Notes: generated by a model from the letters alone, not told the origin. DNA of 63,952 nucleotides, filler included, from a bacterium (GCA_024278215.1; 7 parts of 7 records of this genome joined end to end with filler, not necessarily neighbours in it), one strand, 5' to 3'; positions 1 through 63,952 are shown, counted from the first letter of the whole stretch. Made by a program: numbers and translations.

Positions 1-1
1 C

Positions 2-625
2 ATAACGCAGGGTGCGTCAATCCCCGTGCCTCTGCAGATCGGTCTCGGCGTAAGACCTGTAGCCGACCAGAAAATGTTCCTCCAGGGCAACCTCGTGCAG
101 ACCGAACACCAGTACGACATAGCCATCGAGGGCGAAGGGTTCTTCCAGATACGGCTCCCCAACGGCGAAATCGCATACAGCAGGGACGGCTCGTTCAAGA
201 TCGACAAGGACGGCAGTCTCGTCACGGCGAACGGCTACTACGTGGAACCGGCAATGACAATCCCGCAGGATACGCTGCACTTCAACGTAACGGAAGACGG
301 GGCGGTAACGGTCAATCTCCCCGGCCAGGTGGACCCCCAGCAGATCGGGCAGTTCACGCTCGTCAGGTGGATCAACCCCGCCGGTCTAAACAGGATCGGC
401 AACAACCTGTTTGTTGAAACAGCCGCATCCGGCCCACCCATCGAAGGCCAGCCGACACTCGAAGGATTCGGCAATCTCAGACAACTATTCCTCGAACAGT
501 CAAACGTCAAGATGGTCGAGGAAATGGTCGACCTGATCGTCGCACAGCGTGCTTATGAAGTCAACTCGAAAGCGATCCAGACTTCAGACGACATGCTCGG
601 CGTAGCGACCAATCTGAAACGCTGA
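2..625 (+). CDS. flgG: Flagellar basal-body rod protein FlgG (5' partial)
   Basis: QIGLGV, DIAIEGEGFFQI, YSRDGSF and the C-terminal LEQSNVKMVEEMVDLIVAQRAYEVNSKAIQTSD; frame is open from the window start. Confidence 0.95.
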   Translation: MTQGASIPVPLQIGLGVRPVADQKMFLQGNLVQTEHQYDIAIEGEGFFQIRLPNGEIAYSRDGSFKIDKDGSLVTANGYYVEPAMTIPQDTLHFNVTEDGAVTVNLPGQVDPQQIGQFTLVRWINPAGLNRIGNNLFVETAASGPPIEGQPTLEGFGNLRQLFLEQSNVKMVEEMVDLIVAQRAYEVNSKAIQTSDDMLGVATNLKR

Positions 626-693
626 TAGTCCATAGATAAATCTTTCGGGGAACCGCACGGGCCGCGCCGGCAACAAATGCAAGCGGGTGGCCC

Positions 694-1695
694 GTGCGGA
701 AGGTGAATTCGGAAACCGGGGTGATAGACATAACAATCCGCCAGACGATTATCATAACAGCTCTTATTGCGCTGGCCGCGCAATCTTCGCTCGCTATGGG
801 GCTTATTTCAGTAGTCGATTCGGCTACCGTAACAGCTCGCACGATAACAGTCGGCGACATCGCGTCCATCTCCGGAATCACTGATCAGCAAAAAGAAAAA
901 ATCGCAAGCCTGAGTTTCGACACGGCACCACCGCCGGACAGGACAAAAACCCTGAACGCAAGACAGATCAAAGGGCGGCTATACAACGCAGGTGTCAAGG
1001 TCGATAATTTCAAACTGGATATACCCGATCAGATTTCCATACACCGCGAGGCCACCATCGTCAAAGGCGAAGACATAATGGCAGCCGCCCGGCAGTACTT
1101 GCGGCGAAACATGATATGGAATGTGGATTCGGTGGAAATCGCGGTAAAACGTGTGCCACGGGATATTACGCTCGAATACGGGGAAGTTAACTTCGATTTT
1201 GTGATGGACACGGACCCGAAGAAGTACGGAGTGCAAAACTTCAGGGTCCTTATAAAACAGAACGGAGAAACTGTTCGCATAATCAGCCTTGCAACATATT
1301 TCCGTATCATGGCCAATGTCGTAGTGGCGGCAGTCGACATGGAAGCAGGACATGTAATCGGCGAAAACGATTTAACATACAGCAAAAAGGACCTCGGCAC
1401 ACTAAGGCCCGGCGCTTATGATAAGGCCGAACCACTGATAGGAAAACGTGTTTTTCGCTTGATAGGGAAAGGCGAATTGATCACACACACAAACGTGGAA
1501 GAGGTCCCCGACATAAATACCGGGGACATGGTCAATCTGGTAATCAGGGGCCCGAGTTTTGAAATCTCCGCACAGGGCAAAGCGCTGCACAAGGGCTACA
1601 TCGGAGACACGATAAAAGTCCTGAATATACAATCGCGAAAAGTTCTGCACGGACTTGTAGTTGATTCGAGCACAGTGGCAATCATCGGCCCGTAA
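694..1695 (+). CDS. flgA: Flagellar P-ring formation chaperone FlgA
   Basis: Signal-like N-terminus; C-terminal SAF/ChapFlgA motif GKALHKGYIGDTIKVLNIQSRKVLHG; lies between flgG and flgH; exact start uncertain. Confidence 0.85.
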   Translation: MRKVNSETGVIDITIRQTIIITALIALAAQSSLAMGLISVVDSATVTARTITVGDIASISGITDQQKEKIASLSFDTAPPPDRTKTLNARQIKGRLYNAGVKVDNFKLDIPDQISIHREATIVKGEDIMAAARQYLRRNMIWNVDSVEIAVKRVPRDITLEYGEVNFDFVMDTDPKKYGVQNFRVLIKQNGETVRIISLATYFRIMANVVVAAVDMEAGHVIGENDLTYSKKDLGTLRPGAYDKAEPLIGKRVFRLIGKGELITHTNVEEVPDINTGDMVNLVIRGPSFEISAQGKALHKGYIGDTIKVLNIQSRKVLHGLVVDSSTVAIIGP

Positions 1696-1726
1696 ATGTG
1701 CCCGTAAATGTGAAGGAGTTTTTTTC

Positions 1727-2308
1727 ATGAAAAGAATTATCATAATGATGGCAATTGCGGCAGTATTGGGCGTTTTCGCAGTGAAGGCACCGGCGACATC
1801 GCTCTGGACCGACACTTCCGACTCGCTCTACGCAGACCAGAAAGCACTTTTCGTCGGTGATATCGTGACAATAGTGGTAAGCGAACGAACAAGCGCGACA
1901 CAGAACGCCAAAACGGGTATCAAGCAGAGCACCAACCCAACCGGCAAGTCCGGAGAAGGCCTCATCAGCAAATTCCTTCAGAATTTCGATTACAAAGCGC
2001 AGGACTCATACAGCGCGGACGGCAAAACCAATGCGGGAAGCACACTGAACACGACCATCAGCGCCGAAGTAGTCGAGATATTGCCCAACGGCAACCTGAT
2101 AATCGAAGCGCGCAGATCACTCGTTGTCAACGCGGAAACACAGACGATGATCCTCTCGGGCATAATCCGCAGCCAGGATGTTGTGCGCGACAATCGCGTG
2201 TCTTCACAGCGGATTGCAAACCTCAGCATAAGGTACCAGGGCAAAGGCCCGATCTCGAATCGTCAGAGGCCCGGCATCCTCAACAAAATATTCAACATGA
2301 TCTTCTAA
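1727..2308 (+). CDS. flgH: Flagellar L-ring protein FlgH
   Basis: SLW..., VGDIVTIVVSE, VVEILPNGNLIIEA and SGIIRSQDV motifs; AAGGAG RBS before ATG 1727. Confidence 0.92.
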   Translation: MKRIIIMMAIAAVLGVFAVKAPATSLWTDTSDSLYADQKALFVGDIVTIVVSERTSATQNAKTGIKQSTNPTGKSGEGLISKFLQNFDYKAQDSYSADGKTNAGSTLNTTISAEVVEILPNGNLIIEARRSLVVNAETQTMILSGIIRSQDVVRDNRVSSQRIANLSIRYQGKGPISNRQRPGILNKIFNMIF

Positions 2309-2324
2309 CACGGGAAGGGAAACA

Positions 2325-3416
2325 ATGAGAACGTCAATAAAAGTAGTTCTAACAGCAATATTCGCAATTACAATCACGGCAACCACGACACTGGGCGCGG
2401 TCAGGCTCAAGGACATTGCGCGTGTCGAAGGCGTGCGCGAGAACCAGTTGCTGGGATACGGCATAGTCGTGGGGCTGGACGGTACCGGCGACGGCATAAC
2501 CATGACAAAACAGACTGTCGCAAACATGATTCAAAGACTCGGTCTGACACTGGACATCAATCAAATCAATGTGGACAACATAGGTGCTGTCATGGTCACA
2601 GCCAACCTGCCCGCTTTCGCAAAACCCGGCGACACCATAGATGTAGTAGTGTCATCCGTCGGCGACGCCAATAGCCTTCAGGGCGGCACACTGATTATGA
2701 CCGCCCTCAAAGGCGCGGACGACAGGGTCTACGCAGTGGCCCAGGGCCCGGTCTCACTCGGCGGCTGGACAACCGGCAAGGGAGGCGCCAACAAGAAAAA
2801 GGGGCATCCCACAGTCGGCAGGATACCGGACGGGGCAACGGTCGAGCGCGAGGTGCCCACCGAGATCCTCGAAAACGACAGACTCTTCCTCACACTGCAC
2901 AATCCCGACTTCACAACCGCCAGCAATATTGTCAGGGCCATCAATTTCAGAAACGGCAACGATATTGCTAAAGCAGTGGATCCTTCCACTATCGAGATCA
3001 TACCGCCTGCGGATGCTATCGACGATATTGTTCCCTTTATCGCCGATCTCGAAAATATTCCGGTCGAGCAAGACCAGGTTGCCCGTGTTGTCATCAACGA
3101 AAAAACCGGCACAATCGTCATGGGCGGCGACGTGACGATCTCTCCGGTCGCCATCGCCCACGGTACTCTCACAATAACCGTAAAACCACAGACCGACGTA
3201 TACCTTCCCGGCCCGTTCACCGACGTGAACAAAGCGACAACCGTCGAAACCAACGATGTCACAGCCGAAGAGAAAAAAGTAGCATTCAACCGCGTGTCGA
3301 CGGGAGATGTTGTTGACGCACTCAATAAAATGGGCGTATCCGCAAGTGACATCATCGCCATCCTGCAGGCACTGAAAGTGTCGGGAGCGCTGCAAGCAGA
3401 AGTAATAACAATGTAA
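2325..3416 (+). CDS. flgI: Flagellar P-ring protein FlgI
   Basis: RLKDIARVEGVRENQLLGYGIVVGLDGTGD ... ILQALKVSGALQAE. Confidence 0.97.
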   Translation: MRTSIKVVLTAIFAITITATTTLGAVRLKDIARVEGVRENQLLGYGIVVGLDGTGDGITMTKQTVANMIQRLGLTLDINQINVDNIGAVMVTANLPAFAKPGDTIDVVVSSVGDANSLQGGTLIMTALKGADDRVYAVAQGPVSLGGWTTGKGGANKKKGHPTVGRIPDGATVEREVPTEILENDRLFLTLHNPDFTTASNIVRAINFRNGNDIAKAVDPSTIEIIPPADAIDDIVPFIADLENIPVEQDQVARVVINEKTGTIVMGGDVTISPVAIAHGTLTITVKPQTDVYLPGPFTDVNKATTVETNDVTAEEKKVAFNRVSTGDVVDALNKMGVSASDIIAILQALKVSGALQAEVITM

Positions 3417-3429
3417 TATAAATAAAGAG

Positions 3430-3861
3430 GTGAACGACTTGAACTTTTCAGGAATAACCAGTCCGCTCGGAGCACCTAAGGAAACAACCGGTGATACATT
3501 TGCCGGAGAGCTCAAAAACCGCCTGGGCAACATACACACGCCGGACGCCGCGTCGGCGAAAGAAATGAAACAGCTCAAAGAGGCTGTCCAGGGTTTCGAA
3601 TCCTATTTCCTCTACATTCTAATGAAGGAAATGCGAAAAACTGTACCGGAAACAGGATTTATCAACGGTGGAAACGCCGAAAAGATTTTCAGGGACCAAC
3701 TCGACCAGGAACTGACTATACAGATGGCGAAAGCTCCGGGCGGTATCGGTATCGGAAAGATGCTCTACGATCAGCTCGCAAAACCCATGCTGAAACCCAC
3801 CGCGACGGCGGACGTCTCCACGACACCGATACAGGGAGACTCGCTGCCGCTCCGGCGATGA
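3430..3861 (+). CDS. flgJ: Rod-binding protein FlgJ (short form, no muramidase domain)
   Basis: LKEAVQGFESYFLYILMKEMRKTVP ... GIGKMLYDQL; follows flgI. Confidence 0.85.
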   Translation: MNDLNFSGITSPLGAPKETTGDTFAGELKNRLGNIHTPDAASAKEMKQLKEAVQGFESYFLYILMKEMRKTVPETGFINGGNAEKIFRDQLDQELTIQMAKAPGGIGIGKMLYDQLAKPMLKPTATADVSTTPIQGDSLPLRR

Positions 3862-5036
3862 ATATTATGGCTATAAAAGTTCTAATTCTTAAATATCTGG
3901 GCCGCGCAGCGCCTTACGTGATGGATGACTTCCACGACTATTTCAACTCATGCGGCCATGAGGCGCTATTGCTGGATTTCCCCAGAATCAAGGAGAAATG
4001 CAAAACCGGAGAGGAAAAGTCGACGATATTGTACACAACCATGCTGAATGCGCTCAGCGAGTTCAAACCCGATATGGTAATGGGCTACGGAGCAACATCG
4101 GCATTCGCACTTTCACTTCAAAGCGGCAATATCATCAACCTTGTAACTATGCTGAAGATTCCGTGCGTCTCGATATACTACGACAACCCGCTTACCCCCA
4201 GTTGCTTCGACTCTTCGCATCCACTCATGGATAGTAACCTGAGCTACTTTTTTATCTGGGACAGGCACTATGTCAATGAGTTCAAGAAACTGGGCATAGA
4301 AAAATCATATTATTGCCCCATAGCAGCCAATATAAGAAGGTTTAAGAAGTTTCCCCGAAATGATGATGACGCACAGCGGTTCGGCGCCGATGTTTCTTTC
4401 GTGGGGTCATATACCCTGAAACGCGAACTGATCCTGCGCCCGCTGCTCGACGCCGGGCTCGACCTCGTTATCTGGGGTTACGACTGGGATAAAGCGGCCG
4501 ACCCCCGCTTCCGTGCCGCCAACCGCGGCGTGGCCGACAACCAGACGGAACTGGTCAAAGTATACAACTACAGCAAAGTGAACATAAACATAACAGTGGA
4601 CCAGGGCATATCGAGCCTCAACATGCGGGTCTTCGACTGCATAGCGTCCGGCGGATTCCTCGTCTCGGACTACAAAAGCGATTTCGACGAACTGTTCGAC
4701 AAAGACGAAGTTGTAACATACAAAAGGAACACGGAATTGCCCGGCATCGTGAAATATTACCTCGAACACGAAGACGAAAGAATCGCAATGGCAAGAAAAG
4801 CACGGAAAAAAGTGCTGGCTGAACACAATTACGCCAAAAGAGTCGAATTTATAGTAAAAACAATGGAAGAAGAAGGCGCTTTCGACGGTGGAAAATGGTG
4901 GCGGAAACTTGGACCCGTAAATGAAGCGCTTTCACAGATTTTCACACTGGTTCCGTCAGGAGCAGAAGCTACAGAAGACGAACCTTCAAAGCTTGAGATA
5001 GAAGAAAATGAATATGAGGAGTCAGTCTCTCAATGA
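3858..5036 (+). CDS. CgeB-like (GT-B) glycosyltransferase
   Basis: DVSFVGS, YNYSKVNINI, NMRVFDCIASGGFLVSD and EHNYAKRV motifs; overlaps flgJ and flgN (ATGA coupling). Confidence 0.8.
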   Translation: MNIMAIKVLILKYLGRAAPYVMDDFHDYFNSCGHEALLLDFPRIKEKCKTGEEKSTILYTTMLNALSEFKPDMVMGYGATSAFALSLQSGNIINLVTMLKIPCVSIYYDNPLTPSCFDSSHPLMDSNLSYFFIWDRHYVNEFKKLGIEKSYYCPIAANIRRFKKFPRNDDDAQRFGADVSFVGSYTLKRELILRPLLDAGLDLVIWGYDWDKAADPRFRAANRGVADNQTELVKVYNYSKVNINITVDQGISSLNMRVFDCIASGGFLVSDYKSDFDELFDKDEVVTYKRNTELPGIVKYYLEHEDERIAMARKARKKVLAEHNYAKRVEFIVKTMEEEGAFDGGKWWRKLGPVNEALSQIFTLVPSGAEATEDEPSKLEIEENEYEESVSQ

Positions 5037-5542
5037 GTGAAAACACAATAGCGAATCCATGGAATGCCCTCTGCGACATAATAGACGGACTTAACAGCGA
5101 ATATGAAAAACTGCAAGTGATCATGCACACAAAACAGCGACTTCTGATAGAAAACAAGAACAGCGAGTTCCAGGAACTGAACAAAGAGGAGCAGGCTTTT
5201 ATAAACGAAATTGAAAAGATGGAAAACAAAAGACTGGAAATCTCAAAAGCCTGTATGCCGGATTCGGACGGGCCTCCGACGCTGCAACAACTTCTCGAAA
5301 CTGCACCGGAAGACGTCAGGGAATCTCTCGAACTTAATGCAGTGAAACTGATGGAACAACTCAACGGCATAGCATCAGCGAATCGCGGAGTGTACGAACT
5401 GATAAATGAAGCAATGAATTTTGTGAATTTCCAGTTGAACCTGCTGGGCACCGAACAGGAAAAAGTAACTATATACGAGGGATCGGGCAAGATGCGTGAC
5501 CAGAAACCCAAGATGAAAGGCATCTTCAACCAGAAAGCATAA
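5033..5542 (+). CDS. flgN: Flagellar export chaperone FlgN
   Basis: Helical 169-aa protein with NxxxxxLI...NF pattern, directly upstream of flgK. Confidence 0.75.
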   Translation: MSENTIANPWNALCDIIDGLNSEYEKLQVIMHTKQRLLIENKNSEFQELNKEEQAFINEIEKMENKRLEISKACMPDSDGPPTLQQLLETAPEDVRESLELNAVKLMEQLNGIASANRGVYELINEAMNFVNFQLNLLGTEQEKVTIYEGSGKMRDQKPKMKGIFNQKA

Positions 5543-5634
5543 TCACCTGGCGGCATTGCTATAGCAGCCCGGCCCGCCGATAACAGCGCAGACTTCTAAT
5601 CTGCGCACTATGACATGAAAGATGAGGAGAAACA

Positions 5635-8211
5635 ATGAGATCGACATTTTTCGGAATCGAAACAATGAGACGCGCGCTCTTGAGCCAGCGCACTGTAATG
5701 GACACAGTCGGGCACAATATAGCAAACGCAAGCACAAAGGGCTACAGCAGGCAGAGAGTTTCCCTGACACCCACAGGCGCGTTCCCTTACCCCGGCACCA
5801 ACCGGGTGTACGGTGCGGGCCAGATCGGCACTGGAGTTATCGTCGAGTCGATCTCGCGAGTGCGCGATCAATTCGTCGACGGACAGGTGCGAGTCGGCCT
5901 GACCTCCACGGCGCAGCTTAACGTCGAAAAAAGCACTCTCAGCCAGATCGAAAATGTCTTTATGGAACCGGCGACCACACAGGGCTTCAGCGGCGCGATG
6001 GGTGACTTCTTCGACGCATGGCAGGAAATCAGCAAGTATCCCGACAACACCGCCGCACGCAACCAGGTCATTGCCATGGGACAGAATATGACCGATGTCA
6101 TCAGAAATATCGACCAGACTCTGCGCGACATCAGGGTCGATCTCAACGGCCAGATACAAAAAGATGTCGCGATCGTCAATGGAATATTAAAAGACATAGC
6201 GAGCCTTACCCCGGAAATCGCCAAAGTATTCACTCATGGAATGTCACCCAACGATCTGCTCGACAAACGCGACCTGCTGATCGACGAATTATCCCAGTAT
6301 GTTAATGTCGATGTCCAGGACAGCGAATACCTCGGCGGACTCGCCATCAGTATCGGTGGTCGTGAGTTGATGCGCAACGATACTGTATACGACCTTACTC
6401 TCGAACCCAACTGGGACCATCCGTCACAAAATACAAAAACCCCTTACATGAACGACGTGTCACAGTCCGACTTTTACATGCTCTCGCAATTCAGCGCGGG
6501 CGAACTCAAAGGCGCCATAAACTCCCGCGACGTCATCCTCCCCGAAGTACAGAGCAAATTCGAGGAAGTTGTCAGCACCTTCGTCAATTCGGTCAATAAT
6601 GTGCACAGCCAGGGACTCGGCATCTCTGTCGAGGATTACAGCACATTCGGTGCCGGCACTACAGCGAAGATCAGCAATAACGCCAATTACGCCCAGATCG
6701 CCGCCACCGATACACAATATTTCTCCGTAGGAGAACAGATTCAGATCGTCGACCCGACCGACGACTCAAAAACTATCACCGTCACAATAACCGACATACA
6801 GACCGACGGCACAGGCAACGGACGGCTCTACTTCGACAATATCGGCTCACTTGTAAAAACCGAAGAACAGGCCGCGGGTGTCTACACGGATGTTACTTTC
6901 GATATTGACGCCGGCGCAGAAATCAGGAAACTTGTCGTGGACAAATATAACTTCTTCGAGACCAACGAGCTTCTCTCGAGAAACCTCGTCGGAGACACAA
7001 GCCCCGATTATTACAACCAGATGACAAGCACGATCAAATTCCCTCCTGGCGTAAGCCTCGACACCACCATCGGCGAACTCGAAAACATTCTCGGCGTCCA
7101 GATCGCCCCCTCCAACGCCACAAACGCTCCAAGGCTCAGACTCGACAACAACGCCCTCACAGACACCATTGACGACAACATGACACTCGAAGAAGTTTTC
7201 CGCAGAATCCAGAAAGTACATCCACTCACAAACGACGGCAATGCTTTCGGAATCAAATTCGACGAAGTAAACCATAACGTCGTGTTAACCGGCGTCACCT
7301 ATAACGCGCTCGCAGAACTTGGCGGTGAGAACGGCAGCGAGTGCAACCTGTTCAGAATACTCGGCTTTGAAGGCCAGAACCTGTCGAGCTATGCGCTTCA
7401 GGAAGGAACACAACTCAACACTACGCTCGGCGACCTCGGCATAAGCAATGGCTGGATTCAGATAGACAACACGCTCATTCAAATAGACAACTCCGTAACA
7501 CTCCAGGCCGGCATCAACGACATAAACGCCGCACTGAACAATACAGTGGAAGCAAAATCGTACAACACACAGATTTTCTTCGACGAAGGCACGCGACGCC
7601 TGCGAATCGTATCGGATCACGCCTTTTCCGCCGACACCCCCGACCCGTCGATATTCCCGGCAACACCACCGAACGCCGCATCAAACTTCCTCACAGTCAC
7701 CGGCCTCCAACAACAGGATTCCGCGCCGACCTATTCAAAAAAACAATCTCTCATTTCCACAACAACATCCGACATCGGCGCCCGCCTCTCTGTCAATTCC
7801 GCCCTCATCGAAGATGTCAATAGAATAGCTTCGGCGTCATCTTACGCAGGCATACCGGGCGACAACTCGATTGCCCTCGAAATAGCCTCCCTCAAAAACG
7901 CAATGCTGATGGGCGATTCATCCACGGGCAGACTCGGTTCACCGACTCTGACAATCGACGATTCCTATAACGACATAATCGCCGATGTCGGCGTGAAATC
8001 GGCAACAACCCAGAACTCCGCCGACGCCGCCGACAAGTTCCTCGAATATTATCAGAACAGGCAGCAGGAAGTATCAGGCGTGTCGCTGGACGAGGAAATG
8101 ACAATACTCATCGAAGCCCAGCATTCCTTTCAGGCAGCATCAAGGATGATCAATGTCGTTGACGAAATGCTAAGCACTGTGATCAACAATATGGGACTGG
8201 CGGGCAGATAA
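5635..8211 (+). CDS. flgK: Hook-associated protein FlgK (858 aa, long central insert)
   Basis: GHNIANASTKGYSRQRV; SGVSLDEEM...QHSFQAASRMI. Confidence 0.95.
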   Translation: MRSTFFGIETMRRALLSQRTVMDTVGHNIANASTKGYSRQRVSLTPTGAFPYPGTNRVYGAGQIGTGVIVESISRVRDQFVDGQVRVGLTSTAQLNVEKSTLSQIENVFMEPATTQGFSGAMGDFFDAWQEISKYPDNTAARNQVIAMGQNMTDVIRNIDQTLRDIRVDLNGQIQKDVAIVNGILKDIASLTPEIAKVFTHGMSPNDLLDKRDLLIDELSQYVNVDVQDSEYLGGLAISIGGRELMRNDTVYDLTLEPNWDHPSQNTKTPYMNDVSQSDFYMLSQFSAGELKGAINSRDVILPEVQSKFEEVVSTFVNSVNNVHSQGLGISVEDYSTFGAGTTAKISNNANYAQIAATDTQYFSVGEQIQIVDPTDDSKTITVTITDIQTDGTGNGRLYFDNIGSLVKTEEQAAGVYTDVTFDIDAGAEIRKLVVDKYNFFETNELLSRNLVGDTSPDYYNQMTSTIKFPPGVSLDTTIGELENILGVQIAPSNATNAPRLRLDNNALTDTIDDNMTLEEVFRRIQKVHPLTNDGNAFGIKFDEVNHNVVLTGVTYNALAELGGENGSECNLFRILGFEGQNLSSYALQEGTQLNTTLGDLGISNGWIQIDNTLIQIDNSVTLQAGINDINAALNNTVEAKSYNTQIFFDEGTRRLRIVSDHAFSADTPDPSIFPATPPNAASNFLTVTGLQQQDSAPTYSKKQSLISTTTSDIGARLSVNSALIEDVNRIASASSYAGIPGDNSIALEIASLKNAMLMGDSSTGRLGSPTLTIDDSYNDIIADVGVKSATTQNSADAADKFLEYYQNRQQEVSGVSLDEEMTILIEAQHSFQAASRMINVVDEMLSTVINNMGLAGR

Positions 8212-8213
8212 AG

Positions 8214-8262
8214 GAGCCAATTGCAGCCAGCCACAGCAAAATCGGAATTTTGCAATCGGCAC
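8214..8262 (-). mobile_element. 49-bp internally deleted derivative of MITE family A
   Basis: GAGCCAATTGCAGCC...AATTTTGCAATCGGCAC, flanked by AAAG on both sides. Confidence 0.8.
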
Positions 8263-8267
8263 AAAGG

Positions 8268-8294
8268 TAAAGTAATCGGCAAATATGCCGATAT
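8268..8294 (+). promoter_or_regulatory. Sigma28 (FliA/SigD) promoter for flgL
   Basis: TAAA-N15-GCCGATAT exact consensus match, ending 36 nt before the flgL start. Confidence 0.8.
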
Positions 8295-8330
8295 ATAATA
8301 TAGATAAAAACATTCGAATGGAGTGGGCTT

Positions 8331-9560
8331 ATGCTTACAGGAGGATACTCAAGAGTAACAAACACGATGATGACGAATACTTTTATTCGCGACATCCATC
8401 GCAATCTCAGCACAATAGATAAATTACAACGACAAATATCCACAGGCAAGAAAATACAATATCCTTCCGACGATCCTGTCGGGGCAGACCGCGCGCTGGA
8501 CTATCGCCAGACAGTAAACGAACTTGACCAGTATTCAAAAAATGTCGACGATGCGAACACGCTTGCCAGCAATATCGACACAGTGTTCCAGCACATGGAA
8601 GACCTCCTGCTGCGAGTTCGTGACCTGGCGGTCAGAGCATCCAATGAAGCGCCTCAAAACCAGGCGAACAGAGACACCATCGCCGACGAAATCAACAGCC
8701 TTCTCAGCGCAATGGTCTCCCAGGCCAACCAGAAATTCGACGGCAAATATCTTTTCTCAGGCCTGAAAACCGGCACGACACCTTTCGAGGCAAAAACCAG
8801 CATCACATTCAACTATACGACAGGTGCAGGCGGCAACATGGAGATAGAGATGCCATCTACCACCATAGAAGGCACCACAACACAATCCGATGCCATCACC
8901 GACACCAACTCGGTCAAAGCGGTTCTCGTCAACGGGCAAAACTATGTAACGGCACTCGGCGGCTCGTACACTGTGGACCCGACAACAAATATCATCACGC
9001 TGGCCGGCGGCCCTGCATTAAACGATTCAGACGTGGTCGAGCTGAGATTCGACAAAGTCGTCTCTGTCGATTACAACGGCGACATGGCAACCAGAGAAGT
9101 GGAAATCAGCGAAGGCACAACAGTGAAAATGTCCTACGCCGGTGCCGTGTCCAACGATGCAAACACCCAATCAGTATTCGGAAAGTACAGCGGCGAAGGC
9201 ACCGACATGGCATCGGTCGAAGCATTCCAGAAAATGATGCAACTTAGAGACAATATTTACAAATACGGCAACGGCGGAACAATAGATGATATCATGAAGG
9301 GCATCGACGACATCGACGACGTCAGGGAGACGATAACCAACGCGCGGTCCGAACAGGGTGGTCGCGTCAACCGGCTCGAACTTGCAAAAAACCGTATAGA
9401 ACAAATGAACATTTACACATCAAAAATACTTTCAGACCGTGAAAATGTCGACATGGCCGAGGCAATCAGCGAACTCGTACTTGCCCAGAATATCTATCAG
9501 GCATCCCTCCAGTCCGGAGCAAAAATTATTCAGACAACACTACTTGACTTTTTACGGTAA
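8331..9560 (+). CDS. flgL: Hook-associated protein FlgL
   Basis: QISTGKKIQYPSDDPV; DGKYLFSG; YQASLQSGAKIIQTTLLDFLR. Confidence 0.95.
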   Translation: MLTGGYSRVTNTMMTNTFIRDIHRNLSTIDKLQRQISTGKKIQYPSDDPVGADRALDYRQTVNELDQYSKNVDDANTLASNIDTVFQHMEDLLLRVRDLAVRASNEAPQNQANRDTIADEINSLLSAMVSQANQKFDGKYLFSGLKTGTTPFEAKTSITFNYTTGAGGNMEIEMPSTTIEGTTTQSDAITDTNSVKAVLVNGQNYVTALGGSYTVDPTTNIITLAGGPALNDSDVVELRFDKVVSVDYNGDMATREVEISEGTTVKMSYAGAVSNDANTQSVFGKYSGEGTDMASVEAFQKMMQLRDNIYKYGNGGTIDDIMKGIDDIDDVRETITNARSEQGGRVNRLELAKNRIEQMNIYTSKILSDRENVDMAEAISELVLAQNIYQASLQSGAKIIQTTLLDFLR

Positions 9561-9727
9561 TGGAGTATAATAGGATACAATACTAATATTAAAGCCACAG
9601 GCTGTACGTGAAGTAAGCGTACTTATGTCAATCCCTCACAGGTTTCACCCAATCGACAACAAAGTCAAATTTTAAGGTATGCGGCTTTAGGATATAGCCG
9701 TATTGATATTTTTCAAGGAGGATACCT

Positions 9728-10204
9728 TTGAAGGTAACCACCACTCGATTTGGTGAGCTTGAGGTAGCAGACGAAGAAATATTTGAACTTACTTCACCGC
9801 TGCCCGGATTCCCGGAAACAATACATTTTTTCTTGATCCAGAAGGACAAGATAGCGCCCTTTCAGTGGTTGCAATCCGTTGAAGAGGCAAATTTAACTTT
9901 TGTAGTAGTAGAACCATATCATTTTTTTCACGACTATTATCCTAAAATCAGCGCTTTCGACGCCGGTGAGATCAAAGCGGAACGAGCAGAGGAAATAAGA
10001 CTATTCGTAATTGTCGTTCTGCCGGAAGATATGACAAAAATGACGGCAAACCTGCGAGGACCACTGATCATCAATCCAAAACAAGGCAAAATCAAACAGG
10101 TTTTTATCGAAACAGACAGATGGACTGTCAGAGAATCAATTGTAGAAGCCATAAAAAGAAAAGAACAGGCAACAATAGAGAAAAATAAGCAGGAAAAAGC
10201 ATAG
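9728..10204 (+). CDS. fliW: Flagellar assembly factor FliW
   Basis: TTRFG, PFQWLQS and MTANLRGPLIIN motifs; TTG start with AGGAGG RBS. Confidence 0.93.
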   Translation: MKVTTTRFGELEVADEEIFELTSPLPGFPETIHFFLIQKDKIAPFQWLQSVEEANLTFVVVEPYHFFHDYYPKISAFDAGEIKAERAEEIRLFVIVVLPEDMTKMTANLRGPLIINPKQGKIKQVFIETDRWTVRESIVEAIKRKEQATIEKNKQEKA

Positions 10205-10240
10205 GAAAACAGTCGTTTATGAGCCAGGAGGGCCGGGAGC

Positions 10241-10486
10241 TTGCTCGTTCTATCACGAAAACTTGAAGAAAGTATAATGATCGGCGACGAAATAGAAATC
10301 AAAGTCATAGCCGTTCACGGAGAAACCGTAAAACTCGGGATCACTGCACCGAGGAGCATACCGGTACACAGAAAAGAAGTCTATGTGGAAATAGAAAAGG
10401 AAAACATCAGAGCAGCCGCGATGGGTGCGACAGTAGACAGAATAGATCTGCTGGAACACATTTTCAAAGAAGACAGGAAGCTCTGA
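10241..10486 (+). CDS. csrA: Carbon storage regulator CsrA
   Basis: [22 protein letters not shown]...[19 protein letters not shown]. Confidence 0.96.
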
Positions 10487-10781
10487 ACCGTTAAATAGAT
10501 TTAATAAACTCGACGCGGGAGTTATAAGAGAAACTCCAGGCGGCATGAACCTTGAAAACTGCATACCACAATTATTTAAATGACAGGTATTTAATTATTT
10601 ATCTCACTACAGCAGGTAAGACTGCGCATCCGAAATATTAAAACAAACGGAGCGCGGACTTAACCATAACAGCCGGCTTCACCCGGATTCGGGGAAGACC
10701 GGAAAAGCCTGAACAGTTTGAAACCTTATACGGGGTTAGGAGGTGAAACGGCTACCTGTACTCAAACATAGTAAGGCGAAT

Positions 10782-10798
10782 GAGCTAAGGAATAGCTC
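10782..10798 (+). promoter_or_regulatory. Putative CsrA-binding hairpin in the flagellin leader
   Basis: Stem GAGCTA/TAGCTC with an AGGAA loop; a second GGA site overlaps the SD (ACAGGGAGGAG). Confidence 0.6.
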
Positions 10799-10851
10799 GC
10801 AGTAAGTTTCTGGTGGCTCCAGAAACACGAAAAACAGGGAGGAGATAAACC

Positions 10852-11712
10852 ATGTCAATTACTAGGATTAATACCAATGTCGAAGCCTTAATGGCTGGCA
10901 ACAACCTGAGGAAACTCGAGTTCAATATGAACCGGACGATGAATCGTCTTTCAACCGGTCTGCGGATCAACACCGCGGCTGATGATCCGTCCGGAATGGG
11001 AATTGCGAATTCCTTCAAATCTCAGCTTTCCGGCATAAGAGCGGCGACACAGAACGCCGAAGATACTCTCTCGATGATGAACATCGTCGATACTACTCTA
11101 TCAGAAATTTCGGACATTATGATCCGGATGAGAGATCTGGCCGTTCGCGCCGCAACGGACGCGACAGTCACAACAACGCAACGTGCCAACATGGAGTCTG
11201 AAGTAGTAAGTCTCAAAGCGGAGATCACACGCAAACAGGGCGCAATTTCGTTTAACTCGAAGGTTCTGTTCAACGGCTCATTGAGCGGTGGTACGGCTAC
11301 AGCGCAGGTTCAACTCGGGCCGGACAACATTGCTGCACAAAGGTTCAGCATAAACATCCCGACTCTGACGGCCACAGGTATTGGCGGTGGAATGAGCTTT
11401 AACAACGGCATGCACATCAGTCAGTCCACAAGTGCTCAAGTCGCCATCGATATCATGAACAGCGCCATCTCCAGTCTCGGTACGACAATGACCGCGATCG
11501 GCTCGATGGAACAGGAGATCGAACGCAAGATCACCGAACTCCAGGCCACAGAAGTCAACACTGCTGCCGCCCTCTCCCGCGTACAAGATGCGGATATGGC
11601 CGGCGAAATCACAGAATTCGCCAAGCAGCAGATCATGTCTCAGGCTGCCACAGCTATGATAGCACAGGCAAATGCACAGCCCCAGTCTATACTCACGTTA
11701 CTTGGAGCATAA
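10852..11712 (+). CDS. fliC: Flagellin (short, 286 aa)
   Basis: RINTNV...RLSTGLRINTAADDPSG; SRVQDADMAGE...AQANAQPQSILTLL. Confidence 0.95.
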   Translation: MSITRINTNVEALMAGNNLRKLEFNMNRTMNRLSTGLRINTAADDPSGMGIANSFKSQLSGIRAATQNAEDTLSMMNIVDTTLSEISDIMIRMRDLAVRAATDATVTTTQRANMESEVVSLKAEITRKQGAISFNSKVLFNGSLSGGTATAQVQLGPDNIAAQRFSINIPTLTATGIGGGMSFNNGMHISQSTSAQVAIDIMNSAISSLGTTMTAIGSMEQEIERKITELQATEVNTAAALSRVQDADMAGEITEFAKQQIMSQAATAMIAQANAQPQSILTLLGA

Positions 11713-11811
11713 ACTGGGCGAATATATCCTGCTGGCATTTTGCTGTACATACTATCATTAATCGTCAGTTTGGATTAAAAGCCTAGGGTGTTTCGTTCTA
11801 TATAATCACAC

Positions 11812-11845
11812 AAAAAGCCCTCCCACGGCGGGAGGGTTTTTTTTT
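11812..11845. terminator. Intrinsic, probably bidirectional terminator
   Basis: AAAAA-GCCCTCCC-ACGGC-GGGAGGGT-T run between convergent genes. Confidence 0.85.
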
Positions 11846-11896
11846 GCACTTTTTTCTTGACTATTTGCTAAACGACATTTGTTGCGTGGAAATATA

Positions 11897-14800
11897 TCAG
11901 AAGTCGGCCCTGAATGTGCTTTCAAACAGGTGGCCGGTGTAATCACGGTCGTTGTCATCCGCTTTTCGGAATCTCGACATCCTGTAAAACAGGTTCAGTG
12001 AAATAATTTCAGTTAGTTTCAACTCGGAGCCGAGTTCGAGCGCCGAGTTGTCTTCGTTCAGGCTTCCGCTCCTGGAGACCTTCTGAAATGAAAACCACTG
12101 CGACAATTTTTCGCTAGGGATTCTGCCAATGCGTGTATTTATGGTATTTGTGTCATAACCGGAGGACCTCGACGATGAGTACGACTCGTTTTTCAGTTGC
12201 GCCGAGTAGTTCCATACGGGGCTCGGATTGTAACCGGCGACAATATTCCAGTTTTTGTTCGACGATGTGCTGTTTCCACTCAGATTGAACGTGTCCCGGT
12301 CGCTCCTGACGAGTGTGAAGGTGAGGTGATAGGGTCTGCCCGGCGGTCTGTAGTCGAATTTATAACGCTTTATTTTACTCTCGGTGCGCGAGTCGTCGCC
12401 GGTGAAAGAATCAGACACTGTAAATATCGGCATAAAAGTGAGGGCTTTGGTAAGGGCATAGCCGAATGTGTATGTCTCGGTTTTCGAACCGGACGACGGG
12501 CCTGTGATGCTTGGCCGGTCCTGTTGACTGTAACTGTATGAAAGCGCCTGTACTCTTCCGGTCGGCCTGGTGCTGATGGAAACTCTTGACGAATGAATAA
12601 CGCGATCATTCACAGCCGGTCTCGTGTCGCTCGTGTTCTGATCGTCGATGTCCACTTTCACCATGACCATTTCGTGCGGTCGCCAGCCGACACCTATCTT
12701 CTGCGACCTGTTCGTATTCGTATATGTCTCACCGCCGCTCGCCGTTTCGGTTTTACTTGTATCGAACATTGTTGTGAGCTTGAGATTCTTCGTCGGGCTG
12801 TAGTTGAATCCGATCTTTCTGCTCGTGTTTTTGCGCCCTGTATTTGTCTTCACATTATCGGTCTGTTTCATGCCGGTATAACCGATAGTCAGGTCGGCTT
12901 TTTTCAGCATCGGCACAGGGATCGCCGCATTGAGCCCTTTCTTTGTTTCCGATGTATCCGCCCTGCGAGGCGAATAGTCGTCGAACCGGTCTCTCGTTTC
13001 ATAAGTTACCGCAAGCGTTTTGAAGAAGGAATTGCTGAACGTCAGTTTATGTTTCTGCTGTTTTGATCTTGTATTGTGAAGTTCGAAAAGGTCCTGCGCG
13101 GTATCGACATCGACATAATCGGACTTGAGTGTCAGGTTGCTGAGAATCTTCCGGCTGATCCCGATAGTGAGTTTACCTGTTTCGAGATTGCTCTCGCCAC
13201 CGATGGGCGTAAAGAATGTGTCGCCGTTCCACACGCTGAGGTTCACGCTGGTTTTACTTCCACTGTATGCCGCGTTCATCTGAACGACATTCCCGCTCTC
13301 GACACCGATAAACGGGGGATAATACTGGTAGTCCGCGAGAATCACTGTGCCGGCCGGAATCAGAACCCGCATCGTCACCCTGCCCTGCGTGACCTCCAGA
13401 CTATAATCTGTGTTGAGTCTCAGGACAGAGTCGTCGGCAAGCCTGTCGTCGAAATACAGGATCACCGTGCCTGGCACAATATCCTGCTGACCGAGGTCGA
13501 ATGTGCAGGCCGCGGTATTGCCGGCCTCGGGAGTGCAGTCCAGGTCCGCCGACGCCGCATCACGAACCACTATATTCAAGTTGTTAATCGGTTTGGCCGA
13601 TATATCCGCATCGCTTCTTGCCGCCTCCAGCGCCACTTTCACTTTACCGCCGGGCTTAAACTCCATCCTGAAATCATCTACCGTATGATCGTAATCAGAT
13701 TCAAGCAGCGTGTCCGACGGATAAGAATACGCGTCGATACGGAGGTAATCATAAGTCTGGAATTCCGTGCTCGCGGCGTCGATGAACTCGACTCTGTTAA
13801 AATCCTCGTCGACTATGTAGTCAACACCGCGCGTTTTCTGAACACATAAGTTCAGGTCCTCGTCGGTACAGAAATAAACTTTTTCGGAGCCGTAATAAAT
13901 CGTACCGCTCATCTTTGTTGAATCGGGATAGGCGTAAGGTTGTCCGGATTCGTCATGAAAGAGGTTCACTTTCGTGTTGTATTCAGTGACTTCGCTCGGA
14001 TAGTAGAAATAAGTGATCCTGAAGGCGTCGCTTGCAGAGGATGTCGGCTCGGCGAGGAGAAACTCGAAGTTTGCATAATATTCCGCGATTTTTGCATTGC
14101 CGAGCAGAAAATTCGTGTCTCCCAACTCGGATAACATGTTATAATCCTGATTCGCTTCCAGCGTCACCCCGTTCTCGGTAATTATCTCGGAATCCTTTAC
14201 TATCAGGTCGCCGCTTTCGAGCCCGACAGACAATATCCTGGAGGAATCGAGCCCCGGTATCTCCTCCACAACTTTTTCACGCAGTTTCTGTGTCGACCTG
14301 TTCGCTGCCTTCACAAGATGCGAATAACCGTAAGACCACTTTCCGCTCCTCGTCTTCCTGTCGACGGCAAGACCTTTCAAGTCGCCCTCACTCAGCGAAC
14401 CGGTCAATCGTTGTTCATAAGTAATCGTTACAATATCGGTCGGCCCGAGAATATCGAGAAAAGAAATCTCACCGAGAAACTCGTCAAGAATATATTCATT
14501 AGCCGGAAGCACCCTGTCGTTGAGTTTGACGGCAGCTTTGTCTGCTATAATGTCTCTTGCGTTCAGATCATACGGGCCCTTGATATTCCTTCCCGTGAAG
14601 GAAGTTGTGCGCGTCTGGCTCTCGGACTTCGACATGAGAAACATAATATTGGTAAGGTCCGTGCTGTAATCGACCTGAAATCCGTTTGTCTTCTTTGCAA
14701 AAGGAGATAGTCTTCCGCCTTCAAACTTCGCCGTAAAGTCTCCATAAGTCGCACCGTAGTGACTGTGCTCCATGCGAAACATCATGTCACGATCCTGTCT

Positions 14801-17461
14801 CGGCATTTCATAAAATCTTCCGGAAAGTTTCGTATTGTCGCCAACTTCAGCGAATACGGAAAGATTAGTGCCCTGCTCAATACTTTCGGACTGGTGGGTT
14901 AATCCCTCGCGCGACAGAAACTCGCTCTCGCTACCGCCGGCTGCAAAAGTCCTGTACTTCAGATACCGGAAACCGGAAAGTGTAATATTATCATTTTTTT
15001 CTTTTTTAATTTTTGTGCCTGTGTTGTCGACAATCGAAGGGGAAGCGGGTGTTTGCGCCGCTGCTGCCAAAGGCAGAGTTGCTGTTGCGGATTCGGGCTT
15101 GGATTCTGGTGCCTGTGCAGGTGCGGGTCGAGTCGCTGTTTCATTCACAGTTGCAGATTCCTCAACTGTCTTTTTCGCTGTCGTCGCTTTCTTTTCAGGA
15201 GCAGGCGAAATCGGTTTTTGTGCTTTCTTAGTGAAAACAGATTCCTCATTTGCCGCCAGTGGGCCTGCCTCGGCAGTGGTTGTTTCAGGGGTATTTACAT
15301 CAGTTGTTTTTTCAACTTTTCTTTCTTTTGCGTACTCCTTATTCTCATCTGCGGTTTCGGACGGTGAAACTTTTCGCGGCGTTAATTCAGTTTTTTTTTC
15401 AACCGGCTGCTGTTGCTTTTCAGCGTCCTGCTTCTGTTCCTTCTTTTCCTCCGCAGGTTCCGTAGAAAAATGTTTTTCATACCATCGAAGGCCGGAATCA
15501 GGTGTCTTTCCCTCGACCGGTGTTTTCGGTGCTGTTTTCTCAGACTTTTCCTTACCCGCCATGTCGATGTCGTATATCAGCCATTCGATGCGTTCCTGAA
15601 AATCAAGTCCCTGCCTGTCCTCTCCCTGTTCAATTTCCTTTTCGCCGCCGAGTTCGCCGATCAGCCTGTCAACAGGACTTTCTTCCTGCTCTTCGCTTTC
15701 CTGTTTCTTGTCGTCCCCCGTAGCTTCCTCAACTTTTTTGTCAACCTTTTTCCTCACGACTTTCTTTTCCGGATTCTTTTTCTTCGCAGTCGTGGCGGGA
15801 ACGGCTTTTCGGAGTTCCTCTTTCTTCGCTGCCGGTGGAGTGTCCGCCTTTTTCTGTTCCGCATTTTTCGGTAACGGAGCAGGGGCGGCTTTTTCCGATT
15901 CAACTTTTTTCGCAGGAGGCAGCTTTTCAACTTTCTTAATTTCCGTCTTTTTAACGGGTGCGCGAGCGGCGGATTTCTTCCGCCTCTGTGATGTCTGCGC
16001 CTTTGTTGTTTTCGTAGTTTCAGTGATCTTTTCCGGTTCAGGCTCCTTTTTCTCCTGCACGGCAACTTTCGATGTCGTCTCTATCTCGATACTTGTTTTT
16101 TCAGTCTGCTGCCTTTTTACACCGTGCTTTGTTGCAGTCCGTTTTTTCACAGGAACCGGTACGCTTTCCTTTGCCGATGTTTCCTGTTTTTTTTCAGGAC
16201 TCTTTTCCACTTGCTCGATCTCTTGTTGTTTTTCAACCACAGACCGGGTTTCACTGCGCGGCAGAGCTTTCGTTTTTTCCGGCTTTTTTTGCGGCTCGAC
16301 CTTCTTTGTCGGCGCCTTCTTTTCTTCCGTTATCTCTTTATTCAGTTCCGAAGCGGCTTCCACTTTCTTTTTCTTTACAGGCTTCTTTTTTGTTTCAGTT
16401 TGTTGAGGCGGCGGCGGGCCTGGAACGGATTCGTCTTTAACATCGAGTTCATCCAGCAGCCTGTCCACACGCGGGAATTCTATACCCAACTCTTCAGCCG
16501 TCACATGAGGCGCTTCGTCGGATAGAAGCCTCTTTTCTTTTTTTACAACAGGTTTCGGGGCGGGCAAGTCTTTGTTTTTTACGACTGAATCAGGTTTCGG
16601 GGCCAGGGCGGGCTTAACAGCTTTTTTCACAACAGGAACCGCCTTCGGGATTGCCTTCGCGGGCTCTGACTTCTTTAGCCCTTTTTCTGTTTTCTTTTTC
16701 GATGGAGTTTCCTGTTTCTTCGGTTCAACTGTCTGAACAGTTCTGTTCGGCGGGGTCTTTTTTTTATGCTCGGTTTTTGCCGCGGCTTTGTTGACTACTG
16801 TTTTCGCTGGTGTTATTTTCTTCTTATCGCTTTGTTTTGCCTTTTTACCGGAAGGCTTCTTTTCGAGCACTTTCTTCGCTTTTTTCGTCTCGGATTTTTT
16901 TGCAAGTGTTTTCTTCGGTTGTTTTTTCTGTTTTTTCGGTGCGGCGTCTTTTTCGGAGCCACTTTTCCATTTATGTTCTTCTGCTTTTTCCTGCTCTTCT
17001 TTCTGCTGTTTCGCGATCTGTTCTTTCGCCGCGTCGAGCCAGGTTCTTGTTTTCCTCTTCTTCCACATTTTCTTAACAGCGTCATCAAGGCTCTGAAGAA
17101 GCTTGTCGACTTTCGGGAACTCGACATTGAGTTCTTTCGCAGTGTCGCCGGCGACAGAGTAGTCCACTTCGGGCTCGGCGGGTTTCTCTTCCGGTTCTTC
17201 CGCCGGAGAAGGAATAACTTCATCGAGGACATCTACAAGGTCGTCCACTTTATCGTCGAATGTTTCATCACCGACTGTACCCGCGTTAAGAGCATCGTCG
17301 ATTATTCCGATAAGTTCCTCGTAATCGACTTTCCGTTTATCTTTTTCGTAGTGTATTTTCGGTTTCACCGGCGCACCGGGCACATCGGCATACACAAAAA
17401 AACAGTCCAGATATAATATTGTTGCTATAATGAGAATTGATAGAAGTAAGTATTTACGCAT
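11897..17461 (-). CDS. 1854-aa secreted protein: ~800-aa K/E/P/A-rich disordered region plus a large predicted outer-membrane beta-barrel
   Basis: Signal peptide; low-complexity N-half; alternating beta-strand pattern; C-terminal Phe (STFRADF). Confidence 0.75.
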   Translation of the reverse strand: MRKYLLLSILIIATILYLDCFFVYADVPGAPVKPKIHYEKDKRKVDYEELIGIIDDALNAGTVGDETFDDKVDDLVDVLDEVIPSPAEEPEEKPAEPEVDYSVAGDTAKELNVEFPKVDKLLQSLDDAVKKMWKKRKTRTWLDAAKEQIAKQQKEEQEKAEEHKWKSGSEKDAAPKKQKKQPKKTLAKKSETKKAKKVLEKKPSGKKAKQSDKKKITPAKTVVNKAAAKTEHKKKTPPNRTVQTVEPKKQETPSKKKTEKGLKKSEPAKAIPKAVPVVKKAVKPALAPKPDSVVKNKDLPAPKPVVKKEKRLLSDEAPHVTAEELGIEFPRVDRLLDELDVKDESVPGPPPPQQTETKKKPVKKKKVEAASELNKEITEEKKAPTKKVEPQKKPEKTKALPRSETRSVVEKQQEIEQVEKSPEKKQETSAKESVPVPVKKRTATKHGVKRQQTEKTSIEIETTSKVAVQEKKEPEPEKITETTKTTKAQTSQRRKKSAARAPVKKTEIKKVEKLPPAKKVESEKAAPAPLPKNAEQKKADTPPAAKKEELRKAVPATTAKKKNPEKKVVRKKVDKKVEEATGDDKKQESEEQEESPVDRLIGELGGEKEIEQGEDRQGLDFQERIEWLIYDIDMAGKEKSEKTAPKTPVEGKTPDSGLRWYEKHFSTEPAEEKKEQKQDAEKQQQPVEKKTELTPRKVSPSETADENKEYAKERKVEKTTDVNTPETTTAEAGPLAANEESVFTKKAQKPISPAPEKKATTAKKTVEESATVNETATRPAPAQAPESKPESATATLPLAAAAQTPASPSIVDNTGTKIKKEKNDNITLSGFRYLKYRTFAAGGSESEFLSREGLTHQSESIEQGTNLSVFAEVGDNTKLSGRFYEMPRQDRDMMFRMEHSHYGATYGDFTAKFEGGRLSPFAKKTNGFQVDYSTDLTNIMFLMSKSESQTRTTSFTGRNIKGPYDLNARDIIADKAAVKLNDRVLPANEYILDEFLGEISFLDILGPTDIVTITYEQRLTGSLSEGDLKGLAVDRKTRSGKWSYGYSHLVKAANRSTQKLREKVVEEIPGLDSSRILSVGLESGDLIVKDSEIITENGVTLEANQDYNMLSELGDTNFLLGNAKIAEYYANFEFLLAEPTSSASDAFRITYFYYPSEVTEYNTKVNLFHDESGQPYAYPDSTKMSGTIYYGSEKVYFCTDEDLNLCVQKTRGVDYIVDEDFNRVEFIDAASTEFQTYDYLRIDAYSYPSDTLLESDYDHTVDDFRMEFKPGGKVKVALEAARSDADISAKPINNLNIVVRDAASADLDCTPEAGNTAACTFDLGQQDIVPGTVILYFDDRLADDSVLRLNTDYSLEVTQGRVTMRVLIPAGTVILADYQYYPPFIGVESGNVVQMNAAYSGSKTSVNLSVWNGDTFFTPIGGESNLETGKLTIGISRKILSNLTLKSDYVDVDTAQDLFELHNTRSKQQKHKLTFSNSFFKTLAVTYETRDRFDDYSPRRADTSETKKGLNAAIPVPMLKKADLTIGYTGMKQTDNVKTNTGRKNTSRKIGFNYSPTKNLKLTTMFDTSKTETASGGETYTNTNRSQKIGVGWRPHEMVMVKVDIDDQNTSDTRPAVNDRVIHSSRVSISTRPTGRVQALSYSYSQQDRPSITGPSSGSKTETYTFGYALTKALTFMPIFTVSDSFTGDDSRTESKIKRYKFDYRPPGRPYHLTFTLVRSDRDTFNLSGNSTSSNKNWNIVAGYNPSPVWNYSAQLKNESYSSSRSSGYDTNTINTRIGRIPSEKLSQWFSFQKVSRSGSLNEDNSALELGSELKLTEIISLNLFYRMSRFRKADDNDRDYTGHLFESTFRADF

Positions 17462-17702
17462 GTCTGTCTTTCTTCACATGGTGGCTGCAATGACCGCCGA
17501 CCCGGAATTGCCCCGCTGCCGCCCTGCCTGATTATATATGAATAACATCCACATTTATTAGTCTATTTTGCAATTCTTAAATCAATACCGACAACCTCAA
17601 TGTTACAATACATTATTATACATTAATACATCTACGCTATGAAGTGTTTCCTGTGATCCTCTGAACGCGGTTCCGGCTTTGTCATAACAACAGGTTCTGT
17701 CA

Positions 17703-18525
17703 CTACGATATGCCGTACTGCTTAAGTTTGTAGAAAAGGCTGCGCCTGGATATGTTGAGAAGCCCGGCAGCTTTATCTTTATTGCCGCCTGTTTCCTTGA
17801 GCGCTTTCTCTATAAGCTGTTTTTCGACACTTCCGACAACCCTGTCGACGGCTGCTTTCATCGAAAAGCCGTCTTCTTTGACATCGCCGGAAAACAATGA
17901 TTCGGTATCGGGCTCTTTGCCTGTAACATAGTCAGGCAGGTCGGCAGGCGTGATCTCATTCCCGTTCGACATTAAAACACAGCGCTCGACGAGGTTGTGT
18001 AATTCACGAACATTGCCGGGCCAATCGTAATGGATCATGTAATTAACAGCTTCCGGCGTGAAGTGTTTCAGCGGCAGTTTATCATCCTTGCAAGTCAGAT
18101 CGAGGAAATGGCGCAGGAGAAGCGGTACGTCATCGCGCCTGTCCCTCAGAGGTGGCATCTGCACGGGAATCACATTCAGCCTGAAAAAAAGGTCCTTTCT
18201 GAATCTTCCATCATTTACAGCCGCCTCGAGGTCGACATTTGTCGCGGCGATAATCCTGACATCCACTATCCTTCTCCGGTTCTCACCGATTCGGCTCAAT
18301 TCGCCGTTTTCGAGGACTCTAAGCAGTTTTACCTGTATTTCTATCGGCAATTCGCCGACTTCGTCAAGGAATACCGTGCCGCCGTCAGCCTCCTCGAATC
18401 TTCCTTTTTTTGCGGATACGGCATCGGTGAAAGCGCCTTTTACGTGTCCGAACAACTCGCTCTCGAGCAGTGTGGGAGGGATCGCCGCGCAGTTTACAAC
18501 AACAAATGAACGTTCCCGCCGCCGG
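17703..18525 (-). CDS. Sigma54-dependent enhancer-binding protein (NtrC family), 5' truncated by contig end
   Basis: VNCAAIPPTLLESELFGHVKGAFTDA, FLDEVGE, WPGNVREL and a Fis-type HTH. Confidence 0.93.
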
Positions 18526-18625
18526 NNNNNNNNNNNNNNNNNNNNNNNNNNNNNNNNNNNNNNNNNNNNTTAATTAATTAANNNNNNNNNNNNNNNNNNN
18601 NNNNNNNNNNNNNNNNNNNNNNNNN
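18526..18625. other. Artificial contig linker
   Basis: N44-TTAATTAATTAA-N44. Confidence 0.98.
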
Positions 18626-18766
18626 CGAAATTGTTCGGAGCAAGGCGGAGGTATAAAATCCTCGCAGGCGTACTTGTAGAGTACGTCGAGGACGATTTTG
18701 TGCCGACAACGCAGCTATGGACAATAGCAGCCGACCGCAGCAGAATCAGAATTTTGCAATTGGCTC
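18626..18766 (-). mobile_element. MITE family A, truncated by contig start
   Basis: Ends ...CAGAATTTTGCAATTGGCTC; near-identical to the reverse complement of the 63758 copy. Confidence 0.9.
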
Positions 18767-19052
18767 GAACGAAGTGAATATTGATGTTAAAGCATCTATC
18801 CCGGATTTCTAACAACGAAATCCGGTTCGGTGTTCGGCAATCGGAGTTCGGACCTCGGTAAAAACAAGACGCCGAACACCGGGAAGTGAATTCTTTTTAT
18901 CTGCTTAGCGACAACATCTTGTTGCTTACGACAGACAAAAGGTCTTTTTTGACCCCTAAAATGAAATGTGATAAACTTGCTTCTGCCGAGTCAAGTGCAA
19001 AATTCTGATTCTGCTGAAATACAAGATCGAAAACTGAAAGGGGAACGGGGAC

Positions 19053-20552
19053 ATGGTGAAAAAATATGTCCTTGCAATAGACCAGGGAACGACCGGTTCT
19101 ACTGCAATTCTGATTGATAAAGGCGGAAAGACATTTGGAAAAGTCAACCTGGAATTTCCGCAATATTTCCCGAAACCGGGTTGGGTGGAACACGATGCCG
19201 ACGAGATATGGCAATGTACGATGAAGGCGGTACGCGCATGTCTGAAACGCGCGAGAGTGAAGTCCGAAAACATAGAGGCTATAGGAATAACAAACCAGCG
19301 CGAAACTACATTGTTGTGGGACCGCGAAACGGGCGAGCCGATACATAACGCAATAGTGTGGCAGTGCAGGCGCACGGCGAAGACATGCGAGAATATGAAG
19401 AAGGCCGGTCTTACCGACGCGGTTCGACGCAAAACGGGTCTTGTGATAGACGCATATTTCTCGGGCACAAAAGTCAAGTGGCTTCTCGACAAAGTGAAGG
19501 GTGCGCGGGCGGCGGCGAGAAAGGGTAAAATCGCTTTCGGCACAATCGACTCGTGGCTTGTGTACCGTCTCACAGCGGGCGAGGTTCATGCAATCGAGAT
19601 ATCGAATGCTTCGCGCACGATGCTGTATAACATAGGCAGCTTGCAGTGGGATAAGGATATACTTAAAGAGTTGAACATACCGGATTCGATACTCCCGGAA
19701 GTTGTGCCTTCGAGCAAGATAATCGGATACACAAAGGGAATAAAGGGCCTCGTGGACGGGATACCGATTGCCGGAATAGCCGGCGACCAGCAGGCGGCGC
19801 TTTTCGGCCAGACATGTTTTGAACCCGGCACGTCGAAATGCACTTACGGAACAGGTTCTTTCATTCTAATGAATACAGGCACCGAAAAAGTCATATCGGA
19901 AAGCGGCCTTGTGACGACAATCGGCTGGCAGCTTGACGGAGAAACTGTGTACGCGCTCGAGGGCAGTGCATTCATATCAGGGGCGGCGGTACAGTGGTTG
20001 AGGGACGGACTGAAGATAATAAAGAACGCGGCGGATACGGAAGCGCTTGCGAATTCAGTCGATGACTCCGGCGGCGTATATTTTGTGCCTGCGCTGGTGG
20101 GCCTCGGCGCGCCGCACTGGGATATGTATGCACGGGGCACAATAGTAGGTCTCACACGAGGCACGACCCGCGCACATATAGCAAGGGCCGCTCTCGAAGC
20201 AATAAGTTTTCAGACCCGTGACATGACTGATGCCATGGCCAGGGACGCGAATGTCAAACTGAAATCGCTGAACGTGGACGGCGGTGCAACAGCGAATAAT
20301 TTCCTCATGCAGTTCCAGTCCGACATCCTCGGCGTGGCGGTCGACCGCCCGAAGATCATCGAGACTACGGCACTTGGCAGCGCATTTCTCGCCGGGCTGG
20401 CCGTCGGTTTCTGGGACAGCAGGAAGGAACTCGAAAAAGCGCGTCGGACTGACAGGATTTTCAGACCCGCGATGAAACCCAAACAGAGAAATGAACTGTA
20501 TGCGGGGTGGTCCAGAGCAGTAGAACGTGCAAAGGGCTGGGAGCAACATTAG
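19053..20552 (+). CDS. glpK: Glycerol kinase
   Basis: AIDQGTTGS, GITNQRETT, AGDQQAALFGQ, KCTYGTGSF, YFVPALVGLGAPHW. Confidence 0.97.
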   Translation: MVKKYVLAIDQGTTGSTAILIDKGGKTFGKVNLEFPQYFPKPGWVEHDADEIWQCTMKAVRACLKRARVKSENIEAIGITNQRETTLLWDRETGEPIHNAIVWQCRRTAKTCENMKKAGLTDAVRRKTGLVIDAYFSGTKVKWLLDKVKGARAAARKGKIAFGTIDSWLVYRLTAGEVHAIEISNASRTMLYNIGSLQWDKDILKELNIPDSILPEVVPSSKIIGYTKGIKGLVDGIPIAGIAGDQQAALFGQTCFEPGTSKCTYGTGSFILMNTGTEKVISESGLVTTIGWQLDGETVYALEGSAFISGAAVQWLRDGLKIIKNAADTEALANSVDDSGGVYFVPALVGLGAPHWDMYARGTIVGLTRGTTRAHIARAALEAISFQTRDMTDAMARDANVKLKSLNVDGGATANNFLMQFQSDILGVAVDRPKIIETTALGSAFLAGLAVGFWDSRKELEKARRTDRIFRPAMKPKQRNELYAGWSRAVERAKGWEQH

Positions 20553-20596
20553 CCCGGATTTTCCACATAGGAATCCGGAAAGTTTAACAATAGCGA

Positions 20597-22066
20597 TTGG
20601 AGTCCTTGCCGGTGAAGCCGCTTGTAATATGTAAAAACATCATCGTTTTTTATGCGATGCTGTTGATAATGTCCACAGGTTTCTCCGTGGCTGCACATGC
20701 CGGTGCACTGCGATATTTCATGCGCGGAGGCACACGGTCACTTGCCATGGGCGGTATGCCTGCGCTCGCTTCCGGTGTGTCGGACTATCTTCCTGAACAT
20801 CCCGCGCTGGAAATGCAACGGCCAGATTTCAGCCTTCGTTTTTCTGCGGAATATGAAGATATTGCGCGGACCGAGGAGGACGGTGTTCCCACATCGGATG
20901 TCAGCGCAAGAGCTAACAACATCGAGTTGGTTTTGAACGATGAAGACGAAAGGCACCGCATAACTTTTATGGCGTTGTTTCGGAATGAGATATCGAGTTC
21001 TTATGATATCGGCAATGGAACCTATATAAGGACTACGGGTGAGCCGCGATTGTTTTCGGCAGCGATGCGGACCGGCAAAATAGCGATCGGCGCAGGGCGC
21101 GGCGAGAGCGACGCCGCAATTTCGGGGTTCTCGGATTATCTCAAACAGGAAGTATTCGACTCGGCAGGACCGCCCGTCTATGAAGGCGGCACGCGGCAAC
21201 CGGAAAGTTTTATCGAACTGGCATACATCCATTCGGACCACATGCAGTTTTTCTATAAACGCTCGTGGGCGGAGAAATCATTGTCCCTTACAATATCAGG
21301 TGACGACCCGGCAACGGGCAGATGGCAGTTGGACATGCCATGGAATCTCGAGGGCGGAAGCAGGTCCGCGGGTACGATTGTCGAACTGGGCGACAGGCTG
21401 ACAATGACAGTCTCTGATACACGCTATTTCTTTTACGGTCGCGACATCAGCGTTCTCACATACAGCGACGGGCTCGGCACATATAATCCTTTCGGCACAC
21501 ATAAAACATCGCTGCATTCCAAAAGTACCGCCGTTGGAATCGACTACAGGAAAAGCGACGCGACACTTCTCACATTTGGATTTGCGCAGAGCAGGATGGA
21601 CGTTTTTTATGATGGGAAATTCATCGCAGTGCCGACCGGATTTTACGATGTGGAAGGCGGGTTATATCTAAAACCGGCATTATTCAGTATCGGAATGGAA
21701 AAGGAAGGTGCGATATACGGCACTACATTCCGGGCCGGCCTGCAATATGGGAATCTGCATCCCGGGGGCGGCATAGCGGTGTCGGGCAATGCCTGTCCGT
21801 TTCTCATCGACTGCAAGCAGACATCCTACGACGAATGGCTCATGCCGTATACATCGATAACGCAACGAGCGCTGACACTTGGACTCGAACGTCGTGTCGG
21901 AAGGTTCAACATTGCTTATGCTCTGGGGCAGATGTTTCCGAAAGCTGTGCGCAGGGCCGACGAAGACAGTACGGGCGGCTCTCGCGAGGGCAACAACATC
22001 CAGGCAAAAGGCAAGGAGGGCCGCGGTGGTATGCTGCACGTTTTCAGCATTGAAACAACTTTTTGA
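20597..22066 (+). CDS. Predicted outer-membrane beta-barrel protein (start uncertain)
   Basis: Signal peptide ending AHA; GTRSLAMGG N-terminal motif like FadL/PorV-type barrels; C-terminal Phe. Confidence 0.6.
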   Translation: MESLPVKPLVICKNIIVFYAMLLIMSTGFSVAAHAGALRYFMRGGTRSLAMGGMPALASGVSDYLPEHPALEMQRPDFSLRFSAEYEDIARTEEDGVPTSDVSARANNIELVLNDEDERHRITFMALFRNEISSSYDIGNGTYIRTTGEPRLFSAAMRTGKIAIGAGRGESDAAISGFSDYLKQEVFDSAGPPVYEGGTRQPESFIELAYIHSDHMQFFYKRSWAEKSLSLTISGDDPATGRWQLDMPWNLEGGSRSAGTIVELGDRLTMTVSDTRYFFYGRDISVLTYSDGLGTYNPFGTHKTSLHSKSTAVGIDYRKSDATLLTFGFAQSRMDVFYDGKFIAVPTGFYDVEGGLYLKPALFSIGMEKEGAIYGTTFRAGLQYGNLHPGGGIAVSGNACPFLIDCKQTSYDEWLMPYTSITQRALTLGLERRVGRFNIAYALGQMFPKAVRRADEDSTGGSREGNNIQAKGKEGRGGMLHVFSIETTF

Positions 22067-22091
22067 CAAAATGATTGATCGTTCACCTGGT

Positions 22092-22140
22092 GAGCCAATT
22101 GCAAAATTCTGATTCGGCTGCGGTCGGCTGCAATTGGCCA
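22092..22140 (+). mobile_element. 49-bp derivative of MITE family A
   Basis: GAGCCAATTGCAAAATTCTGATTCGGCTGCGGTCGGCTGCAATTGGCCA; same structure as the 8214 copy, opposite orientation. Confidence 0.8.
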
Positions 22141-22169
22141 TAGCCCGCATATTTCACAAATGCGGGCTA
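22141..22169. repeat. Short palindromic repeat family E (CCCGCATATTTCACCNNTGCGGG)
   Basis: TAGCCCGCAT-ATTTCACAA-ATGCGGGCTA; related copies near 33099, 37159, 40621, 45968 and 61043. Confidence 0.75.
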
Positions 22170-22991
22170 TTCATTTTCTTTTTCGCGCAGCAGACGCGCC
22201 CGGCCCTCTTCGAAAAAAGTTTCAGCGAATTCGGAATCCCACGTGCGATCCTCGAACGACCTGTTTTCGACAAGTTTAAGAAAGTTGTCGATCTCGGCGA
22301 AATAGGAGCCGTATATGTGAAAGCTGTCCGAGACATCCACATAGCGTCCCACAACAACTTTTTGATCCATTTCTTTCGAAATTCTTTCCGCAACAATGCG
22401 CATCAGGTCCGTGAGCGCGAACATATTCATAAACGCGGCCTTATAGGCGTCTCGTGAACGCCAGTGGGTGTTCATGTTCAGAACCAGCGTGTTGTCCTCA
22501 CCCTCGGCGAGTCGGAACCACAGGCGCTGGAGACACGGCGGGTCATCAGTGGGCGTATCGAGTATCGGGTTCCAGGTGATCGCCTGTGCGCGCCTTGTGA
22601 TTATCGAGTTTGAAAGTCGCTTCACAGCATACAGAATCTGGTCGACGTGCTCGCCGCCCATTTCATAATCAAAAAGTCTTTTATGATATGTATATGTCCA
22701 TTTGCCGGCTTCAGGGTCTATCCAGTGATCGTGCACACCGTCCACAACTTCCTGGCGATAGACTTCCAGTTCCTCGAGTCCGGCGGGGAACGCCCTGTGT
22801 ATTCTCGGCTCCGCGAACGGCTCCTCGACAACGATTGTCATCGTGCAGTCGCGGCTGGGCGGGTCGCCCCTGTGATCATATTCCGTATGGATCGGGATTC
22901 CTTTTTCCCATGTCTCCAGTACTGACTTTTCCCACGCCTCGGGCATTGTCCTGCCCGTGACTTGCAGTACTGGTATATTCCCTTTTTTCAT
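22167..22991 (-). CDS. Thymidylate synthase-family protein (archaeal-type ThyA-like)
   Basis: YTYHKRL, TRRAQAITW, PPCLQ (catalytic Cys), WRSRDAYKAAFMN, SFHIY. Confidence 0.8.
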   Translation of the reverse strand: MKKGNIPVLQVTGRTMPEAWEKSVLETWEKGIPIHTEYDHRGDPPSRDCTMTIVVEEPFAEPRIHRAFPAGLEELEVYRQEVVDGVHDHWIDPEAGKWTYTYHKRLFDYEMGGEHVDQILYAVKRLSNSIITRRAQAITWNPILDTPTDDPPCLQRLWFRLAEGEDNTLVLNMNTHWRSRDAYKAAFMNMFALTDLMRIVAERISKEMDQKVVVGRYVDVSDSFHIYGSYFAEIDNFLKLVENRSFEDRTWDSEFAETFFEEGRARLLREKENE

Positions 22992-23085
22992 ATTTATATG
23001 TCCTTGTAATGGGCCTCAAACCGCGGATGAGAGCCGGCGCTGTTTCCGGCGCGTCGCCAGACTTCTGAATTCTGCCCGGTAGTTG

Positions 23086-23941
23086 TTATTTGCCGGTGAT
23101 AGCCGCGATGAAATCCGCGCCCTCATTCATACCTCTTTCAAGCGCATCCCGGTGGCTTTCAGGATAGTCGAGTTCGAGGCGTAGCACTTTACGCGCTTCC
23201 TCGTCTATGTTCATCACCCTGTAGACATCTTCATCGCCGAGCCCGCCTATCTTCATGATCTTCACGCCGATGTTGGCCACATGAACAGTAGAGACGAGCG
23301 GGAAGAAATCTTTTGACGGGTTTGGAGCATGGTGATATTTTATCGCATATAACAGCGGGTCGGGCAGGTTCCACTTATTAGCGAGCATCTCTCCGACTTC
23401 GCAGTGTGTAATGCCTAATTCCATTTTTTCGGCCTTGTAAAGCTGTATCTTATCCTTAAGCATTCTGTTATAAGCTTTTGCATATTCTTTCGGCATATAT
23501 TGATCGAGTATCAGTATGCCTATATCGTGCATCAGGCCTGAAACGAATGCTTCCTCGGCAATTGTAGGGAAAGACTTTTTTGCAATAGCGCGTGCCATGA
23601 TCGAAGTGGCGATCGAATGCTTCCAGAACTCGCCGTAATTCAGCCGTTTGCCTTTGCCTCCCGTAAAAAATTCCACCATTGAAATGCTCAGGGCAAGGCT
23701 GCGAACTGTATTGAAACCCAGTATTACAATCGCCTGTGTCAGGGTCTCGATCTTTTTGGGGAAACCGTAGAAAGCGGAGTTCACCAGTTTGAGAACCTTC
23801 AGCGAAAGCGCCTTATCCATAGAGATGGTAGCATTGAGATCGGAAGCGGAAGTGTTAGGGCTGTCTACTATTTCTATGATTTTATGCACAACCTGCGGCA
23901 ATGTCGGTATGTCTTTGAGTCGGTCTATGACTCTCTGTACG
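23086..23941 (-). CDS. HDOD-domain protein, 5' truncated
   Basis: IPTLPQVV, VLKLVNSAFYG, LGFNTVRSL, FWKHS, GLMHDIG, WNLP...YHH. Confidence 0.92.
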
Positions 23942-24041
23942 NNNNNNNNNNNNNNNNNNNNNNNNNNNNNNNNNNNNNNNNNNNNTTAATTAATTAANNN
24001 NNNNNNNNNNNNNNNNNNNNNNNNNNNNNNNNNNNNNNNNN
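23942..24041. other. Artificial contig linker
   Basis: N44-TTAATTAATTAA-N44. Confidence 0.98.
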
Positions 24042-24082
24042 CACCATAAAAACTTCGGCACGTTCGGATTGAGCCCTGTCGC

Positions 24083-25006
24083 TCACGGCGTGTCAGGCGG
24101 CATGGGCGGCACATCTGGTGTTGTGACTTCCGGCACTCCCGTCGTCGTGTCCGTAAGATCGTAACCGGCTTCCGCTGCGTTTTCGATAACATCGTTTATC
24201 GAATTTTCCATATTGTCATTCACTATTGCATCTATTGCGTCGCCCGAATCACCTGCGCCGGACAGGTCCGCCGAGTCATCGCCGCCGCCTCCGGCGGATG
24301 CTCCCAACTCTTCGAGTTCAGCGCTGATTTCCGCGGATATGCTTTCCATTTCCGTCCGCACTTCGGGAGCGACTTCTACAGGTTCAGGCGCGCCCTGCAT
24401 TCCGGCGGCGACCTCCACCGCCTGGTTTTCTCCCAGCACAATATCCCCGCTTTCGGCAGAAATGCCGAGCAGCCCCGAAAGCATCGAAAATGACGATGCA
24501 CCGCCGCGGACATCGACGAGAAACTCCGTGCCGCGCACTCCCGCTATTGCCGTGGGCGTCCTGATGGTGAATGTAGATTCTTTCTTCAGCAGTTTTTTTG
24601 CCCGGACGAATGCCTTTCCTTTTAGTATATTCATGGATGTCTTCTCGGACGCTTTTTTCAGCGAAAGTTCGTCGAGTGTCAGGCGGGTAAGTTCAAATAC
24701 CTTCACAGCGTGGCCCCTGTTCCACACTAGCAGAGCCTGCGAATCGGGGCCGGTCTTCAGTTGCGAGCCCTCGAACAGTTTGTCGCCTTCGCGCGCGGCG
24801 GTCCATTCTTCGTCGCCCGCGCCGCGCAACTGCACTTCGCCCTGGATGTTGTGTATGGACGCGACGGGCTTGTCTGCGGCATAACCTGTCCGGATGCAGA
24901 AGGAAAGCGCTGCCGTAAAACAGAGTGTAAAAACCAGTGTGGCGATGCCCGGCATCCGGCAAACTGCCGGTGTCTGTATATATGACAACTTCGTTTGATG
25001 TCTCAT
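24083..25006 (-). CDS. Exported FecR-domain protein with acidic tail
   Basis: LKTGPDSQALL and IRTPTAIAGVRGTEF FecR motifs; N-terminal hydrophobic segment; start uncertain. Confidence 0.8.
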   Translation of the reverse strand: MRHQTKLSYIQTPAVCRMPGIATLVFTLCFTAALSFCIRTGYAADKPVASIHNIQGEVQLRGAGDEEWTAAREGDKLFEGSQLKTGPDSQALLVWNRGHAVKVFELTRLTLDELSLKKASEKTSMNILKGKAFVRAKKLLKKESTFTIRTPTAIAGVRGTEFLVDVRGGASSFSMLSGLLGISAESGDIVLGENQAVEVAAGMQGAPEPVEVAPEVRTEMESISAEISAELEELGASAGGGGDDSADLSGAGDSGDAIDAIVNDNMENSINDVIENAAEAGYDLTDTTTGVPEVTTPDVPPMPPDTP

Positions 25007-25052
25007 GGTTACCATCCTTTTCACGGGTATACGGCGCCCGGAGTTCACGGAC

Positions 25053-28000
25053 TCAACGCGCAAGCTCGATTGTACACTCGGAAGCAGCCTTCAGCATGTA
25101 GCCTTTCCATGTTTCGAGCACGTCGCCGGGTTCAATCGCCGAGTAGCCCGAGCCGGGCACATAACCGAACAGCTTCGCACCGATCCGGCCCGCGGCTATC
25201 GCGGCCGGAAGACTCAGCGATTGTCCGCCGCATTCAATAGTTATATTGTCGCCCCATGTGAGCGCGCTCTCGAACGGATTGCCGATGAGGTTCCAGCCTT
25301 TGGCGAGCGGCACAGATACCGTCTGACCGGGCAGCGATGGAACACCGTCGATATCTATCTGTGTCGCTTCGTCCGCATATATCCAGTAGCCCAGACCCGA
25401 CTGGATATCCACGCCCTCTTTCGACGATGCCGAATAGTAGTTGTTCCCGAAATACTGGAATATATCAGCTACATCCAGATCGTCGCCCAGAAGTGTCAGC
25501 GCCTTTGTGATCCGCGGCTCGACAGGCACAGAAATAAGATTCCAGCCGGGGGCGAGTGTTGTCGACACGGTTTTGAGTTCAGGCAGACGCGCGACGAGCA
25601 CAACCTGGAAACTGCGTGCGGTGCCGTCGGTGGTGTAAGAATATCTTGTCTGTTCGAGCATATTGATTTCGTTGTTGTTGCTCATGTCTGTGAGATAGAG
25701 ATCGTAGTAACCGCCGAGTTGCGGTAGTTGGCCCCACTCGATAAGCATAGTGGTTCCGGATTCATTCGAGTCGACAGAGAAGTCCCAGACCTTGCAGACA
25801 CCCGCTTTCGCCTCCTTCGGGCAATCCGGGTCAATGCCGAGGAGGTTGCGGAAATCGAAAGTGTACTTGCCGGGGTGCCTGGTCCATGCGCCGTGTGGGA
25901 AGTAGAGAGACGTGCGGTACGCGGAGAAGCCGGCGGGCGGCTCGAACAGGTCGCTGCCGTCGAACCCGTCGGCGGCATTCGCTGCCAGACCCAGCCGGTT
26001 GTCGCGGTCCGCGCTGTGCGCGCCGGTCGCGGAAATGTTTATGTTCACGCCCGGTTTGTTTCTTATGATACGCGCCACGCCGTACTGGTTTTCCGAGCCG
26101 GGATCGTACACAAGCGACACGCCGCTTTCGTATACATATAGAAGGTAACCCGTACCGGCCGACATCGCCGTAGCGCTCAGCGCTGTCCAGCCTGTGTCGT
26201 CGTGGACGAAGGGTTTCACCGCGATAAGTTCCTGCGTATAAACGGCATCTGAATAGCTGTAAGTCGTTCCGTCTTTCTTTACTTTTATATTGCTCCACGT
26301 GAAGTCCCAGTTGAAGGGCGGTCCGACCTGGTTCCAGCCCTGGCCGACCGAATACGCATAGTCCGCCGTGGTATCGACCGGCGCCCCGGTGAGAGAAACC
26401 TGCGACGCGCCGTCGAGCGGCTTGATCCAGAAGCCCTGCCCCGCGCTAAGCGATGAGGGCTTTTCATACTTGCCCATCACGGGATCGTCCTCGTTCGTGG
26501 GGTCCCACACGTACACAGTGTAATTGCCCGAGTCGAGCAGTATGTTCAGTGAAGTCGCGTCCGGCGTCATCGGCAGCGACAACTGTGTCCAGGTCGACGG
26601 CGACACAGTCGCCACGCCTGTTATCTCGTTGCCGGAGATGGTGAATGTGACCGTGTCCTGTGACGAGTTACCGTGGTCGTCCGAAGCTGTGAGTCTTATC
26701 GTGTAGCTGCCGCTGAGGTTGCTCATGTCGATTGTACCGAGCGTGCCTGCCGAAACAGAAGTGGACGACGAAACCACCTGTTTCCACTTCGCGGGCGCGG
26801 ATCCTGTTCCATATTCAAGTGTGAATGACGAGAAATTCGTATCGGCGGCGGTGCCCGTAACAGTCACGGTGCCGCTTTGAGTCGAGCCGGTCGACGGCGC
26901 GGTTATAGTCGCAGTCGGCAACGTGCCGTCGTAGCTGACTGTCACACTCATGGACGCGGAGTTGCCGGCGGCGTCGGTGGCGATGACAGTGATCGTATTC
27001 GAACCGTCGGAAAGCGCCGTCGTCGCGGAATAGCCTGTGCCGGTCACCGTTGCCTGCGAACCATTGACGATAACTGTCGCGCCGGTCTCCACCGTGCCTG
27101 TTACGGAGACGGGAGACGAGTTCGTTTTTGCACCGTCCGCGGGAGAAGTTATGGTCGGCGAAGGAGAGGACGTGTCGACAGTCAGTCCGTCTGAGGTAAC
27201 GACCGCGCTGTAAAGCCCCGCCCCGTTTTCGGCCTTGACCGAGAAATAATACGTCGTGCCGTCGACAAGAGAGAGCGCGGATTCGGTGATGGATAAAGTC
27301 GAGCTTGCGACGGAATCCCAGCTTACTACATCCGAAGCGCCAGCAGTTGTGCCAGCTGAATACCAGTACGCGCTTATGCCCGATTCGGTGTCTGTCGCAG
27401 CGGCCCAGTTTGTGGAGAGTGAAGTCGATGCGGAAGAGAAATCTATGTCGGCGCTCGTGCCGTCATAGACATAAGCGGGATCGGAAGGAGGTGTAGTGTC
27501 CGCGCCGGATGTGGGAGTCGCCGATTGTTCCGACGTATTCGTGTCTTCGTTTCCGTAACTGTCTTCGGCGCGAACGACAAAGTAATATTTGACATCCTTT
27601 GTGAGTCCCGTGACAGAGTAAGTGGTCGTGGCCGACGTGGTAGCGTTGGCGGTCTCGAAATTCTGGCCGCCTGAATCTGTCGCGTAATAGATGTTGTAGG
27701 TGATGGGCGGCGAGTCGTCCGTCGCCTCGGTCCAGTAGAGAGCGATGCTGTCGCCTGTTTCGGCATCGGTCGCGGAATAGAGGCCGCTGAAGACCGGCGG
27801 TGTAGTGTCCGCGCCGGATGTGGGAGTCGCCGATTGTTCCGACGTATTCGTGTCTTCGTTGCCGTAGCTATCTTCGGCGCGAACGACAAAGAAATATTTG
27901 ACATCCTTTGTGAGTCCTGTGACAGAGTAAGTGGTTGTGGCCGACGTGGTAGCGTTGGCGGTCTCGAAATTCTGGCCGCCGGAGCTTGTCGCGTAATAGA

Positions 28001-28877
28001 TGTTGTAAGTGATGGGCGGCGAGTCGTCCGTCGCCTCGGTCCAGTAGAGAGCGATGCTGTCGCCTGTTTCGGCATCGGTCGCGGAATAGAGGCCGCTGAA
28101 GACCGGCGGGGTGAGGTCGGCGGCAATAGTGATAGTCGTCGTAGCGAGAGTTGCCGTTATGTCGGTCGCGCCGTCGCTGCCCAGCATCAGCGTTTTTCTG
28201 TTGGTCGTGTAGTCCGTCGAGAAGGTGACGGATGTCGAGCCTGTCGCCTGCGCGGTGAAGTAGAATGTCGCGACCGTTACTGCCGTGCCGCTGGACGACA
28301 CCGGCCCGGTCGTCAGGTTCCAGTAGTTCAGGTCGATCGCGCCGCCAGTGTTATCGACAGTGTTGAAATCAAACAGGTTTTCAAAATTATCTGTGTCGGT
28401 AACGTCGGTTACAAGCGTGCCCGTCGCGTCCGTCACCTGGAGCATCGCGGGGTCGAAGTCGATGAAAGCGTCCAGCGCCAGCGCGCTGTCTCCGTTGTAT
28501 GTCACCGTGAAGTCGACAGCGAAAGTCTGCCTGTTCTCGACAGTTGTGTTGCAGTTCAGCGCGAGTATTGCTATCGGATTCGTCGCGAGCTGATCGGAAA
28601 TCGAGTCCGTTGCATATTTCCAGAAATCGGGTTTCATAATATCTATGTCAATCGCATTTATAGTCTGATCACCGTTGAAATCGGCGTCCGGGTTGTAATT
28701 CGGGTCCTCAATTGATGTATTCCAGGCATCGGTGAACGGCCCGAGGTCGGCGACGTTTATCTGCTCGTTTCCAGTCAGGTCTCCCACAGCATCCAATGCG
28801 GCAGCCGGCCTCGCCGTCGCGACGAAAACCACCGTAATTATAACCACTGCGATTGCGATCAGGCGCTTGCTGAACAT
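25053..28877 (-). CDS. 1274-aa secreted multidomain protein: dockerin-like, cohesin-like, FN3 x3, Ig-like domains, GWN-repeat C-terminus
   Basis: GDLTGNEQINVADL/ADFNGDQTINAIDI Ca-loop pair; FTV...IDFDPAMLQV cohesin-like pattern; FN3 W...Y...GL...YFVVRA; GWNQVGPP, GWNLISVP, GWNLIGNP. Confidence 0.75.
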   Translation of the reverse strand: MFSKRLIAIAVVIITVVFVATARPAAALDAVGDLTGNEQINVADLGPFTDAWNTSIEDPNYNPDADFNGDQTINAIDIDIMKPDFWKYATDSISDQLATNPIAILALNCNTTVENRQTFAVDFTVTYNGDSALALDAFIDFDPAMLQVTDATGTLVTDVTDTDNFENLFDFNTVDNTGGAIDLNYWNLTTGPVSSSGTAVTVATFYFTAQATGSTSVTFSTDYTTNRKTLMLGSDGATDITATLATTTITIAADLTPPVFSGLYSATDAETGDSIALYWTEATDDSPPITYNIYYATSSGGQNFETANATTSATTTYSVTGLTKDVKYFFVVRAEDSYGNEDTNTSEQSATPTSGADTTPPVFSGLYSATDAETGDSIALYWTEATDDSPPITYNIYYATDSGGQNFETANATTSATTTYSVTGLTKDVKYYFVVRAEDSYGNEDTNTSEQSATPTSGADTTPPSDPAYVYDGTSADIDFSSASTSLSTNWAAATDTESGISAYWYSAGTTAGASDVVSWDSVASSTLSITESALSLVDGTTYYFSVKAENGAGLYSAVVTSDGLTVDTSSPSPTITSPADGAKTNSSPVSVTGTVETGATVIVNGSQATVTGTGYSATTALSDGSNTITVIATDAAGNSASMSVTVSYDGTLPTATITAPSTGSTQSGTVTVTGTAADTNFSSFTLEYGTGSAPAKWKQVVSSSTSVSAGTLGTIDMSNLSGSYTIRLTASDDHGNSSQDTVTFTISGNEITGVATVSPSTWTQLSLPMTPDATSLNILLDSGNYTVYVWDPTNEDDPVMGKYEKPSSLSAGQGFWIKPLDGASQVSLTGAPVDTTADYAYSVGQGWNQVGPPFNWDFTWSNIKVKKDGTTYSYSDAVYTQELIAVKPFVHDDTGWTALSATAMSAGTGYLLYVYESGVSLVYDPGSENQYGVARIIRNKPGVNINISATGAHSADRDNRLGLAANAADGFDGSDLFEPPAGFSAYRTSLYFPHGAWTRHPGKYTFDFRNLLGIDPDCPKEAKAGVCKVWDFSVDSNESGTTMLIEWGQLPQLGGYYDLYLTDMSNNNEINMLEQTRYSYTTDGTARSFQVVLVARLPELKTVSTTLAPGWNLISVPVEPRITKALTLLGDDLDVADIFQYFGNNYYSASSKEGVDIQSGLGYWIYADEATQIDIDGVPSLPGQTVSVPLAKGWNLIGNPFESALTWGDNITIECGGQSLSLPAAIAAGRIGAKLFGYVPGSGYSAIEPGDVLETWKGYMLKAASECTIELAR
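27490..28107. repeat. Near-identical 309-bp tandem duplication encoding two FN3 domains
   Basis: 27490-27798 and 27799-28107 differ at only a handful of positions. Confidence 0.92.
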
Positions 28878-28904
28878 GGCTGATCCCTTCCTTCTACCGT
28901 ATTG

Positions 28905-30392
28905 CTAATAAGTTATCGTATAAATGGCGCGGAACACTTCGTCCCGGTCATCGCCGTTGCCGTACACGCCGTATTCCCTGTCGATGATCCTGTAGCCAAG
29001 CGTCACTTTTTCCTGTTTTCTCCAGGGAAGCGTATATTCAAGAGTATACTGATTGTAAATATGCTCGTCGACATCGAAACTGTAGATGTAATCGTAACCG
29101 GCGTTCCACCTGGTTTTGTTTCGCAGGTTCATATAGTAGTCCAGGCTGATTGTGCCGGATTTGCCTTCGTCGAAATCTTCATCCGTGGCGTAGCTCGCCG
29201 CGAGCCGGTAATAGCTGTTTTCGGTCCTGTCGCCCCTCATGGAAAGAATCCAGTTGTAGGCGAAGAAGAACGAACCGCGCGTGCTGTTGTCATTATTGTC
29301 GCTCAGCGGCAACGAATAACTCGCTGATCCGTATTCGGTCGGTCGATAAAATCTTGTATAGTTTATTCCGACCCTCGTGTTTCTGTAATCATCGTCACGG
29401 TCGGTTTCTATCGCGTTGTAAAGCCCGAAAAGCGTTATAAGGGTTTCATTGTGAATTCGCGTCGAGGACACGACTGCCGTGAACACGCTGTCCACCGAAC
29501 CGGCATCGCCGTCGTGCGACTCATATCTGAACTGAAGATTGTTTATGGGACCGTTCCGCTTATTATTTTTTGCCTGCACATCGACCGATTCGCCGGTACT
29601 TTTCCCCGACGGAGTATTCGTCTGCACCGCTACCGCCACAGAGCCGCGCTCAGCTTCGTCACGCCTGCTCCTGCTGCCCGATCTTTTTCGAGACGACGAG
29701 CCACCAGCCCGTTTTCCTTCAGACGATTGTCCCGCGCTCGCGCTCCTGCTGCGCCCGCCGCTTTCAGCTTCGTCCGCATCGCCTGCATCGCCGTCGTCTC
29801 CAGCCAGGATTATCGTCTTTTTCTCCTTTTTATGTTTCGCCGCTGTTTTTCGCGCGGCGTTTCCCGCTTGTTTTTTCTCCGCGCCATTGCCCGCCGCCAC
29901 GACCATCCCGCCGTGCCTGGGCTCAGCCGGTATGACATTCTTCACCTTGAGTGTTTTCAGATCGTTTTTTATTTCATCCGGTATCACCTTATATTCGTGC
30001 GTGAAATCCACAAGCTCCAGTGTCTTTCCTTCCAGATTCAGATTCAACTTTCCTGCGATCACCTTCGCGGTCGAATACGTAGACTTCACTTCCGTAATCT
30101 CTATCGTCCCCGCTTCACTGCCCTTGTAGAAAACGCGGTACTTCTTTCCCGCCGCAAGCTCGTCCGCAAGTTTCGGATTCTCCGTGTGATATATCAGCAC
30201 CCGGCCGTCATCCGTCACTATCGCAAAGAACGCCGCCAGACCGCTGTACCCGGACGAAGTATCCCAGACGACCGATTGGCCCCGCGCGGCGAACGCGAAA
30301 AAAAACACAGCGGCGGACAGGATCGAAAAAAATGCTGAAATCCGCCTATTATATTGCCCTGTCATCAGGTATGCATCCTTTGAAAAATACAT
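28905..30392 (-). CDS. Exported protein: small N-terminal beta domain, low-complexity linker, C-terminal beta-barrel
   Basis: Signal peptide; Tyr-rich alternating strands; terminal aromatic residue (RAIYTITY). Confidence 0.6.
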   Translation of the reverse strand: MYFSKDAYLMTGQYNRRISAFFSILSAAVFFFAFAARGQSVVWDTSSGYSGLAAFFAIVTDDGRVLIYHTENPKLADELAAGKKYRVFYKGSEAGTIEITEVKSTYSTAKVIAGKLNLNLEGKTLELVDFTHEYKVIPDEIKNDLKTLKVKNVIPAEPRHGGMVVAAGNGAEKKQAGNAARKTAAKHKKEKKTIILAGDDGDAGDADEAESGGRSRSASAGQSSEGKRAGGSSSRKRSGSRSRRDEAERGSVAVAVQTNTPSGKSTGESVDVQAKNNKRNGPINNLQFRYESHDGDAGSVDSVFTAVVSSTRIHNETLITLFGLYNAIETDRDDDYRNTRVGINYTRFYRPTEYGSASYSLPLSDNNDNSTRGSFFFAYNWILSMRGDRTENSYYRLAASYATDEDFDEGKSGTISLDYYMNLRNKTRWNAGYDYIYSFDVDEHIYNQYTLEYTLPWRKQEKVTLGYRIIDREYGVYGNGDDRDEVFRAIYTITY

Positions 30393-30571
30393 ACATTAAT
30401 AATATCAAACAAGTAACCAAAAGACAATTAAATATTTAACGTATTCAGAATATTAGAGTGATATTACACGACCTGCTTTGTGTCACGTAAATGTCGCCGG
30501 CAGCTTCATTTCCCAAATTGATATAAAATGGTGTAACATTGAAGGCAACGAACTCAAAGAGAGTGAATAAC

Positions 30572-31531
30572 ATGGGAAAACACCTGCGGCTTGCAAGACT
30601 GATCGAGATGATGATCCTCATCAAGTACCATCCCGACTACGGCCCGAAAAAACTCGCGGAATATTTCGAGATTTCCGAAAAAAGACTGTACGACGATCTC
30701 AACGAACTCAATGCTGCTGGCATCCCGATTGTCTATAACGGAAAAGGCTATTCTTTCCTGAGCCGCTCGCCCATGCCGCCTGTCGAATTCTCTATCGACG
30801 AGACACTCGCCCTGTGGCTGCATGTCACCATGATGCGCAAACACAGGGAAGACATCTTCACGGGGCCGATCCGGAGCGCGGCGACAAAACTACTTGAGAT
30901 GCTGCCCGCGGACATCAGCAAGAAACTTTATATGCTCGAAGGCTCGTTCGCCGACGAATCGCCGCGCATGAATGACAATATGGATAAATTTCTGACCACG
31001 ATAAACCAATCCGTGATGGACAGGAAAACAATCGGGATAACATATTACACGTTCAGCAGGGACGAAACCACGGACAGGGAAGTTGATCCTTACGGCGTGA
31101 TCTTCAGGGGCAATTCGTGGTATATGATAGGCTACTGCCACAAGCGCGGCGAACCACGCACGTTCCGGATAAACCGGATAAAAAATATCGTAGTCACCTG
31201 CAAAGGTTTCGATTACCCGGCGGATTTCTCGATCAGCGATTATGTTTCGCAGAGCTGGTCGGTCTTCAGGGGCGAGGAAACGGATGTCGAGATCGAGTTT
31301 TCGGCGAAGCTGGCTCCGCTTATCGAGGAACACCAGTGGCGGCCCGGCCAGAGGATCGTAAAACACGCGACCGGCGGCATAACATTTTACGCGAGTATGC
31401 GCGGAACACTTGAGATTCGACGCTGGGTGATGAGCTGGGGAGAAGGCGTGCGGGTGATAAGGCCGGATTCGCTCCGCGAAGAGATTGCGGCGCACGCCGC
31501 CGCGCTCGTGGATGCTCATTCCGGCGAATAG
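30572..31531 (+). CDS. HTH-WYL-WCX transcriptional regulator (YafY/PafBC-like)
   Basis: LAEYFEISEKRLYDDLNEL HTH; REVDPYG...WYMIGYCHKRGEPRTFRINRI; WVMSWGEGVRVIRPDSLR. Confidence 0.93.
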   Translation: MGKHLRLARLIEMMILIKYHPDYGPKKLAEYFEISEKRLYDDLNELNAAGIPIVYNGKGYSFLSRSPMPPVEFSIDETLALWLHVTMMRKHREDIFTGPIRSAATKLLEMLPADISKKLYMLEGSFADESPRMNDNMDKFLTTINQSVMDRKTIGITYYTFSRDETTDREVDPYGVIFRGNSWYMIGYCHKRGEPRTFRINRIKNIVVTCKGFDYPADFSISDYVSQSWSVFRGEETDVEIEFSAKLAPLIEEHQWRPGQRIVKHATGGITFYASMRGTLEIRRWVMSWGEGVRVIRPDSLREEIAAHAAALVDAHSGE

Positions 31532-31577
31532 GCACCTTGAGGTCGCACCGACAGCACTATGTACAGGAGCATAACAA

Positions 31578-32858
31578 ATGAGATTCATCGTAAATAAATG
31601 CAGCGTCGAAGGCGGCGCGATAGATATCCCCGGCTCGAAATCGCATACGATACGGGCACTGTTTTTCGCGACGCTCGCCAACGGCGTCAGCGTGATCGAA
31701 AAACCGCTCGCCTCCGCCGATACCGCTTCGGCGATGTATGTGTGCAAAGCACTGGGCGCGCGAATCGAAGAGCACGGCGACCGCTGGGAAGTCGCGGGCA
31801 CAGGCGGCGACATACAATGTCCCGAAGACGTGCTCGACGTGGGCAATTCAGGCACGACGATGCGCCTGGCGCTCGGCGTGGCCGCACTTTGCGGTGGCGG
31901 CAGCATTACTCTCACAGGCGACGAACAGATACGGAAGCGGCCGGTCGCGAACCTTGTGAATGCACTGAATGATCTGGGCGCTGAAGTCTGTTGCGAAAGG
32001 GAGAATGGCTGCCCGCCGGTGACCGTCTCGAAACCGCTATCCGGCGGCAGTACCACACTTGCGGTGCCCACTTCGCAGTACCTGACGAGCCTGCTTATCT
32101 GCGCGCCGCTCGCGCCCGCGCCGGTGGAAATCACCGTGACGCAACTCAATGAAATACCTTATGTCGAGATGACGCTGTGGTGGCTTGACAAACTGGGCGT
32201 AAAGTACGAGCGGCGCGGCTTCGACTGGTTCAGGATCGAAGGCGGGCAGCACTACAGGCCGTTGAAACAGCGTATTCCGGCTGATTTCTCTTCAGCAACA
32301 TTTTTCGCGGTCGCGGCGGCTGTGTCGGGCATGCGGATCACACTTCGGGGACTCGATATGACGGATGTACAGGGCGACAAAGCTGTGCTGGATTACCTTG
32401 CCGCGATGGGCACGCGCGTCGAGACCGTGCAGGGCGGTGTGCGTGTCGAGGGCGGCCCACTGCGGGGCGGCACATTCGACCTGAACGCCACGCCCGACGC
32501 GCTGCCCGCGATGGCTGTCGCGGCGTGCTTCGCCGACGGCGAAACCCGGCTGGTGAATGTGCCGCAGGCGCGCATGAAGGAGACGGACCGCATAGCCGTG
32601 ATGACCGCCGAACTGCGAAAAATGGGCGCGCGCGTCGAGGAATTGCCCGATGGAATGATCATCAGGAAAAGCGATTTGAGAGGGGCGGTAGTCGATGGAC
32701 ACAGTGACCACCGTGTAGTCATGTCGCTGGCGGTGGCGGGTACGGAGGCGGAGGGCCGCACGATCATCGACACGGCGGAATCCGCTGCCGTCACCTTTCC
32801 GGGCTTCTTTGATCTGATGAAAACTATCGGCGCGGACATATCGAAAGCGGATTTCTGA
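31578..32858 (+). CDS. aroA: EPSP synthase
   Basis: PGSKSHTIR, VGNSGTTMR, TSQYLTSLL, RMKETDRI, HSDHRVVM. Confidence 0.95.
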   Translation: MRFIVNKCSVEGGAIDIPGSKSHTIRALFFATLANGVSVIEKPLASADTASAMYVCKALGARIEEHGDRWEVAGTGGDIQCPEDVLDVGNSGTTMRLALGVAALCGGGSITLTGDEQIRKRPVANLVNALNDLGAEVCCERENGCPPVTVSKPLSGGSTTLAVPTSQYLTSLLICAPLAPAPVEITVTQLNEIPYVEMTLWWLDKLGVKYERRGFDWFRIEGGQHYRPLKQRIPADFSSATFFAVAAAVSGMRITLRGLDMTDVQGDKAVLDYLAAMGTRVETVQGGVRVEGGPLRGGTFDLNATPDALPAMAVAACFADGETRLVNVPQARMKETDRIAVMTAELRKMGARVEELPDGMIIRKSDLRGAVVDGHSDHRVVMSLAVAGTEAEGRTIIDTAESAAVTFPGFFDLMKTIGADISKADF

Positions 32859-32865
32859 TTAGCCC

Positions 32866-32956
32866 CAATACCGTTTACTTAAGATGGTATGGGTATCAAT
32901 ATTCGCGAAAATACAGGCTTTTTTACGCATCATTGTTGCTAAAGTAAACGGTATTG
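32866..32956. mobile_element. MITE-like element family D
   Basis: Perfect 15-bp inverted repeat CAATACCGTTTACTT / AAGTAAACGGTATTG. Confidence 0.7.
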
Positions 32957-33122
32957 TGATTAGCTGGATTTCTCACAACGAAATCCGGAAAATCGCGAGA
33001 ATGTCCATTCTACTGCATTGTGTTTGTGACTTTTTCCTTTATTAATAGGCTTATTATGGTTTTCGTTCAGTCCCTATATAGGCATTCTCACGATTCCGTC
33101 CCGCATTGGTGAAATATGCGGG

Positions 33123-33240
33123 ATGAGCAAGGTGCGCGAGAGGTTCGGACTCGAATATGTTGTGTTTGTGGGCGACCGAGGCATGATCACGCAAGCACGC
33201 ATCGAAAAAGAATTTCGCGGCGTGGAGGGGCTGCGGTACT
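33123..33240 (+). pseudogene. IS1634-family transposase fragment
   Basis: KVRERFGLEYVVFVGDRGMITQARI motif; no flanking transposase sequence. Confidence 0.7.
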
Positions 33241-33444
33241 GCGAGCCCCGCAGATTCGCAACCTCGTGGGCAGCGGTGCCCTGCAACTTTCTTCGACACA
33301 ACAGACATGGCCGCCATCACATCATCCGATTTACCCGGCGAACAGCGACTATGATTCTATTACACATAAAAAAAATGCCATCCTGTACAGGATGGCAAGA
33401 AGGAAGAAAGAAAAGAAGCAAAACGAGCTAATTCACAATGTTTG

Positions 33445-34542
33445 TCAGTCCTGTCTTGCAGACCTGGGCCTGAAGAAGGAAGGTATGTCCGGATCATTAA
33501 CAGCAGCCTTTTTCTTCTGCTGTTCCTGAGGTTGAATGTTATATGTCTTTGTGCCGGTCTCGGCTTTTGGTATTGTACTCGTCGCGGCTTCACCGAAACC
33601 TGTCGCCAGTACGGTGACCCTGATCACTCCCTCTATTGTTTCATCGACGACAGAGCCGAAAATAATATTTGCGTTTTCGTGCGCTTCATTGGACACGATC
33701 TCCGCTGCCGCGTTGACTTCGTGCAGCGTCATGTCGCGACCGCCTGTGATATTCAGAAGTATACCCTGCGCACCTTTTATCGGCGTGTCCAGAAGAGGAC
33801 TGTTGATAGCGTTTTCGGCTGCTTCAATCGCCCTGTGCTCGCCTTTGCCTTCACCGATACCGATTAGGGCAGAACCTGCCCTGGTCATGATTGTTTTAAT
33901 GTCGGCGAAGTCGAGATTAATAAGGCCGTTAATTGTTATGAGGTCCGAGATTCCCTGCACGCCCTGCCTGAGAATTTCATCAGCCATCTTGAACGCATCC
34001 TTAAGGGCGAGTTTGGGATCGGCGACTTTGAGAAGCTGGTCGTTTGGAATCACAATCAGCGTATCTACCTTACCTTTGAGGACGGCTATGCCTTCCTCGG
34101 CGGTTGTTCTTCTGTGCTTACCCTCGAAGGAGAATGGCTTTGTGACCACGGCGACAGTAAGCGCCCCGAGTTCTCTTGCGACATCGGCGACGATAGGAGC
34201 AGACCCTGTGCCTGTGCCGCCGCCCATGCCGACAGTGATAAAAACCATGTCGGAGCCCTCGAGTGCCTGTTCGATCTCGTGCTGGCTCTCTTTAGCGGCG
34301 GAAAGACCTATGGAGGGATTCGCACCGGCACCGAGCCCGCCGGTAGTTTTCGGTCCGAGCTGAATCTTATGCCTCACCTTTGAGGAACACAGCGCCTGTG
34401 CATCTGTGTTAACAATGTAAAAATCAACTCCGCGAAGCCCCATATCTATCATTCTTGTGACAGCATTACCACCGCCGCCGCCTACACCCATGACCCTGAT
34501 TCTTACGAAGCGATCAATTTCCGGGTTTTGATTCGTTTCCAT
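33445..34542 (-). CDS. ftsZ: Cell division protein FtsZ
   Basis: [26 protein letters not shown] and C-terminal DIPSFFR; AGGAGG RBS. Confidence 0.98.
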
Positions 34543-34865
34543 TCCCCCGCCTCCTAACAATTCACAATATTTCATATTTTAATATATAATACATGCTTTA
34601 TGATTATTTATGTTCTGTAATTCGCTTAAATCGCATACAACTTTGTTAGAAATTAATTGTATAATCATATACAATTTCCTGTTTTCTGCCTTTCATGATA
34701 CATGGTGTCATGATGTTGACGAAACACAGATAGATTTTCAGTAGATCATCCCTTTCAAGGTTTCTTAGCTTACTTAAGTCTTAGTGCAATTCTGTAAACA
34801 ACTCTATTTTTAGTGAACATATTTCTTGACAAAATATTATATATTCAGCAGTTCAATCTTTTTGT

Positions 34866-35366
34866 TTATTCACCGCCTGCTGAAAAATTATCCGCAAGCA
34901 GCGTTTTTATTCTATGAAAATCTTTCTGATCCTGAGCAATCTTCTGCTGTGTTACGGAGAGCACCTTTGTAGACATGTCGTACTGAAGTTTTGTCAGGTA
35001 ATATATGTTGTCGAGAAGTTCCTCCAGCTTTTTTATCTGTTTTTCAAAAGAGTCCGACTTAGCAATAAGGCTCCTCAAGGCTTCTTCGACATCGAGCGGC
35101 TCCCTGTAATCTATATCGACCTCATAGATTTTAGCCAGTTCCTTGCGAATCTGGTCATTGTCATACTTGTATTCTGTTCTAAACCTCCTGATTGTCTTAA
35201 AGACATCTATTGATGTTTTGCTATACCTTTCGAGCCTTCCTTTCCCTTTACTTTTCAGGAATTCCTTAAAATTATCTCTGTAATTTCTGAGTGTTCCATC
35301 AGGAATTCCCATTCCTTCACTGTCAAGAAGTTCCCGAATTTCTTTTAGCGAATAAAGCTTTTCCAT
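34866..35366 (-). CDS. MerR-like HTH plus coiled-coil protein
   Basis: YSLKEI...GIPDGTLRNYRDNFKEFL...RYS; heptad-rich C-half. Confidence 0.7.
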   Translation of the reverse strand: MEKLYSLKEIRELLDSEGMGIPDGTLRNYRDNFKEFLKSKGKGRLERYSKTSIDVFKTIRRFRTEYKYDNDQIRKELAKIYEVDIDYREPLDVEEALRSLIAKSDSFEKQIKKLEELLDNIYYLTKLQYDMSTKVLSVTQQKIAQDQKDFHRIKTLLADNFSAGGE

Positions 35367-35384
35367 TAAGAGAAATCACAATTT

Positions 35385-35621
35385 CTAATTATTGTTTTGA
35401 GTTTCCCCTTCATTTTTCGAATCGAGATTGAGGGTTAACTGGTGAATTTTATCGTGATATTCCTTTACGCGCGCAACATCTTCATCTAACCATACTCTCC
35501 AATTACGCCCGTCCCTGTGTTTCACATCGTCGATTTTTTTCTGTTTAATCCAACGCAGAAGAGTAGATTTATCAACTCCTACAGTGACAGCTACCTGTTT
35601 GGTGGTGTACTTATTGTGCAT
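35385..35621 (-). CDS. Small MerR/Xis-like HTH protein
   Basis: YTTKQVAVTVGVDKSTLLRWIKQKKI...RDGRNWRVW. Confidence 0.8.
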   Translation of the reverse strand: MHNKYTTKQVAVTVGVDKSTLLRWIKQKKIDDVKHRDGRNWRVWLDEDVARVKEYHDKIHQLTLNLDSKNEGETQNNN

Positions 35622-35738
35622 GAGTGAATGTAACCACTATTACCTATAGTTAATAGCAATAGTATTCTGTTTATAAAGTTTTGTCAACACCTTTTCAAAT
35701 GTTTTTATTTATTAGTTATTGTTGGTTATTATTCTTAT

Positions 35739-35918
35739 GAGCCAATTGCAAAATTCTGATTCTGCTGTGGTCGGCTGCTATTGTCCATAGCTGCGTTGTC
35801 GGCGCGAAATCGTCCTCGACGTACTCTACAAAAGTACGCCTGCGAGGATTTTACACCTCCGCCTTACTCTGAACAATTTCGCTCGACCTCGCTATGAACA
35901 TAATTTTGCAATTGGCTC
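35739..35918 (+). mobile_element. MITE family A, full length
   Basis: 17-bp TIRs GAGCCAATTGCAAAATT; TSD TTAT. Confidence 0.93.
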
Positions 35919-36556
35919 TTATAACGCTCTGTCTCAATCAATTGTTGTTACTGCTGCAAATGGGGTAGCAATAGCCTTGAGATTAAAAGTATTGATTTAA
36001 TTACCATTTAACTATGAAAGATATTGAAATCCATATCAAGTATAGTTAAGTATACTTGAAAAATCAATGGTTTTAGATAATTATTGAGCTTTTGTGTATT
36101 TTTTATCAAGAAGAAGTCGTCATATCCTGAAAGCCGCGCCCGCGATGCCTGTTGCCTGGATTCCCGGTTGTGCAGGCACGGGATGATGGATTTATGCGAA
36201 TTGCAATGTGCCTGACAGCTCCATGTCGATCGCGTGAAACAGGGGGTACGGCAGAGTTGCTTAATATGTGCTATAACTGTAATGAACGGGTGAATGAAAG
36301 ACGCTAAAACATTCTGGATGATATGAATTCATGCTATGTTTGCTAATGTGTGTATTTGTTTCAATGTATTCATAATCTTGACGAAATGGCGGCACAGGGT
36401 AGAATATGGATATAATATGGAATCGCAAAACAGATTGTTTGCCGACGCTTATTTGTATTATTGAAAGATGAGGTGCATCACGTCGTTCAGTATGGCAATA
36501 GCTCAAGTGATGGAAGGCAATAAAAGACCGTGATCTTCGCAACAGCATCTTAAAAA

Positions 36557-36835
36557 ATGGAGAAAAACATGTATCTTGAAGATGTGATCGGGAGCAAAAC
36601 AAAGGTCAGAATACTCTATACGTTATTTTCGAATGAGAACAGGGCGTTTTTTGAGAAAGAGCTTGCAATAACATGCGGTTCTTCTATTTCCGAGGTCAAC
36701 AGGCAGATAGTGTCGCTTGTGGAATTCGGGTTGATTCATCATTACCGGGAAGGCCGCCTGAAGTTTTACAGGATAAATCCCGCACATTTTCTTTATAAGC
36801 CTTTGAAGGATTTATTTCTGGTGTCACTTGACTGA
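36557..36835 (+). CDS. Small winged-HTH protein
   Basis: GSKTKVRIL...ELAITCGSSISEVNRQIVSLVEFGLI...YRIN. Confidence 0.75.
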   Translation: MEKNMYLEDVIGSKTKVRILYTLFSNENRAFFEKELAITCGSSISEVNRQIVSLVEFGLIHHYREGRLKFYRINPAHFLYKPLKDLFLVSLD

Positions 36836-37011
36836 GCCAATTGCAAAATTATGATTCTGCTGCGGTCGGCTGCTATAGTCCATAACTGCGTTGTTGGTAT
36901 AGAATCGTCCTCGACGTACTCTACAAGTACGCCTGCGAGGATTTTACACCTCCGCCTTGCTCTGAACAATTTCGCTCGACCTCGCTACGAGCATAATTTT
37001 GCAATTGGCTC
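36834..37011 (+). mobile_element. MITE family A, full length
   Basis: TIRs intact; TSD GACT; overlaps the upstream gene's TGA. Confidence 0.93.
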
Positions 37012-37226
37012 GACTGAGATTTCATAAATTTCGTAGTTCCTCGAAATGTTGTTGCAGCACAAGACTACTGTTTACAGCCAATCCTCAAAGATGTTGAGCA
37101 CCCGGCCATATATAATTGACATTGATGTGTTAAAAAAATAGAATATCGAAGTGTTGGTCCGCATATTTCGCCGTTGCAGGCAAAAAAGCGAGCGGAAGAG
37201 CTCATGATCCTGGTGGTCCTAAGAGA

Positions 37227-38075
37227 TTGTTTATTCCTGTTGACGACAATATAGTAGCCGGCTGGGACGTGATAGGCAGAGCGGTCGAGGAGAAAGACGG
37301 GAAGCTGATAAGGGAAAAGGTTCGAGAGATAGAGGTGTGTGGAGCGAGTGCGCTGAATGTGAGCGGCGCAATGAGTGACGGAGACGAGTTTGAGGCGCTT
37401 TGCCGGCTTTTATCGAATATATGTGAGGTGAGCGAACTTCCGGTGTCGCTGGATTCCGCCGAGCCGGGGATACTGGAAGCTGCGACGGAACATTACCTTG
37501 AGAAGAGCGGAAAAAACATACCGGAGACGACAGTTGGCGACGGGGTTCCGTGGCTTATATACAATTCGATAACTGCTGAGAAACGTAAGTACGATGGTGT
37601 GTTGCCGTTGATTCACAAGTATAGAGCGTCGGTGATAGCGCTTACGCTTGATGGTGGAGGGATGCCGGTTGGAGCGCAAAAGCGTGTGGAAATTGCGATG
37701 GAACTTGTGGGCAGGCTGAGGGAAGACGGGATAGGAGAGGAGCGGATATTTGTTGATCCGCTGGTGATGCCGACGGCGGTCGACACGAGACATGGAGTTT
37801 CGATAATCGAAGCAGTCCGAAAGATAAGGGAAACATATAGAGGAATACATATAACGTGCGGATTATCCAACGTATCGCACGGGTTGCCGTCGCGGCGGAT
37901 ATTGAACAGGACGTTCCTGGCGATGCTGGCGGCGGTGGGGCTTGATTCGGCGATACTTGATACGACGGATAAACTGCTGATGGGAACGATAGCAGCGGCG
38001 CAGGCGCTTGCGGGAAACGATCCGTATTGCGCTGAATATATCGCCGCATACCGCAGCGGGAAGTTTGACTTCTAG
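37227..38075 (+). CDS. acsE: Methyltetrahydrofolate:corrinoid methyltransferase (AcsE / pterin-binding family)
   Basis: PVSLDS, YNSIT, IFVDPLV, CGLSNVSHGLPSRRILNRTFL, GLDSAILD, DPYCAEYIAAYR. Confidence 0.75.
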   Translation: MFIPVDDNIVAGWDVIGRAVEEKDGKLIREKVREIEVCGASALNVSGAMSDGDEFEALCRLLSNICEVSELPVSLDSAEPGILEAATEHYLEKSGKNIPETTVGDGVPWLIYNSITAEKRKYDGVLPLIHKYRASVIALTLDGGGMPVGAQKRVEIAMELVGRLREDGIGEERIFVDPLVMPTAVDTRHGVSIIEAVRKIRETYRGIHITCGLSNVSHGLPSRRILNRTFLAMLAAVGLDSAILDTTDKLLMGTIAAAQALAGNDPYCAEYIAAYRSGKFDF

Positions 38076-40554
38076 AAGAATAGCATTCACATTATTGTGG
38101 CTGGTGCTGTATATCGGCGTATGCTATGGTTTGAGCCTGAGCGGATTTTTTGTGTTCTGGCAGGCGGCCATACTCATGCTGCCTTTCGCGGTGCTCGCTG
38201 TGGGGCTTTCGTGGACAGGTTCCAGACCTGATTTCAGTCTCCCGCCGCCCGGTGTGTCCGAACCCATAGAAGATATTGCGAACCCATCGAGAAAAGTTAT
38301 CTGGCTCAACGGTCTCTGGGAATTCTGCACGGCAAAAGATAATCGTATGCACAGGATAGAGATACCCCGACCGTGGAACACGATCAAAGGGTTGGAGTAT
38401 TATGCGGGCGAGGGACGCTACAGGCGTCTTTTTTCGGTGCCGGAAGGCTGGAACCGGGGCTGTATATTTCTTAATTTTCGTGGAGTCAATTACCGCGCGG
38501 TTGTCTCGATAGACGGTCGGCAGGTCGGCGCTCACGAAGGCGGCTTCACTCCTTTCAGCATCGATATTACAGACCGTATCCCCGACAGCCGCGAGCGGGA
38601 AATCGAAGTTATTGTCGATAATTCATTTACCGAATCGACAGTCCCTAATGTGGCCGGGTGGAACAATGACGGCGGCATACTACGAGAAGTCTATCTCGAG
38701 ACCCGCAACGAGGTACACATTGAAGATACCTACATCTATTCGCGGCCCGACCTGAAGGGGCGGGCGGAAGTTGCGCTGATAATAAAAATCCACAACCCGG
38801 AGTTGAAAGCCAGGGATTACAGGATCGAAATTGTGTCGCCCCAGGGCGCGGTGGTCCATACGCACAGGATAGAAGGCTGGACGATGCAGACGCTGCAGCA
38901 CCGGTTGCAGTTGAACTTCGCTTCGCTGTGGAGCCCGGACTCGCCGCTGCTGTACAGTTGCCGGATATCCGTCGAAGAAGAAAACGGGGACATATACGAG
39001 CAGAGTTTCGGAATCCGCACGCTTGAATTTGCAGAGAAGGGGCTCGAGCTCAATGGGAATCCGATCAGAATTCGTGGAACAAACCGGATAGAGGAATCGC
39101 CGTTGCTGGGAAGAACACAATCCCTGGAGTTGATAAAGAGAGACATCGAAAAGATAAAGGAGGCGGGTTTCAACACAGTGCGTCTGGGAGCGTTCGCGGT
39201 GCATCCGAAAACACTGGAGTTGTGCGACCGAATGGGACTGCTTGTGCTGGAGGAACTACCGGCGTGGCACACGCTTGTGCTAGACCTTGGCGACCCCGGC
39301 TATCAGCAGGCGGCCGAGACGCAGCTGCGGGAGATGATCACGCGCGACAGGAACCACGCATGTATCGCGATGTGGGGTCTGGGCAACAGCATGGAGGGCG
39401 GAGCGAGCGAGACGAGATGGTTTGTGGAAAGGTTGTCGGGGCTGGCGCGAGGGCTTGACGACAGGCTTGTGTATGTTGCCACGTATGATTATCGCAACGC
39501 GCACTATGAAGACCTTGTCGACTGCCTTGTGGTGAATATGTCGGGCAGTTCGGTCGAGGAGTTGAAAAAAGAAGTCGATGCGGCAGGTTTTGATTCGTCG
39601 ACCCTGCTGTGGCACAAGGGAGTGGCAGCGCACCGGCCAAAGGGTTTGCGGTATCCGTCTGTGTCCGGCTCGCAGGAGCAGCAGGCGGCGTTTGTTCAGG
39701 ATTTTGTCGATGCGTTTGATGACAACGAGCAAATATCGGGCTGGTTGCAGGGTTACCTCAGCGACTACAGGGACCCCGGCAACTTCGCCGGTGCCACGCC
39801 GTTCGTAGCGCACACCGGCTTCATGCGCCGCGACCGCAGCGAAAAGCTGGCATATCGCGTAATAAAGAAAAGGCTCACCGAGGGGATCAGAACAGAGATC
39901 CCAATCCGCGACAGGTTTGTGCCGATCACGTCATTCTCAAAAGCGCTCGCGATAATTTTTTCTATTGTTGTGATTTTCTTTTTTCTGTCGAATCCGGCTC
40001 TTTTCTCGAAGCTGGCATATAACCCGCCGGGTTTCACAGCGGTATTTCCGGCCGCGTGGCGGGTGCTGCTTGTCGTCACGCTTCTGTCTTCCATTTCAAT
40101 CGCCGTAATAATAAACCGTTATTTCCAGAGTGTGCCTTCGCGCGTGTACGGATCAATCGACATGTCGTTTTTTATCCTCATTTCCATCGTTTTCAGGAAT
40201 GAATTCACTCTTTTTCTCTGCACATACTTCGCTATCATCCATCTGTGGATATTCGCAACGACACTGACAGCTTTTGTCTTACCCGACACCAGCTTCATCG
40301 AGTTGATGAACCTCACGGCGGCAATGTCTCTGCCCGAACTGCTGTTTGTAATATCCGCTTTCCTGCGAGTTCCGTTCAGGTACATAACAATCCCGTTCAA
40401 TATATGGAAAATGACACTTGCCTACATAGCGCTGGGGCCTGTCGGAGCGCTGGTATATATTTTAGTTGCACCGTTTATCTTCATTGCCGCGCCGCTTACC
40501 GCCTTCGAGATGAAGTTCCACATCCTCCGCTATCTGCGCCGTCATATCAAGTGA
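38065..40554 (+). CDS. Membrane-anchored GH2-fold protein, catalytic Glu apparently absent
   Basis: LNGLWEF, HEGGFTPF, LWSPDSPLLY, FGIRT, RDRNHACIAMWGLGNS; 2 N-terminal and several C-terminal TM segments; TTG start inferred. Confidence 0.8.
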   Translation: MTSRRIAFTLLWLVLYIGVCYGLSLSGFFVFWQAAILMLPFAVLAVGLSWTGSRPDFSLPPPGVSEPIEDIANPSRKVIWLNGLWEFCTAKDNRMHRIEIPRPWNTIKGLEYYAGEGRYRRLFSVPEGWNRGCIFLNFRGVNYRAVVSIDGRQVGAHEGGFTPFSIDITDRIPDSREREIEVIVDNSFTESTVPNVAGWNNDGGILREVYLETRNEVHIEDTYIYSRPDLKGRAEVALIIKIHNPELKARDYRIEIVSPQGAVVHTHRIEGWTMQTLQHRLQLNFASLWSPDSPLLYSCRISVEEENGDIYEQSFGIRTLEFAEKGLELNGNPIRIRGTNRIEESPLLGRTQSLELIKRDIEKIKEAGFNTVRLGAFAVHPKTLELCDRMGLLVLEELPAWHTLVLDLGDPGYQQAAETQLREMITRDRNHACIAMWGLGNSMEGGASETRWFVERLSGLARGLDDRLVYVATYDYRNAHYEDLVDCLVVNMSGSSVEELKKEVDAAGFDSSTLLWHKGVAAHRPKGLRYPSVSGSQEQQAAFVQDFVDAFDDNEQISGWLQGYLSDYRDPGNFAGATPFVAHTGFMRRDRSEKLAYRVIKKRLTEGIRTEIPIRDRFVPITSFSKALAIIFSIVVIFFFLSNPALFSKLAYNPPGFTAVFPAAWRVLLVVTLLSSISIAVIINRYFQSVPSRVYGSIDMSFFILISIVFRNEFTLFLCTYFAIIHLWIFATTLTAFVLPDTSFIELMNLTAAMSLPELLFVISAFLRVPFRYITIPFNIWKMTLAYIALGPVGALVYILVAPFIFIAAPLTAFEMKFHILRYLRRHIK

Positions 40555-40784
40555 TCGGACCGCGACTTATGCGATTTGAAGTTTTCATAAAAGTTATATC
40601 CGACAGACGACCGGATGTTATCCCGGATTGGTGAAATATGCGGGTTATACGGGCAATCGCTTGATTGCGAAAAAGGGACACGGCAAAATGGTTGGACAAA
40701 TATTACATTCTGCTCTGTTTATTAAATGCGATTGATTTAATAGAACTTTGCTCCTATTATTGGAGTTAAACATTTCATTTAAAG

Positions 40785-40960
40785 GAGCCAATTGCAAATT
40801 ATGTTCGTAGCGAGGTCGAGCGAAATTGTTCAGAGCAAGGCGGAGGCATAAAATCCTCGCAGGCGTACTTGTAGAGTACGTCGAGATGATTTTGTGCCGA
40901 CAACGCGGCAATGGACAATAGCAGCCGACCGCAGCAGAATCAGAATTTTGCAATTGGTTC
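40785..40960 (-). mobile_element. MITE family A, full length
   Basis: TIRs present; flanks AAAG/AAGG. Confidence 0.9.
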
Positions 40961-41002
40961 AAGGGATTAAGACATATTTACATAAACAGAGGTGCCGCAG
41001 GG

Positions 41003-41767
41003 ATGACAGATAAGAGAGAGTATCCGCGATACGAGATGAAGGGCAAGGTCAGGTTCAGAGTGCCCGAACAGATGGACATCAGCATGGCGAGTATAAAGAA
41101 CATAAGCGGCGGTGGGCTATGCCTGCTGACGGAGCCGAAAGTGAAGGCAGGCCAGAAGCTGTCGCTGGAATTCGGGCTTCCCGGCGATGTGAAGCCGATA
41201 CTCGGTGTCGGCAAGGTATGCTGGGTGGAAGAGTTGGATTATCCGCTGGGCCGCTTCAACTTCCGTGTCGGAATCGAGTTTGTCAAAATCGACGAAGAAC
41301 GACAGGCCAGAATAGACAAATTCGTCGTCAACTGCCTGAAGAGCCAGATAAAAGAAGAAGTGGGCCGAAAAGAAGGCGAAAGAATACCCGACTCGGATAA
41401 GATCACAATCCTGGCGATCGACGACGACAAGGTAACTCTCAAACTGATAAAGGATGTATTCAAAGACGAGTTCAATGTGATTGTCGCTACCAGCGGACAC
41501 ATGGGTCTGGAAAAAGCCCGCGAACTCGACCCCGACATTATTCTACTCGACATCATCATGCCGGATATGGACGGTTTCTCGACCCTCATGCTCCTGAAGG
41601 ATTTTCCCGAGACGGCGAAGATTCCCGTCATTATGCTTTCAGTGGTACGGGAAAAAACAAAAGTTTTCCAGGCGATCCAACACGGAGCGAACGATTTCAT
41701 GATCAAACCGTTCACATCTGAAACTATCATTAAAAAAATCAAGAAATACAAAAAGAAGAAAAACTGA
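41003..41767 (+). CDS. PilZ + receiver (REC) domain protein
   Basis: REYPR and NISGGG c-di-GMP motifs; IDDD, LLDIIMPDMDG and KPF receiver motifs. Confidence 0.9.
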   Translation: MTDKREYPRYEMKGKVRFRVPEQMDISMASIKNISGGGLCLLTEPKVKAGQKLSLEFGLPGDVKPILGVGKVCWVEELDYPLGRFNFRVGIEFVKIDEERQARIDKFVVNCLKSQIKEEVGRKEGERIPDSDKITILAIDDDKVTLKLIKDVFKDEFNVIVATSGHMGLEKARELDPDIILLDIIMPDMDGFSTLMLLKDFPETAKIPVIMLSVVREKTKVFQAIQHGANDFMIKPFTSETIIKKIKKYKKKKN

Positions 41768-41904
41768 ATAGCCGGTTGAGCAATGATGATAAGGTGAAAG
41801 CCGGAGCTTTCAGTTTTTGCGTTCCCAAAGTGGACCCTGTGAACAATGGAAATAGTTCTACTTCGTTTCAAGGATTATAAATGTCGCAATTGGCTCTATT
41901 TACT

Positions 41905-41980
41905 TAAACTTGTGCGTTTTTCGATATTATGTGAGAATTTCGGGGACATGACTGGAATTTGTCCTGTAATTCCGGATCGT
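41905..41980 (+). repeat. Repeat family C, partial copy
   Basis: 76 bp closely matching 56313-56388. Confidence 0.8.
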
Positions 41981-42126
41981 GTCAAATTTGAAAGTTTTGT
42001 TGTCGCTGTGACACGGTTACAGGCTTATGGCTAACGCTGTTTCCTTAGTGTGGACTATCATAAATGTGGTCGGCACGATTTTTGATAGCTATACATTTCA
42101 ACATATTAAGCGGGAGGAACAGAAAA

Positions 42127-43077
42127 ATGGGAAAGCCGTTTTCAGGAAAACGAATCGGTGTGCTGATGGGTGGAAAATCAGGTGAGCGGGAAGTATCGCT
42201 GAGATCGGGCGCGGGCGTGCTGAACTCGCTGAAGAAGCAGGGTTATGACGCGGTGGGTATAGACGCAGTCGGAGATGTTGACAAAAAGCTACGGGCCGAA
42301 GGTGTCGAAGTCGCTTTTCTCGCGTTGCACGGGCCGGGCGGCGAGGACGGAAAGATACAGGGGCTGCTCGAAACGCTCGAAATCCCTTATACAGGTTCGG
42401 GAGTCACAGCGAGTGCGCTGGCGATGGATAAGGAACTGACGAAACTGGTTCTCGCCCACAACGGGCTGCCTTTCCCGGCAACGGCATATCTTGAAAACAC
42501 ACGTGATATAGACATGCAGTGTGAAAATATCCTGAAAAATGTCGGTCTGCCGGTTTTTCTGAAACCCACTTCTGAAGGTTCCAGCCTGGGTTGCGCAATC
42601 GTGAAAGAAGAAAGAGAACTCAGGCAGCAGGTAAAAGAACTTCTGGCGAGATTCCCCCGTATGCTTGCCGAGCAATATATAAAAGGCGTCGAGTTGACGG
42701 TCGGCGTAATAGGGTCGGGCGACGGCCTGAGGGGGCTGCCCGTGCTGGAACTTGTACCGAAAAATGAGTTTTATGACTATGAAGCAAAATATACGGAAGG
42801 CCTGACCGAACTGATATGCCCGGCGCGCATCTCGGACGAGACACGCGATAAAGTGCAGGCGCTCGCCCTCGAGGCACACAGTGCACTGGGGTGCAGCGGA
42901 GTGTCGCGCGTCGATTTTATTGTGGACGCCGAGCCCGGCGACGCCGTTATTCTGGAAGTCAACACAATCCCCGGCATGACCGTCACCAGCGACCTGCCGC
43001 GAGAAGCCATCGCCGAGGGCGGCAGCTACGACTCACTCGTACTGGAGATACTCGCGTCGGCGGCACTGGGGAAATAG
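42127..43077 (+). CDS. ddl: D-alanine--D-alanine ligase
   Basis: GGKSGEREVSLRSG, LHGPGGEDGKIQG, EGSSLG, FYDYEAKY, LEVNTIPGMT. Confidence 0.96.
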   Translation: MGKPFSGKRIGVLMGGKSGEREVSLRSGAGVLNSLKKQGYDAVGIDAVGDVDKKLRAEGVEVAFLALHGPGGEDGKIQGLLETLEIPYTGSGVTASALAMDKELTKLVLAHNGLPFPATAYLENTRDIDMQCENILKNVGLPVFLKPTSEGSSLGCAIVKEERELRQQVKELLARFPRMLAEQYIKGVELTVGVIGSGDGLRGLPVLELVPKNEFYDYEAKYTEGLTELICPARISDETRDKVQALALEAHSALGCSGVSRVDFIVDAEPGDAVILEVNTIPGMTVTSDLPREAIAEGGSYDSLVLEILASAALGK

Positions 43078-43173
43078 AGGAAACCCTTAGTTTTTTCATA
43101 CAGCGAGCCGATTGCCCTGTTGGCTCGCGCATAGATACAGGCATATGATATAAGAGCATATAATATATGGAGG

Positions 43174-43386
43174 TTGATGCGCGTGAGAACAACAATCGAT
43201 CTGCCTGAAGACCTTCTAAAAGAGGCTATGGAAGTGACGGGCGCTAAAACAATAACCATGACGATCTGCCTGGCCCTCCAGGAATTGATCAGGAAAAAAA
43301 GAATGATGAAAATCCTCGACTACAGGGGAAAGATCGATCTTGATCTGGACACTGTTAAGATCAGAAATGAGCGTGCAGTACGATGA
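43174..43386 (+). CDS. vapB: VapB-family antitoxin
   Basis: RTTIDLPEDLLKEAM...ALQELIR; coupled to the downstream PIN gene. Confidence 0.85.
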   Translation: MMRVRTTIDLPEDLLKEAMEVTGAKTITMTICLALQELIRKKRMMKILDYRGKIDLDLDTVKIRNERAVR

Positions 43387-43775
43387 TGCCGGTTTTGATC
43401 GATACATCGGCATGGGTTTCATATTTTCGGGAAAAGGACAGTACCGAGGGAGAAATAATAGACGGTCTTATAGAAGATACGGCAGTATGCACCACGGGTA
43501 TTGTGGTCGCCAAACTTGTTGCCGGAGCGAAGAACAACAGGGATAAATCAAAACTCGAAAAGATTCTCCGTACTCTTCCGTTTCTTAATATTACGGAACC
43601 GTTATGGTGGAAGGCTGTGGAATATCGCTGGAAAATAAGACTCGACGGATTTACAGACGGATTGCCTGACACTATTATTTCCGCCGCCGCCATCCATTTC
43701 GGCGCGCAACTCTTTACCCTCGACAGTCACTTCGACCATATTGCCGAGTTTATACCTCTTGATTTATTCAAATAA
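43383..43775 (+). CDS. vapC: VapC-family PIN toxin
   Basis: LIDTSAW, PDTIISAAA, LFTLDSHF. Confidence 0.88.
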   Translation: MMPVLIDTSAWVSYFREKDSTEGEIIDGLIEDTAVCTTGIVVAKLVAGAKNNRDKSKLEKILRTLPFLNITEPLWWKAVEYRWKIRLDGFTDGLPDTIISAAAIHFGAQLFTLDSHFDHIAEFIPLDLFK

Positions 43776-43836
43776 CGCCTTGGAAAACATTTCCTTCACA
43801 GGATGACAGACGGTGGCCGAGGAAACGGTTCATGTT

Positions 43837-44985
43837 TCATGTATGGAAAGAGAACTCGAGTCTGCCGGAGGCGAGGGCGAGGGCGAAGAGGAAGTAGAAG
43901 TCGGCGAAGACGCAGGAGCAGTCGACGTCGATTTTCGCGGGTTTGTGGAAGCAGACATGAGCGATAAGGCCGGGCTCGGATTCGGGTACGAGGCAGTTGC
44001 CGATCAGCGCCCGGAGCCATTTGTCGGCGTGTGATATGTATTTTTCTTCATCCAGCATAAGCAATGCGTGAGTAACGATAGCGAGTGCGGAAGAGTCGCG
44101 TGGTTCCTTCTGCCATTCGTACTTTGCGCGCTCGGTTATATCGAGGTCCCACAGTGGAATATTATCGTCGGGCAGGTGGTCGGAGAAATAGGTGAGGGTG
44201 AGGTCGAGTTGCTGTTTGTAATTGGGTTCGCCGGTGAAAAAATAAGCGTAGGCCAGCCCGGAAACAGCCCATGCCTGACCGCGTGCCCATGCGGAGTCCG
44301 GGGCGCGGCCCTGCCATGTTTCTATTTTCATCATCTCCCGTTTGTCAATGTGGAAGTCGCCGATGTGGCAGGTGGAGCCGTCGCTGCGGACGAGATGCTC
44401 GATTGTCGTGTCGACGTGATTGCGCGCTGCTTTTTCGAGTATCTGGTTGTTGGTCGATTGTGCGGCCCACCAGAGAAGCGGCAGGTTCATCATCGTGTCG
44501 ATTGCGATGACGCGGTCAAGAGGTTCGCGCCTGAAGATCGTCATACAGCGGTAAAAAGGAGAGTAGCAACCGAAAAGGCCCGCCGCCGCTTCCATAGCCG
44601 TCCCGGCAAGCTCGATGTCGTCTGTCAACTCCGCGCCCAGGGCTGCCGAAGGAAAGAAAAGGAAACCGAGGTCGTGGATACCCTCTTTTTTTGCGCGGGG
44701 GCTTAATTCCGCAAACCATTTTCGGCCCCAGTCGAGAAAGTCCTTCTCCCCGGTGAGTTTGTATGCGAGGAATAACATGCCGACCCAGAAACCGCCGGTC
44801 CAGTAGCCGTCGATCAGTTTTTTCCATTCTTCCTCGCCGGATGTGGACCAGGTTCCGCCGGACGCGCTGTGCGGGAAACGTGGGAAATCGTCCTGCAATT
44901 CGATGGCAGTGGCGCGGATTTTCCGGATACAGGAATCAAGAACTTTATTATATTCTTTTTTGTGTTCGGTTGTCGGCAAAGACAT
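43837..44985 (-). CDS. GH88 unsaturated glucuronyl hydrolase-like protein
   Basis: WTGGFWVG, HDLGF, IDTMMNLPLL, WARGQAW, RDSSA. Confidence 0.9.
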   Translation of the reverse strand: MSLPTTEHKKEYNKVLDSCIRKIRATAIELQDDFPRFPHSASGGTWSTSGEEEWKKLIDGYWTGGFWVGMLFLAYKLTGEKDFLDWGRKWFAELSPRAKKEGIHDLGFLFFPSAALGAELTDDIELAGTAMEAAAGLFGCYSPFYRCMTIFRREPLDRVIAIDTMMNLPLLWWAAQSTNNQILEKAARNHVDTTIEHLVRSDGSTCHIGDFHIDKREMMKIETWQGRAPDSAWARGQAWAVSGLAYAYFFTGEPNYKQQLDLTLTYFSDHLPDDNIPLWDLDITERAKYEWQKEPRDSSALAIVTHALLMLDEEKYISHADKWLRALIGNCLVPESEPGLIAHVCFHKPAKIDVDCSCVFADFYFLFALALASGRLEFSFHT

Positions 44986-45229
44986 TCCCTCAGAATCAAT
45001 ACATTGCCCTGTACATGCGTCCGTAAGAAGTGCGGCGAGTAATAAAGTGTTACTTATTGCAAGTGGTTCCTTATCTTTTCATTCTTCATCTTTTCATTCT
45101 TCCTGATTTGCGAACGGACTTTTTTCCGGCGGCTGCCAGTCGCTGCCGGACAGCATGCCGGTTTCCCTGTCTATGATTCTCTTCGCGCTGATAGTTACCG
45201 GGTCTCCCGGACCGGCCAGACCCGCGGCG

Positions 45230-45329
45230 NNNNNNNNNNNNNNNNNNNNNNNNNNNNNNNNNNNNNNNNNNNNTTAATTAATTAANNNNNNNNNNNNNNN
45301 NNNNNNNNNNNNNNNNNNNNNNNNNNNNN
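45230..45329. other. Artificial contig linker
   Basis: N44-TTAATTAATTAA-N44. Confidence 0.98.
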
Positions 45330-45495
45330 TAACCGACCTCGGGGCAGGGGGCAGGTCTTCCGTAGCAACTATATCCGACCCCAGCACGCGCCCCCGGCAA
45401 CTTTCCAGCGCAACCTTCTCTTTCGGCACTCTCCTGAAGCCAGCCATCGCCTCGAACAGCGCATCTGGTGTCACAACTTTAAAAAACTCCGGCAC
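45330..45495 (-). CDS. moeA: Molybdopterin molybdotransferase MoeA N-terminus, cut by contig end
   Basis: FFKVVTP...EKVALESCRGRVLGSDIVATEDLPP; GGAGG RBS. Confidence 0.8.
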
Positions 45496-45530
45496 GTAAC
45501 TACCTCCGATTCACATTTCTCTCTGGTGAG

Positions 45531-45708
45531 GAGCCGATTGGAAAATTCTGAATCGCCAGCGGTCGCCTGCAATGTCAACAGCAGCGTTGTCGGCACAAAA
45601 CCTTACTCAACGTACTCTGCGAGTATACCTGCGGAGATTTAACACTTCCGCCTTATTTTTGAACAATTTCGCTCGACCTCGCCTCGAACATGATTTTGCA
45701 ATCGCCTC
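45531..45708 (+). mobile_element. MITE family A, degenerate copy
   Basis: Colinear with the family consensus but with many substitutions; no clear TSD. Confidence 0.8.
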
Positions 45709-45861
45709 TCATATTATATTACTTTACCAAATTATTTTTAATAATGTTGCATAGTTTCAGTGCTTGATTACGCAACTATCGGATCATTTAGTGTTAGAAT
45801 ATATGGTGGTGACTGGATTACGAAGCAGGTGAAAAATCGAAATAAAAACGGAGAAATGAAA

Positions 45862-45969
45862 ATGAACAATTATGGAAAATACAGAACTTTGAACAAGATT
45901 CGATATTCGGTTGCTGTGCTTGTAATCGTAGGCATACTGCTGCTGATAAAAAGCTGCGCTGGCGGCTAA
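45862..45969 (+). CDS. Possible 35-aa single-TM small protein
   Basis: GGAG RBS; basic N-terminus followed by VAVLVIVGILLLI. Confidence 0.35.
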   Translation: MNNYGKYRTLNKIRYSVAVLVIVGILLLIKSCAGG

Positions 45970-46043
45970 CCGCATATTTCACCTCTGCGGGCTGATTCCA
46001 ATACTGCGTACTTTAGAGCATGAAGTGCATCAGAATAGGAAAA

Positions 46044-47285
46044 TCACCTGACCCAGAATCCGAAAGAATTTTCCTTAGTAGCGCCGACATTGTCTTCTGC
46101 ATGAATTATCAGATAGTATTTTCCATGCGGAAGATTTTCACTGAAAGTGTTTGCGTACCCGCAGGGATTTCGTTTCCCATTACAGACGGTTTCTGTTTTA
46201 CTGTTATAATTTATATAATCACCCCGCAAAGTCGAAATGATTTTTTTGATTGTTCGGCCATGTCCGCCGTCTCTTACCATATATTTTATTTCGACAAGTA
46301 CCGAATTCTGATTGGGTGGAATGGTAAAATCTGTGGCAAGACGGTTGGAGAAGTCTATTACGGGTTTGAACAACCCCGCGTCTTTTTCAGGATCATTTTT
46401 CTTCGACGTATTTTTAGATTTATTCATTGTCGGCGCGGGTGAATCGCCGGTGTTTTTGTCTTTGTCCAGTTTTATCGCGGCGTATAATGCCAACCCTGTC
46501 AGCAGGGCTTCCTTTATATTTTTCTTTTTGTTATTATCTTTTTGATCAATATCATCGCCGTTGGGATTGGCCGCATTCTTCGGTGCGCGTCTTCTCATCT
46601 CCTCTATGCGTGCAGACATTTCCGCTTTTGCTCCGTTGCTTGCGGATTCTTCAGTTTCCGGAGCAGCTTTTTTCGAACTGACTCGACGTTTTCTTACAGG
46701 ATGTTTTTCTGACTCTTCTGACTCTTTGTCCTTTTTATCGCCAACCGCTTCAGCGACATCATCATTCTTATCTTCGTCACTGTCAAAATCAGGCACGATA
46801 AGTTCTACGCCCGATTCTCCCTCGACTTCGTCTTTCGACAATCCACTGTCGTAATCGTCTTCTTCGCTTTCATTATCGTTATCCACGATAACGGTTGATT
46901 CGACGTTTGCTTCATTGCCGTCATATTCTCTGCCGGCAATACATGATTTGTATTCAGAGTCGCTTTGTGCGCCGGCGCAGTGGCATTCCGCCTTTTCATC
47001 TTCGCCCAGTTTTGTGTAGCTTTCACACAGATACCAGTGCGGATAGTAATCAACGACATTACCGTCGACGGAGTGAACCCCCGAATCGGAATTGATGCTC
47101 AGAGCGAGTTCGATCTTTGCCGCACAATTTTTGAAATCTCCGCTTTTATAATACTGAACGCCCTGCAGATAATACGTGTTCCATGTTGCCGCGGATGCAA
47201 TGCTGCCAACTGAAAAAAGCATAAACAACACAGGTACCGCGCATACTGAAATAAATATGATCCCTCTTTTGAGTTCGATTCTCAT
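46044..47285 (-). CDS. Secreted hypothetical protein: TPR-like N-domain, charged linker, Ig-like C-domain
   Basis: Signal peptide; YYLQGVQYYKSGDF...YYPHWYL TPR-like motif; Cys-rich. Confidence 0.6.
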   Translation of the reverse strand: MRIELKRGIIFISVCAVPVLFMLFSVGSIASAATWNTYYLQGVQYYKSGDFKNCAAKIELALSINSDSGVHSVDGNVVDYYPHWYLCESYTKLGEDEKAECHCAGAQSDSEYKSCIAGREYDGNEANVESTVIVDNDNESEEDDYDSGLSKDEVEGESGVELIVPDFDSDEDKNDDVAEAVGDKKDKESEESEKHPVRKRRVSSKKAAPETEESASNGAKAEMSARIEEMRRRAPKNAANPNGDDIDQKDNNKKKNIKEALLTGLALYAAIKLDKDKNTGDSPAPTMNKSKNTSKKNDPEKDAGLFKPVIDFSNRLATDFTIPPNQNSVLVEIKYMVRDGGHGRTIKKIISTLRGDYINYNSKTETVCNGKRNPCGYANTFSENLPHGKYYLIIHAEDNVGATKENSFGFWVR

Positions 47286-47543
47286 ATTTCACATCCGTTT
47301 TTTACTGTATTCAGGCGTGTTTTTGCAGTTGGTTATCTGTCGAGCTGATAGCAAAAGGTGCTTCGCCTGCGGTCGGCGGCAATCGACTCGACTGTTGATA
47401 TTTTATTCCAGGCAGTCCTGTTGTCAACATTATGAATGATAATATAATAATATGCAGCTATACGATGTATCGCCGAGAGGCAGCGCGATGCAACGATTCA
47501 ATGTGATTATATACGGTTGCGATCGGCATGACATTATTCCTTT

Positions 47544-47722
47544 GAGCCAATTGCAAAATTATGATTCTGCTGTGGTCGGTTGCTATTGTCCATAGCTGCG
47601 TTGTCGGCAGAAAATCGTCCTCGACGTACTCTACAAGTACGCCTGCGGGGATTTCGCATCTCCGCCTTGCTTCGGAACAATTTCGCTCGACCTCGCTACG
47701 AATATAATTTCGCAATTGGCTC
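47544..47722 (+). mobile_element. MITE family A, full length
   Basis: TIRs present; TSD CTTT. Confidence 0.93.
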
Positions 47723-47767
47723 CTTTTTCTTGACGTTGTAATATCACTTTGTTAGAATTGCTATTCC

Positions 47768-48646
47768 ATGATAAAACTAACTTTTCAGGAATTGATATTC
47801 AGGCTGGAGAAATACTGGTCGGACTACGGATGCGTGATAGCGCAACCGTATGACATAGAAGTGGGCGCAGGCACTATGCACCCGCTTACATTTCTAAAAG
47901 CGCTGGGCGGCGAGCCGTGGAAAGTCGGCTATGTGCAGCCGTCGCGCAGGCCTGCGGACGGTCGTTATGGCGAGAACCCGATGCGTCTTCAGCAATATTT
48001 TCAATATCAGGTAATATTGAAACCATCTCCCGACGATGTGCAGGACCTTTATCTCCGGAGCCTGGAGTCTGTAGGCCTTAGTATAAATGATCATGATATC
48101 CGGTTTGTCGAGGACGACTGGGAATCGCCCACACTTGGTGCCTGGGGACTTGGCTGGGAGGTGTGGCTCGACGGCAACGAGATAACCCAGTTTACATATT
48201 TCCAGCAGGTAGGCGGTATCGACCTGCCGGTTGTCTGTGCGGAGGTCACATACGGACTCGAACGAATATGTATGTATATCCAGGGTGTCGATAATGTTTA
48301 CGAACTGAACTGGACGGAGAATCTGAAATACGGTGATATATACAGGGAAAATGAACGCCAGCAGTCATATTACAACTTGCAGTATGCCGCTGTTGATTCA
48401 CTTTTCACCCTTTTCGATTTGCATGAAAAGGAGTCGAAGATGCTGCTCGATCTCGGCATGCCGCTTCCTGCATACGACCAGGTGCTGAAGTGTTCGCATA
48501 TTTTCAATCTGCTTGACGCGCGTAATGCGATCAGCGTAACGGAGAGGCAGGATGTGATCGGCAGGGTGCGCGACCTGGCAAGCGGATGCGCGAGGCAGTA
48601 TCTGGAGATGATAAGTCCTGAAGAAGAATCGGAAAATGTGGGGTAG
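47768..48646 (+). CDS. glyQ: Glycine--tRNA ligase alpha subunit
   Basis: [44 protein letters not shown]. Confidence 0.98.
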
Positions 48647-48649
48647 GCG

Positions 48650-48955
48650 CAATACTGTTGAGCCAATTGAAAAATTCTGATTCGGCTGCGGTAGGCTGCA
48701 ATTGTCCATAGCTGCGTTGTCGGCACAAAATCATCCTCAACGTACTCCACGAGTACGCCTGTGGTGATTTTGCACCTCCGCCTTGCTTCAGAATAATTTC
48801 GTTCGACCTCGCTTCGAACATAATTTTGCAATTAGCTCTGTTCACTTAATGCTTTTACGACAGGCGAGACGCCTGTTGTACTGACGCGATGATATGAGAT
48901 ACAGTAGCGCAGGCGTCCCGCCTGTGCCGGTCATGACCTTATGTGAAAGGTATTG
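48650..48955. mobile_element. Family D-like element carrying an inverted REP-like doublet, interrupted by MITE A
   Basis: Removing MITE A and one TSD restores CAATACTGTTCACTTAA, which pairs 14/17 with TTATGTGAAAGGTATTG; inner ACAGGCGAGACGCCTGTTGTAC and GTAGCGCAGGCGTCCCGCCTGTG. Confidence 0.65.
48660..48838 (+). mobile_element. MITE family A, full length
   Basis: TIRs present; TSD TGTT. Confidence 0.93.
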
Positions 48956-49046
48956 GATGCAGGCTTAGTTTTCTGATAGAATGCTATATGTACTAATCGT
49001 GATACTAAAAAGATTATTTCAAGTTTCTTAACAACTGGAGAAGCAA

Positions 49047-51884
49047 GTGACGCCAAAATCGGCCGACCTCAAGCGTACAGCAGTCAAACAGAGTCTGCTC
49101 GATGTCGATCTCATGCTCAAGGAAGCAAACGAACATGCTTCACTTGGAATAAATGATGTTGCGCTGTCGCTTTACCAGAAAGCGCTGAAAAGCCTGCGGG
49201 AGCGTTTTGCAGGCGATGTGAAAAACATACCGGTCGATGTGCTTGTCATAAGATTCCGTGTTCTGATTCAACTTTCAAAGCTGTTTTCCGCCTCAGGCCG
49301 ACATGAAGAAGCGTTGAAATTCGCAGGCGATGCCAACCAGCTTGCTTCAATTGCCCTTAAAGATGAAGTCGAACTTTTACTCATTTCATGCACCGAACTT
49401 ACAAGGCTTTACATCGTTGCATCCGACCTGAACTCCGCAAAGAAAATCGTGGCCCGTGCAAACAAAGCCCCAAAGGGCGAAGACACCGGACTGTGCCAGG
49501 CTTTAAACTCGCTGGGCACAGGCAGGCTCTTCTTCGCATTCAAAAAATATGACATGGCGATGAATATCATCGAAAAAGGCTTGCGAGCGCTCCGGAAACC
49601 AAAAACCAGAGATCATATTGAAGTTAAAACAGACTTGTACAGTCTATACGTCGCATCCCTGAAAGCAGCGGGAGAAAAAGATAAAGCAGAAACTGTTCGC
49701 GACGAAGCAGTCGAGTTGTTGAACAAGAGCGGCAGAATAGCAAGAGACCGCGAAGAGGGTACATTCGATGCGATTTACTACTATACGAAAGCGCTGAAGG
49801 TACTTTCTACGGCACCGGATTCAGAGTTGAAAATAGCAAGGATATCTGAAGTCAACTTGAATCTTGCTGATATTCTCATAGTGAGGGGCCTGTGGTATGT
49901 TGCGCGAAAATTATTAAAAGAAACATCCGATTTCTATGTGGACAGCACGGATCATGATCCGAAAAATCGCATACTTTGCTGGGTAGGTCTCGGACAACTT
50001 TATATCGAGATGAAGCGCTACGAAAAGGCTGAGGATATTCTTTATAAATCCATATCATTTGCAGAAAACAGCAAGAATATATATTGCTACTGTCTGGCGA
50101 ATCATTACCTTGGTTTGTGTATATCCAAGATGGGTGACGACGAAAAAGGAGTAGAAAAGTTTGAAGAAGCCCTTGATTTCCTGCAGGACGTGTCGGACAG
50201 CCGCGAAAAATTCAGCCTGATGGCACGCATCTACAATCAGCTGGGGTTCATAGAGGCAAAAAAACAGAATATCGAGAAAGCCGTCGAGTATCTGAAAAAC
50301 AGCGTCGAGTTGCTTCGTCCATATACAAGGGACCTCGCGCTGGGCGAAGCATACCGGATGCTCGGTGAAATATATTCGCAACGACAACAATACATGCAGA
50401 GTGAACGCACCCTGAAAATTTCACTGGAAATATATGAAAAGAAAAACGCCCGGATCGAAGTGGCTCGAGTTTATAGAAGTATTGGAATCAACTTCCTGAG
50501 CCGGGGCGAATTGGATAAAGCGACATTTTTCCTTGATGAAGCGATAGAGATTTTTGAAAAACTCGGTCTCGATTCGGACTTGCCCAAACTCTACAGCAAC
50601 AAAGCCCAAGTATGTATTATGAAGGAAGATTACATCGCGGCCGAAGACCTTTCCAAGAAAGATTTCGAGATAGCGAAAAAATTCGACAACAAACATTCGC
50701 TTGCTTTTTCCTATTACCACCTTGGCCGCATCAGGCGATTGCTCAAGAGAACACATTCCGCCGAGGATTTCCTGAAAAGAAGCCTGGCGCTTTTCGAGGA
50801 AGTTAATAACATGGATATGGCGGGCCATGTGATGATCGAACTCGCGCTGTGCGCCTCTGAACGAAAAGATGTGAAATCTGCAACGGACTATTGCGCGAAA
50901 ACACAGAAAATTTTTAAACGCGACAAGCGGAATTCTCCCGAACTCGCCAAATTGCTTGTGACTCGCGGCATCGTCCTTAGAACCGCAGACAGAAGACAGA
51001 TAGCCAGACGTTGTTTCGAAGACGCACTCAGAATGTATGATAAGCTCGAGATGGTAGTGATCGACCTTGCTGAAGCACACTTCGAATTCGCGATGTACTG
51101 GAAGGGCATAAACGACAGAAAAACCGCCACCGAACATATGAGAAGCGCCATCGATATCGCCGAAAAACTCGGCCTCGGTCGTAAAGTCGATTCCTACCTT
51201 CAGGAACTCAACGCGTTCAACCCGGAAGAAGGATCAAAGCTGCGGCTGTCGCAACTCATGGACAAGTCCGCTGTCGAGCAGTTCACCAGCAGGAAAGTTA
51301 AAAGCGGGCAGCTTGTGGTAGAAAAGAAACACCTGACGATCCTCTTTACCGACATACGTAGTTTCACGATGATTTCCGAAACTCTGTCACTCGATGACAT
51401 GACTTCCTTCCTCAACGACTTCTACAGGAATGTAACGCAGGTAGTAATGAAATTCAACGGGCAGATCAACAAATTCATCGGTGACGCGGCGATGGCGATA
51501 TTCAACATGGACGGCCAACTCGACGATCATCCCGTGTGGGCGGTACGCGCGGCGCTGGACCTCGTGAGGGCAATGGAAGAGACAAATCACATTAGATCAA
51601 AAAAAGGCGAGATGCCGATACATGTGGGAATCGGCATCAACACGGGAGAAGTGCTGCTCGGCGCGTTCGGCTCGGGGCTCAGGCTCGATTACACTGCCAT
51701 CGGCGACAATGTTAATATCGCCTCCAGGATTCAGGGCCAGGCCGGACCAGGCGAAATCGTCATAAGCGACGCGACACTTGAACATGTAAAGGATATTGTC
51801 ACTGTCGAAGACCTCGGAGAAAAACCCCTCAAAGGAAAAGGACAGCCGCTGCGGCTCCACAAAGTGATGTGCCTCAAGGAATGA
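49047..51884 (+). CDS. Soluble TPR-repeat class III adenylate cyclase
   Basis: ~700 aa of TPR-like helices; ILFTDIRSFT, KFIGDAAM, DYTAIGDNVNIASRIQ. Confidence 0.9.
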   Translation: MTPKSADLKRTAVKQSLLDVDLMLKEANEHASLGINDVALSLYQKALKSLRERFAGDVKNIPVDVLVIRFRVLIQLSKLFSASGRHEEALKFAGDANQLASIALKDEVELLLISCTELTRLYIVASDLNSAKKIVARANKAPKGEDTGLCQALNSLGTGRLFFAFKKYDMAMNIIEKGLRALRKPKTRDHIEVKTDLYSLYVASLKAAGEKDKAETVRDEAVELLNKSGRIARDREEGTFDAIYYYTKALKVLSTAPDSELKIARISEVNLNLADILIVRGLWYVARKLLKETSDFYVDSTDHDPKNRILCWVGLGQLYIEMKRYEKAEDILYKSISFAENSKNIYCYCLANHYLGLCISKMGDDEKGVEKFEEALDFLQDVSDSREKFSLMARIYNQLGFIEAKKQNIEKAVEYLKNSVELLRPYTRDLALGEAYRMLGEIYSQRQQYMQSERTLKISLEIYEKKNARIEVARVYRSIGINFLSRGELDKATFFLDEAIEIFEKLGLDSDLPKLYSNKAQVCIMKEDYIAAEDLSKKDFEIAKKFDNKHSLAFSYYHLGRIRRLLKRTHSAEDFLKRSLALFEEVNNMDMAGHVMIELALCASERKDVKSATDYCAKTQKIFKRDKRNSPELAKLLVTRGIVLRTADRRQIARRCFEDALRMYDKLEMVVIDLAEAHFEFAMYWKGINDRKTATEHMRSAIDIAEKLGLGRKVDSYLQELNAFNPEEGSKLRLSQLMDKSAVEQFTSRKVKSGQLVVEKKHLTILFTDIRSFTMISETLSLDDMTSFLNDFYRNVTQVVMKFNGQINKFIGDAAMAIFNMDGQLDDHPVWAVRAALDLVRAMEETNHIRSKKGEMPIHVGIGINTGEVLLGAFGSGLRLDYTAIGDNVNIASRIQGQAGPGEIVISDATLEHVKDIVTVEDLGEKPLKGKGQPLRLHKVMCLKE

Positions 51885-52024
51885 TTCGTGTGTAATAAGT
51901 CATTTTCAAAAACAATGTTTTTGTCAAAGTCGGCCAAGATGTTCTGAAATGCAGAACGCACGTTCGTTATAGTCGATCATTTTTGGTTGACATTTGTCAT
52001 CTTCGACTTATTATGCACGAATCA
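51882..52024 (+). mobile_element. MITE family B (143 bp)
   Basis: 20-bp TIR TGATTCGTGTGTAATAAGTC / GACTTATTATGCACGAATCA; inverted copy at 52711. Confidence 0.88.
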
Positions 52025-52057
52025 AGAAATGAGCGCTTGTTTACATTCGCTGACAGG

Positions 52058-52200
52058 TGTTATAAACGCTGGCCGAAATTTGCCCCCCTGGAGGTGAAGC
52101 GCTGAAGTAAATTTGACCCCACTGTGAAAAATTTAATCCTCGAATATGGAAATGAAGGAAAGTGCTATGTTCGGGGAGGATCGGAATGATTGCAGTGGGA
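52058..52200 (+). mobile_element. Probable IS21-family left end and istA start, cut by contig end
   Basis: TG-initiated end with repeated AAATTTG(C/A)CCCC motifs; GGAGG RBS and ATG at 52186. Confidence 0.55.
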
Positions 52201-52300
52201 NNNNNNNNNNNNNNNNNNNNNNNNNNNNNNNNNNNNNNNNNNNNTTAATTAATTAANNNNNNNNNNNNNNNNNNNNNNNNNNNNNNNNNNNNNNNNNNNN
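52201..52300. other. Artificial contig linker
   Basis: N44-TTAATTAATTAA-N44. Confidence 0.98.
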
Positions 52301-52475
52301 CAGTTGCAAAATTATGTTCGAAGCGAGGTCGAGCGAAATTGGACTAAAGCAAAGCGGATGTGCAAAATCCCCGCAGGCGTACTTGTAGAGTACGTCGAGG
52401 AAGATTTTGTGCCGACAATGCAGCTGTTGACAATTGCAGCCAACCGCAGCCGAATCAGAATTTTGCAATTGGCTC
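52301..52475 (-). mobile_element. MITE family A at contig start
   Basis: Nearly full length; ends TTTTGCAATTGGCTC. Confidence 0.9.
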
Positions 52476-52710
52476 GCCTGTAATACAAGGCGCGGCAAGT
52501 GAGTGGTGAGGGAGCATACTGCTGGTATGTGAACGATCCCGAATCGCCGCCGCAACACAGTAGAACAGGCGTTATCCCGATTTTCCGGCGGAAAGAAAAC
52601 ACCTCACCGCTTTGCAGCCTCCAGCCGGGCGATCCACATTGTAACAATAATGATCACGCAATGAAATGTTTCCTGTGAACTTTCGGGGGATTTTATTTTA
52701 CAACAGAAAT

Positions 52711-52853
52711 TGATTCGTGTGTAATAAGTCGAAGATGACAATTGTCAACCAACAATGATCGACTATAACGAACGTGCGTTCAGCATTTCAAAGCATCTTG
52801 ACCGACTTTGACAAAAACATTGTTTTTGAAAATGACTTATTACGCACGAATCA
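52711..52853 (-). mobile_element. MITE family B (143 bp)
   Basis: Reverse complement of 51882-52024 with a few substitutions. Confidence 0.88.
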
Positions 52854-53170
52854 AGATTCCGTTTGCGCATCAAGCAAATCGCCGTCTGTCACCCCTCCTC
52901 CACTCATCAGCACCACGGGTATGCGGCCACCCCCGGTATGCGTGCGTCGAATGACCCTCGAGGTCTCGACACCCGACATGCCCGGGAGCGCCACATCCGT
53001 TAGTACTATGTCCGGCCCTTCTTCTTTCACACGCCTGAGCGCCTTCTTCACATCACCCTCTTTGATAATTATGAAATGTTCGGCCAGTACGCGTGCCAGT
53101 ACTCCAAGCAGCTTTTCATCGTCTTCTATTTCATTTTTCCCTGTTTGCTTTACAGCTACTTTATCCCCTC
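52851..53170 (-). pseudogene. Truncated receiver-domain gene
   Basis: IEDDEKLL...PDIVLTDVALPGMSG...IPVVLMSG; lacks the C-terminal KP motif; stop supplied by MITE B; no in-frame start upstream of the acidic motif. Confidence 0.65.
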
Positions 53171-53366
53171 TGTTCCATCGTTCATTTCATATTATGATTC
53201 CAGCCTGCGCCTGTGTCTGTGACGCTGCTCACTATCGGCATGTGATATGTGTCACAAACAGGTGTGACTTATGTCAATCGGCAACAAATAGAAAAGCCGC
53301 AACCTGTTGTGGCCGGGTGTTTTTGTGTAGAATTCTGGAAGCGACATGCCGGAAAGGAAAAACGCG

Positions 53367-53993
53367 ATGAGCGAACTGATACTTGTAAGACATGGAGAGA
53401 CAGTCGGAGAATCGGCGTTGAGGCTGTATGGAAGGACGGATATCGAGATGAGCGACCTGGGGCGCAGGCAGATGGCGGCGGTGCGCGACGCACTTGCGGA
53501 CATCGAGTTCGCTTATGCGGCATCGAGTCCGCTGCGGCGCTCGCGCGAGGCGGCGCGCATAGTGATTGGAGAGCGGAAAACGACCGTAGATATTGTCGGC
53601 GATTTCACAGAGATAGACTTCGGCCAATGGGAAGGATGGTCGCTGGCGGAAGCAGCGGAGAAAGACCCTGAGAACCACTGCGAGTGGCGGAAATCCGGGG
53701 TGGAGTTCAGGTTTCCCGGCGGAGACATGAAAAGAGAGTTTTTCCAGCGAGTAGCATGCACGGCGGTCGAGATATTCGGGCAAGCGCCCCGCCCAGCGCT
53801 TGCCGTACTGCACAAGGGCGTAATAAAAGGCATACTCGCCGGCCTGCTGGGAAAGCCGGTTGCCGATTTCACAGAGTACAAAATCGAACTCGGCAGCATC
53901 CACCGGCTTACACTATCACAAACAGGATGGAATCTCATCTCCGAGAACGAAACCAGGCACCTTGCAGAATTCAGGATACCCTCCTCGGCATGA
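53367..53993 (+). CDS. Histidine phosphatase family protein
   Basis: LVRHGET, SSPLRRS, EIDFGQWEG, FPGG, VLHKGVI. Confidence 0.92.
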   Translation: MSELILVRHGETVGESALRLYGRTDIEMSDLGRRQMAAVRDALADIEFAYAASSPLRRSREAARIVIGERKTTVDIVGDFTEIDFGQWEGWSLAEAAEKDPENHCEWRKSGVEFRFPGGDMKREFFQRVACTAVEIFGQAPRPALAVLHKGVIKGILAGLLGKPVADFTEYKIELGSIHRLTLSQTGWNLISENETRHLAEFRIPSSA

Positions 53994-54095
53994 TACAAGT
54001 AGTGGTTGAAGAAAACCAGCTCCTACCGGAATGCGCGCAAATCGCCGCTATCCCGGGAGAAGGAAACAGGGAGTCCGGAGGTTTCCGCCCAACCA

Positions 54096-55049
54096 CTACC
54101 TTGCAACCGCTCCGTTGCTGTTGCGGATTTTGCGTTCGATTTCCAGCATAGTCCTGTCCAGTTGCTTATCGGATTTTCTATTTGCTTCGACCCGTTTGGC
54201 GGTGTTGCATATAGAAGACGGGCCGACGGCGAACAGGTCGCCGAGTTCCTCGAGCGGTATCGTGGTGACATTCCTGCAAAGATAAATAGCGATATTGCGC
54301 GGAATATTCGGTTTTTTTCTGTTATTTGTAATCGATTCCACAGAAACGCTGTAGTAGGCGGCGATGGCGTCGATAACTTTTGTCGGGCTTATAGTTGCAA
54401 GCGGAGGGCGTTCCGATTCCTTTTTCACAAACTCGATAAAATCCGGTCCGCCTATGATCCGCTGTTTCAGAAGCATTTTCTCCATGGCGGTATAATCCAG
54501 ATTGATGCCCGATTCGACATAGTCCTTATATTTTCGTTTGCACCTGTTAGGCGACCCGCTGAACTTGCCGAGTACATCTCTTGTAAAAACCGCCGGTATC
54601 TGGTCGCCGGGCAGGGCATATTTGTAGTGGCTGGTCCAGCGGTAGCGGTCGGGGTGGTGCGCCAGGCCCGCATAAACAGGAATCAGGTGAATATGGCGGG
54701 TGATCTTCAACAGGTATCGCGATTTGTCCACCACGGGACTCTTATACCTGCCCTTGAAAAGGCGGCCCGAAATCCTGTGGCGCGTATTGATATAAGCCAT
54801 ATAATGACTGTTTATATACTGTAAAGCTTTTGTCAGGTTGCCCATCGGCGTTTCGAGTAACAGCCTGTAGCTGTCGTTCATCAGGCAGAATGCGTGCAGT
54901 TTCAGCGAATATCTTTTAATACCGTAATCCAGTATCTGGAGAAATCTGTTTCTGTCTATGTCATCCTGAAAAATCCTTACGTCCGGCATTGCCTCAACAT
55001 ATATATGATAAAGAGCGCCCGGGTATTCAATTCTTGTGGGTCTCGGCAC
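54096..55049 (-). CDS. RAYT/Y1 transposase-like protein with DnaA C-terminal-like HTH; catalytic residues substituted
   Basis: PRPTRIEYPGALYH, HAFCLM, GRLFKGRYKS, YRWTS; C-terminal RNIAIYLCR...LEELGDLF; GTG start with GGAGG RBS. Confidence 0.85.
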   Translation of the reverse strand: MPRPTRIEYPGALYHIYVEAMPDVRIFQDDIDRNRFLQILDYGIKRYSLKLHAFCLMNDSYRLLLETPMGNLTKALQYINSHYMAYINTRHRISGRLFKGRYKSPVVDKSRYLLKITRHIHLIPVYAGLAHHPDRYRWTSHYKYALPGDQIPAVFTRDVLGKFSGSPNRCKRKYKDYVESGINLDYTAMEKMLLKQRIIGGPDFIEFVKKESERPPLATISPTKVIDAIAAYYSVSVESITNNRKKPNIPRNIAIYLCRNVTTIPLEELGDLFAVGPSSICNTAKRVEANRKSDKQLDRTMLEIERKIRNSNGAVAR

Positions 55050-55181
55050 CTCTGTGTAACCTCCCTGCAAATCAAACTTCGCCTGGTTTTTCCCTGCCCC
55101 GCCGAAGTATTCGTATCCCTGCCGGATTCTTTATGAAACCGACCTTCGGATGCTGCAATCCCAGCATTCCGTTTCTCACAT

Positions 55182-55195
55182 GAGCCAATTGCCTC
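55182..55195. mobile_element. 14-bp fully collapsed MITE A footprint
   Basis: ACAT-GAGCCAATTGCCTC-ACAT. Confidence 0.7.
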
Positions 55196-55423
55196 ACATT
55201 ATCTTCTGTTATCGATTCGCCCGTTATTATCCGCCGGGTTTGGAATTCACATCTGAAACAAGTCTGAAAACAGGCATTGTCCTGCTTTTTTATCACCCAT
55301 TCCTATCGATTCGAGCGGTTTTGTCATTCATGCTTGCCGACGTTGTTAAATGCACGTGGGGATCGGACTGCGGCGAATCAACAAAACCAAATTATAGTGT
55401 CTGAAAACGGCATGTCAATGCTT

Positions 55424-56236
55424 TCACAGGTTTTGAAAAAATGAGTGAGCTGCATCAACAACAGCATCATGATCTACCTTTGCCGAGCGACCGGAATTAT
55501 TAAAAAACACAGCAAAGAACTCGATATTTCCTTTCGGACCCCTCAGGCGCGAGAATGTCAGGCCGCCTGTGTACAGTCCGAATTCCACGGCAACGTCGGT
55601 GATGTTTTTCAGCACCTTGGTGTGGACTTCGGCGTCTTTGACAACTCCGCCTTTGCCAACTTTCCCGCGCCCGGCCTCGAACTGCGGTTTCACAAGCGAC
55701 ACTATAAGACCGTCGTCTTTCAACAATTTGGAAACAGCCGGAAAAACCTTCAACAATGAAATGAAAGAAACGTCCATTGTCGCCATGTCGAATGATTTGT
55801 CGAAATCGCCCGGATCGAGGTACCGTGCATTTGTTTTTTCAAACACCGAGACACGTTTGTCGTTGCGGAGTTTCATAGCGAGTTGGCCGTATCCGACATC
55901 AACAGCAGCAACAGTTTTCGCGCCGCGCCGGAGCAGACAGTCGGTAAAACCGCCTGTCGATGCGCCGATGTCCAGCACGTCGAGGCCTTTCGGGTCGATG
56001 TTGAAGTCGTCCAGAGCGCCTTCGAGCTTCTCGCCGCCCCGGCTCACATATTTCGAGCCGCCGCCCCTGACTCGGACCCGCGCATGTACTGAAACGCTCA
56101 CGCCGGCCTTCGTTACAGGTGTGTCGTCCACCAGCACACGGCCTGCCATTATCAACGCTTTTGCCTTTTCCCGCGATTCGGCAAGTCCTTTTTCGGCAAC
56201 TATGCGGTCCAGTCTTCTCCTGTCTTTTCCCGGCAT
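55424..56236 (-). CDS. tlyA: TlyA-family rRNA 2'-O-methyltransferase
   Basis: S4 domain; YVSRGGEKL, LDIGASTGGFTD, DVSFISL, VKPQFE, GNIEF. Confidence 0.96.
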   Translation of the reverse strand: MPGKDRRRLDRIVAEKGLAESREKAKALIMAGRVLVDDTPVTKAGVSVSVHARVRVRGGGSKYVSRGGEKLEGALDDFNIDPKGLDVLDIGASTGGFTDCLLRRGAKTVAAVDVGYGQLAMKLRNDKRVSVFEKTNARYLDPGDFDKSFDMATMDVSFISLLKVFPAVSKLLKDDGLIVSLVKPQFEAGRGKVGKGGVVKDAEVHTKVLKNITDVAVEFGLYTGGLTFSRLRGPKGNIEFFAVFFNNSGRSAKVDHDAVVDAAHSFFQNL

Positions 56237-56312
56237 AATCCCCCCTTTGCCCGCCCCCCCTTCCCGTGCTGGAACAAGGGAACAGGAGAATGATATAATT
56301 CGTGTGAATATC

Positions 56313-56430
56313 TAAACTCGTGCGTTTTTCGATATTATGTGTAAATTTCGGGGACATGACTGGAATTTGCCCTTTAATTCCGGATCGTATCCCCAGAAGT
56401 ACAATTGCCTTTTACAAAAACGCACAAGAT
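56313..56430 (+). repeat. Repeat family C, complete MITE-like copy
   Basis: Terminal IR CTCGTGCGTTTTT / AAAAACGCACAAG; internal GGGGACATGACTGGAATT...AATTCCGGATCGTATCCCC hairpin. Confidence 0.7.
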
Positions 56431-56471
56431 CAGTAAATATTATAGCCTATGATTTCAGGAGGAGTGCAGTG

Positions 56472-56948
56472 ATGGAAATGAAACCTGTGGTAGGAGTTAT
56501 GGGGCCCGGCGCGCCGGACGAGGAAACTATGGCGATGGCGGAGGAAGTGGGAAGGGGAGTCGCGGAGCGCGGCGGTGTTCTGCTGTGCGGAGGAGGCGGC
56601 GGCGCGATGGAGGCGGCGGCGCGGGGCGCGGCGCAGGCAGGGGGTACAGTTGTTGGTGTGCTGTCCGGCCCGGACCCGGCGGCGGCTAACGAATATGTGA
56701 CTATTCGCATCGCTACCGGCATGGGGAACGCGCGTAATGTTGTCAATGTGCTGTCGTCGGATGTAGTGATTGCTGTGAGGGGGTCTTACGGCACACTTTC
56801 GGAGATAGCGCTGGCACTGAAATGCGGCAGGCCGGTTGTGGCGTTGCAGTCGTGGCGACTGGACAGGATCGGACTCGACGACGAACTTTTTCATGTGGCC
56901 GGGTCGCCCGCCGAAGCAGTGCGAAAAGCGTTTGAACTGATAACGTAG
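56472..56948 (+). CDS. LOG/SLOG family protein (TIGR00725-like)
   Basis: CGGGGGAMEAAARGA, TGMGNARN, GSYGTLSEIALAL. Confidence 0.9.
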   Translation: MEMKPVVGVMGPGAPDEETMAMAEEVGRGVAERGGVLLCGGGGGAMEAAARGAAQAGGTVVGVLSGPDPAAANEYVTIRIATGMGNARNVVNVLSSDVVIAVRGSYGTLSEIALALKCGRPVVALQSWRLDRIGLDDELFHVAGSPAEAVRKAFELIT

Positions 56949-57050
56949 AGCAAAAAGCAAATTGTGCATTGATTATTTTTCCGCACATTTTGCAATTTTA
57001 TCACATAAATACTGGAAAATATTCATAAAGGCCTTTGAATCGAAATCGTT

Positions 57051-57317
57051 ATGAACGAAGAATACTACCAGAGCGATGAGATAATCGCACTGTCACCCAG
57101 GGGTTTCGATGAGGTGACACTCGCAGCCGATGAGCTTAAAGCCGGCAAGCCGATAATTATAAACTTCTCCGATTTCCAGTCGGAAGAGCGTATATGGGCC
57201 ATCCAGTTTCTCAACGGTGTCGTATATGCGATGGGCGGCAAGTCTAAAGATATCGGCAACATGGTTTTTCTTTTCGCACCTCCGAATGTCGATATCAATC
57301 TTGATTCATTGAACTGA
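57051..57317 (+). CDS. sepF: Cell division protein SepF (short form)
   Basis: PRGFDEV...LKAGKPIIINF...FLNGVVYAMGG...VFLFAPPNV. Confidence 0.88.
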   Translation: MNEEYYQSDEIIALSPRGFDEVTLAADELKAGKPIIINFSDFQSEERIWAIQFLNGVVYAMGGKSKDIGNMVFLFAPPNVDINLDSLN

Positions 57318-57475
57318 GCCAATTGCAAAATTATGTTCGAAGCGAGGTCGAACGAAATTATTCAGAAGCAAGGCGGAGGTGCAAAATCACCGCAGGCGTA
57401 CTTGCAGAGTACGTTGAGGAAGATTTTGTGCCGACAACGCAGCTGTTGACAATTGCAGCCGACTGTAGCCGAATC
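57316..57475 (-). mobile_element. MITE family A, cut by contig end
   Basis: Starts GAGCCAATTGCAAAATTATG and overlaps the sepF TGA. Confidence 0.9.
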
Positions 57476-57575
57476 NNNNNNNNNNNNNNNNNNNNNNNNN
57501 NNNNNNNNNNNNNNNNNNNTTAATTAATTAANNNNNNNNNNNNNNNNNNNNNNNNNNNNNNNNNNNNNNNNNNNN
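57476..57575. other. Artificial contig linker
   Basis: N44-TTAATTAATTAA-N44. Confidence 0.98.
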
Positions 57576-57576
57576 A

Positions 57577-57684
57577 GTGAAAAAACAAATAGCAAATTAT
57601 AAGCAATTCAAAAAACTTACCGGCGAATGGATCGACCTATCCGTCGAACTCGCCAAGCTTCGCAAATCAGTAAAAAAGGGGTAA
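57577..57684 (+). CDS. C-terminal tail of a small IS-associated protein (DUF6788-like)
   Basis: VKKQIANYKQFKKLTGEWIDLSVELAKLR pattern; partial at contig start. Confidence 0.5.
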   Translation: MKKQIANYKQFKKLTGEWIDLSVELAKLRKSVKKG

Positions 57685-57760
57685 AGTATTATCCAGAACT
57701 TGGTACTGTCCAGTAAGAGAAGAAAGTATATTTAAAGTTTCTGTTTCTCTGAGCCTTATA

Positions 57761-58498
57761 GTGTTAGGCGCTTATTTCCTGTGCCTCATCGTATCACTCG
57801 TAACGTATTCCGATTTAAGAACATACCTTGATACCATACTGTCCGGAGAAATCCTGTTCGCGATAAAGTTGAGTCTCGTGACAGCGACAGTTGCTTCAGT
57901 ATTTGCCATGGCGATTGCCGTCCCGGCGGCGTATGCGCTTTCCCGGTTCGACTTTCCCGGAAAGCATATCGTCGACTCATTGCTCGATTTGCCGATATTC
58001 ATATCTCCTGTAGCAATTGGAGCAATGATCCTGATATTTTTCAATTCCAATACCGGTGCAGCCGTTGAAAAGGTTTTTCCGTTTGTATTTGAAGTTCAGG
58101 GTATCGTCCTGGCGCAATTTACGATAGTCAGCGCCCTCGCGGTTCGACTTATGAAATCGACCTTCGATGGGATCGACACACGCTATGAAAATGTCAGTCG
58201 CACGCTGGGGCTTTCAAAAACAAAATCCTTTTTCAAGGTGACGCTGCCTCTTGCGAAAAACGGCTTGATTGCGGCAGCGGTAATCACCTGGGCACGAGCG
58301 ATAGGGGAATTCGGCGCAACCGTAACACTCGCGGGAGCAACGCCGATGAAAACTGAAACTTTGCCGGTGGCCATACAACTCAGTTTTGCAACCGCGGATA
58401 TTCATAAGGCTGCCGCAGTGATTCTTGTTCTTATGATTATCTCCGGGATTGCACTTGTTGCATTAAGAACAATCAGCTTTAAGGAAGTAATGCCGTGA
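57761..58498 (+). CDS. Molybdate/tungstate ABC permease (ModB/WtpB-like); true start possibly lost
   Basis: FPGK...LLDLP, SRTLG EAA-like loop, WARAIGEFGAT, TETLPVAI. Confidence 0.9.
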   Translation: MLGAYFLCLIVSLVTYSDLRTYLDTILSGEILFAIKLSLVTATVASVFAMAIAVPAAYALSRFDFPGKHIVDSLLDLPIFISPVAIGAMILIFFNSNTGAAVEKVFPFVFEVQGIVLAQFTIVSALAVRLMKSTFDGIDTRYENVSRTLGLSKTKSFFKVTLPLAKNGLIAAAVITWARAIGEFGATVTLAGATPMKTETLPVAIQLSFATADIHKAAAVILVLMIISGIALVALRTISFKEVMP

Positions 58499-59598
58499 TC
58501 AGGATAAGCAATCTCAACTCGTCAGTGAAGAACTTTCTTTTAAGCAATATTGACTTGAGTGTAAAAAAGGGAGAATACTTCGTCATTCTGGGGCCGAGCG
58601 GTTCCGGGAAAACCCTGCTTATAGAACATATCGCCGGATTGTATAAGCCCGACTCGGGCATTATTTCTCTTGACGGTGCCGACATTACTCACACACCACC
58701 CGAAAGCAGAAAGGTCGGATATGTGCCCCAGGATTTTGTTCTTTTCCCTTTTCTGAATGTTAAAAGGAACATTGAATTCGGACTGTCTTCCAGCAAAACG
58801 GCCTCAGATAGCGGTAGTAGATTATCGGAAATAATAAAAACCCTGCGACTCGATAATTTGTTGTCGAGAGATGTAAAAACATTGAGCGGCGGCGAAAAAC
58901 AGCGCGTTGCTCTTGCAAGGGCTCTGGCGATCAATCCACACGTACTGCTCCTGGACGAGCCATTCTCGTCGCTGGATGCGGGTTTCAGATACCGGTTATG
59001 GATAGAAATGAGAAGGATTCACAAAGAACTCAGGACGACAATTATTCATATTACGCATGACCTCGAAGAGGCTTTCACATTGTCGGACAGCATGGCGGTT
59101 GTAATGGATGGAAGAATTGTCCAGAGTGGAGCGAAGGAAGATGTGTTTTTCTTTCCTCGAACAAAAGCCGTCGCAAGTTTTTTTGGGATACACAATATTT
59201 TTAACGGAATAATTACGGATTTGAGCATCGACGCTGATGCCTCGATTATTAACTGCGGCGGATACACGTTTGTCGCTTCGTATCGGGATAACGCCGCTGT
59301 CGGTGATATGGTGGATGTGTGTATTCGTCCGCAGGCGATAAAAGTCATCAAACCCGGCATGCCGATAAGAGATAATCTCGTTGAAAACCTGTACACCGGG
59401 ATCGTTCATTCGTCAATCCCGCATGGAAACACTTTTACTTTCTATTTTAAACCTTACGATACGGCATGTGCAGACGATTCGAATTTCTTTGAAGTCAAGC
59501 TTCCAGCTACTGCTTATGAAAAACTGAAAATCAGGGAAGGAAAAGAAATAACAGTCAGCCTGCACAAAAAAGCGGTATGGATTCTTAACGGTAACTGA
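58495..59598 (+). CDS. Molybdate/tungstate ABC ATPase (ModC/WtpC-like)
   Basis: GPSGSGKT, LSGGEKQRVALARA, LLLDEPFSSLD, ITHD. Confidence 0.9.
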   Translation: MIRISNLNSSVKNFLLSNIDLSVKKGEYFVILGPSGSGKTLLIEHIAGLYKPDSGIISLDGADITHTPPESRKVGYVPQDFVLFPFLNVKRNIEFGLSSSKTASDSGSRLSEIIKTLRLDNLLSRDVKTLSGGEKQRVALARALAINPHVLLLDEPFSSLDAGFRYRLWIEMRRIHKELRTTIIHITHDLEEAFTLSDSMAVVMDGRIVQSGAKEDVFFFPRTKAVASFFGIHNIFNGIITDLSIDADASIINCGGYTFVASYRDNAAVGDMVDVCIRPQAIKVIKPGMPIRDNLVENLYTGIVHSSIPHGNTFTFYFKPYDTACADDSNFFEVKLPATAYEKLKIREGKEITVSLHKKAVWILNGN

Positions 59599-59624
59599 CG
59601 ATCGTATGAGAGGGATAATTTTTC

Positions 59625-59969
59625 ATGAAACATGTTCCAATTATACTTGCGGGGATAGTGGTAATCGTCGTTCTTTCAATCACATTATTCAATGGAAGCG
59701 ACAAAAAGTCCGGTGATGCGCCCCCGCAACCACCAGCTGCCGGACATATTGAAAAAACACTCGATCCTGAAATGAAGGCGATTGAGCCTGAACCCGAACC
59801 TGGACCCGGACCCGCTAAAGATGTCGTGGAAAGTGCCCCTGCGTCCGGGACCCTGAACGAGCCCGTACCGGATGTGGACTCCGCCCCCGAAGACTCCTTC
59901 ACCCCGGTCGAAGGAGGACAGGATGAAGACGACGACTACGACGGGGAAGAAGATGATTACGGATGCTGA
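59625..59969 (+). CDS. Hypothetical single-TM Pro/acidic protein
   Basis: N-terminal hydrophobic helix, low-complexity tail, sits inside the operon. Confidence 0.55.
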   Translation: MKHVPIILAGIVVIVVLSITLFNGSDKKSGDAPPQPPAAGHIEKTLDPEMKAIEPEPEPGPGPAKDVVESAPASGTLNEPVPDVDSAPEDSFTPVEGGQDEDDDYDGEEDDYGC

Positions 59970-60009
59970 TGCGATATCATCGGTTGACAACAGTTCTTCA
60001 GGAGCAACA

Positions 60010-60978
60010 ATGAGCTTGACGGATAAGTACAACAGACGGATAGATTACCTCCGTATTTCGGTTACCGACCGTTGCAATTTGAGGTGTATGTATTGCGCCC
60101 CTTCGGGTTTTCAGCACTTTCCACGGTTTCAGCTGCTTTCATATAACGATATCCTTCTGATCGCGCAGGGTTTCGTCGAGGCCGGTGGAAAAAAGATACG
60201 AATCACCGGCGGCGAACCTCTGGTCAGAAAGGACCTGGAATACTTTATTCAAAGACTTTCCGCTATACACGGAATTGAAGACCTGTCCATCACAACAAAC
60301 GGCACACTGCTGAAGGAAAGGGCGAGCGCACTCAAGAAAGCCGGCTTGAAGAGAATAAATGTAAGCCTCGATACACTTGATTCGGCACGTTTTAAAAAAA
60401 TAACACGCTCATGTGTATCCCCCGAAACTGTGATAGCGGGTATCAGAGAAGCAAAAATTCAGGGCTTCAAAACAATAAAAGTCAATGTAGTCGTCATGAA
60501 AGATATCAACGATGGTGAACTGATGGATTTTGTAAAGTTCGGTACAACCGAGGATGTTACCGTGCGGTTTATTGAATATATGCCGTTTGATAATAGAGAG
60601 CAATGGAAAAGGTACTATGTGCCCGCGGGGGAAATACTCACGAGAATAAATAACAGCGTCAGGCAGGAGCCCGCCGATTTTCCGGGCGGGCACAGTCCCG
60701 CACGCTATTACCCATTATTGTCCGGGCCGGGCCAGGTGGGAATAATCAGCCCCGTCTCGCATGGTTTTTGTAGTCGCTGCAACCGTCTCCGGTTGAACTC
60801 GAACGGTTTCCTCCAGACATGTCTGCATTCCGACCAGGGTATGGACCTTCGTCAAATAATCCGTGAAAACTTCAGTGTCCAGGCGGTTAAAGAAGCTTTC
60901 CAAAAAGCAGTCATGTTAAAAGGTATCAGAGGAAATATGGGAGGGGCCCATAAATATATGTACCAGGTAGGCGGATAA
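60010..60978 (+). CDS. moaA: GTP 3',8-cyclase MoaA
   Basis: YLRISVTDRCNLRCMYC, FCSRCNRLRL...CL, C-terminal GG; GGAG RBS. Confidence 0.95.
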   Translation: MSLTDKYNRRIDYLRISVTDRCNLRCMYCAPSGFQHFPRFQLLSYNDILLIAQGFVEAGGKKIRITGGEPLVRKDLEYFIQRLSAIHGIEDLSITTNGTLLKERASALKKAGLKRINVSLDTLDSARFKKITRSCVSPETVIAGIREAKIQGFKTIKVNVVVMKDINDGELMDFVKFGTTEDVTVRFIEYMPFDNREQWKRYYVPAGEILTRINNSVRQEPADFPGGHSPARYYPLLSGPGQVGIISPVSHGFCSRCNRLRLNSNGFLQTCLHSDQGMDLRQIIRENFSVQAVKEAFQKAVMLKGIRGNMGGAHKYMYQVGG

Positions 60979-61141
60979 TCTCCTCCTTTTTTCCGGGTGC
61001 GAAAATCCGGATGCCGTACATTCGGGATCGGTATGTGAAGCTAACCCGCATATTTCACCAGTGCGAGCCAACAATTTTTTTCGTCAACAACAGGACAAGT
61101 TCAGTTGATTACGCTGAACAGTAAAAATCGGGAGGGATAAT

Positions 61142-61981
61142 ATGCTGGAAATAAGCGAGGCAAAGAAAGCGATTCTCGAACATGTAAAAACCATAGGGGC
61201 CGACAACATTCAAATAACTGAAGCATTGGAAAGGATTCTGGCTCATGATATCTATTCTGATGTGGATGTCCCGTTTATGGACAACTCGGCTATGGACGGA
61301 TTCGCCGTGAGAAAGGCGGATATTGAAACCGCAACTCCAGACTCACCGGTCTCGCTCGAAGTCATCGAATCAATACCCGCGGGAACAATTCCCCGGCATA
61401 GAGTCGATCACGGGCACGCCGCGCGCATCATGACCGGTGCCGTGCCACCCGAAGGTGCCGATTCTGTTGTGATGGTTGAATATACCGAAATGGCCGATAA
61501 CGTCCATGTTTTGATAAAGACACCTGTAAAAAACGGTAAACATCATATCCGCCGTGCCGGAGAAGATATGAAGCAGGGTGAGAAAGTACTGGAGGCCGGC
61601 CGCATACTGCGCCCCCCGGATGTCGGCGTTCTGGCAACTACCGGCAATACACATGTAGAAGTATCAAAACAACCCGTAGTGGGTATTCTCACTACCGGCA
61701 GTGAAATCATATCTCCCGACAGGAAAATGGAACCGGGAAAAGTAAGAAACAGCAACAGCTATTCGGTTTATGCGCAATGTCTGGAGATCGGAGCGATCCC
61801 TCGATTGCTGGGAATTGTGCCGGATTCAAAAGATGAGACGGCGTCCGCCATAAGTCAGGCCGCGGCCACATGCGACATTGTTATAACGACAGGTGGTGTT
61901 TCGATGGGTGAATACGATGAAGTTCGCAATGTTATTGCTGAACTTGGAGTAACCGTTCACACCCCTGTTGCAGCACAATGA
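61142..61981 (+). pseudogene. moeA: MoeA, C-terminally truncated (279 aa)
   Basis: DNSAMDGFAV, RIMTGA, TGSE and TTGGVSMGEYD present; ends before the expected KPGKP / GLPGNP motifs. Confidence 0.75.
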
Positions 61982-62068
61982 CATACAATAGCGCACTATT
62001 GCATACACTAGACGTTTTTGCAAGTATGTGCTATGGTATGTTTAATGGACAGCGAAACGGCATCAAAA

Positions 62069-62168
62069 NNNNNNNNNNNNNNNNNNNNNNNNNNNNNNNN
62101 NNNNNNNNNNNNTTAATTAATTAANNNNNNNNNNNNNNNNNNNNNNNNNNNNNNNNNNNNNNNNNNNN
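62069..62168. other. Artificial contig linker
   Basis: N44-TTAATTAATTAA-N44. Confidence 0.98.
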
Positions 62169-62640
62169 TTTCAAGCGAATACAGGAGGATGATCATCTCC
62201 TCGCTGAGCCCGAATTCGCGAAGTTTGCCGATGTAATATTTGCGGGTCACATCCCCGGGGGCGAGGCTGTCCGCTTCGAGAATGTTTTTGAAAACAGCTT
62301 CCACATCCTGTTTGAAAGCCGGGTCTATCTTATAAGCGGCGGAAACATTGTCCGTGATGCGTTTTTTCATGGCGCTGGTCGCGGAAGTGTCCTCGTACTG
62401 GATGTTGCGCGGTGAAACGATATCGTAGTCGGCGATAGTGTCGGCCCTGTAGGTGACACCGCCGATGTGTGTAATGAGCAGAACGGCGCATACAGATATG
62501 TAAAGCAGGACAGTAGCGATAAAACGTTTGTCCGCGACAATATTCATCAGCCTGTCGAGACTGCCGGTTTCGCCCGTGTCAGCTTTTTTCTTTGCGGCTT
62601 CGCTCTTATTCCTTTTTCTTTTGCCGTCGGTTTTTACCAA
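62169..62640 (-). CDS. N-terminus of a 7TM-HD (YqfF/PgpH-like) phosphohydrolase, cut by contig end
   Basis: TM helix followed by IADYDIVSPRNIQYEDTSAT; directly downstream of phoH. Confidence 0.65.
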
Positions 62641-62660
62641 TTGCTGCTCCGTAAACAGAA

Positions 62661-63617
62661 CTATCCTTTACTATCATCATCATCATAAGCCTCGATGATA
62701 CGTGCCACGAGCTCGTGTCTGACCACATCTTTTTTTGTCAGGAATACAAAGTCGATACCCCTCAAACCCTCCAGCCTGCCTACAGCGTCTATCAGGCCTG
62801 AAGGTGTCTCCGGCGGAAGGTCCACCTGGGTTACATCGCCGGTAACCGCCGCCGAAGAGTTGCTGCCGAGTCGTGTCAGAAACATTTTCATCTGGTTGAC
62901 CGTAGTGTTCTGCGCCTCGTCCATGAGCACGAAAGCATCGTCGAGCGTGCGACCGCGCATGAATGCCAGCGGCGCCACCTCGATAATGCCGCGATCGAGG
63001 TAGCGAGCACATTTGTCTATACTCATCATGTTGAAAAGCGCATCGTATATCGGCCTCAGATACGGGTCTACTTTCTGCTGCAAATCGCCCGGCAGGAACC
63101 CAAGTTTTTCACCCGCTTCAACAGCCGGCCTGCAAATAATTATTCTCTTAACACTTTCCTCGATAAGTTTTTTTACAGCGACGGCAACAGCGAGATATGT
63201 CTTGCCCGTGCCGGCCGGCCCCACAGAAAACACCATATTCGATCTCGCGAGCGCGTTTATATATTCCCGCTGCTTCGGGGTTCTGGGCCTTATCGGACGC
63301 CCCAGCCCGTTTGTCAGCTTGATGTCGGCTTCGACTTTTTTGCCCGCCCCTTCTTCCTGCAGCAGCATCAGAGAATAGCGGATGTCCGACTTCTCGACCT
63401 GCATACCTTTTCGCACCTGCTCGAGCAGATTCCCGATCATTTCTCCGATACCTGCCGCGCCCTTGCCTGTGATCGTCAGCACACCGCTGCGGTGCGACAC
63501 ATGCACTCCTGTTTCCTTCTCGATGAACTTCACGTGTTCATCACTCTTGCCGAACAGGTTCATTGCTTCTTCCTGGTTGGCTACCGTTATTGTTGCTGTT
63601 TCGTTTATATTTGACAT
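62661..63617 (-). CDS. phoH: PhoH-family ATPase
   Basis: GPAGTGKTYLAV, RPAVEAGEKLGFLPGDL, APLAFMRGRTL, DEAQN, DVVRH; start could be 63638. Confidence 0.95.
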   Translation of the reverse strand: MSNINETATITVANQEEAMNLFGKSDEHVKFIEKETGVHVSHRSGVLTITGKGAAGIGEMIGNLLEQVRKGMQVEKSDIRYSLMLLQEEGAGKKVEADIKLTNGLGRPIRPRTPKQREYINALARSNMVFSVGPAGTGKTYLAVAVAVKKLIEESVKRIIICRPAVEAGEKLGFLPGDLQQKVDPYLRPIYDALFNMMSIDKCARYLDRGIIEVAPLAFMRGRTLDDAFVLMDEAQNTTVNQMKMFLTRLGSNSSAAVTGDVTQVDLPPETPSGLIDAVGRLEGLRGIDFVFLTKKDVVRHELVARIIEAYDDDDSKG

Positions 63618-63757
63618 GTCTGATTCCAGTGCAGTCATAGTGTTCGCTGTGTCGCGCAAACTCTGTATCGACGTGTTGGACGACGCATGGCGCGGTTGCC
63701 GACCCGCGCCCTGAAAAACGGGAGTGTTTTCATGCACAAAAATAAAATATTTCCTTA

Positions 63758-63936
63758 GAGCCAATTGCAAAATTCTGATTCTGCTGCGGTCGGCGGCTAT
63801 TGTCCATAGCTGCGTTGTCGGCACAAAATCGTCCTCGACGTACTCTACAAAGTACGCCTGCGAGGATTTTACACCTCCGCCTTGCTCTGAACAATTTAGC
63901 TCGACCTCGCTACGAACATAATTTTGCAATTGGCTC
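63758..63936 (+). mobile_element. MITE family A, full length
   Basis: Perfect TIRs; flanks CTTA/TTTA. Confidence 0.93.
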
Positions 63937-63952
63937 TTTACATCTTTTCATC

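Follow-up and report, generated by a model that had tools for sequence, protein, structure and literature searches.

How does one transposon family come to exist, within a single genome, as full copies of about 179 bp and as forms of 49 and 14 bp that still carry the target duplication (TSD)? The question arises from a stretch of 63,952 nucleotides, hereafter the window, which comprises seven contigs with N spacers between them and belongs to the 4.55-Mb draft genome of an uncultured bacterium (GCA_024278215.1). In the first-pass annotation, a collapse series of the repeat MITE A was proposed, which was ascribed either to reproducible self-deletion at a fixed hexamer, by microhomology or by site-specific resolution, or to a 49-bp form that is itself mobile.

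The MITE A family was found at 440 loci genome-wide, 84 of them at contig ends, and the draft genome contains 211 full, contig-internal copies with a length of mostly 178/179 bp. The 16-bp ends are inverted (GAGCCAATTGCAAAAT / ATTTTGCAATTGGCTC), and an exact search for the 16-mer end gives 329 occurrences in this genome. The TSD has a length of 4 bp; it is perfect in 126 of the 211 full copies and matches at three of four positions in another 39. The target preference, for which a matrix was built from the 126 full insertions, is palindromic, with WWWW between a C and a G. With its inverted ends, a TSD of fixed length, small size, non-coding sequence and dispersed occurrence, MITE A is a bacterial MITE. 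An Rfam search of a 1.6-kb stretch with two of its copies gave no match.

The palindrome CAATTG had been assigned to each inverted end. Among the full copies of the genome this is correct for 159 of 211 left and 135 of 211 right ends, and incorrect for the remainder. The third, internal site reads CAATTG in 81 and CTATTG in 98 of the 211 full copies, and an internal CAATTG is indeed present in all three window copies for which it had been noted (48660, 52301, and 57316). Copies 52301 and 57316 are shortened by contig ends, not by biology. The features of the window are listed in Table 1.

Table 1. MITE A copies, short forms and flanking duplications in the window.
Feature	Position	Strand	Description
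49-bp form	8214..8262	-	left arm 1-45 + last 4 bases of right end
TSD AAAG	8210..8213 (left copy), 8263-8266 (right copy)	.	flanks 49-bp form
Truncated copy	18626..18766	-	MITE A, truncated by contig start
MITE A left arm 1-54 only	22092..22145	+	TSD absent
Hairpin repeat, h2 type (ATAGCCCGCATATTTCACAAATGCGGGCTAT)	22140..22170	+	joined to arm at ATAGC
Full copy	35739..35918	+	180 bp, TSD TTAT, internal CTATTG
Full copy	36834..37011	+	178 bp, TSD GACT
Full copy	40785..40960	-	176 bp, flanks AAAG/AAGG
Old full copy, CGATTG/CAATCG type	45531..45708	+	33 mismatches vs consensus
Full copy	47544..47722	+	179 bp, TSD CTTT
Full copy	48660..48838	+	TSD TGTT; CAATTG-type at three sites: terminal, internal (48700), right terminal as degraded CAATTA
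Truncated copy	52301..52475	-	truncated by contig start; CAATTG internal at 52431, terminal at 52466
TSD ACAT, left copy	55178..55181	.	flanks 14-bp scar
14-bp near-palindromic scar GAGCCAATTGCCTC	55182..55195	.	each MITE end contributes 7 bases; differs from perfect palindrome by one G-to-C
TSD ACAT, right copy	55196..55199	.	flanks 14-bp scar
Truncated copy	57316..57475	-	truncated by contig end; CAATTG terminal at 57320, internal at 57450
Full copy	63758..63936	+	179 bp, flanks CTTA/TTTA

The short forms were found by an end-pair scan of the genome. The length spectrum of the 248 end-pairs has sharp peaks at 178/179 bp (n = 158), around 49 bp (48-50 bp, n = 17), and at 14 bp (n = 6), and the other lengths are mostly singletons. 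Perfect TSDs flank at least 8 of the 17 forms of 48-50 bp and 4 of the 6 forms of 14 bp. Among the short forms first named in the window, one of each kind was confirmed as described. The copy at 8214 is a 49-bp form within its AAAG duplication, with the end hexamers CGATTG (left) and CAATTG (right), seven mismatches to the model and breakpoints at 37-45/166-174 of the consensus, inside an 8-bp direct repeat (TGCAATTG). The copy at 55182 is a 14-bp form between two ACAT; it fits either the left positions 1-11 joined without microhomology to the last three bases, or a later G-to-C change.

The enrichment of the 14-mer was tested against the expectation from uniform base composition and against mismatched control sites. 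The perfect palindrome GAGCCAATTGGCTC occurs four times exactly in the genome (about 0.017 expected) and once with one mismatch (0.71 expected), and it is the second commonest among the 283 distinct 14-bp palindromes of the genome. Since GAGCCAATTG with at most one mismatch is also found 23 times in the window vs. 4.9 expected, chance is excluded for these repeats. The flanking 4 bp are identical in four of the five 14-mers and match at three of four positions in the fifth, whereas none of 73 control sites with two to three mismatches has four of four identical flanking bases. The empty sites reconstructed for the five scars score between the 91st (the scar at 55182) and the 99.9th percentile of 5000 random sites in the target matrix; the scars thus sit at sites fitting the target preference of MITE A. 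The expectation of many unrecognized scars was not borne out, as only five are detectable and no excess exists at two mismatches (4 seen vs. 13.9 expected from uniform composition, which also over-predicts the three-mismatch class with 166.5 expected vs. 69 seen). Other 14-bp palindromes with at least three copies were considered as scars as well and rejected, as they are cores of other hairpin repeats.

The copy at 22092 had been interpreted as a second 49-bp collapse product. Its flanks differ (TGGT vs. TAGC), and past CAATTG it continues with G-CCATAGC as in the full element (TCCATAGC, with one T-to-G change), followed by a separate hairpin. An architecture of left arm 1-53/54 plus hairpin was found at 12 loci. 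Because the TSD is missing and the arm-hairpin design is common to these loci, the copy at 22092 is a different derivative and not a deletion between CAATTG sites.

The breakpoints of the 49-bp and 14-bp forms coincide with the longest direct repeats of the consensus, namely the 8-bp TGCAATTG at positions 38 and 167 and the 6-bp CAATTG at positions 5 and 169: they fall at 37-45/166-174 in 12 forms with a length of exactly 49 bp, and at 4-10/168-174 in four 14-mers. Furthermore, the junctions of the 49-, 52-, 57-, 36-, 39-, and 53-bp forms all lie at short direct repeats, and forms with the junction hexamers CAATCG, CAACTG or CGATCG occur as well. Mirror-image products, which keep the right arm and for which a repeat of only 5 bp is available, are rare (52 bp at C42:618 and 57 bp at C142:49993, both with perfect TSDs). 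Two further repeats, CAATTG at 5/40 and CAAAAT at 11/67, match the used 6-bp repeat in length; for their products of 143 and 122 bp, respectively, no junctions were found in the genome at up to two mismatches, which speaks for a dependence on the foldback.

The 6-bp direct repeat is missing from elements with the ends CGATTG...CAATCG. No 14-mer derived from such elements was found in the genome, although deletions are most frequent in this type. This, together with the rarity of the right-arm products with their 5-bp repeat, points to a dependence of the product on the direct repeat. The CGATTG/CAATCG ends still contain the palindrome TTGCAA (8/166), and a 20-mer at C91:3854 is consistent with it. 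MITE A DNA is predicted to fold with paired ends at -39.1 and -33.4 kcal/mol (z -6.4 and -3.9), the former value belonging to copy 63758, a foldback with an 18-bp terminal stem. In the main foldback, the two repeats behind the 49-bp form are not positioned opposite each other, and the deletion that yields this form takes out a 33-base tail along with the hairpin, instead of a clean palindrome. The short forms thus display several features of direct-repeat deletion across an inverted repeat: end points in repeats, retained ends and TSD, repeat dependence and an intervening hairpin.

The short forms are also more diverged than the full copies. At positions 1-39, the 49-bp forms have 5.6 mismatches vs. 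2.6 in full copies (Mann-Whitney p 2.7e-5). Ends of the CGATTG/CAATCG type are carried by 8 of 211 full copies, compared to 8 of 21 forms of 48-50 bp and 15 of the 31 remaining short forms (Fisher p 9e-6), and full copies of this type are older, with 27.9 vs. 13.1 mismatches and a perfect TSD in 1 of 8 vs. 111 of 174. Likewise, 64% of the 49-bp forms carry G at position 6 (11% of full copies), 50% are changed at position 14 (4%), and 36% have C at position 28. By these comparisons, the short forms derive mainly from an older, more diverged stratum.

Taken together, a transposase-independent deletion between direct repeats, assisted by the foldback and similar to the nearly precise excision of Tn10, is probably the best explanation. 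MITE A, with its length of about 179 bp, is a foldback element that has the palindrome CAATTG in its 16-bp inverted ends. As a palindrome reads alike on both strands, the inverted ends at the same time carry CAATTG as a 6-bp direct repeat, with both members facing each other at the base of the foldback, and in copies with the third, internal CAATTG the 8-bp direct repeat at positions 38 and 167 is present. In this model, the DNA between the repeats would occasionally be lost without any transposase, by slippage during replication or by annealing of single strands across the extruded hairpin, the 8-bp pair yielding the 49-bp form and the terminal 6-bp pair the 14-bp palindrome, both with the original 4-bp duplication retained. 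The process would amount to ordinary decay by deletion, with the element's own sequence determining the hot spots; older copies are more decayed, and 14-bp scars arise only from younger, CAATTG-ended copies. The direction from full to short forms is suggested by comparisons within this one genome. The proposal of a reproducible self-deletion at a fixed hexamer with retained TSD is accordingly supported for the 14-bp and 49-bp classes with their length peaks, repeat junctions and TSDs, to which the age gradient and the fold can be added, and unsupported for the copy at 22092.

A search for a parent IS with MITE A ends found none in the assembly, from which contigs below 2.8 kb are missing. Eleven end pairs lie 260-5000 bp apart, and in two that were inspected by eye no transposase-like ORF was seen. 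A 1.8-kb end pair with TTAT flanks on contig C175 encloses an ORF of 513 residues that is not transposase-like by eye. A Pfam search of the assembly returned two remnants below threshold for DDE_Tnp_1_6 and nothing for DUF772. The only IS1182-like remnants found (on C188 and C62) were rejected as parent, as they have other ends (TTGATTCCGGCGCAAAAA), and the ends of their full relatives in two other genomes are unrelated to MITE A. Searches among relatives were also performed. In 40 relatives, matches were restricted to flanking coding parts (65-82% DNA identity). The SPFH protein adjoining the scar on C124 has its best matches at 78% protein identity in metagenomes and 76% in a genome collection (a MAG), and the 80 metagenome loci kept contain no MITE end. 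The 16-mer end occurs as one solo end in one of 12 other genomes of the phylum and is absent from the other 11. Finally, "inside-out" pairs of MITE halves 42-46 kb apart (C84, C160) were examined as a large integrated element and rejected, since the segments share only small repeats.

The size of the 49-bp class could also be due to copying, if a single deletion had produced a mobile mini-MITE that then spread by transposition. The 49-bp form does keep perfect 12-bp inverted ends, at least 8 of the 17 copies of 48-50 bp have perfect TSDs, and both the shared character states at positions 6, 14, and 28 and the excess of CGATTG/CAATCG ends would fit a common 49-bp ancestor. However, no two 49-bp copies are close to each other. 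For 14 of them, the mean nearest-neighbor distance is 5.0 of 39 positions, vs. a mean of 2.18 (97.5th percentile 3.72) in random sets of 14 full copies, so that no signal of recent amplification was obtained, and each 49-bp form lies as close to some full copy as it does to another of its class. The markers are also present in forms of 45, 46, 55, 63, and 64 bp with right-arm sequence and in old full copies, and therefore probably denote the old full-length stratum rather than a 49-bp lineage. With no positive support for mobility, copying is an unlikely source of this class.

For the 14-mers, an excision footprint has to be weighed, in which a transposase makes a staggered cut inside the ends and the self-complementary CAATTG overhangs anneal and are ligated. 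A TSD followed by seven bases of each end and a second TSD resembles the footprint of cut-and-paste excision, the four perfect scars do not differ from one another, and the CGATTG-ended type, whose overhangs could not pair, has none. But this would leave the 49-, 52-, 57-, 36-, 39-, and 53-bp forms unexplained, and with five footprints and a family size of about 300 copies or more, nearly all donor sites would have to have been restored; moreover, the assembly holds no transposase with MITE A ends, and we know of no bacterial DDE transposase that cuts 7-10 bases inside its ends. Such footprints are considered very improbable. If they were real, the palindromic core of the end would be a built-in resealing device for ligation without end-joining, and the 14-bp palindromes would be fossil evidence of cut-and-paste transposition of a bacterial MITE, with excisions countable in any genome. 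Least credible of all is a site-specific route, in which a recombinase or an enzyme of the MunI/MfeI type, which cuts C^AATTG, opens a pair of CAATTG sites, after which the compatible ends are joined again. CAATTG is present in every recurrent junction, and rejoined AATT overhangs would yield exactly the 14- and 49-bp products, yet the 143-bp product of cuts at the left terminal and the internal site is absent, and forms with the other junction hexamers exist. Furthermore, CAATTG is not avoided outside the MITEs (793 occurrences, 1.10 times the 719 expected, which places it at rank 57 among the 64 hexamer palindromes), whereas other palindromes are strongly avoided (CATATG, 0.11).

The direct-repeat deletion proposed here has parallels in known systems. 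Both the nearly precise excision of Tn10 and the precise excision of Tn5 and Tn10 have reportedly been described as deletions between short direct repeats inside inverted repeats. As in MITE A, they leave a short palindromic remnant plus the target duplication, and inverted repeats stimulate them. The remnant of nearly precise excision of Tn10 comprises 50 bp, compared to 14 bp in MITE A, where the direct repeat arises only from the palindrome in the end; in addition, the events in Tn10 were measured, whereas those in MITE A are deduced from genome fossils of a 179-bp MITE. In E. coli, palindrome-stimulated deletion between flanking direct repeats is said to proceed by slipped mispairing or by SbcCD-dependent single-strand annealing. 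In both cases, repeat length and an intervening hairpin set the hot spot, and equal-length repeats without the hairpin geometry are unused. They differ in that the 49-bp deletion of MITE A takes a hairpin plus tail and that its pathway is a putative one, proposed from the sequence. The Correia elements of Neisseria also form one family with discrete length classes, common ends and target duplications, and their short forms are usually treated as subfamilies; in MITE A, however, the junctions lie at direct repeats and the short forms lack an amplification signal. Footprints of eukaryotic cut-and-paste transposons such as the P element and Tc1/mariner elements depend on transposase and end-joining and are heterogeneous. 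They likewise retain the TSD and a few terminal bases per end at the donor site, but the scars of MITE A are uniform, and a second product of 49 bp would need another explanation. Full-text searches of the literature turned up no account of scars like these in MITEs of prokaryotes, which is not proof of absence, and a term search in one review of prokaryotic MITEs (PMC10969869) found no passage on them.

The scars of MITE A are probably a neat natural case of a decay route already known, and their effect here is small, with five scars and about 20 49-bp stubs compared to some 300 full copies. A palindrome located in a transposon end inevitably provides the element with a direct repeat that spans it, and hence with a predictable self-deletion product, for whose repeat dependence the CGATTG/CAATCG stratum is a natural control. 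For annotation, caution is advised, as lone perfect palindromes with 4-bp flanking repeats may be transposon remnants and not operator sites. The arrangement of TSD, 14-bp palindrome and TSD is a signature that can be recognized in genomes and finds former MITE sites. It thereby helps to estimate MITE loss vs. MITE gain in bacteria, for which reports of such scars are rare.

The 63,952-base window consists of seven contigs of a draft genome, separated by N spacers. The genome (207 contigs, 4.55 Mb, 51.4% G+C, 95% completeness) belongs to a small, uncultured phylum, of which 13 species genomes were compared. Among these, the foldback element MITE A is essentially restricted to this genome; its relatives have diverged too far for intergenic sequence to be aligned, and no conspecific contig was found in the metagenomes or genomes searched. 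The window holds six complete copies of 176–180 bp with the ends GAGCCAATTGCAAAAT...ATTTTGCAATTGGCTC and 4-bp flanking repeats, while the incomplete copies at 52301, 57316 and 18626 are accounted for by assembly cuts, i.e., contig ends inside the element. A profile built from the six copies gave 734 strand-wise matches genome-wide, which were reduced to 440 loci by removing double hits on both strands of the near-palindromic element. The assembly breaks at this repeat, with 84 of the loci lying at contig ends; 211 are full-length copies inside contigs, including 106 of 178 bp and 66 of 179 bp. Median identity of the copies to the consensus is 92.7%.

A perfect 4-bp target duplication (TSD) flanks 126 of the 211 full copies, and 39 more match at three of four positions. 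The target preference derived from these 126 insertions is palindromic, C|WWWW|G: an A/T-rich TSD lies between C at -1 and G at +1, and farther out position -4 favours A and position +4 favours T. CAATTG is the left terminal hexamer of 159 full copies and the right terminal hexamer of 135; at the internal site of the left arm, 98 copies read CTATTG and 81 read CAATTG. The predicted structure of the element, at -39.1 kcal/mol (z -6.4), is a foldback in which the two ends pair. Its parent insertion sequence was not found in this genome. Two C-terminal remnants of IS1182-like transposases were rejected as the parent, as the ends of their element, TTGATTCCGGCGCAAAAA in full relatives from two other genomes of the phylum, are unrelated to those of MITE A. 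TTGATTCCGGCGCAAAAA also occurs as a dispersed repeat in this genome.

Coordinates of short forms, fusions and related features (C-numbers are contigs of this genome, other positions refer to the window)
Feature	Position	Remark
49-bp MITE A form	8214-8262	flanks AAAG/AAAG
14-bp scar GAGCCAATTGCCTC	55182-55195	flanks ACAT/ACAT
Five 14-bp scar loci	C37:19974, C59:2882 (= window 55182), C78:28391, C124:4909, C189:29778	genome 14-mer search
MITE A half + hairpin fusion	22140-22170	junction at ATAGC
MITE A half + hairpin fusions, examples	C186:90295-90640, C44:7638-7990, C84:33080-33400	genome-wide
IS1182-like transposase C-terminal remnant	C188:8571-8816	genome search
IS1182-like transposase C-terminal remnant	C62:33073-33216	genome search
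N runs	18526, 23942, 45230, 52201, 57476, 62069	contig joins

The first-pass annotation had proposed a reproducible collapse from 179 to 49 to 14 bp between CAATTG sites. Pairing left and right 10-mers with at most one mismatch each yielded 248 elements, whose lengths indeed peak at 178/179 bp (n = 158), 48–50 bp (n = 17, eight with a perfect TSD) and 14 bp (n = 6, including a two-mismatch site that lacks a TSD). Lengths outside these peaks are mostly singletons. Mapped on the consensus, the junctions are likewise non-random: 12 forms of exactly 49 bp share the junction 37-45/166-174, four 14-mers have theirs at 4-10/168-174, and the remaining short forms show scattered junctions with 0–5 bp of microhomology. 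Both hot spots coincide with the element's longest direct repeats, an 8-bp one at 38/167 (TGCAATTG) and a 6-bp one at 5/169 (CAATTG). These direct repeats exist because CAATTG is palindromic, so that the inverted ends also carry it in direct orientation. In a young subfamily with CAATTGGCAACAGC at the internal site, the repeat is lengthened to at least 10 bp (TGCAATTGGC). The first-pass annotation was largely right about the class of mechanism, and two of the three examples it named, at 8214 and 55182, are confirmed with their TSDs.

Mirror products, in which the right arm is kept and the repeat measures just 5 bp, are rare (52 bp at C42:618 and 57 bp at C142:49993, both with perfect TSDs). 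No junction with up to two mismatches was found for the 143-bp product of CAATTG 5/40 or the 122-bp product of CAAAAT 11/67. Since these 6-bp repeats are unused, repeat length alone is insufficient to explain the pattern; the repeats that do work are those enclosing the whole foldback or the greater part of it.

The third example, at 22092, is of a different kind. It has no TSD, and after CAATTG it runs on like a full element, with G-CCATAGC in place of TCCATAGC, before passing into the hairpin ATAGCCCGCATATTTCACAAATGCGGGCTAT. The left arm (positions 1-53/54) is joined directly to one of two hairpin types, CCGGATTTCTCACAAAGAAATCCGG or CCGCATATTTCACCAATGCGGG, at 12 loci, and at least four other loci show a hairpin followed by positions 49-178. 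The junctions lie at ATAGC (positions 49-53), which is retained on both kinds of fusion. Owing to the continued element sequence and the design shared by 12 loci, the 22092 copy is not a deletion from CAATTG to CAATTG. The hairpins themselves make up abundant repeat families, with 155 and 287 strand-wise matches, and a repeat of about 215 bp has the two types as its ends. Targeted insertion by a hairpin element and recombination are both possible origins of the fusions.

The 14-mer GAGCCAATTGGCTC occurs four times exactly and once with one mismatch, the window copy, where 0.017 and 0.71 sites are expected at uniform composition. Identical 4-bp flanks accompany four of the five (AATG, ACAT, CACT, TATT), compared to none of the 73 genome sites with two or three mismatches; the flanks of the fifth are TATA/TATT. 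Empty sites, rebuilt by taking out the 14-mer together with one copy of the TSD, score at percentiles 94.8, 91.0, 97.4, 99.5 and 99.9 of 5000 random positions under a target matrix from the 126 full insertions. As the four two-mismatch sites in the genome represent no excess, the detectable scars number five, and the many scars first supposed were an overstatement. In the region C124:4909-6067, the scar lies downstream of a gene encoding an SPFH/stomatin-like protein, and a full MITE A lies upstream, between this gene and an NfeD-like gene, so that one conserved operon is flanked by old and current insertions.

The sole commoner 14-bp palindrome, GACAACATGTTGTC (10 copies), was rejected as a scar, being the core of another repeat family (GC-GACAACATGTTGTC-GCTTACGGCGCGATAAGGG, e.g., C35:3616 and C93:13738). 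Two smaller palindrome-centred repeats have three copies each. In addition, the 22-bp GAGCCGATTGCCCTGTTGGCTC at 43105-43126 of the window carries MITE-like outer bases on both sides with the flanks CAGC/GCGC, and could be either a chance match or an old remnant that has degraded.

Elements ending in CGATTG...CAATCG provide a natural control, as these ends have kept their inverted-repeat pairing while losing the direct repeat. The genome contains no 14-mer of this type, although it is the most deleted class; a 20-mer, GAGCCGATTGCAACCGGCTC (C91:3854), fits a deletion between the other end palindrome, TTGCAA 8/166. Among the 211 full copies, eight are of this type, but it accounts for 8 of the 21 forms of 48–50 bp (Fisher p 9e-6) and for 15 of the 31 remaining short forms. 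Full copies of the type are older than the others, with 27.9 mismatches versus 13.1 and a perfect TSD in 1 of 8 versus 111 of 174. Forms of this type measuring 55, 63 and 64 bp retain right-arm sequence and show that it once had full-length ancestors.

Mobility of the 49-bp form by itself had also been considered. It retains 12-bp inverted ends and TSDs, the 49-bp forms are enriched for some character states, and an ancient burst is conceivable. No positive sign of amplification was seen, however: the copies lie far apart, with a mean nearest-neighbour distance of 5.0 of 39 positions, against a mean of 2.18 and a 97.5th percentile of 3.72 in random sets of 14 full copies, and for each 49-bp form some full copy is as near as any other member of its class. 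A restriction or recombination route specific to CAATTG is unlikely, as the hexamer shows no avoidance outside the MITEs (793 occurrences against 719 expected) and the 143-bp product of such a route is absent. A transposase excision footprint would account for the 14-mers only. We infer that MITE A deletion proceeds from full to short forms and independently of a transposase.

Outside the MITEs, strong avoidance is seen for several other 6-bp palindromes: CATATG (0.11 of expectation), AGATCT (0.18), ATGCAT (0.22), CTGCAG (0.27) and GGATCC (0.30). Judged from hexamer counts, restriction-modification systems recognizing those sites may be, or may once have been, present.

The closest parallel to the collapse of MITE A is the nearly precise excision of Tn10, alongside the deletion between direct repeats that palindromes stimulate in E. 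coli. Neither the literature searched nor a term search of a review on prokaryotic MITEs from 2024 (PMC10969869) yielded a description of palindromic MITE scars with flanking TSDs. Positions 1-39 carry 5.6 mismatches in the 49-bp forms versus 2.6 in full copies (p 2.7e-5), and among elements with both ends the interior is lost in about three quarters of the old type and about one tenth of the young type. The picture is that of a time-dependent decay of MITE A, a clean, new form of a decay route that is itself known.
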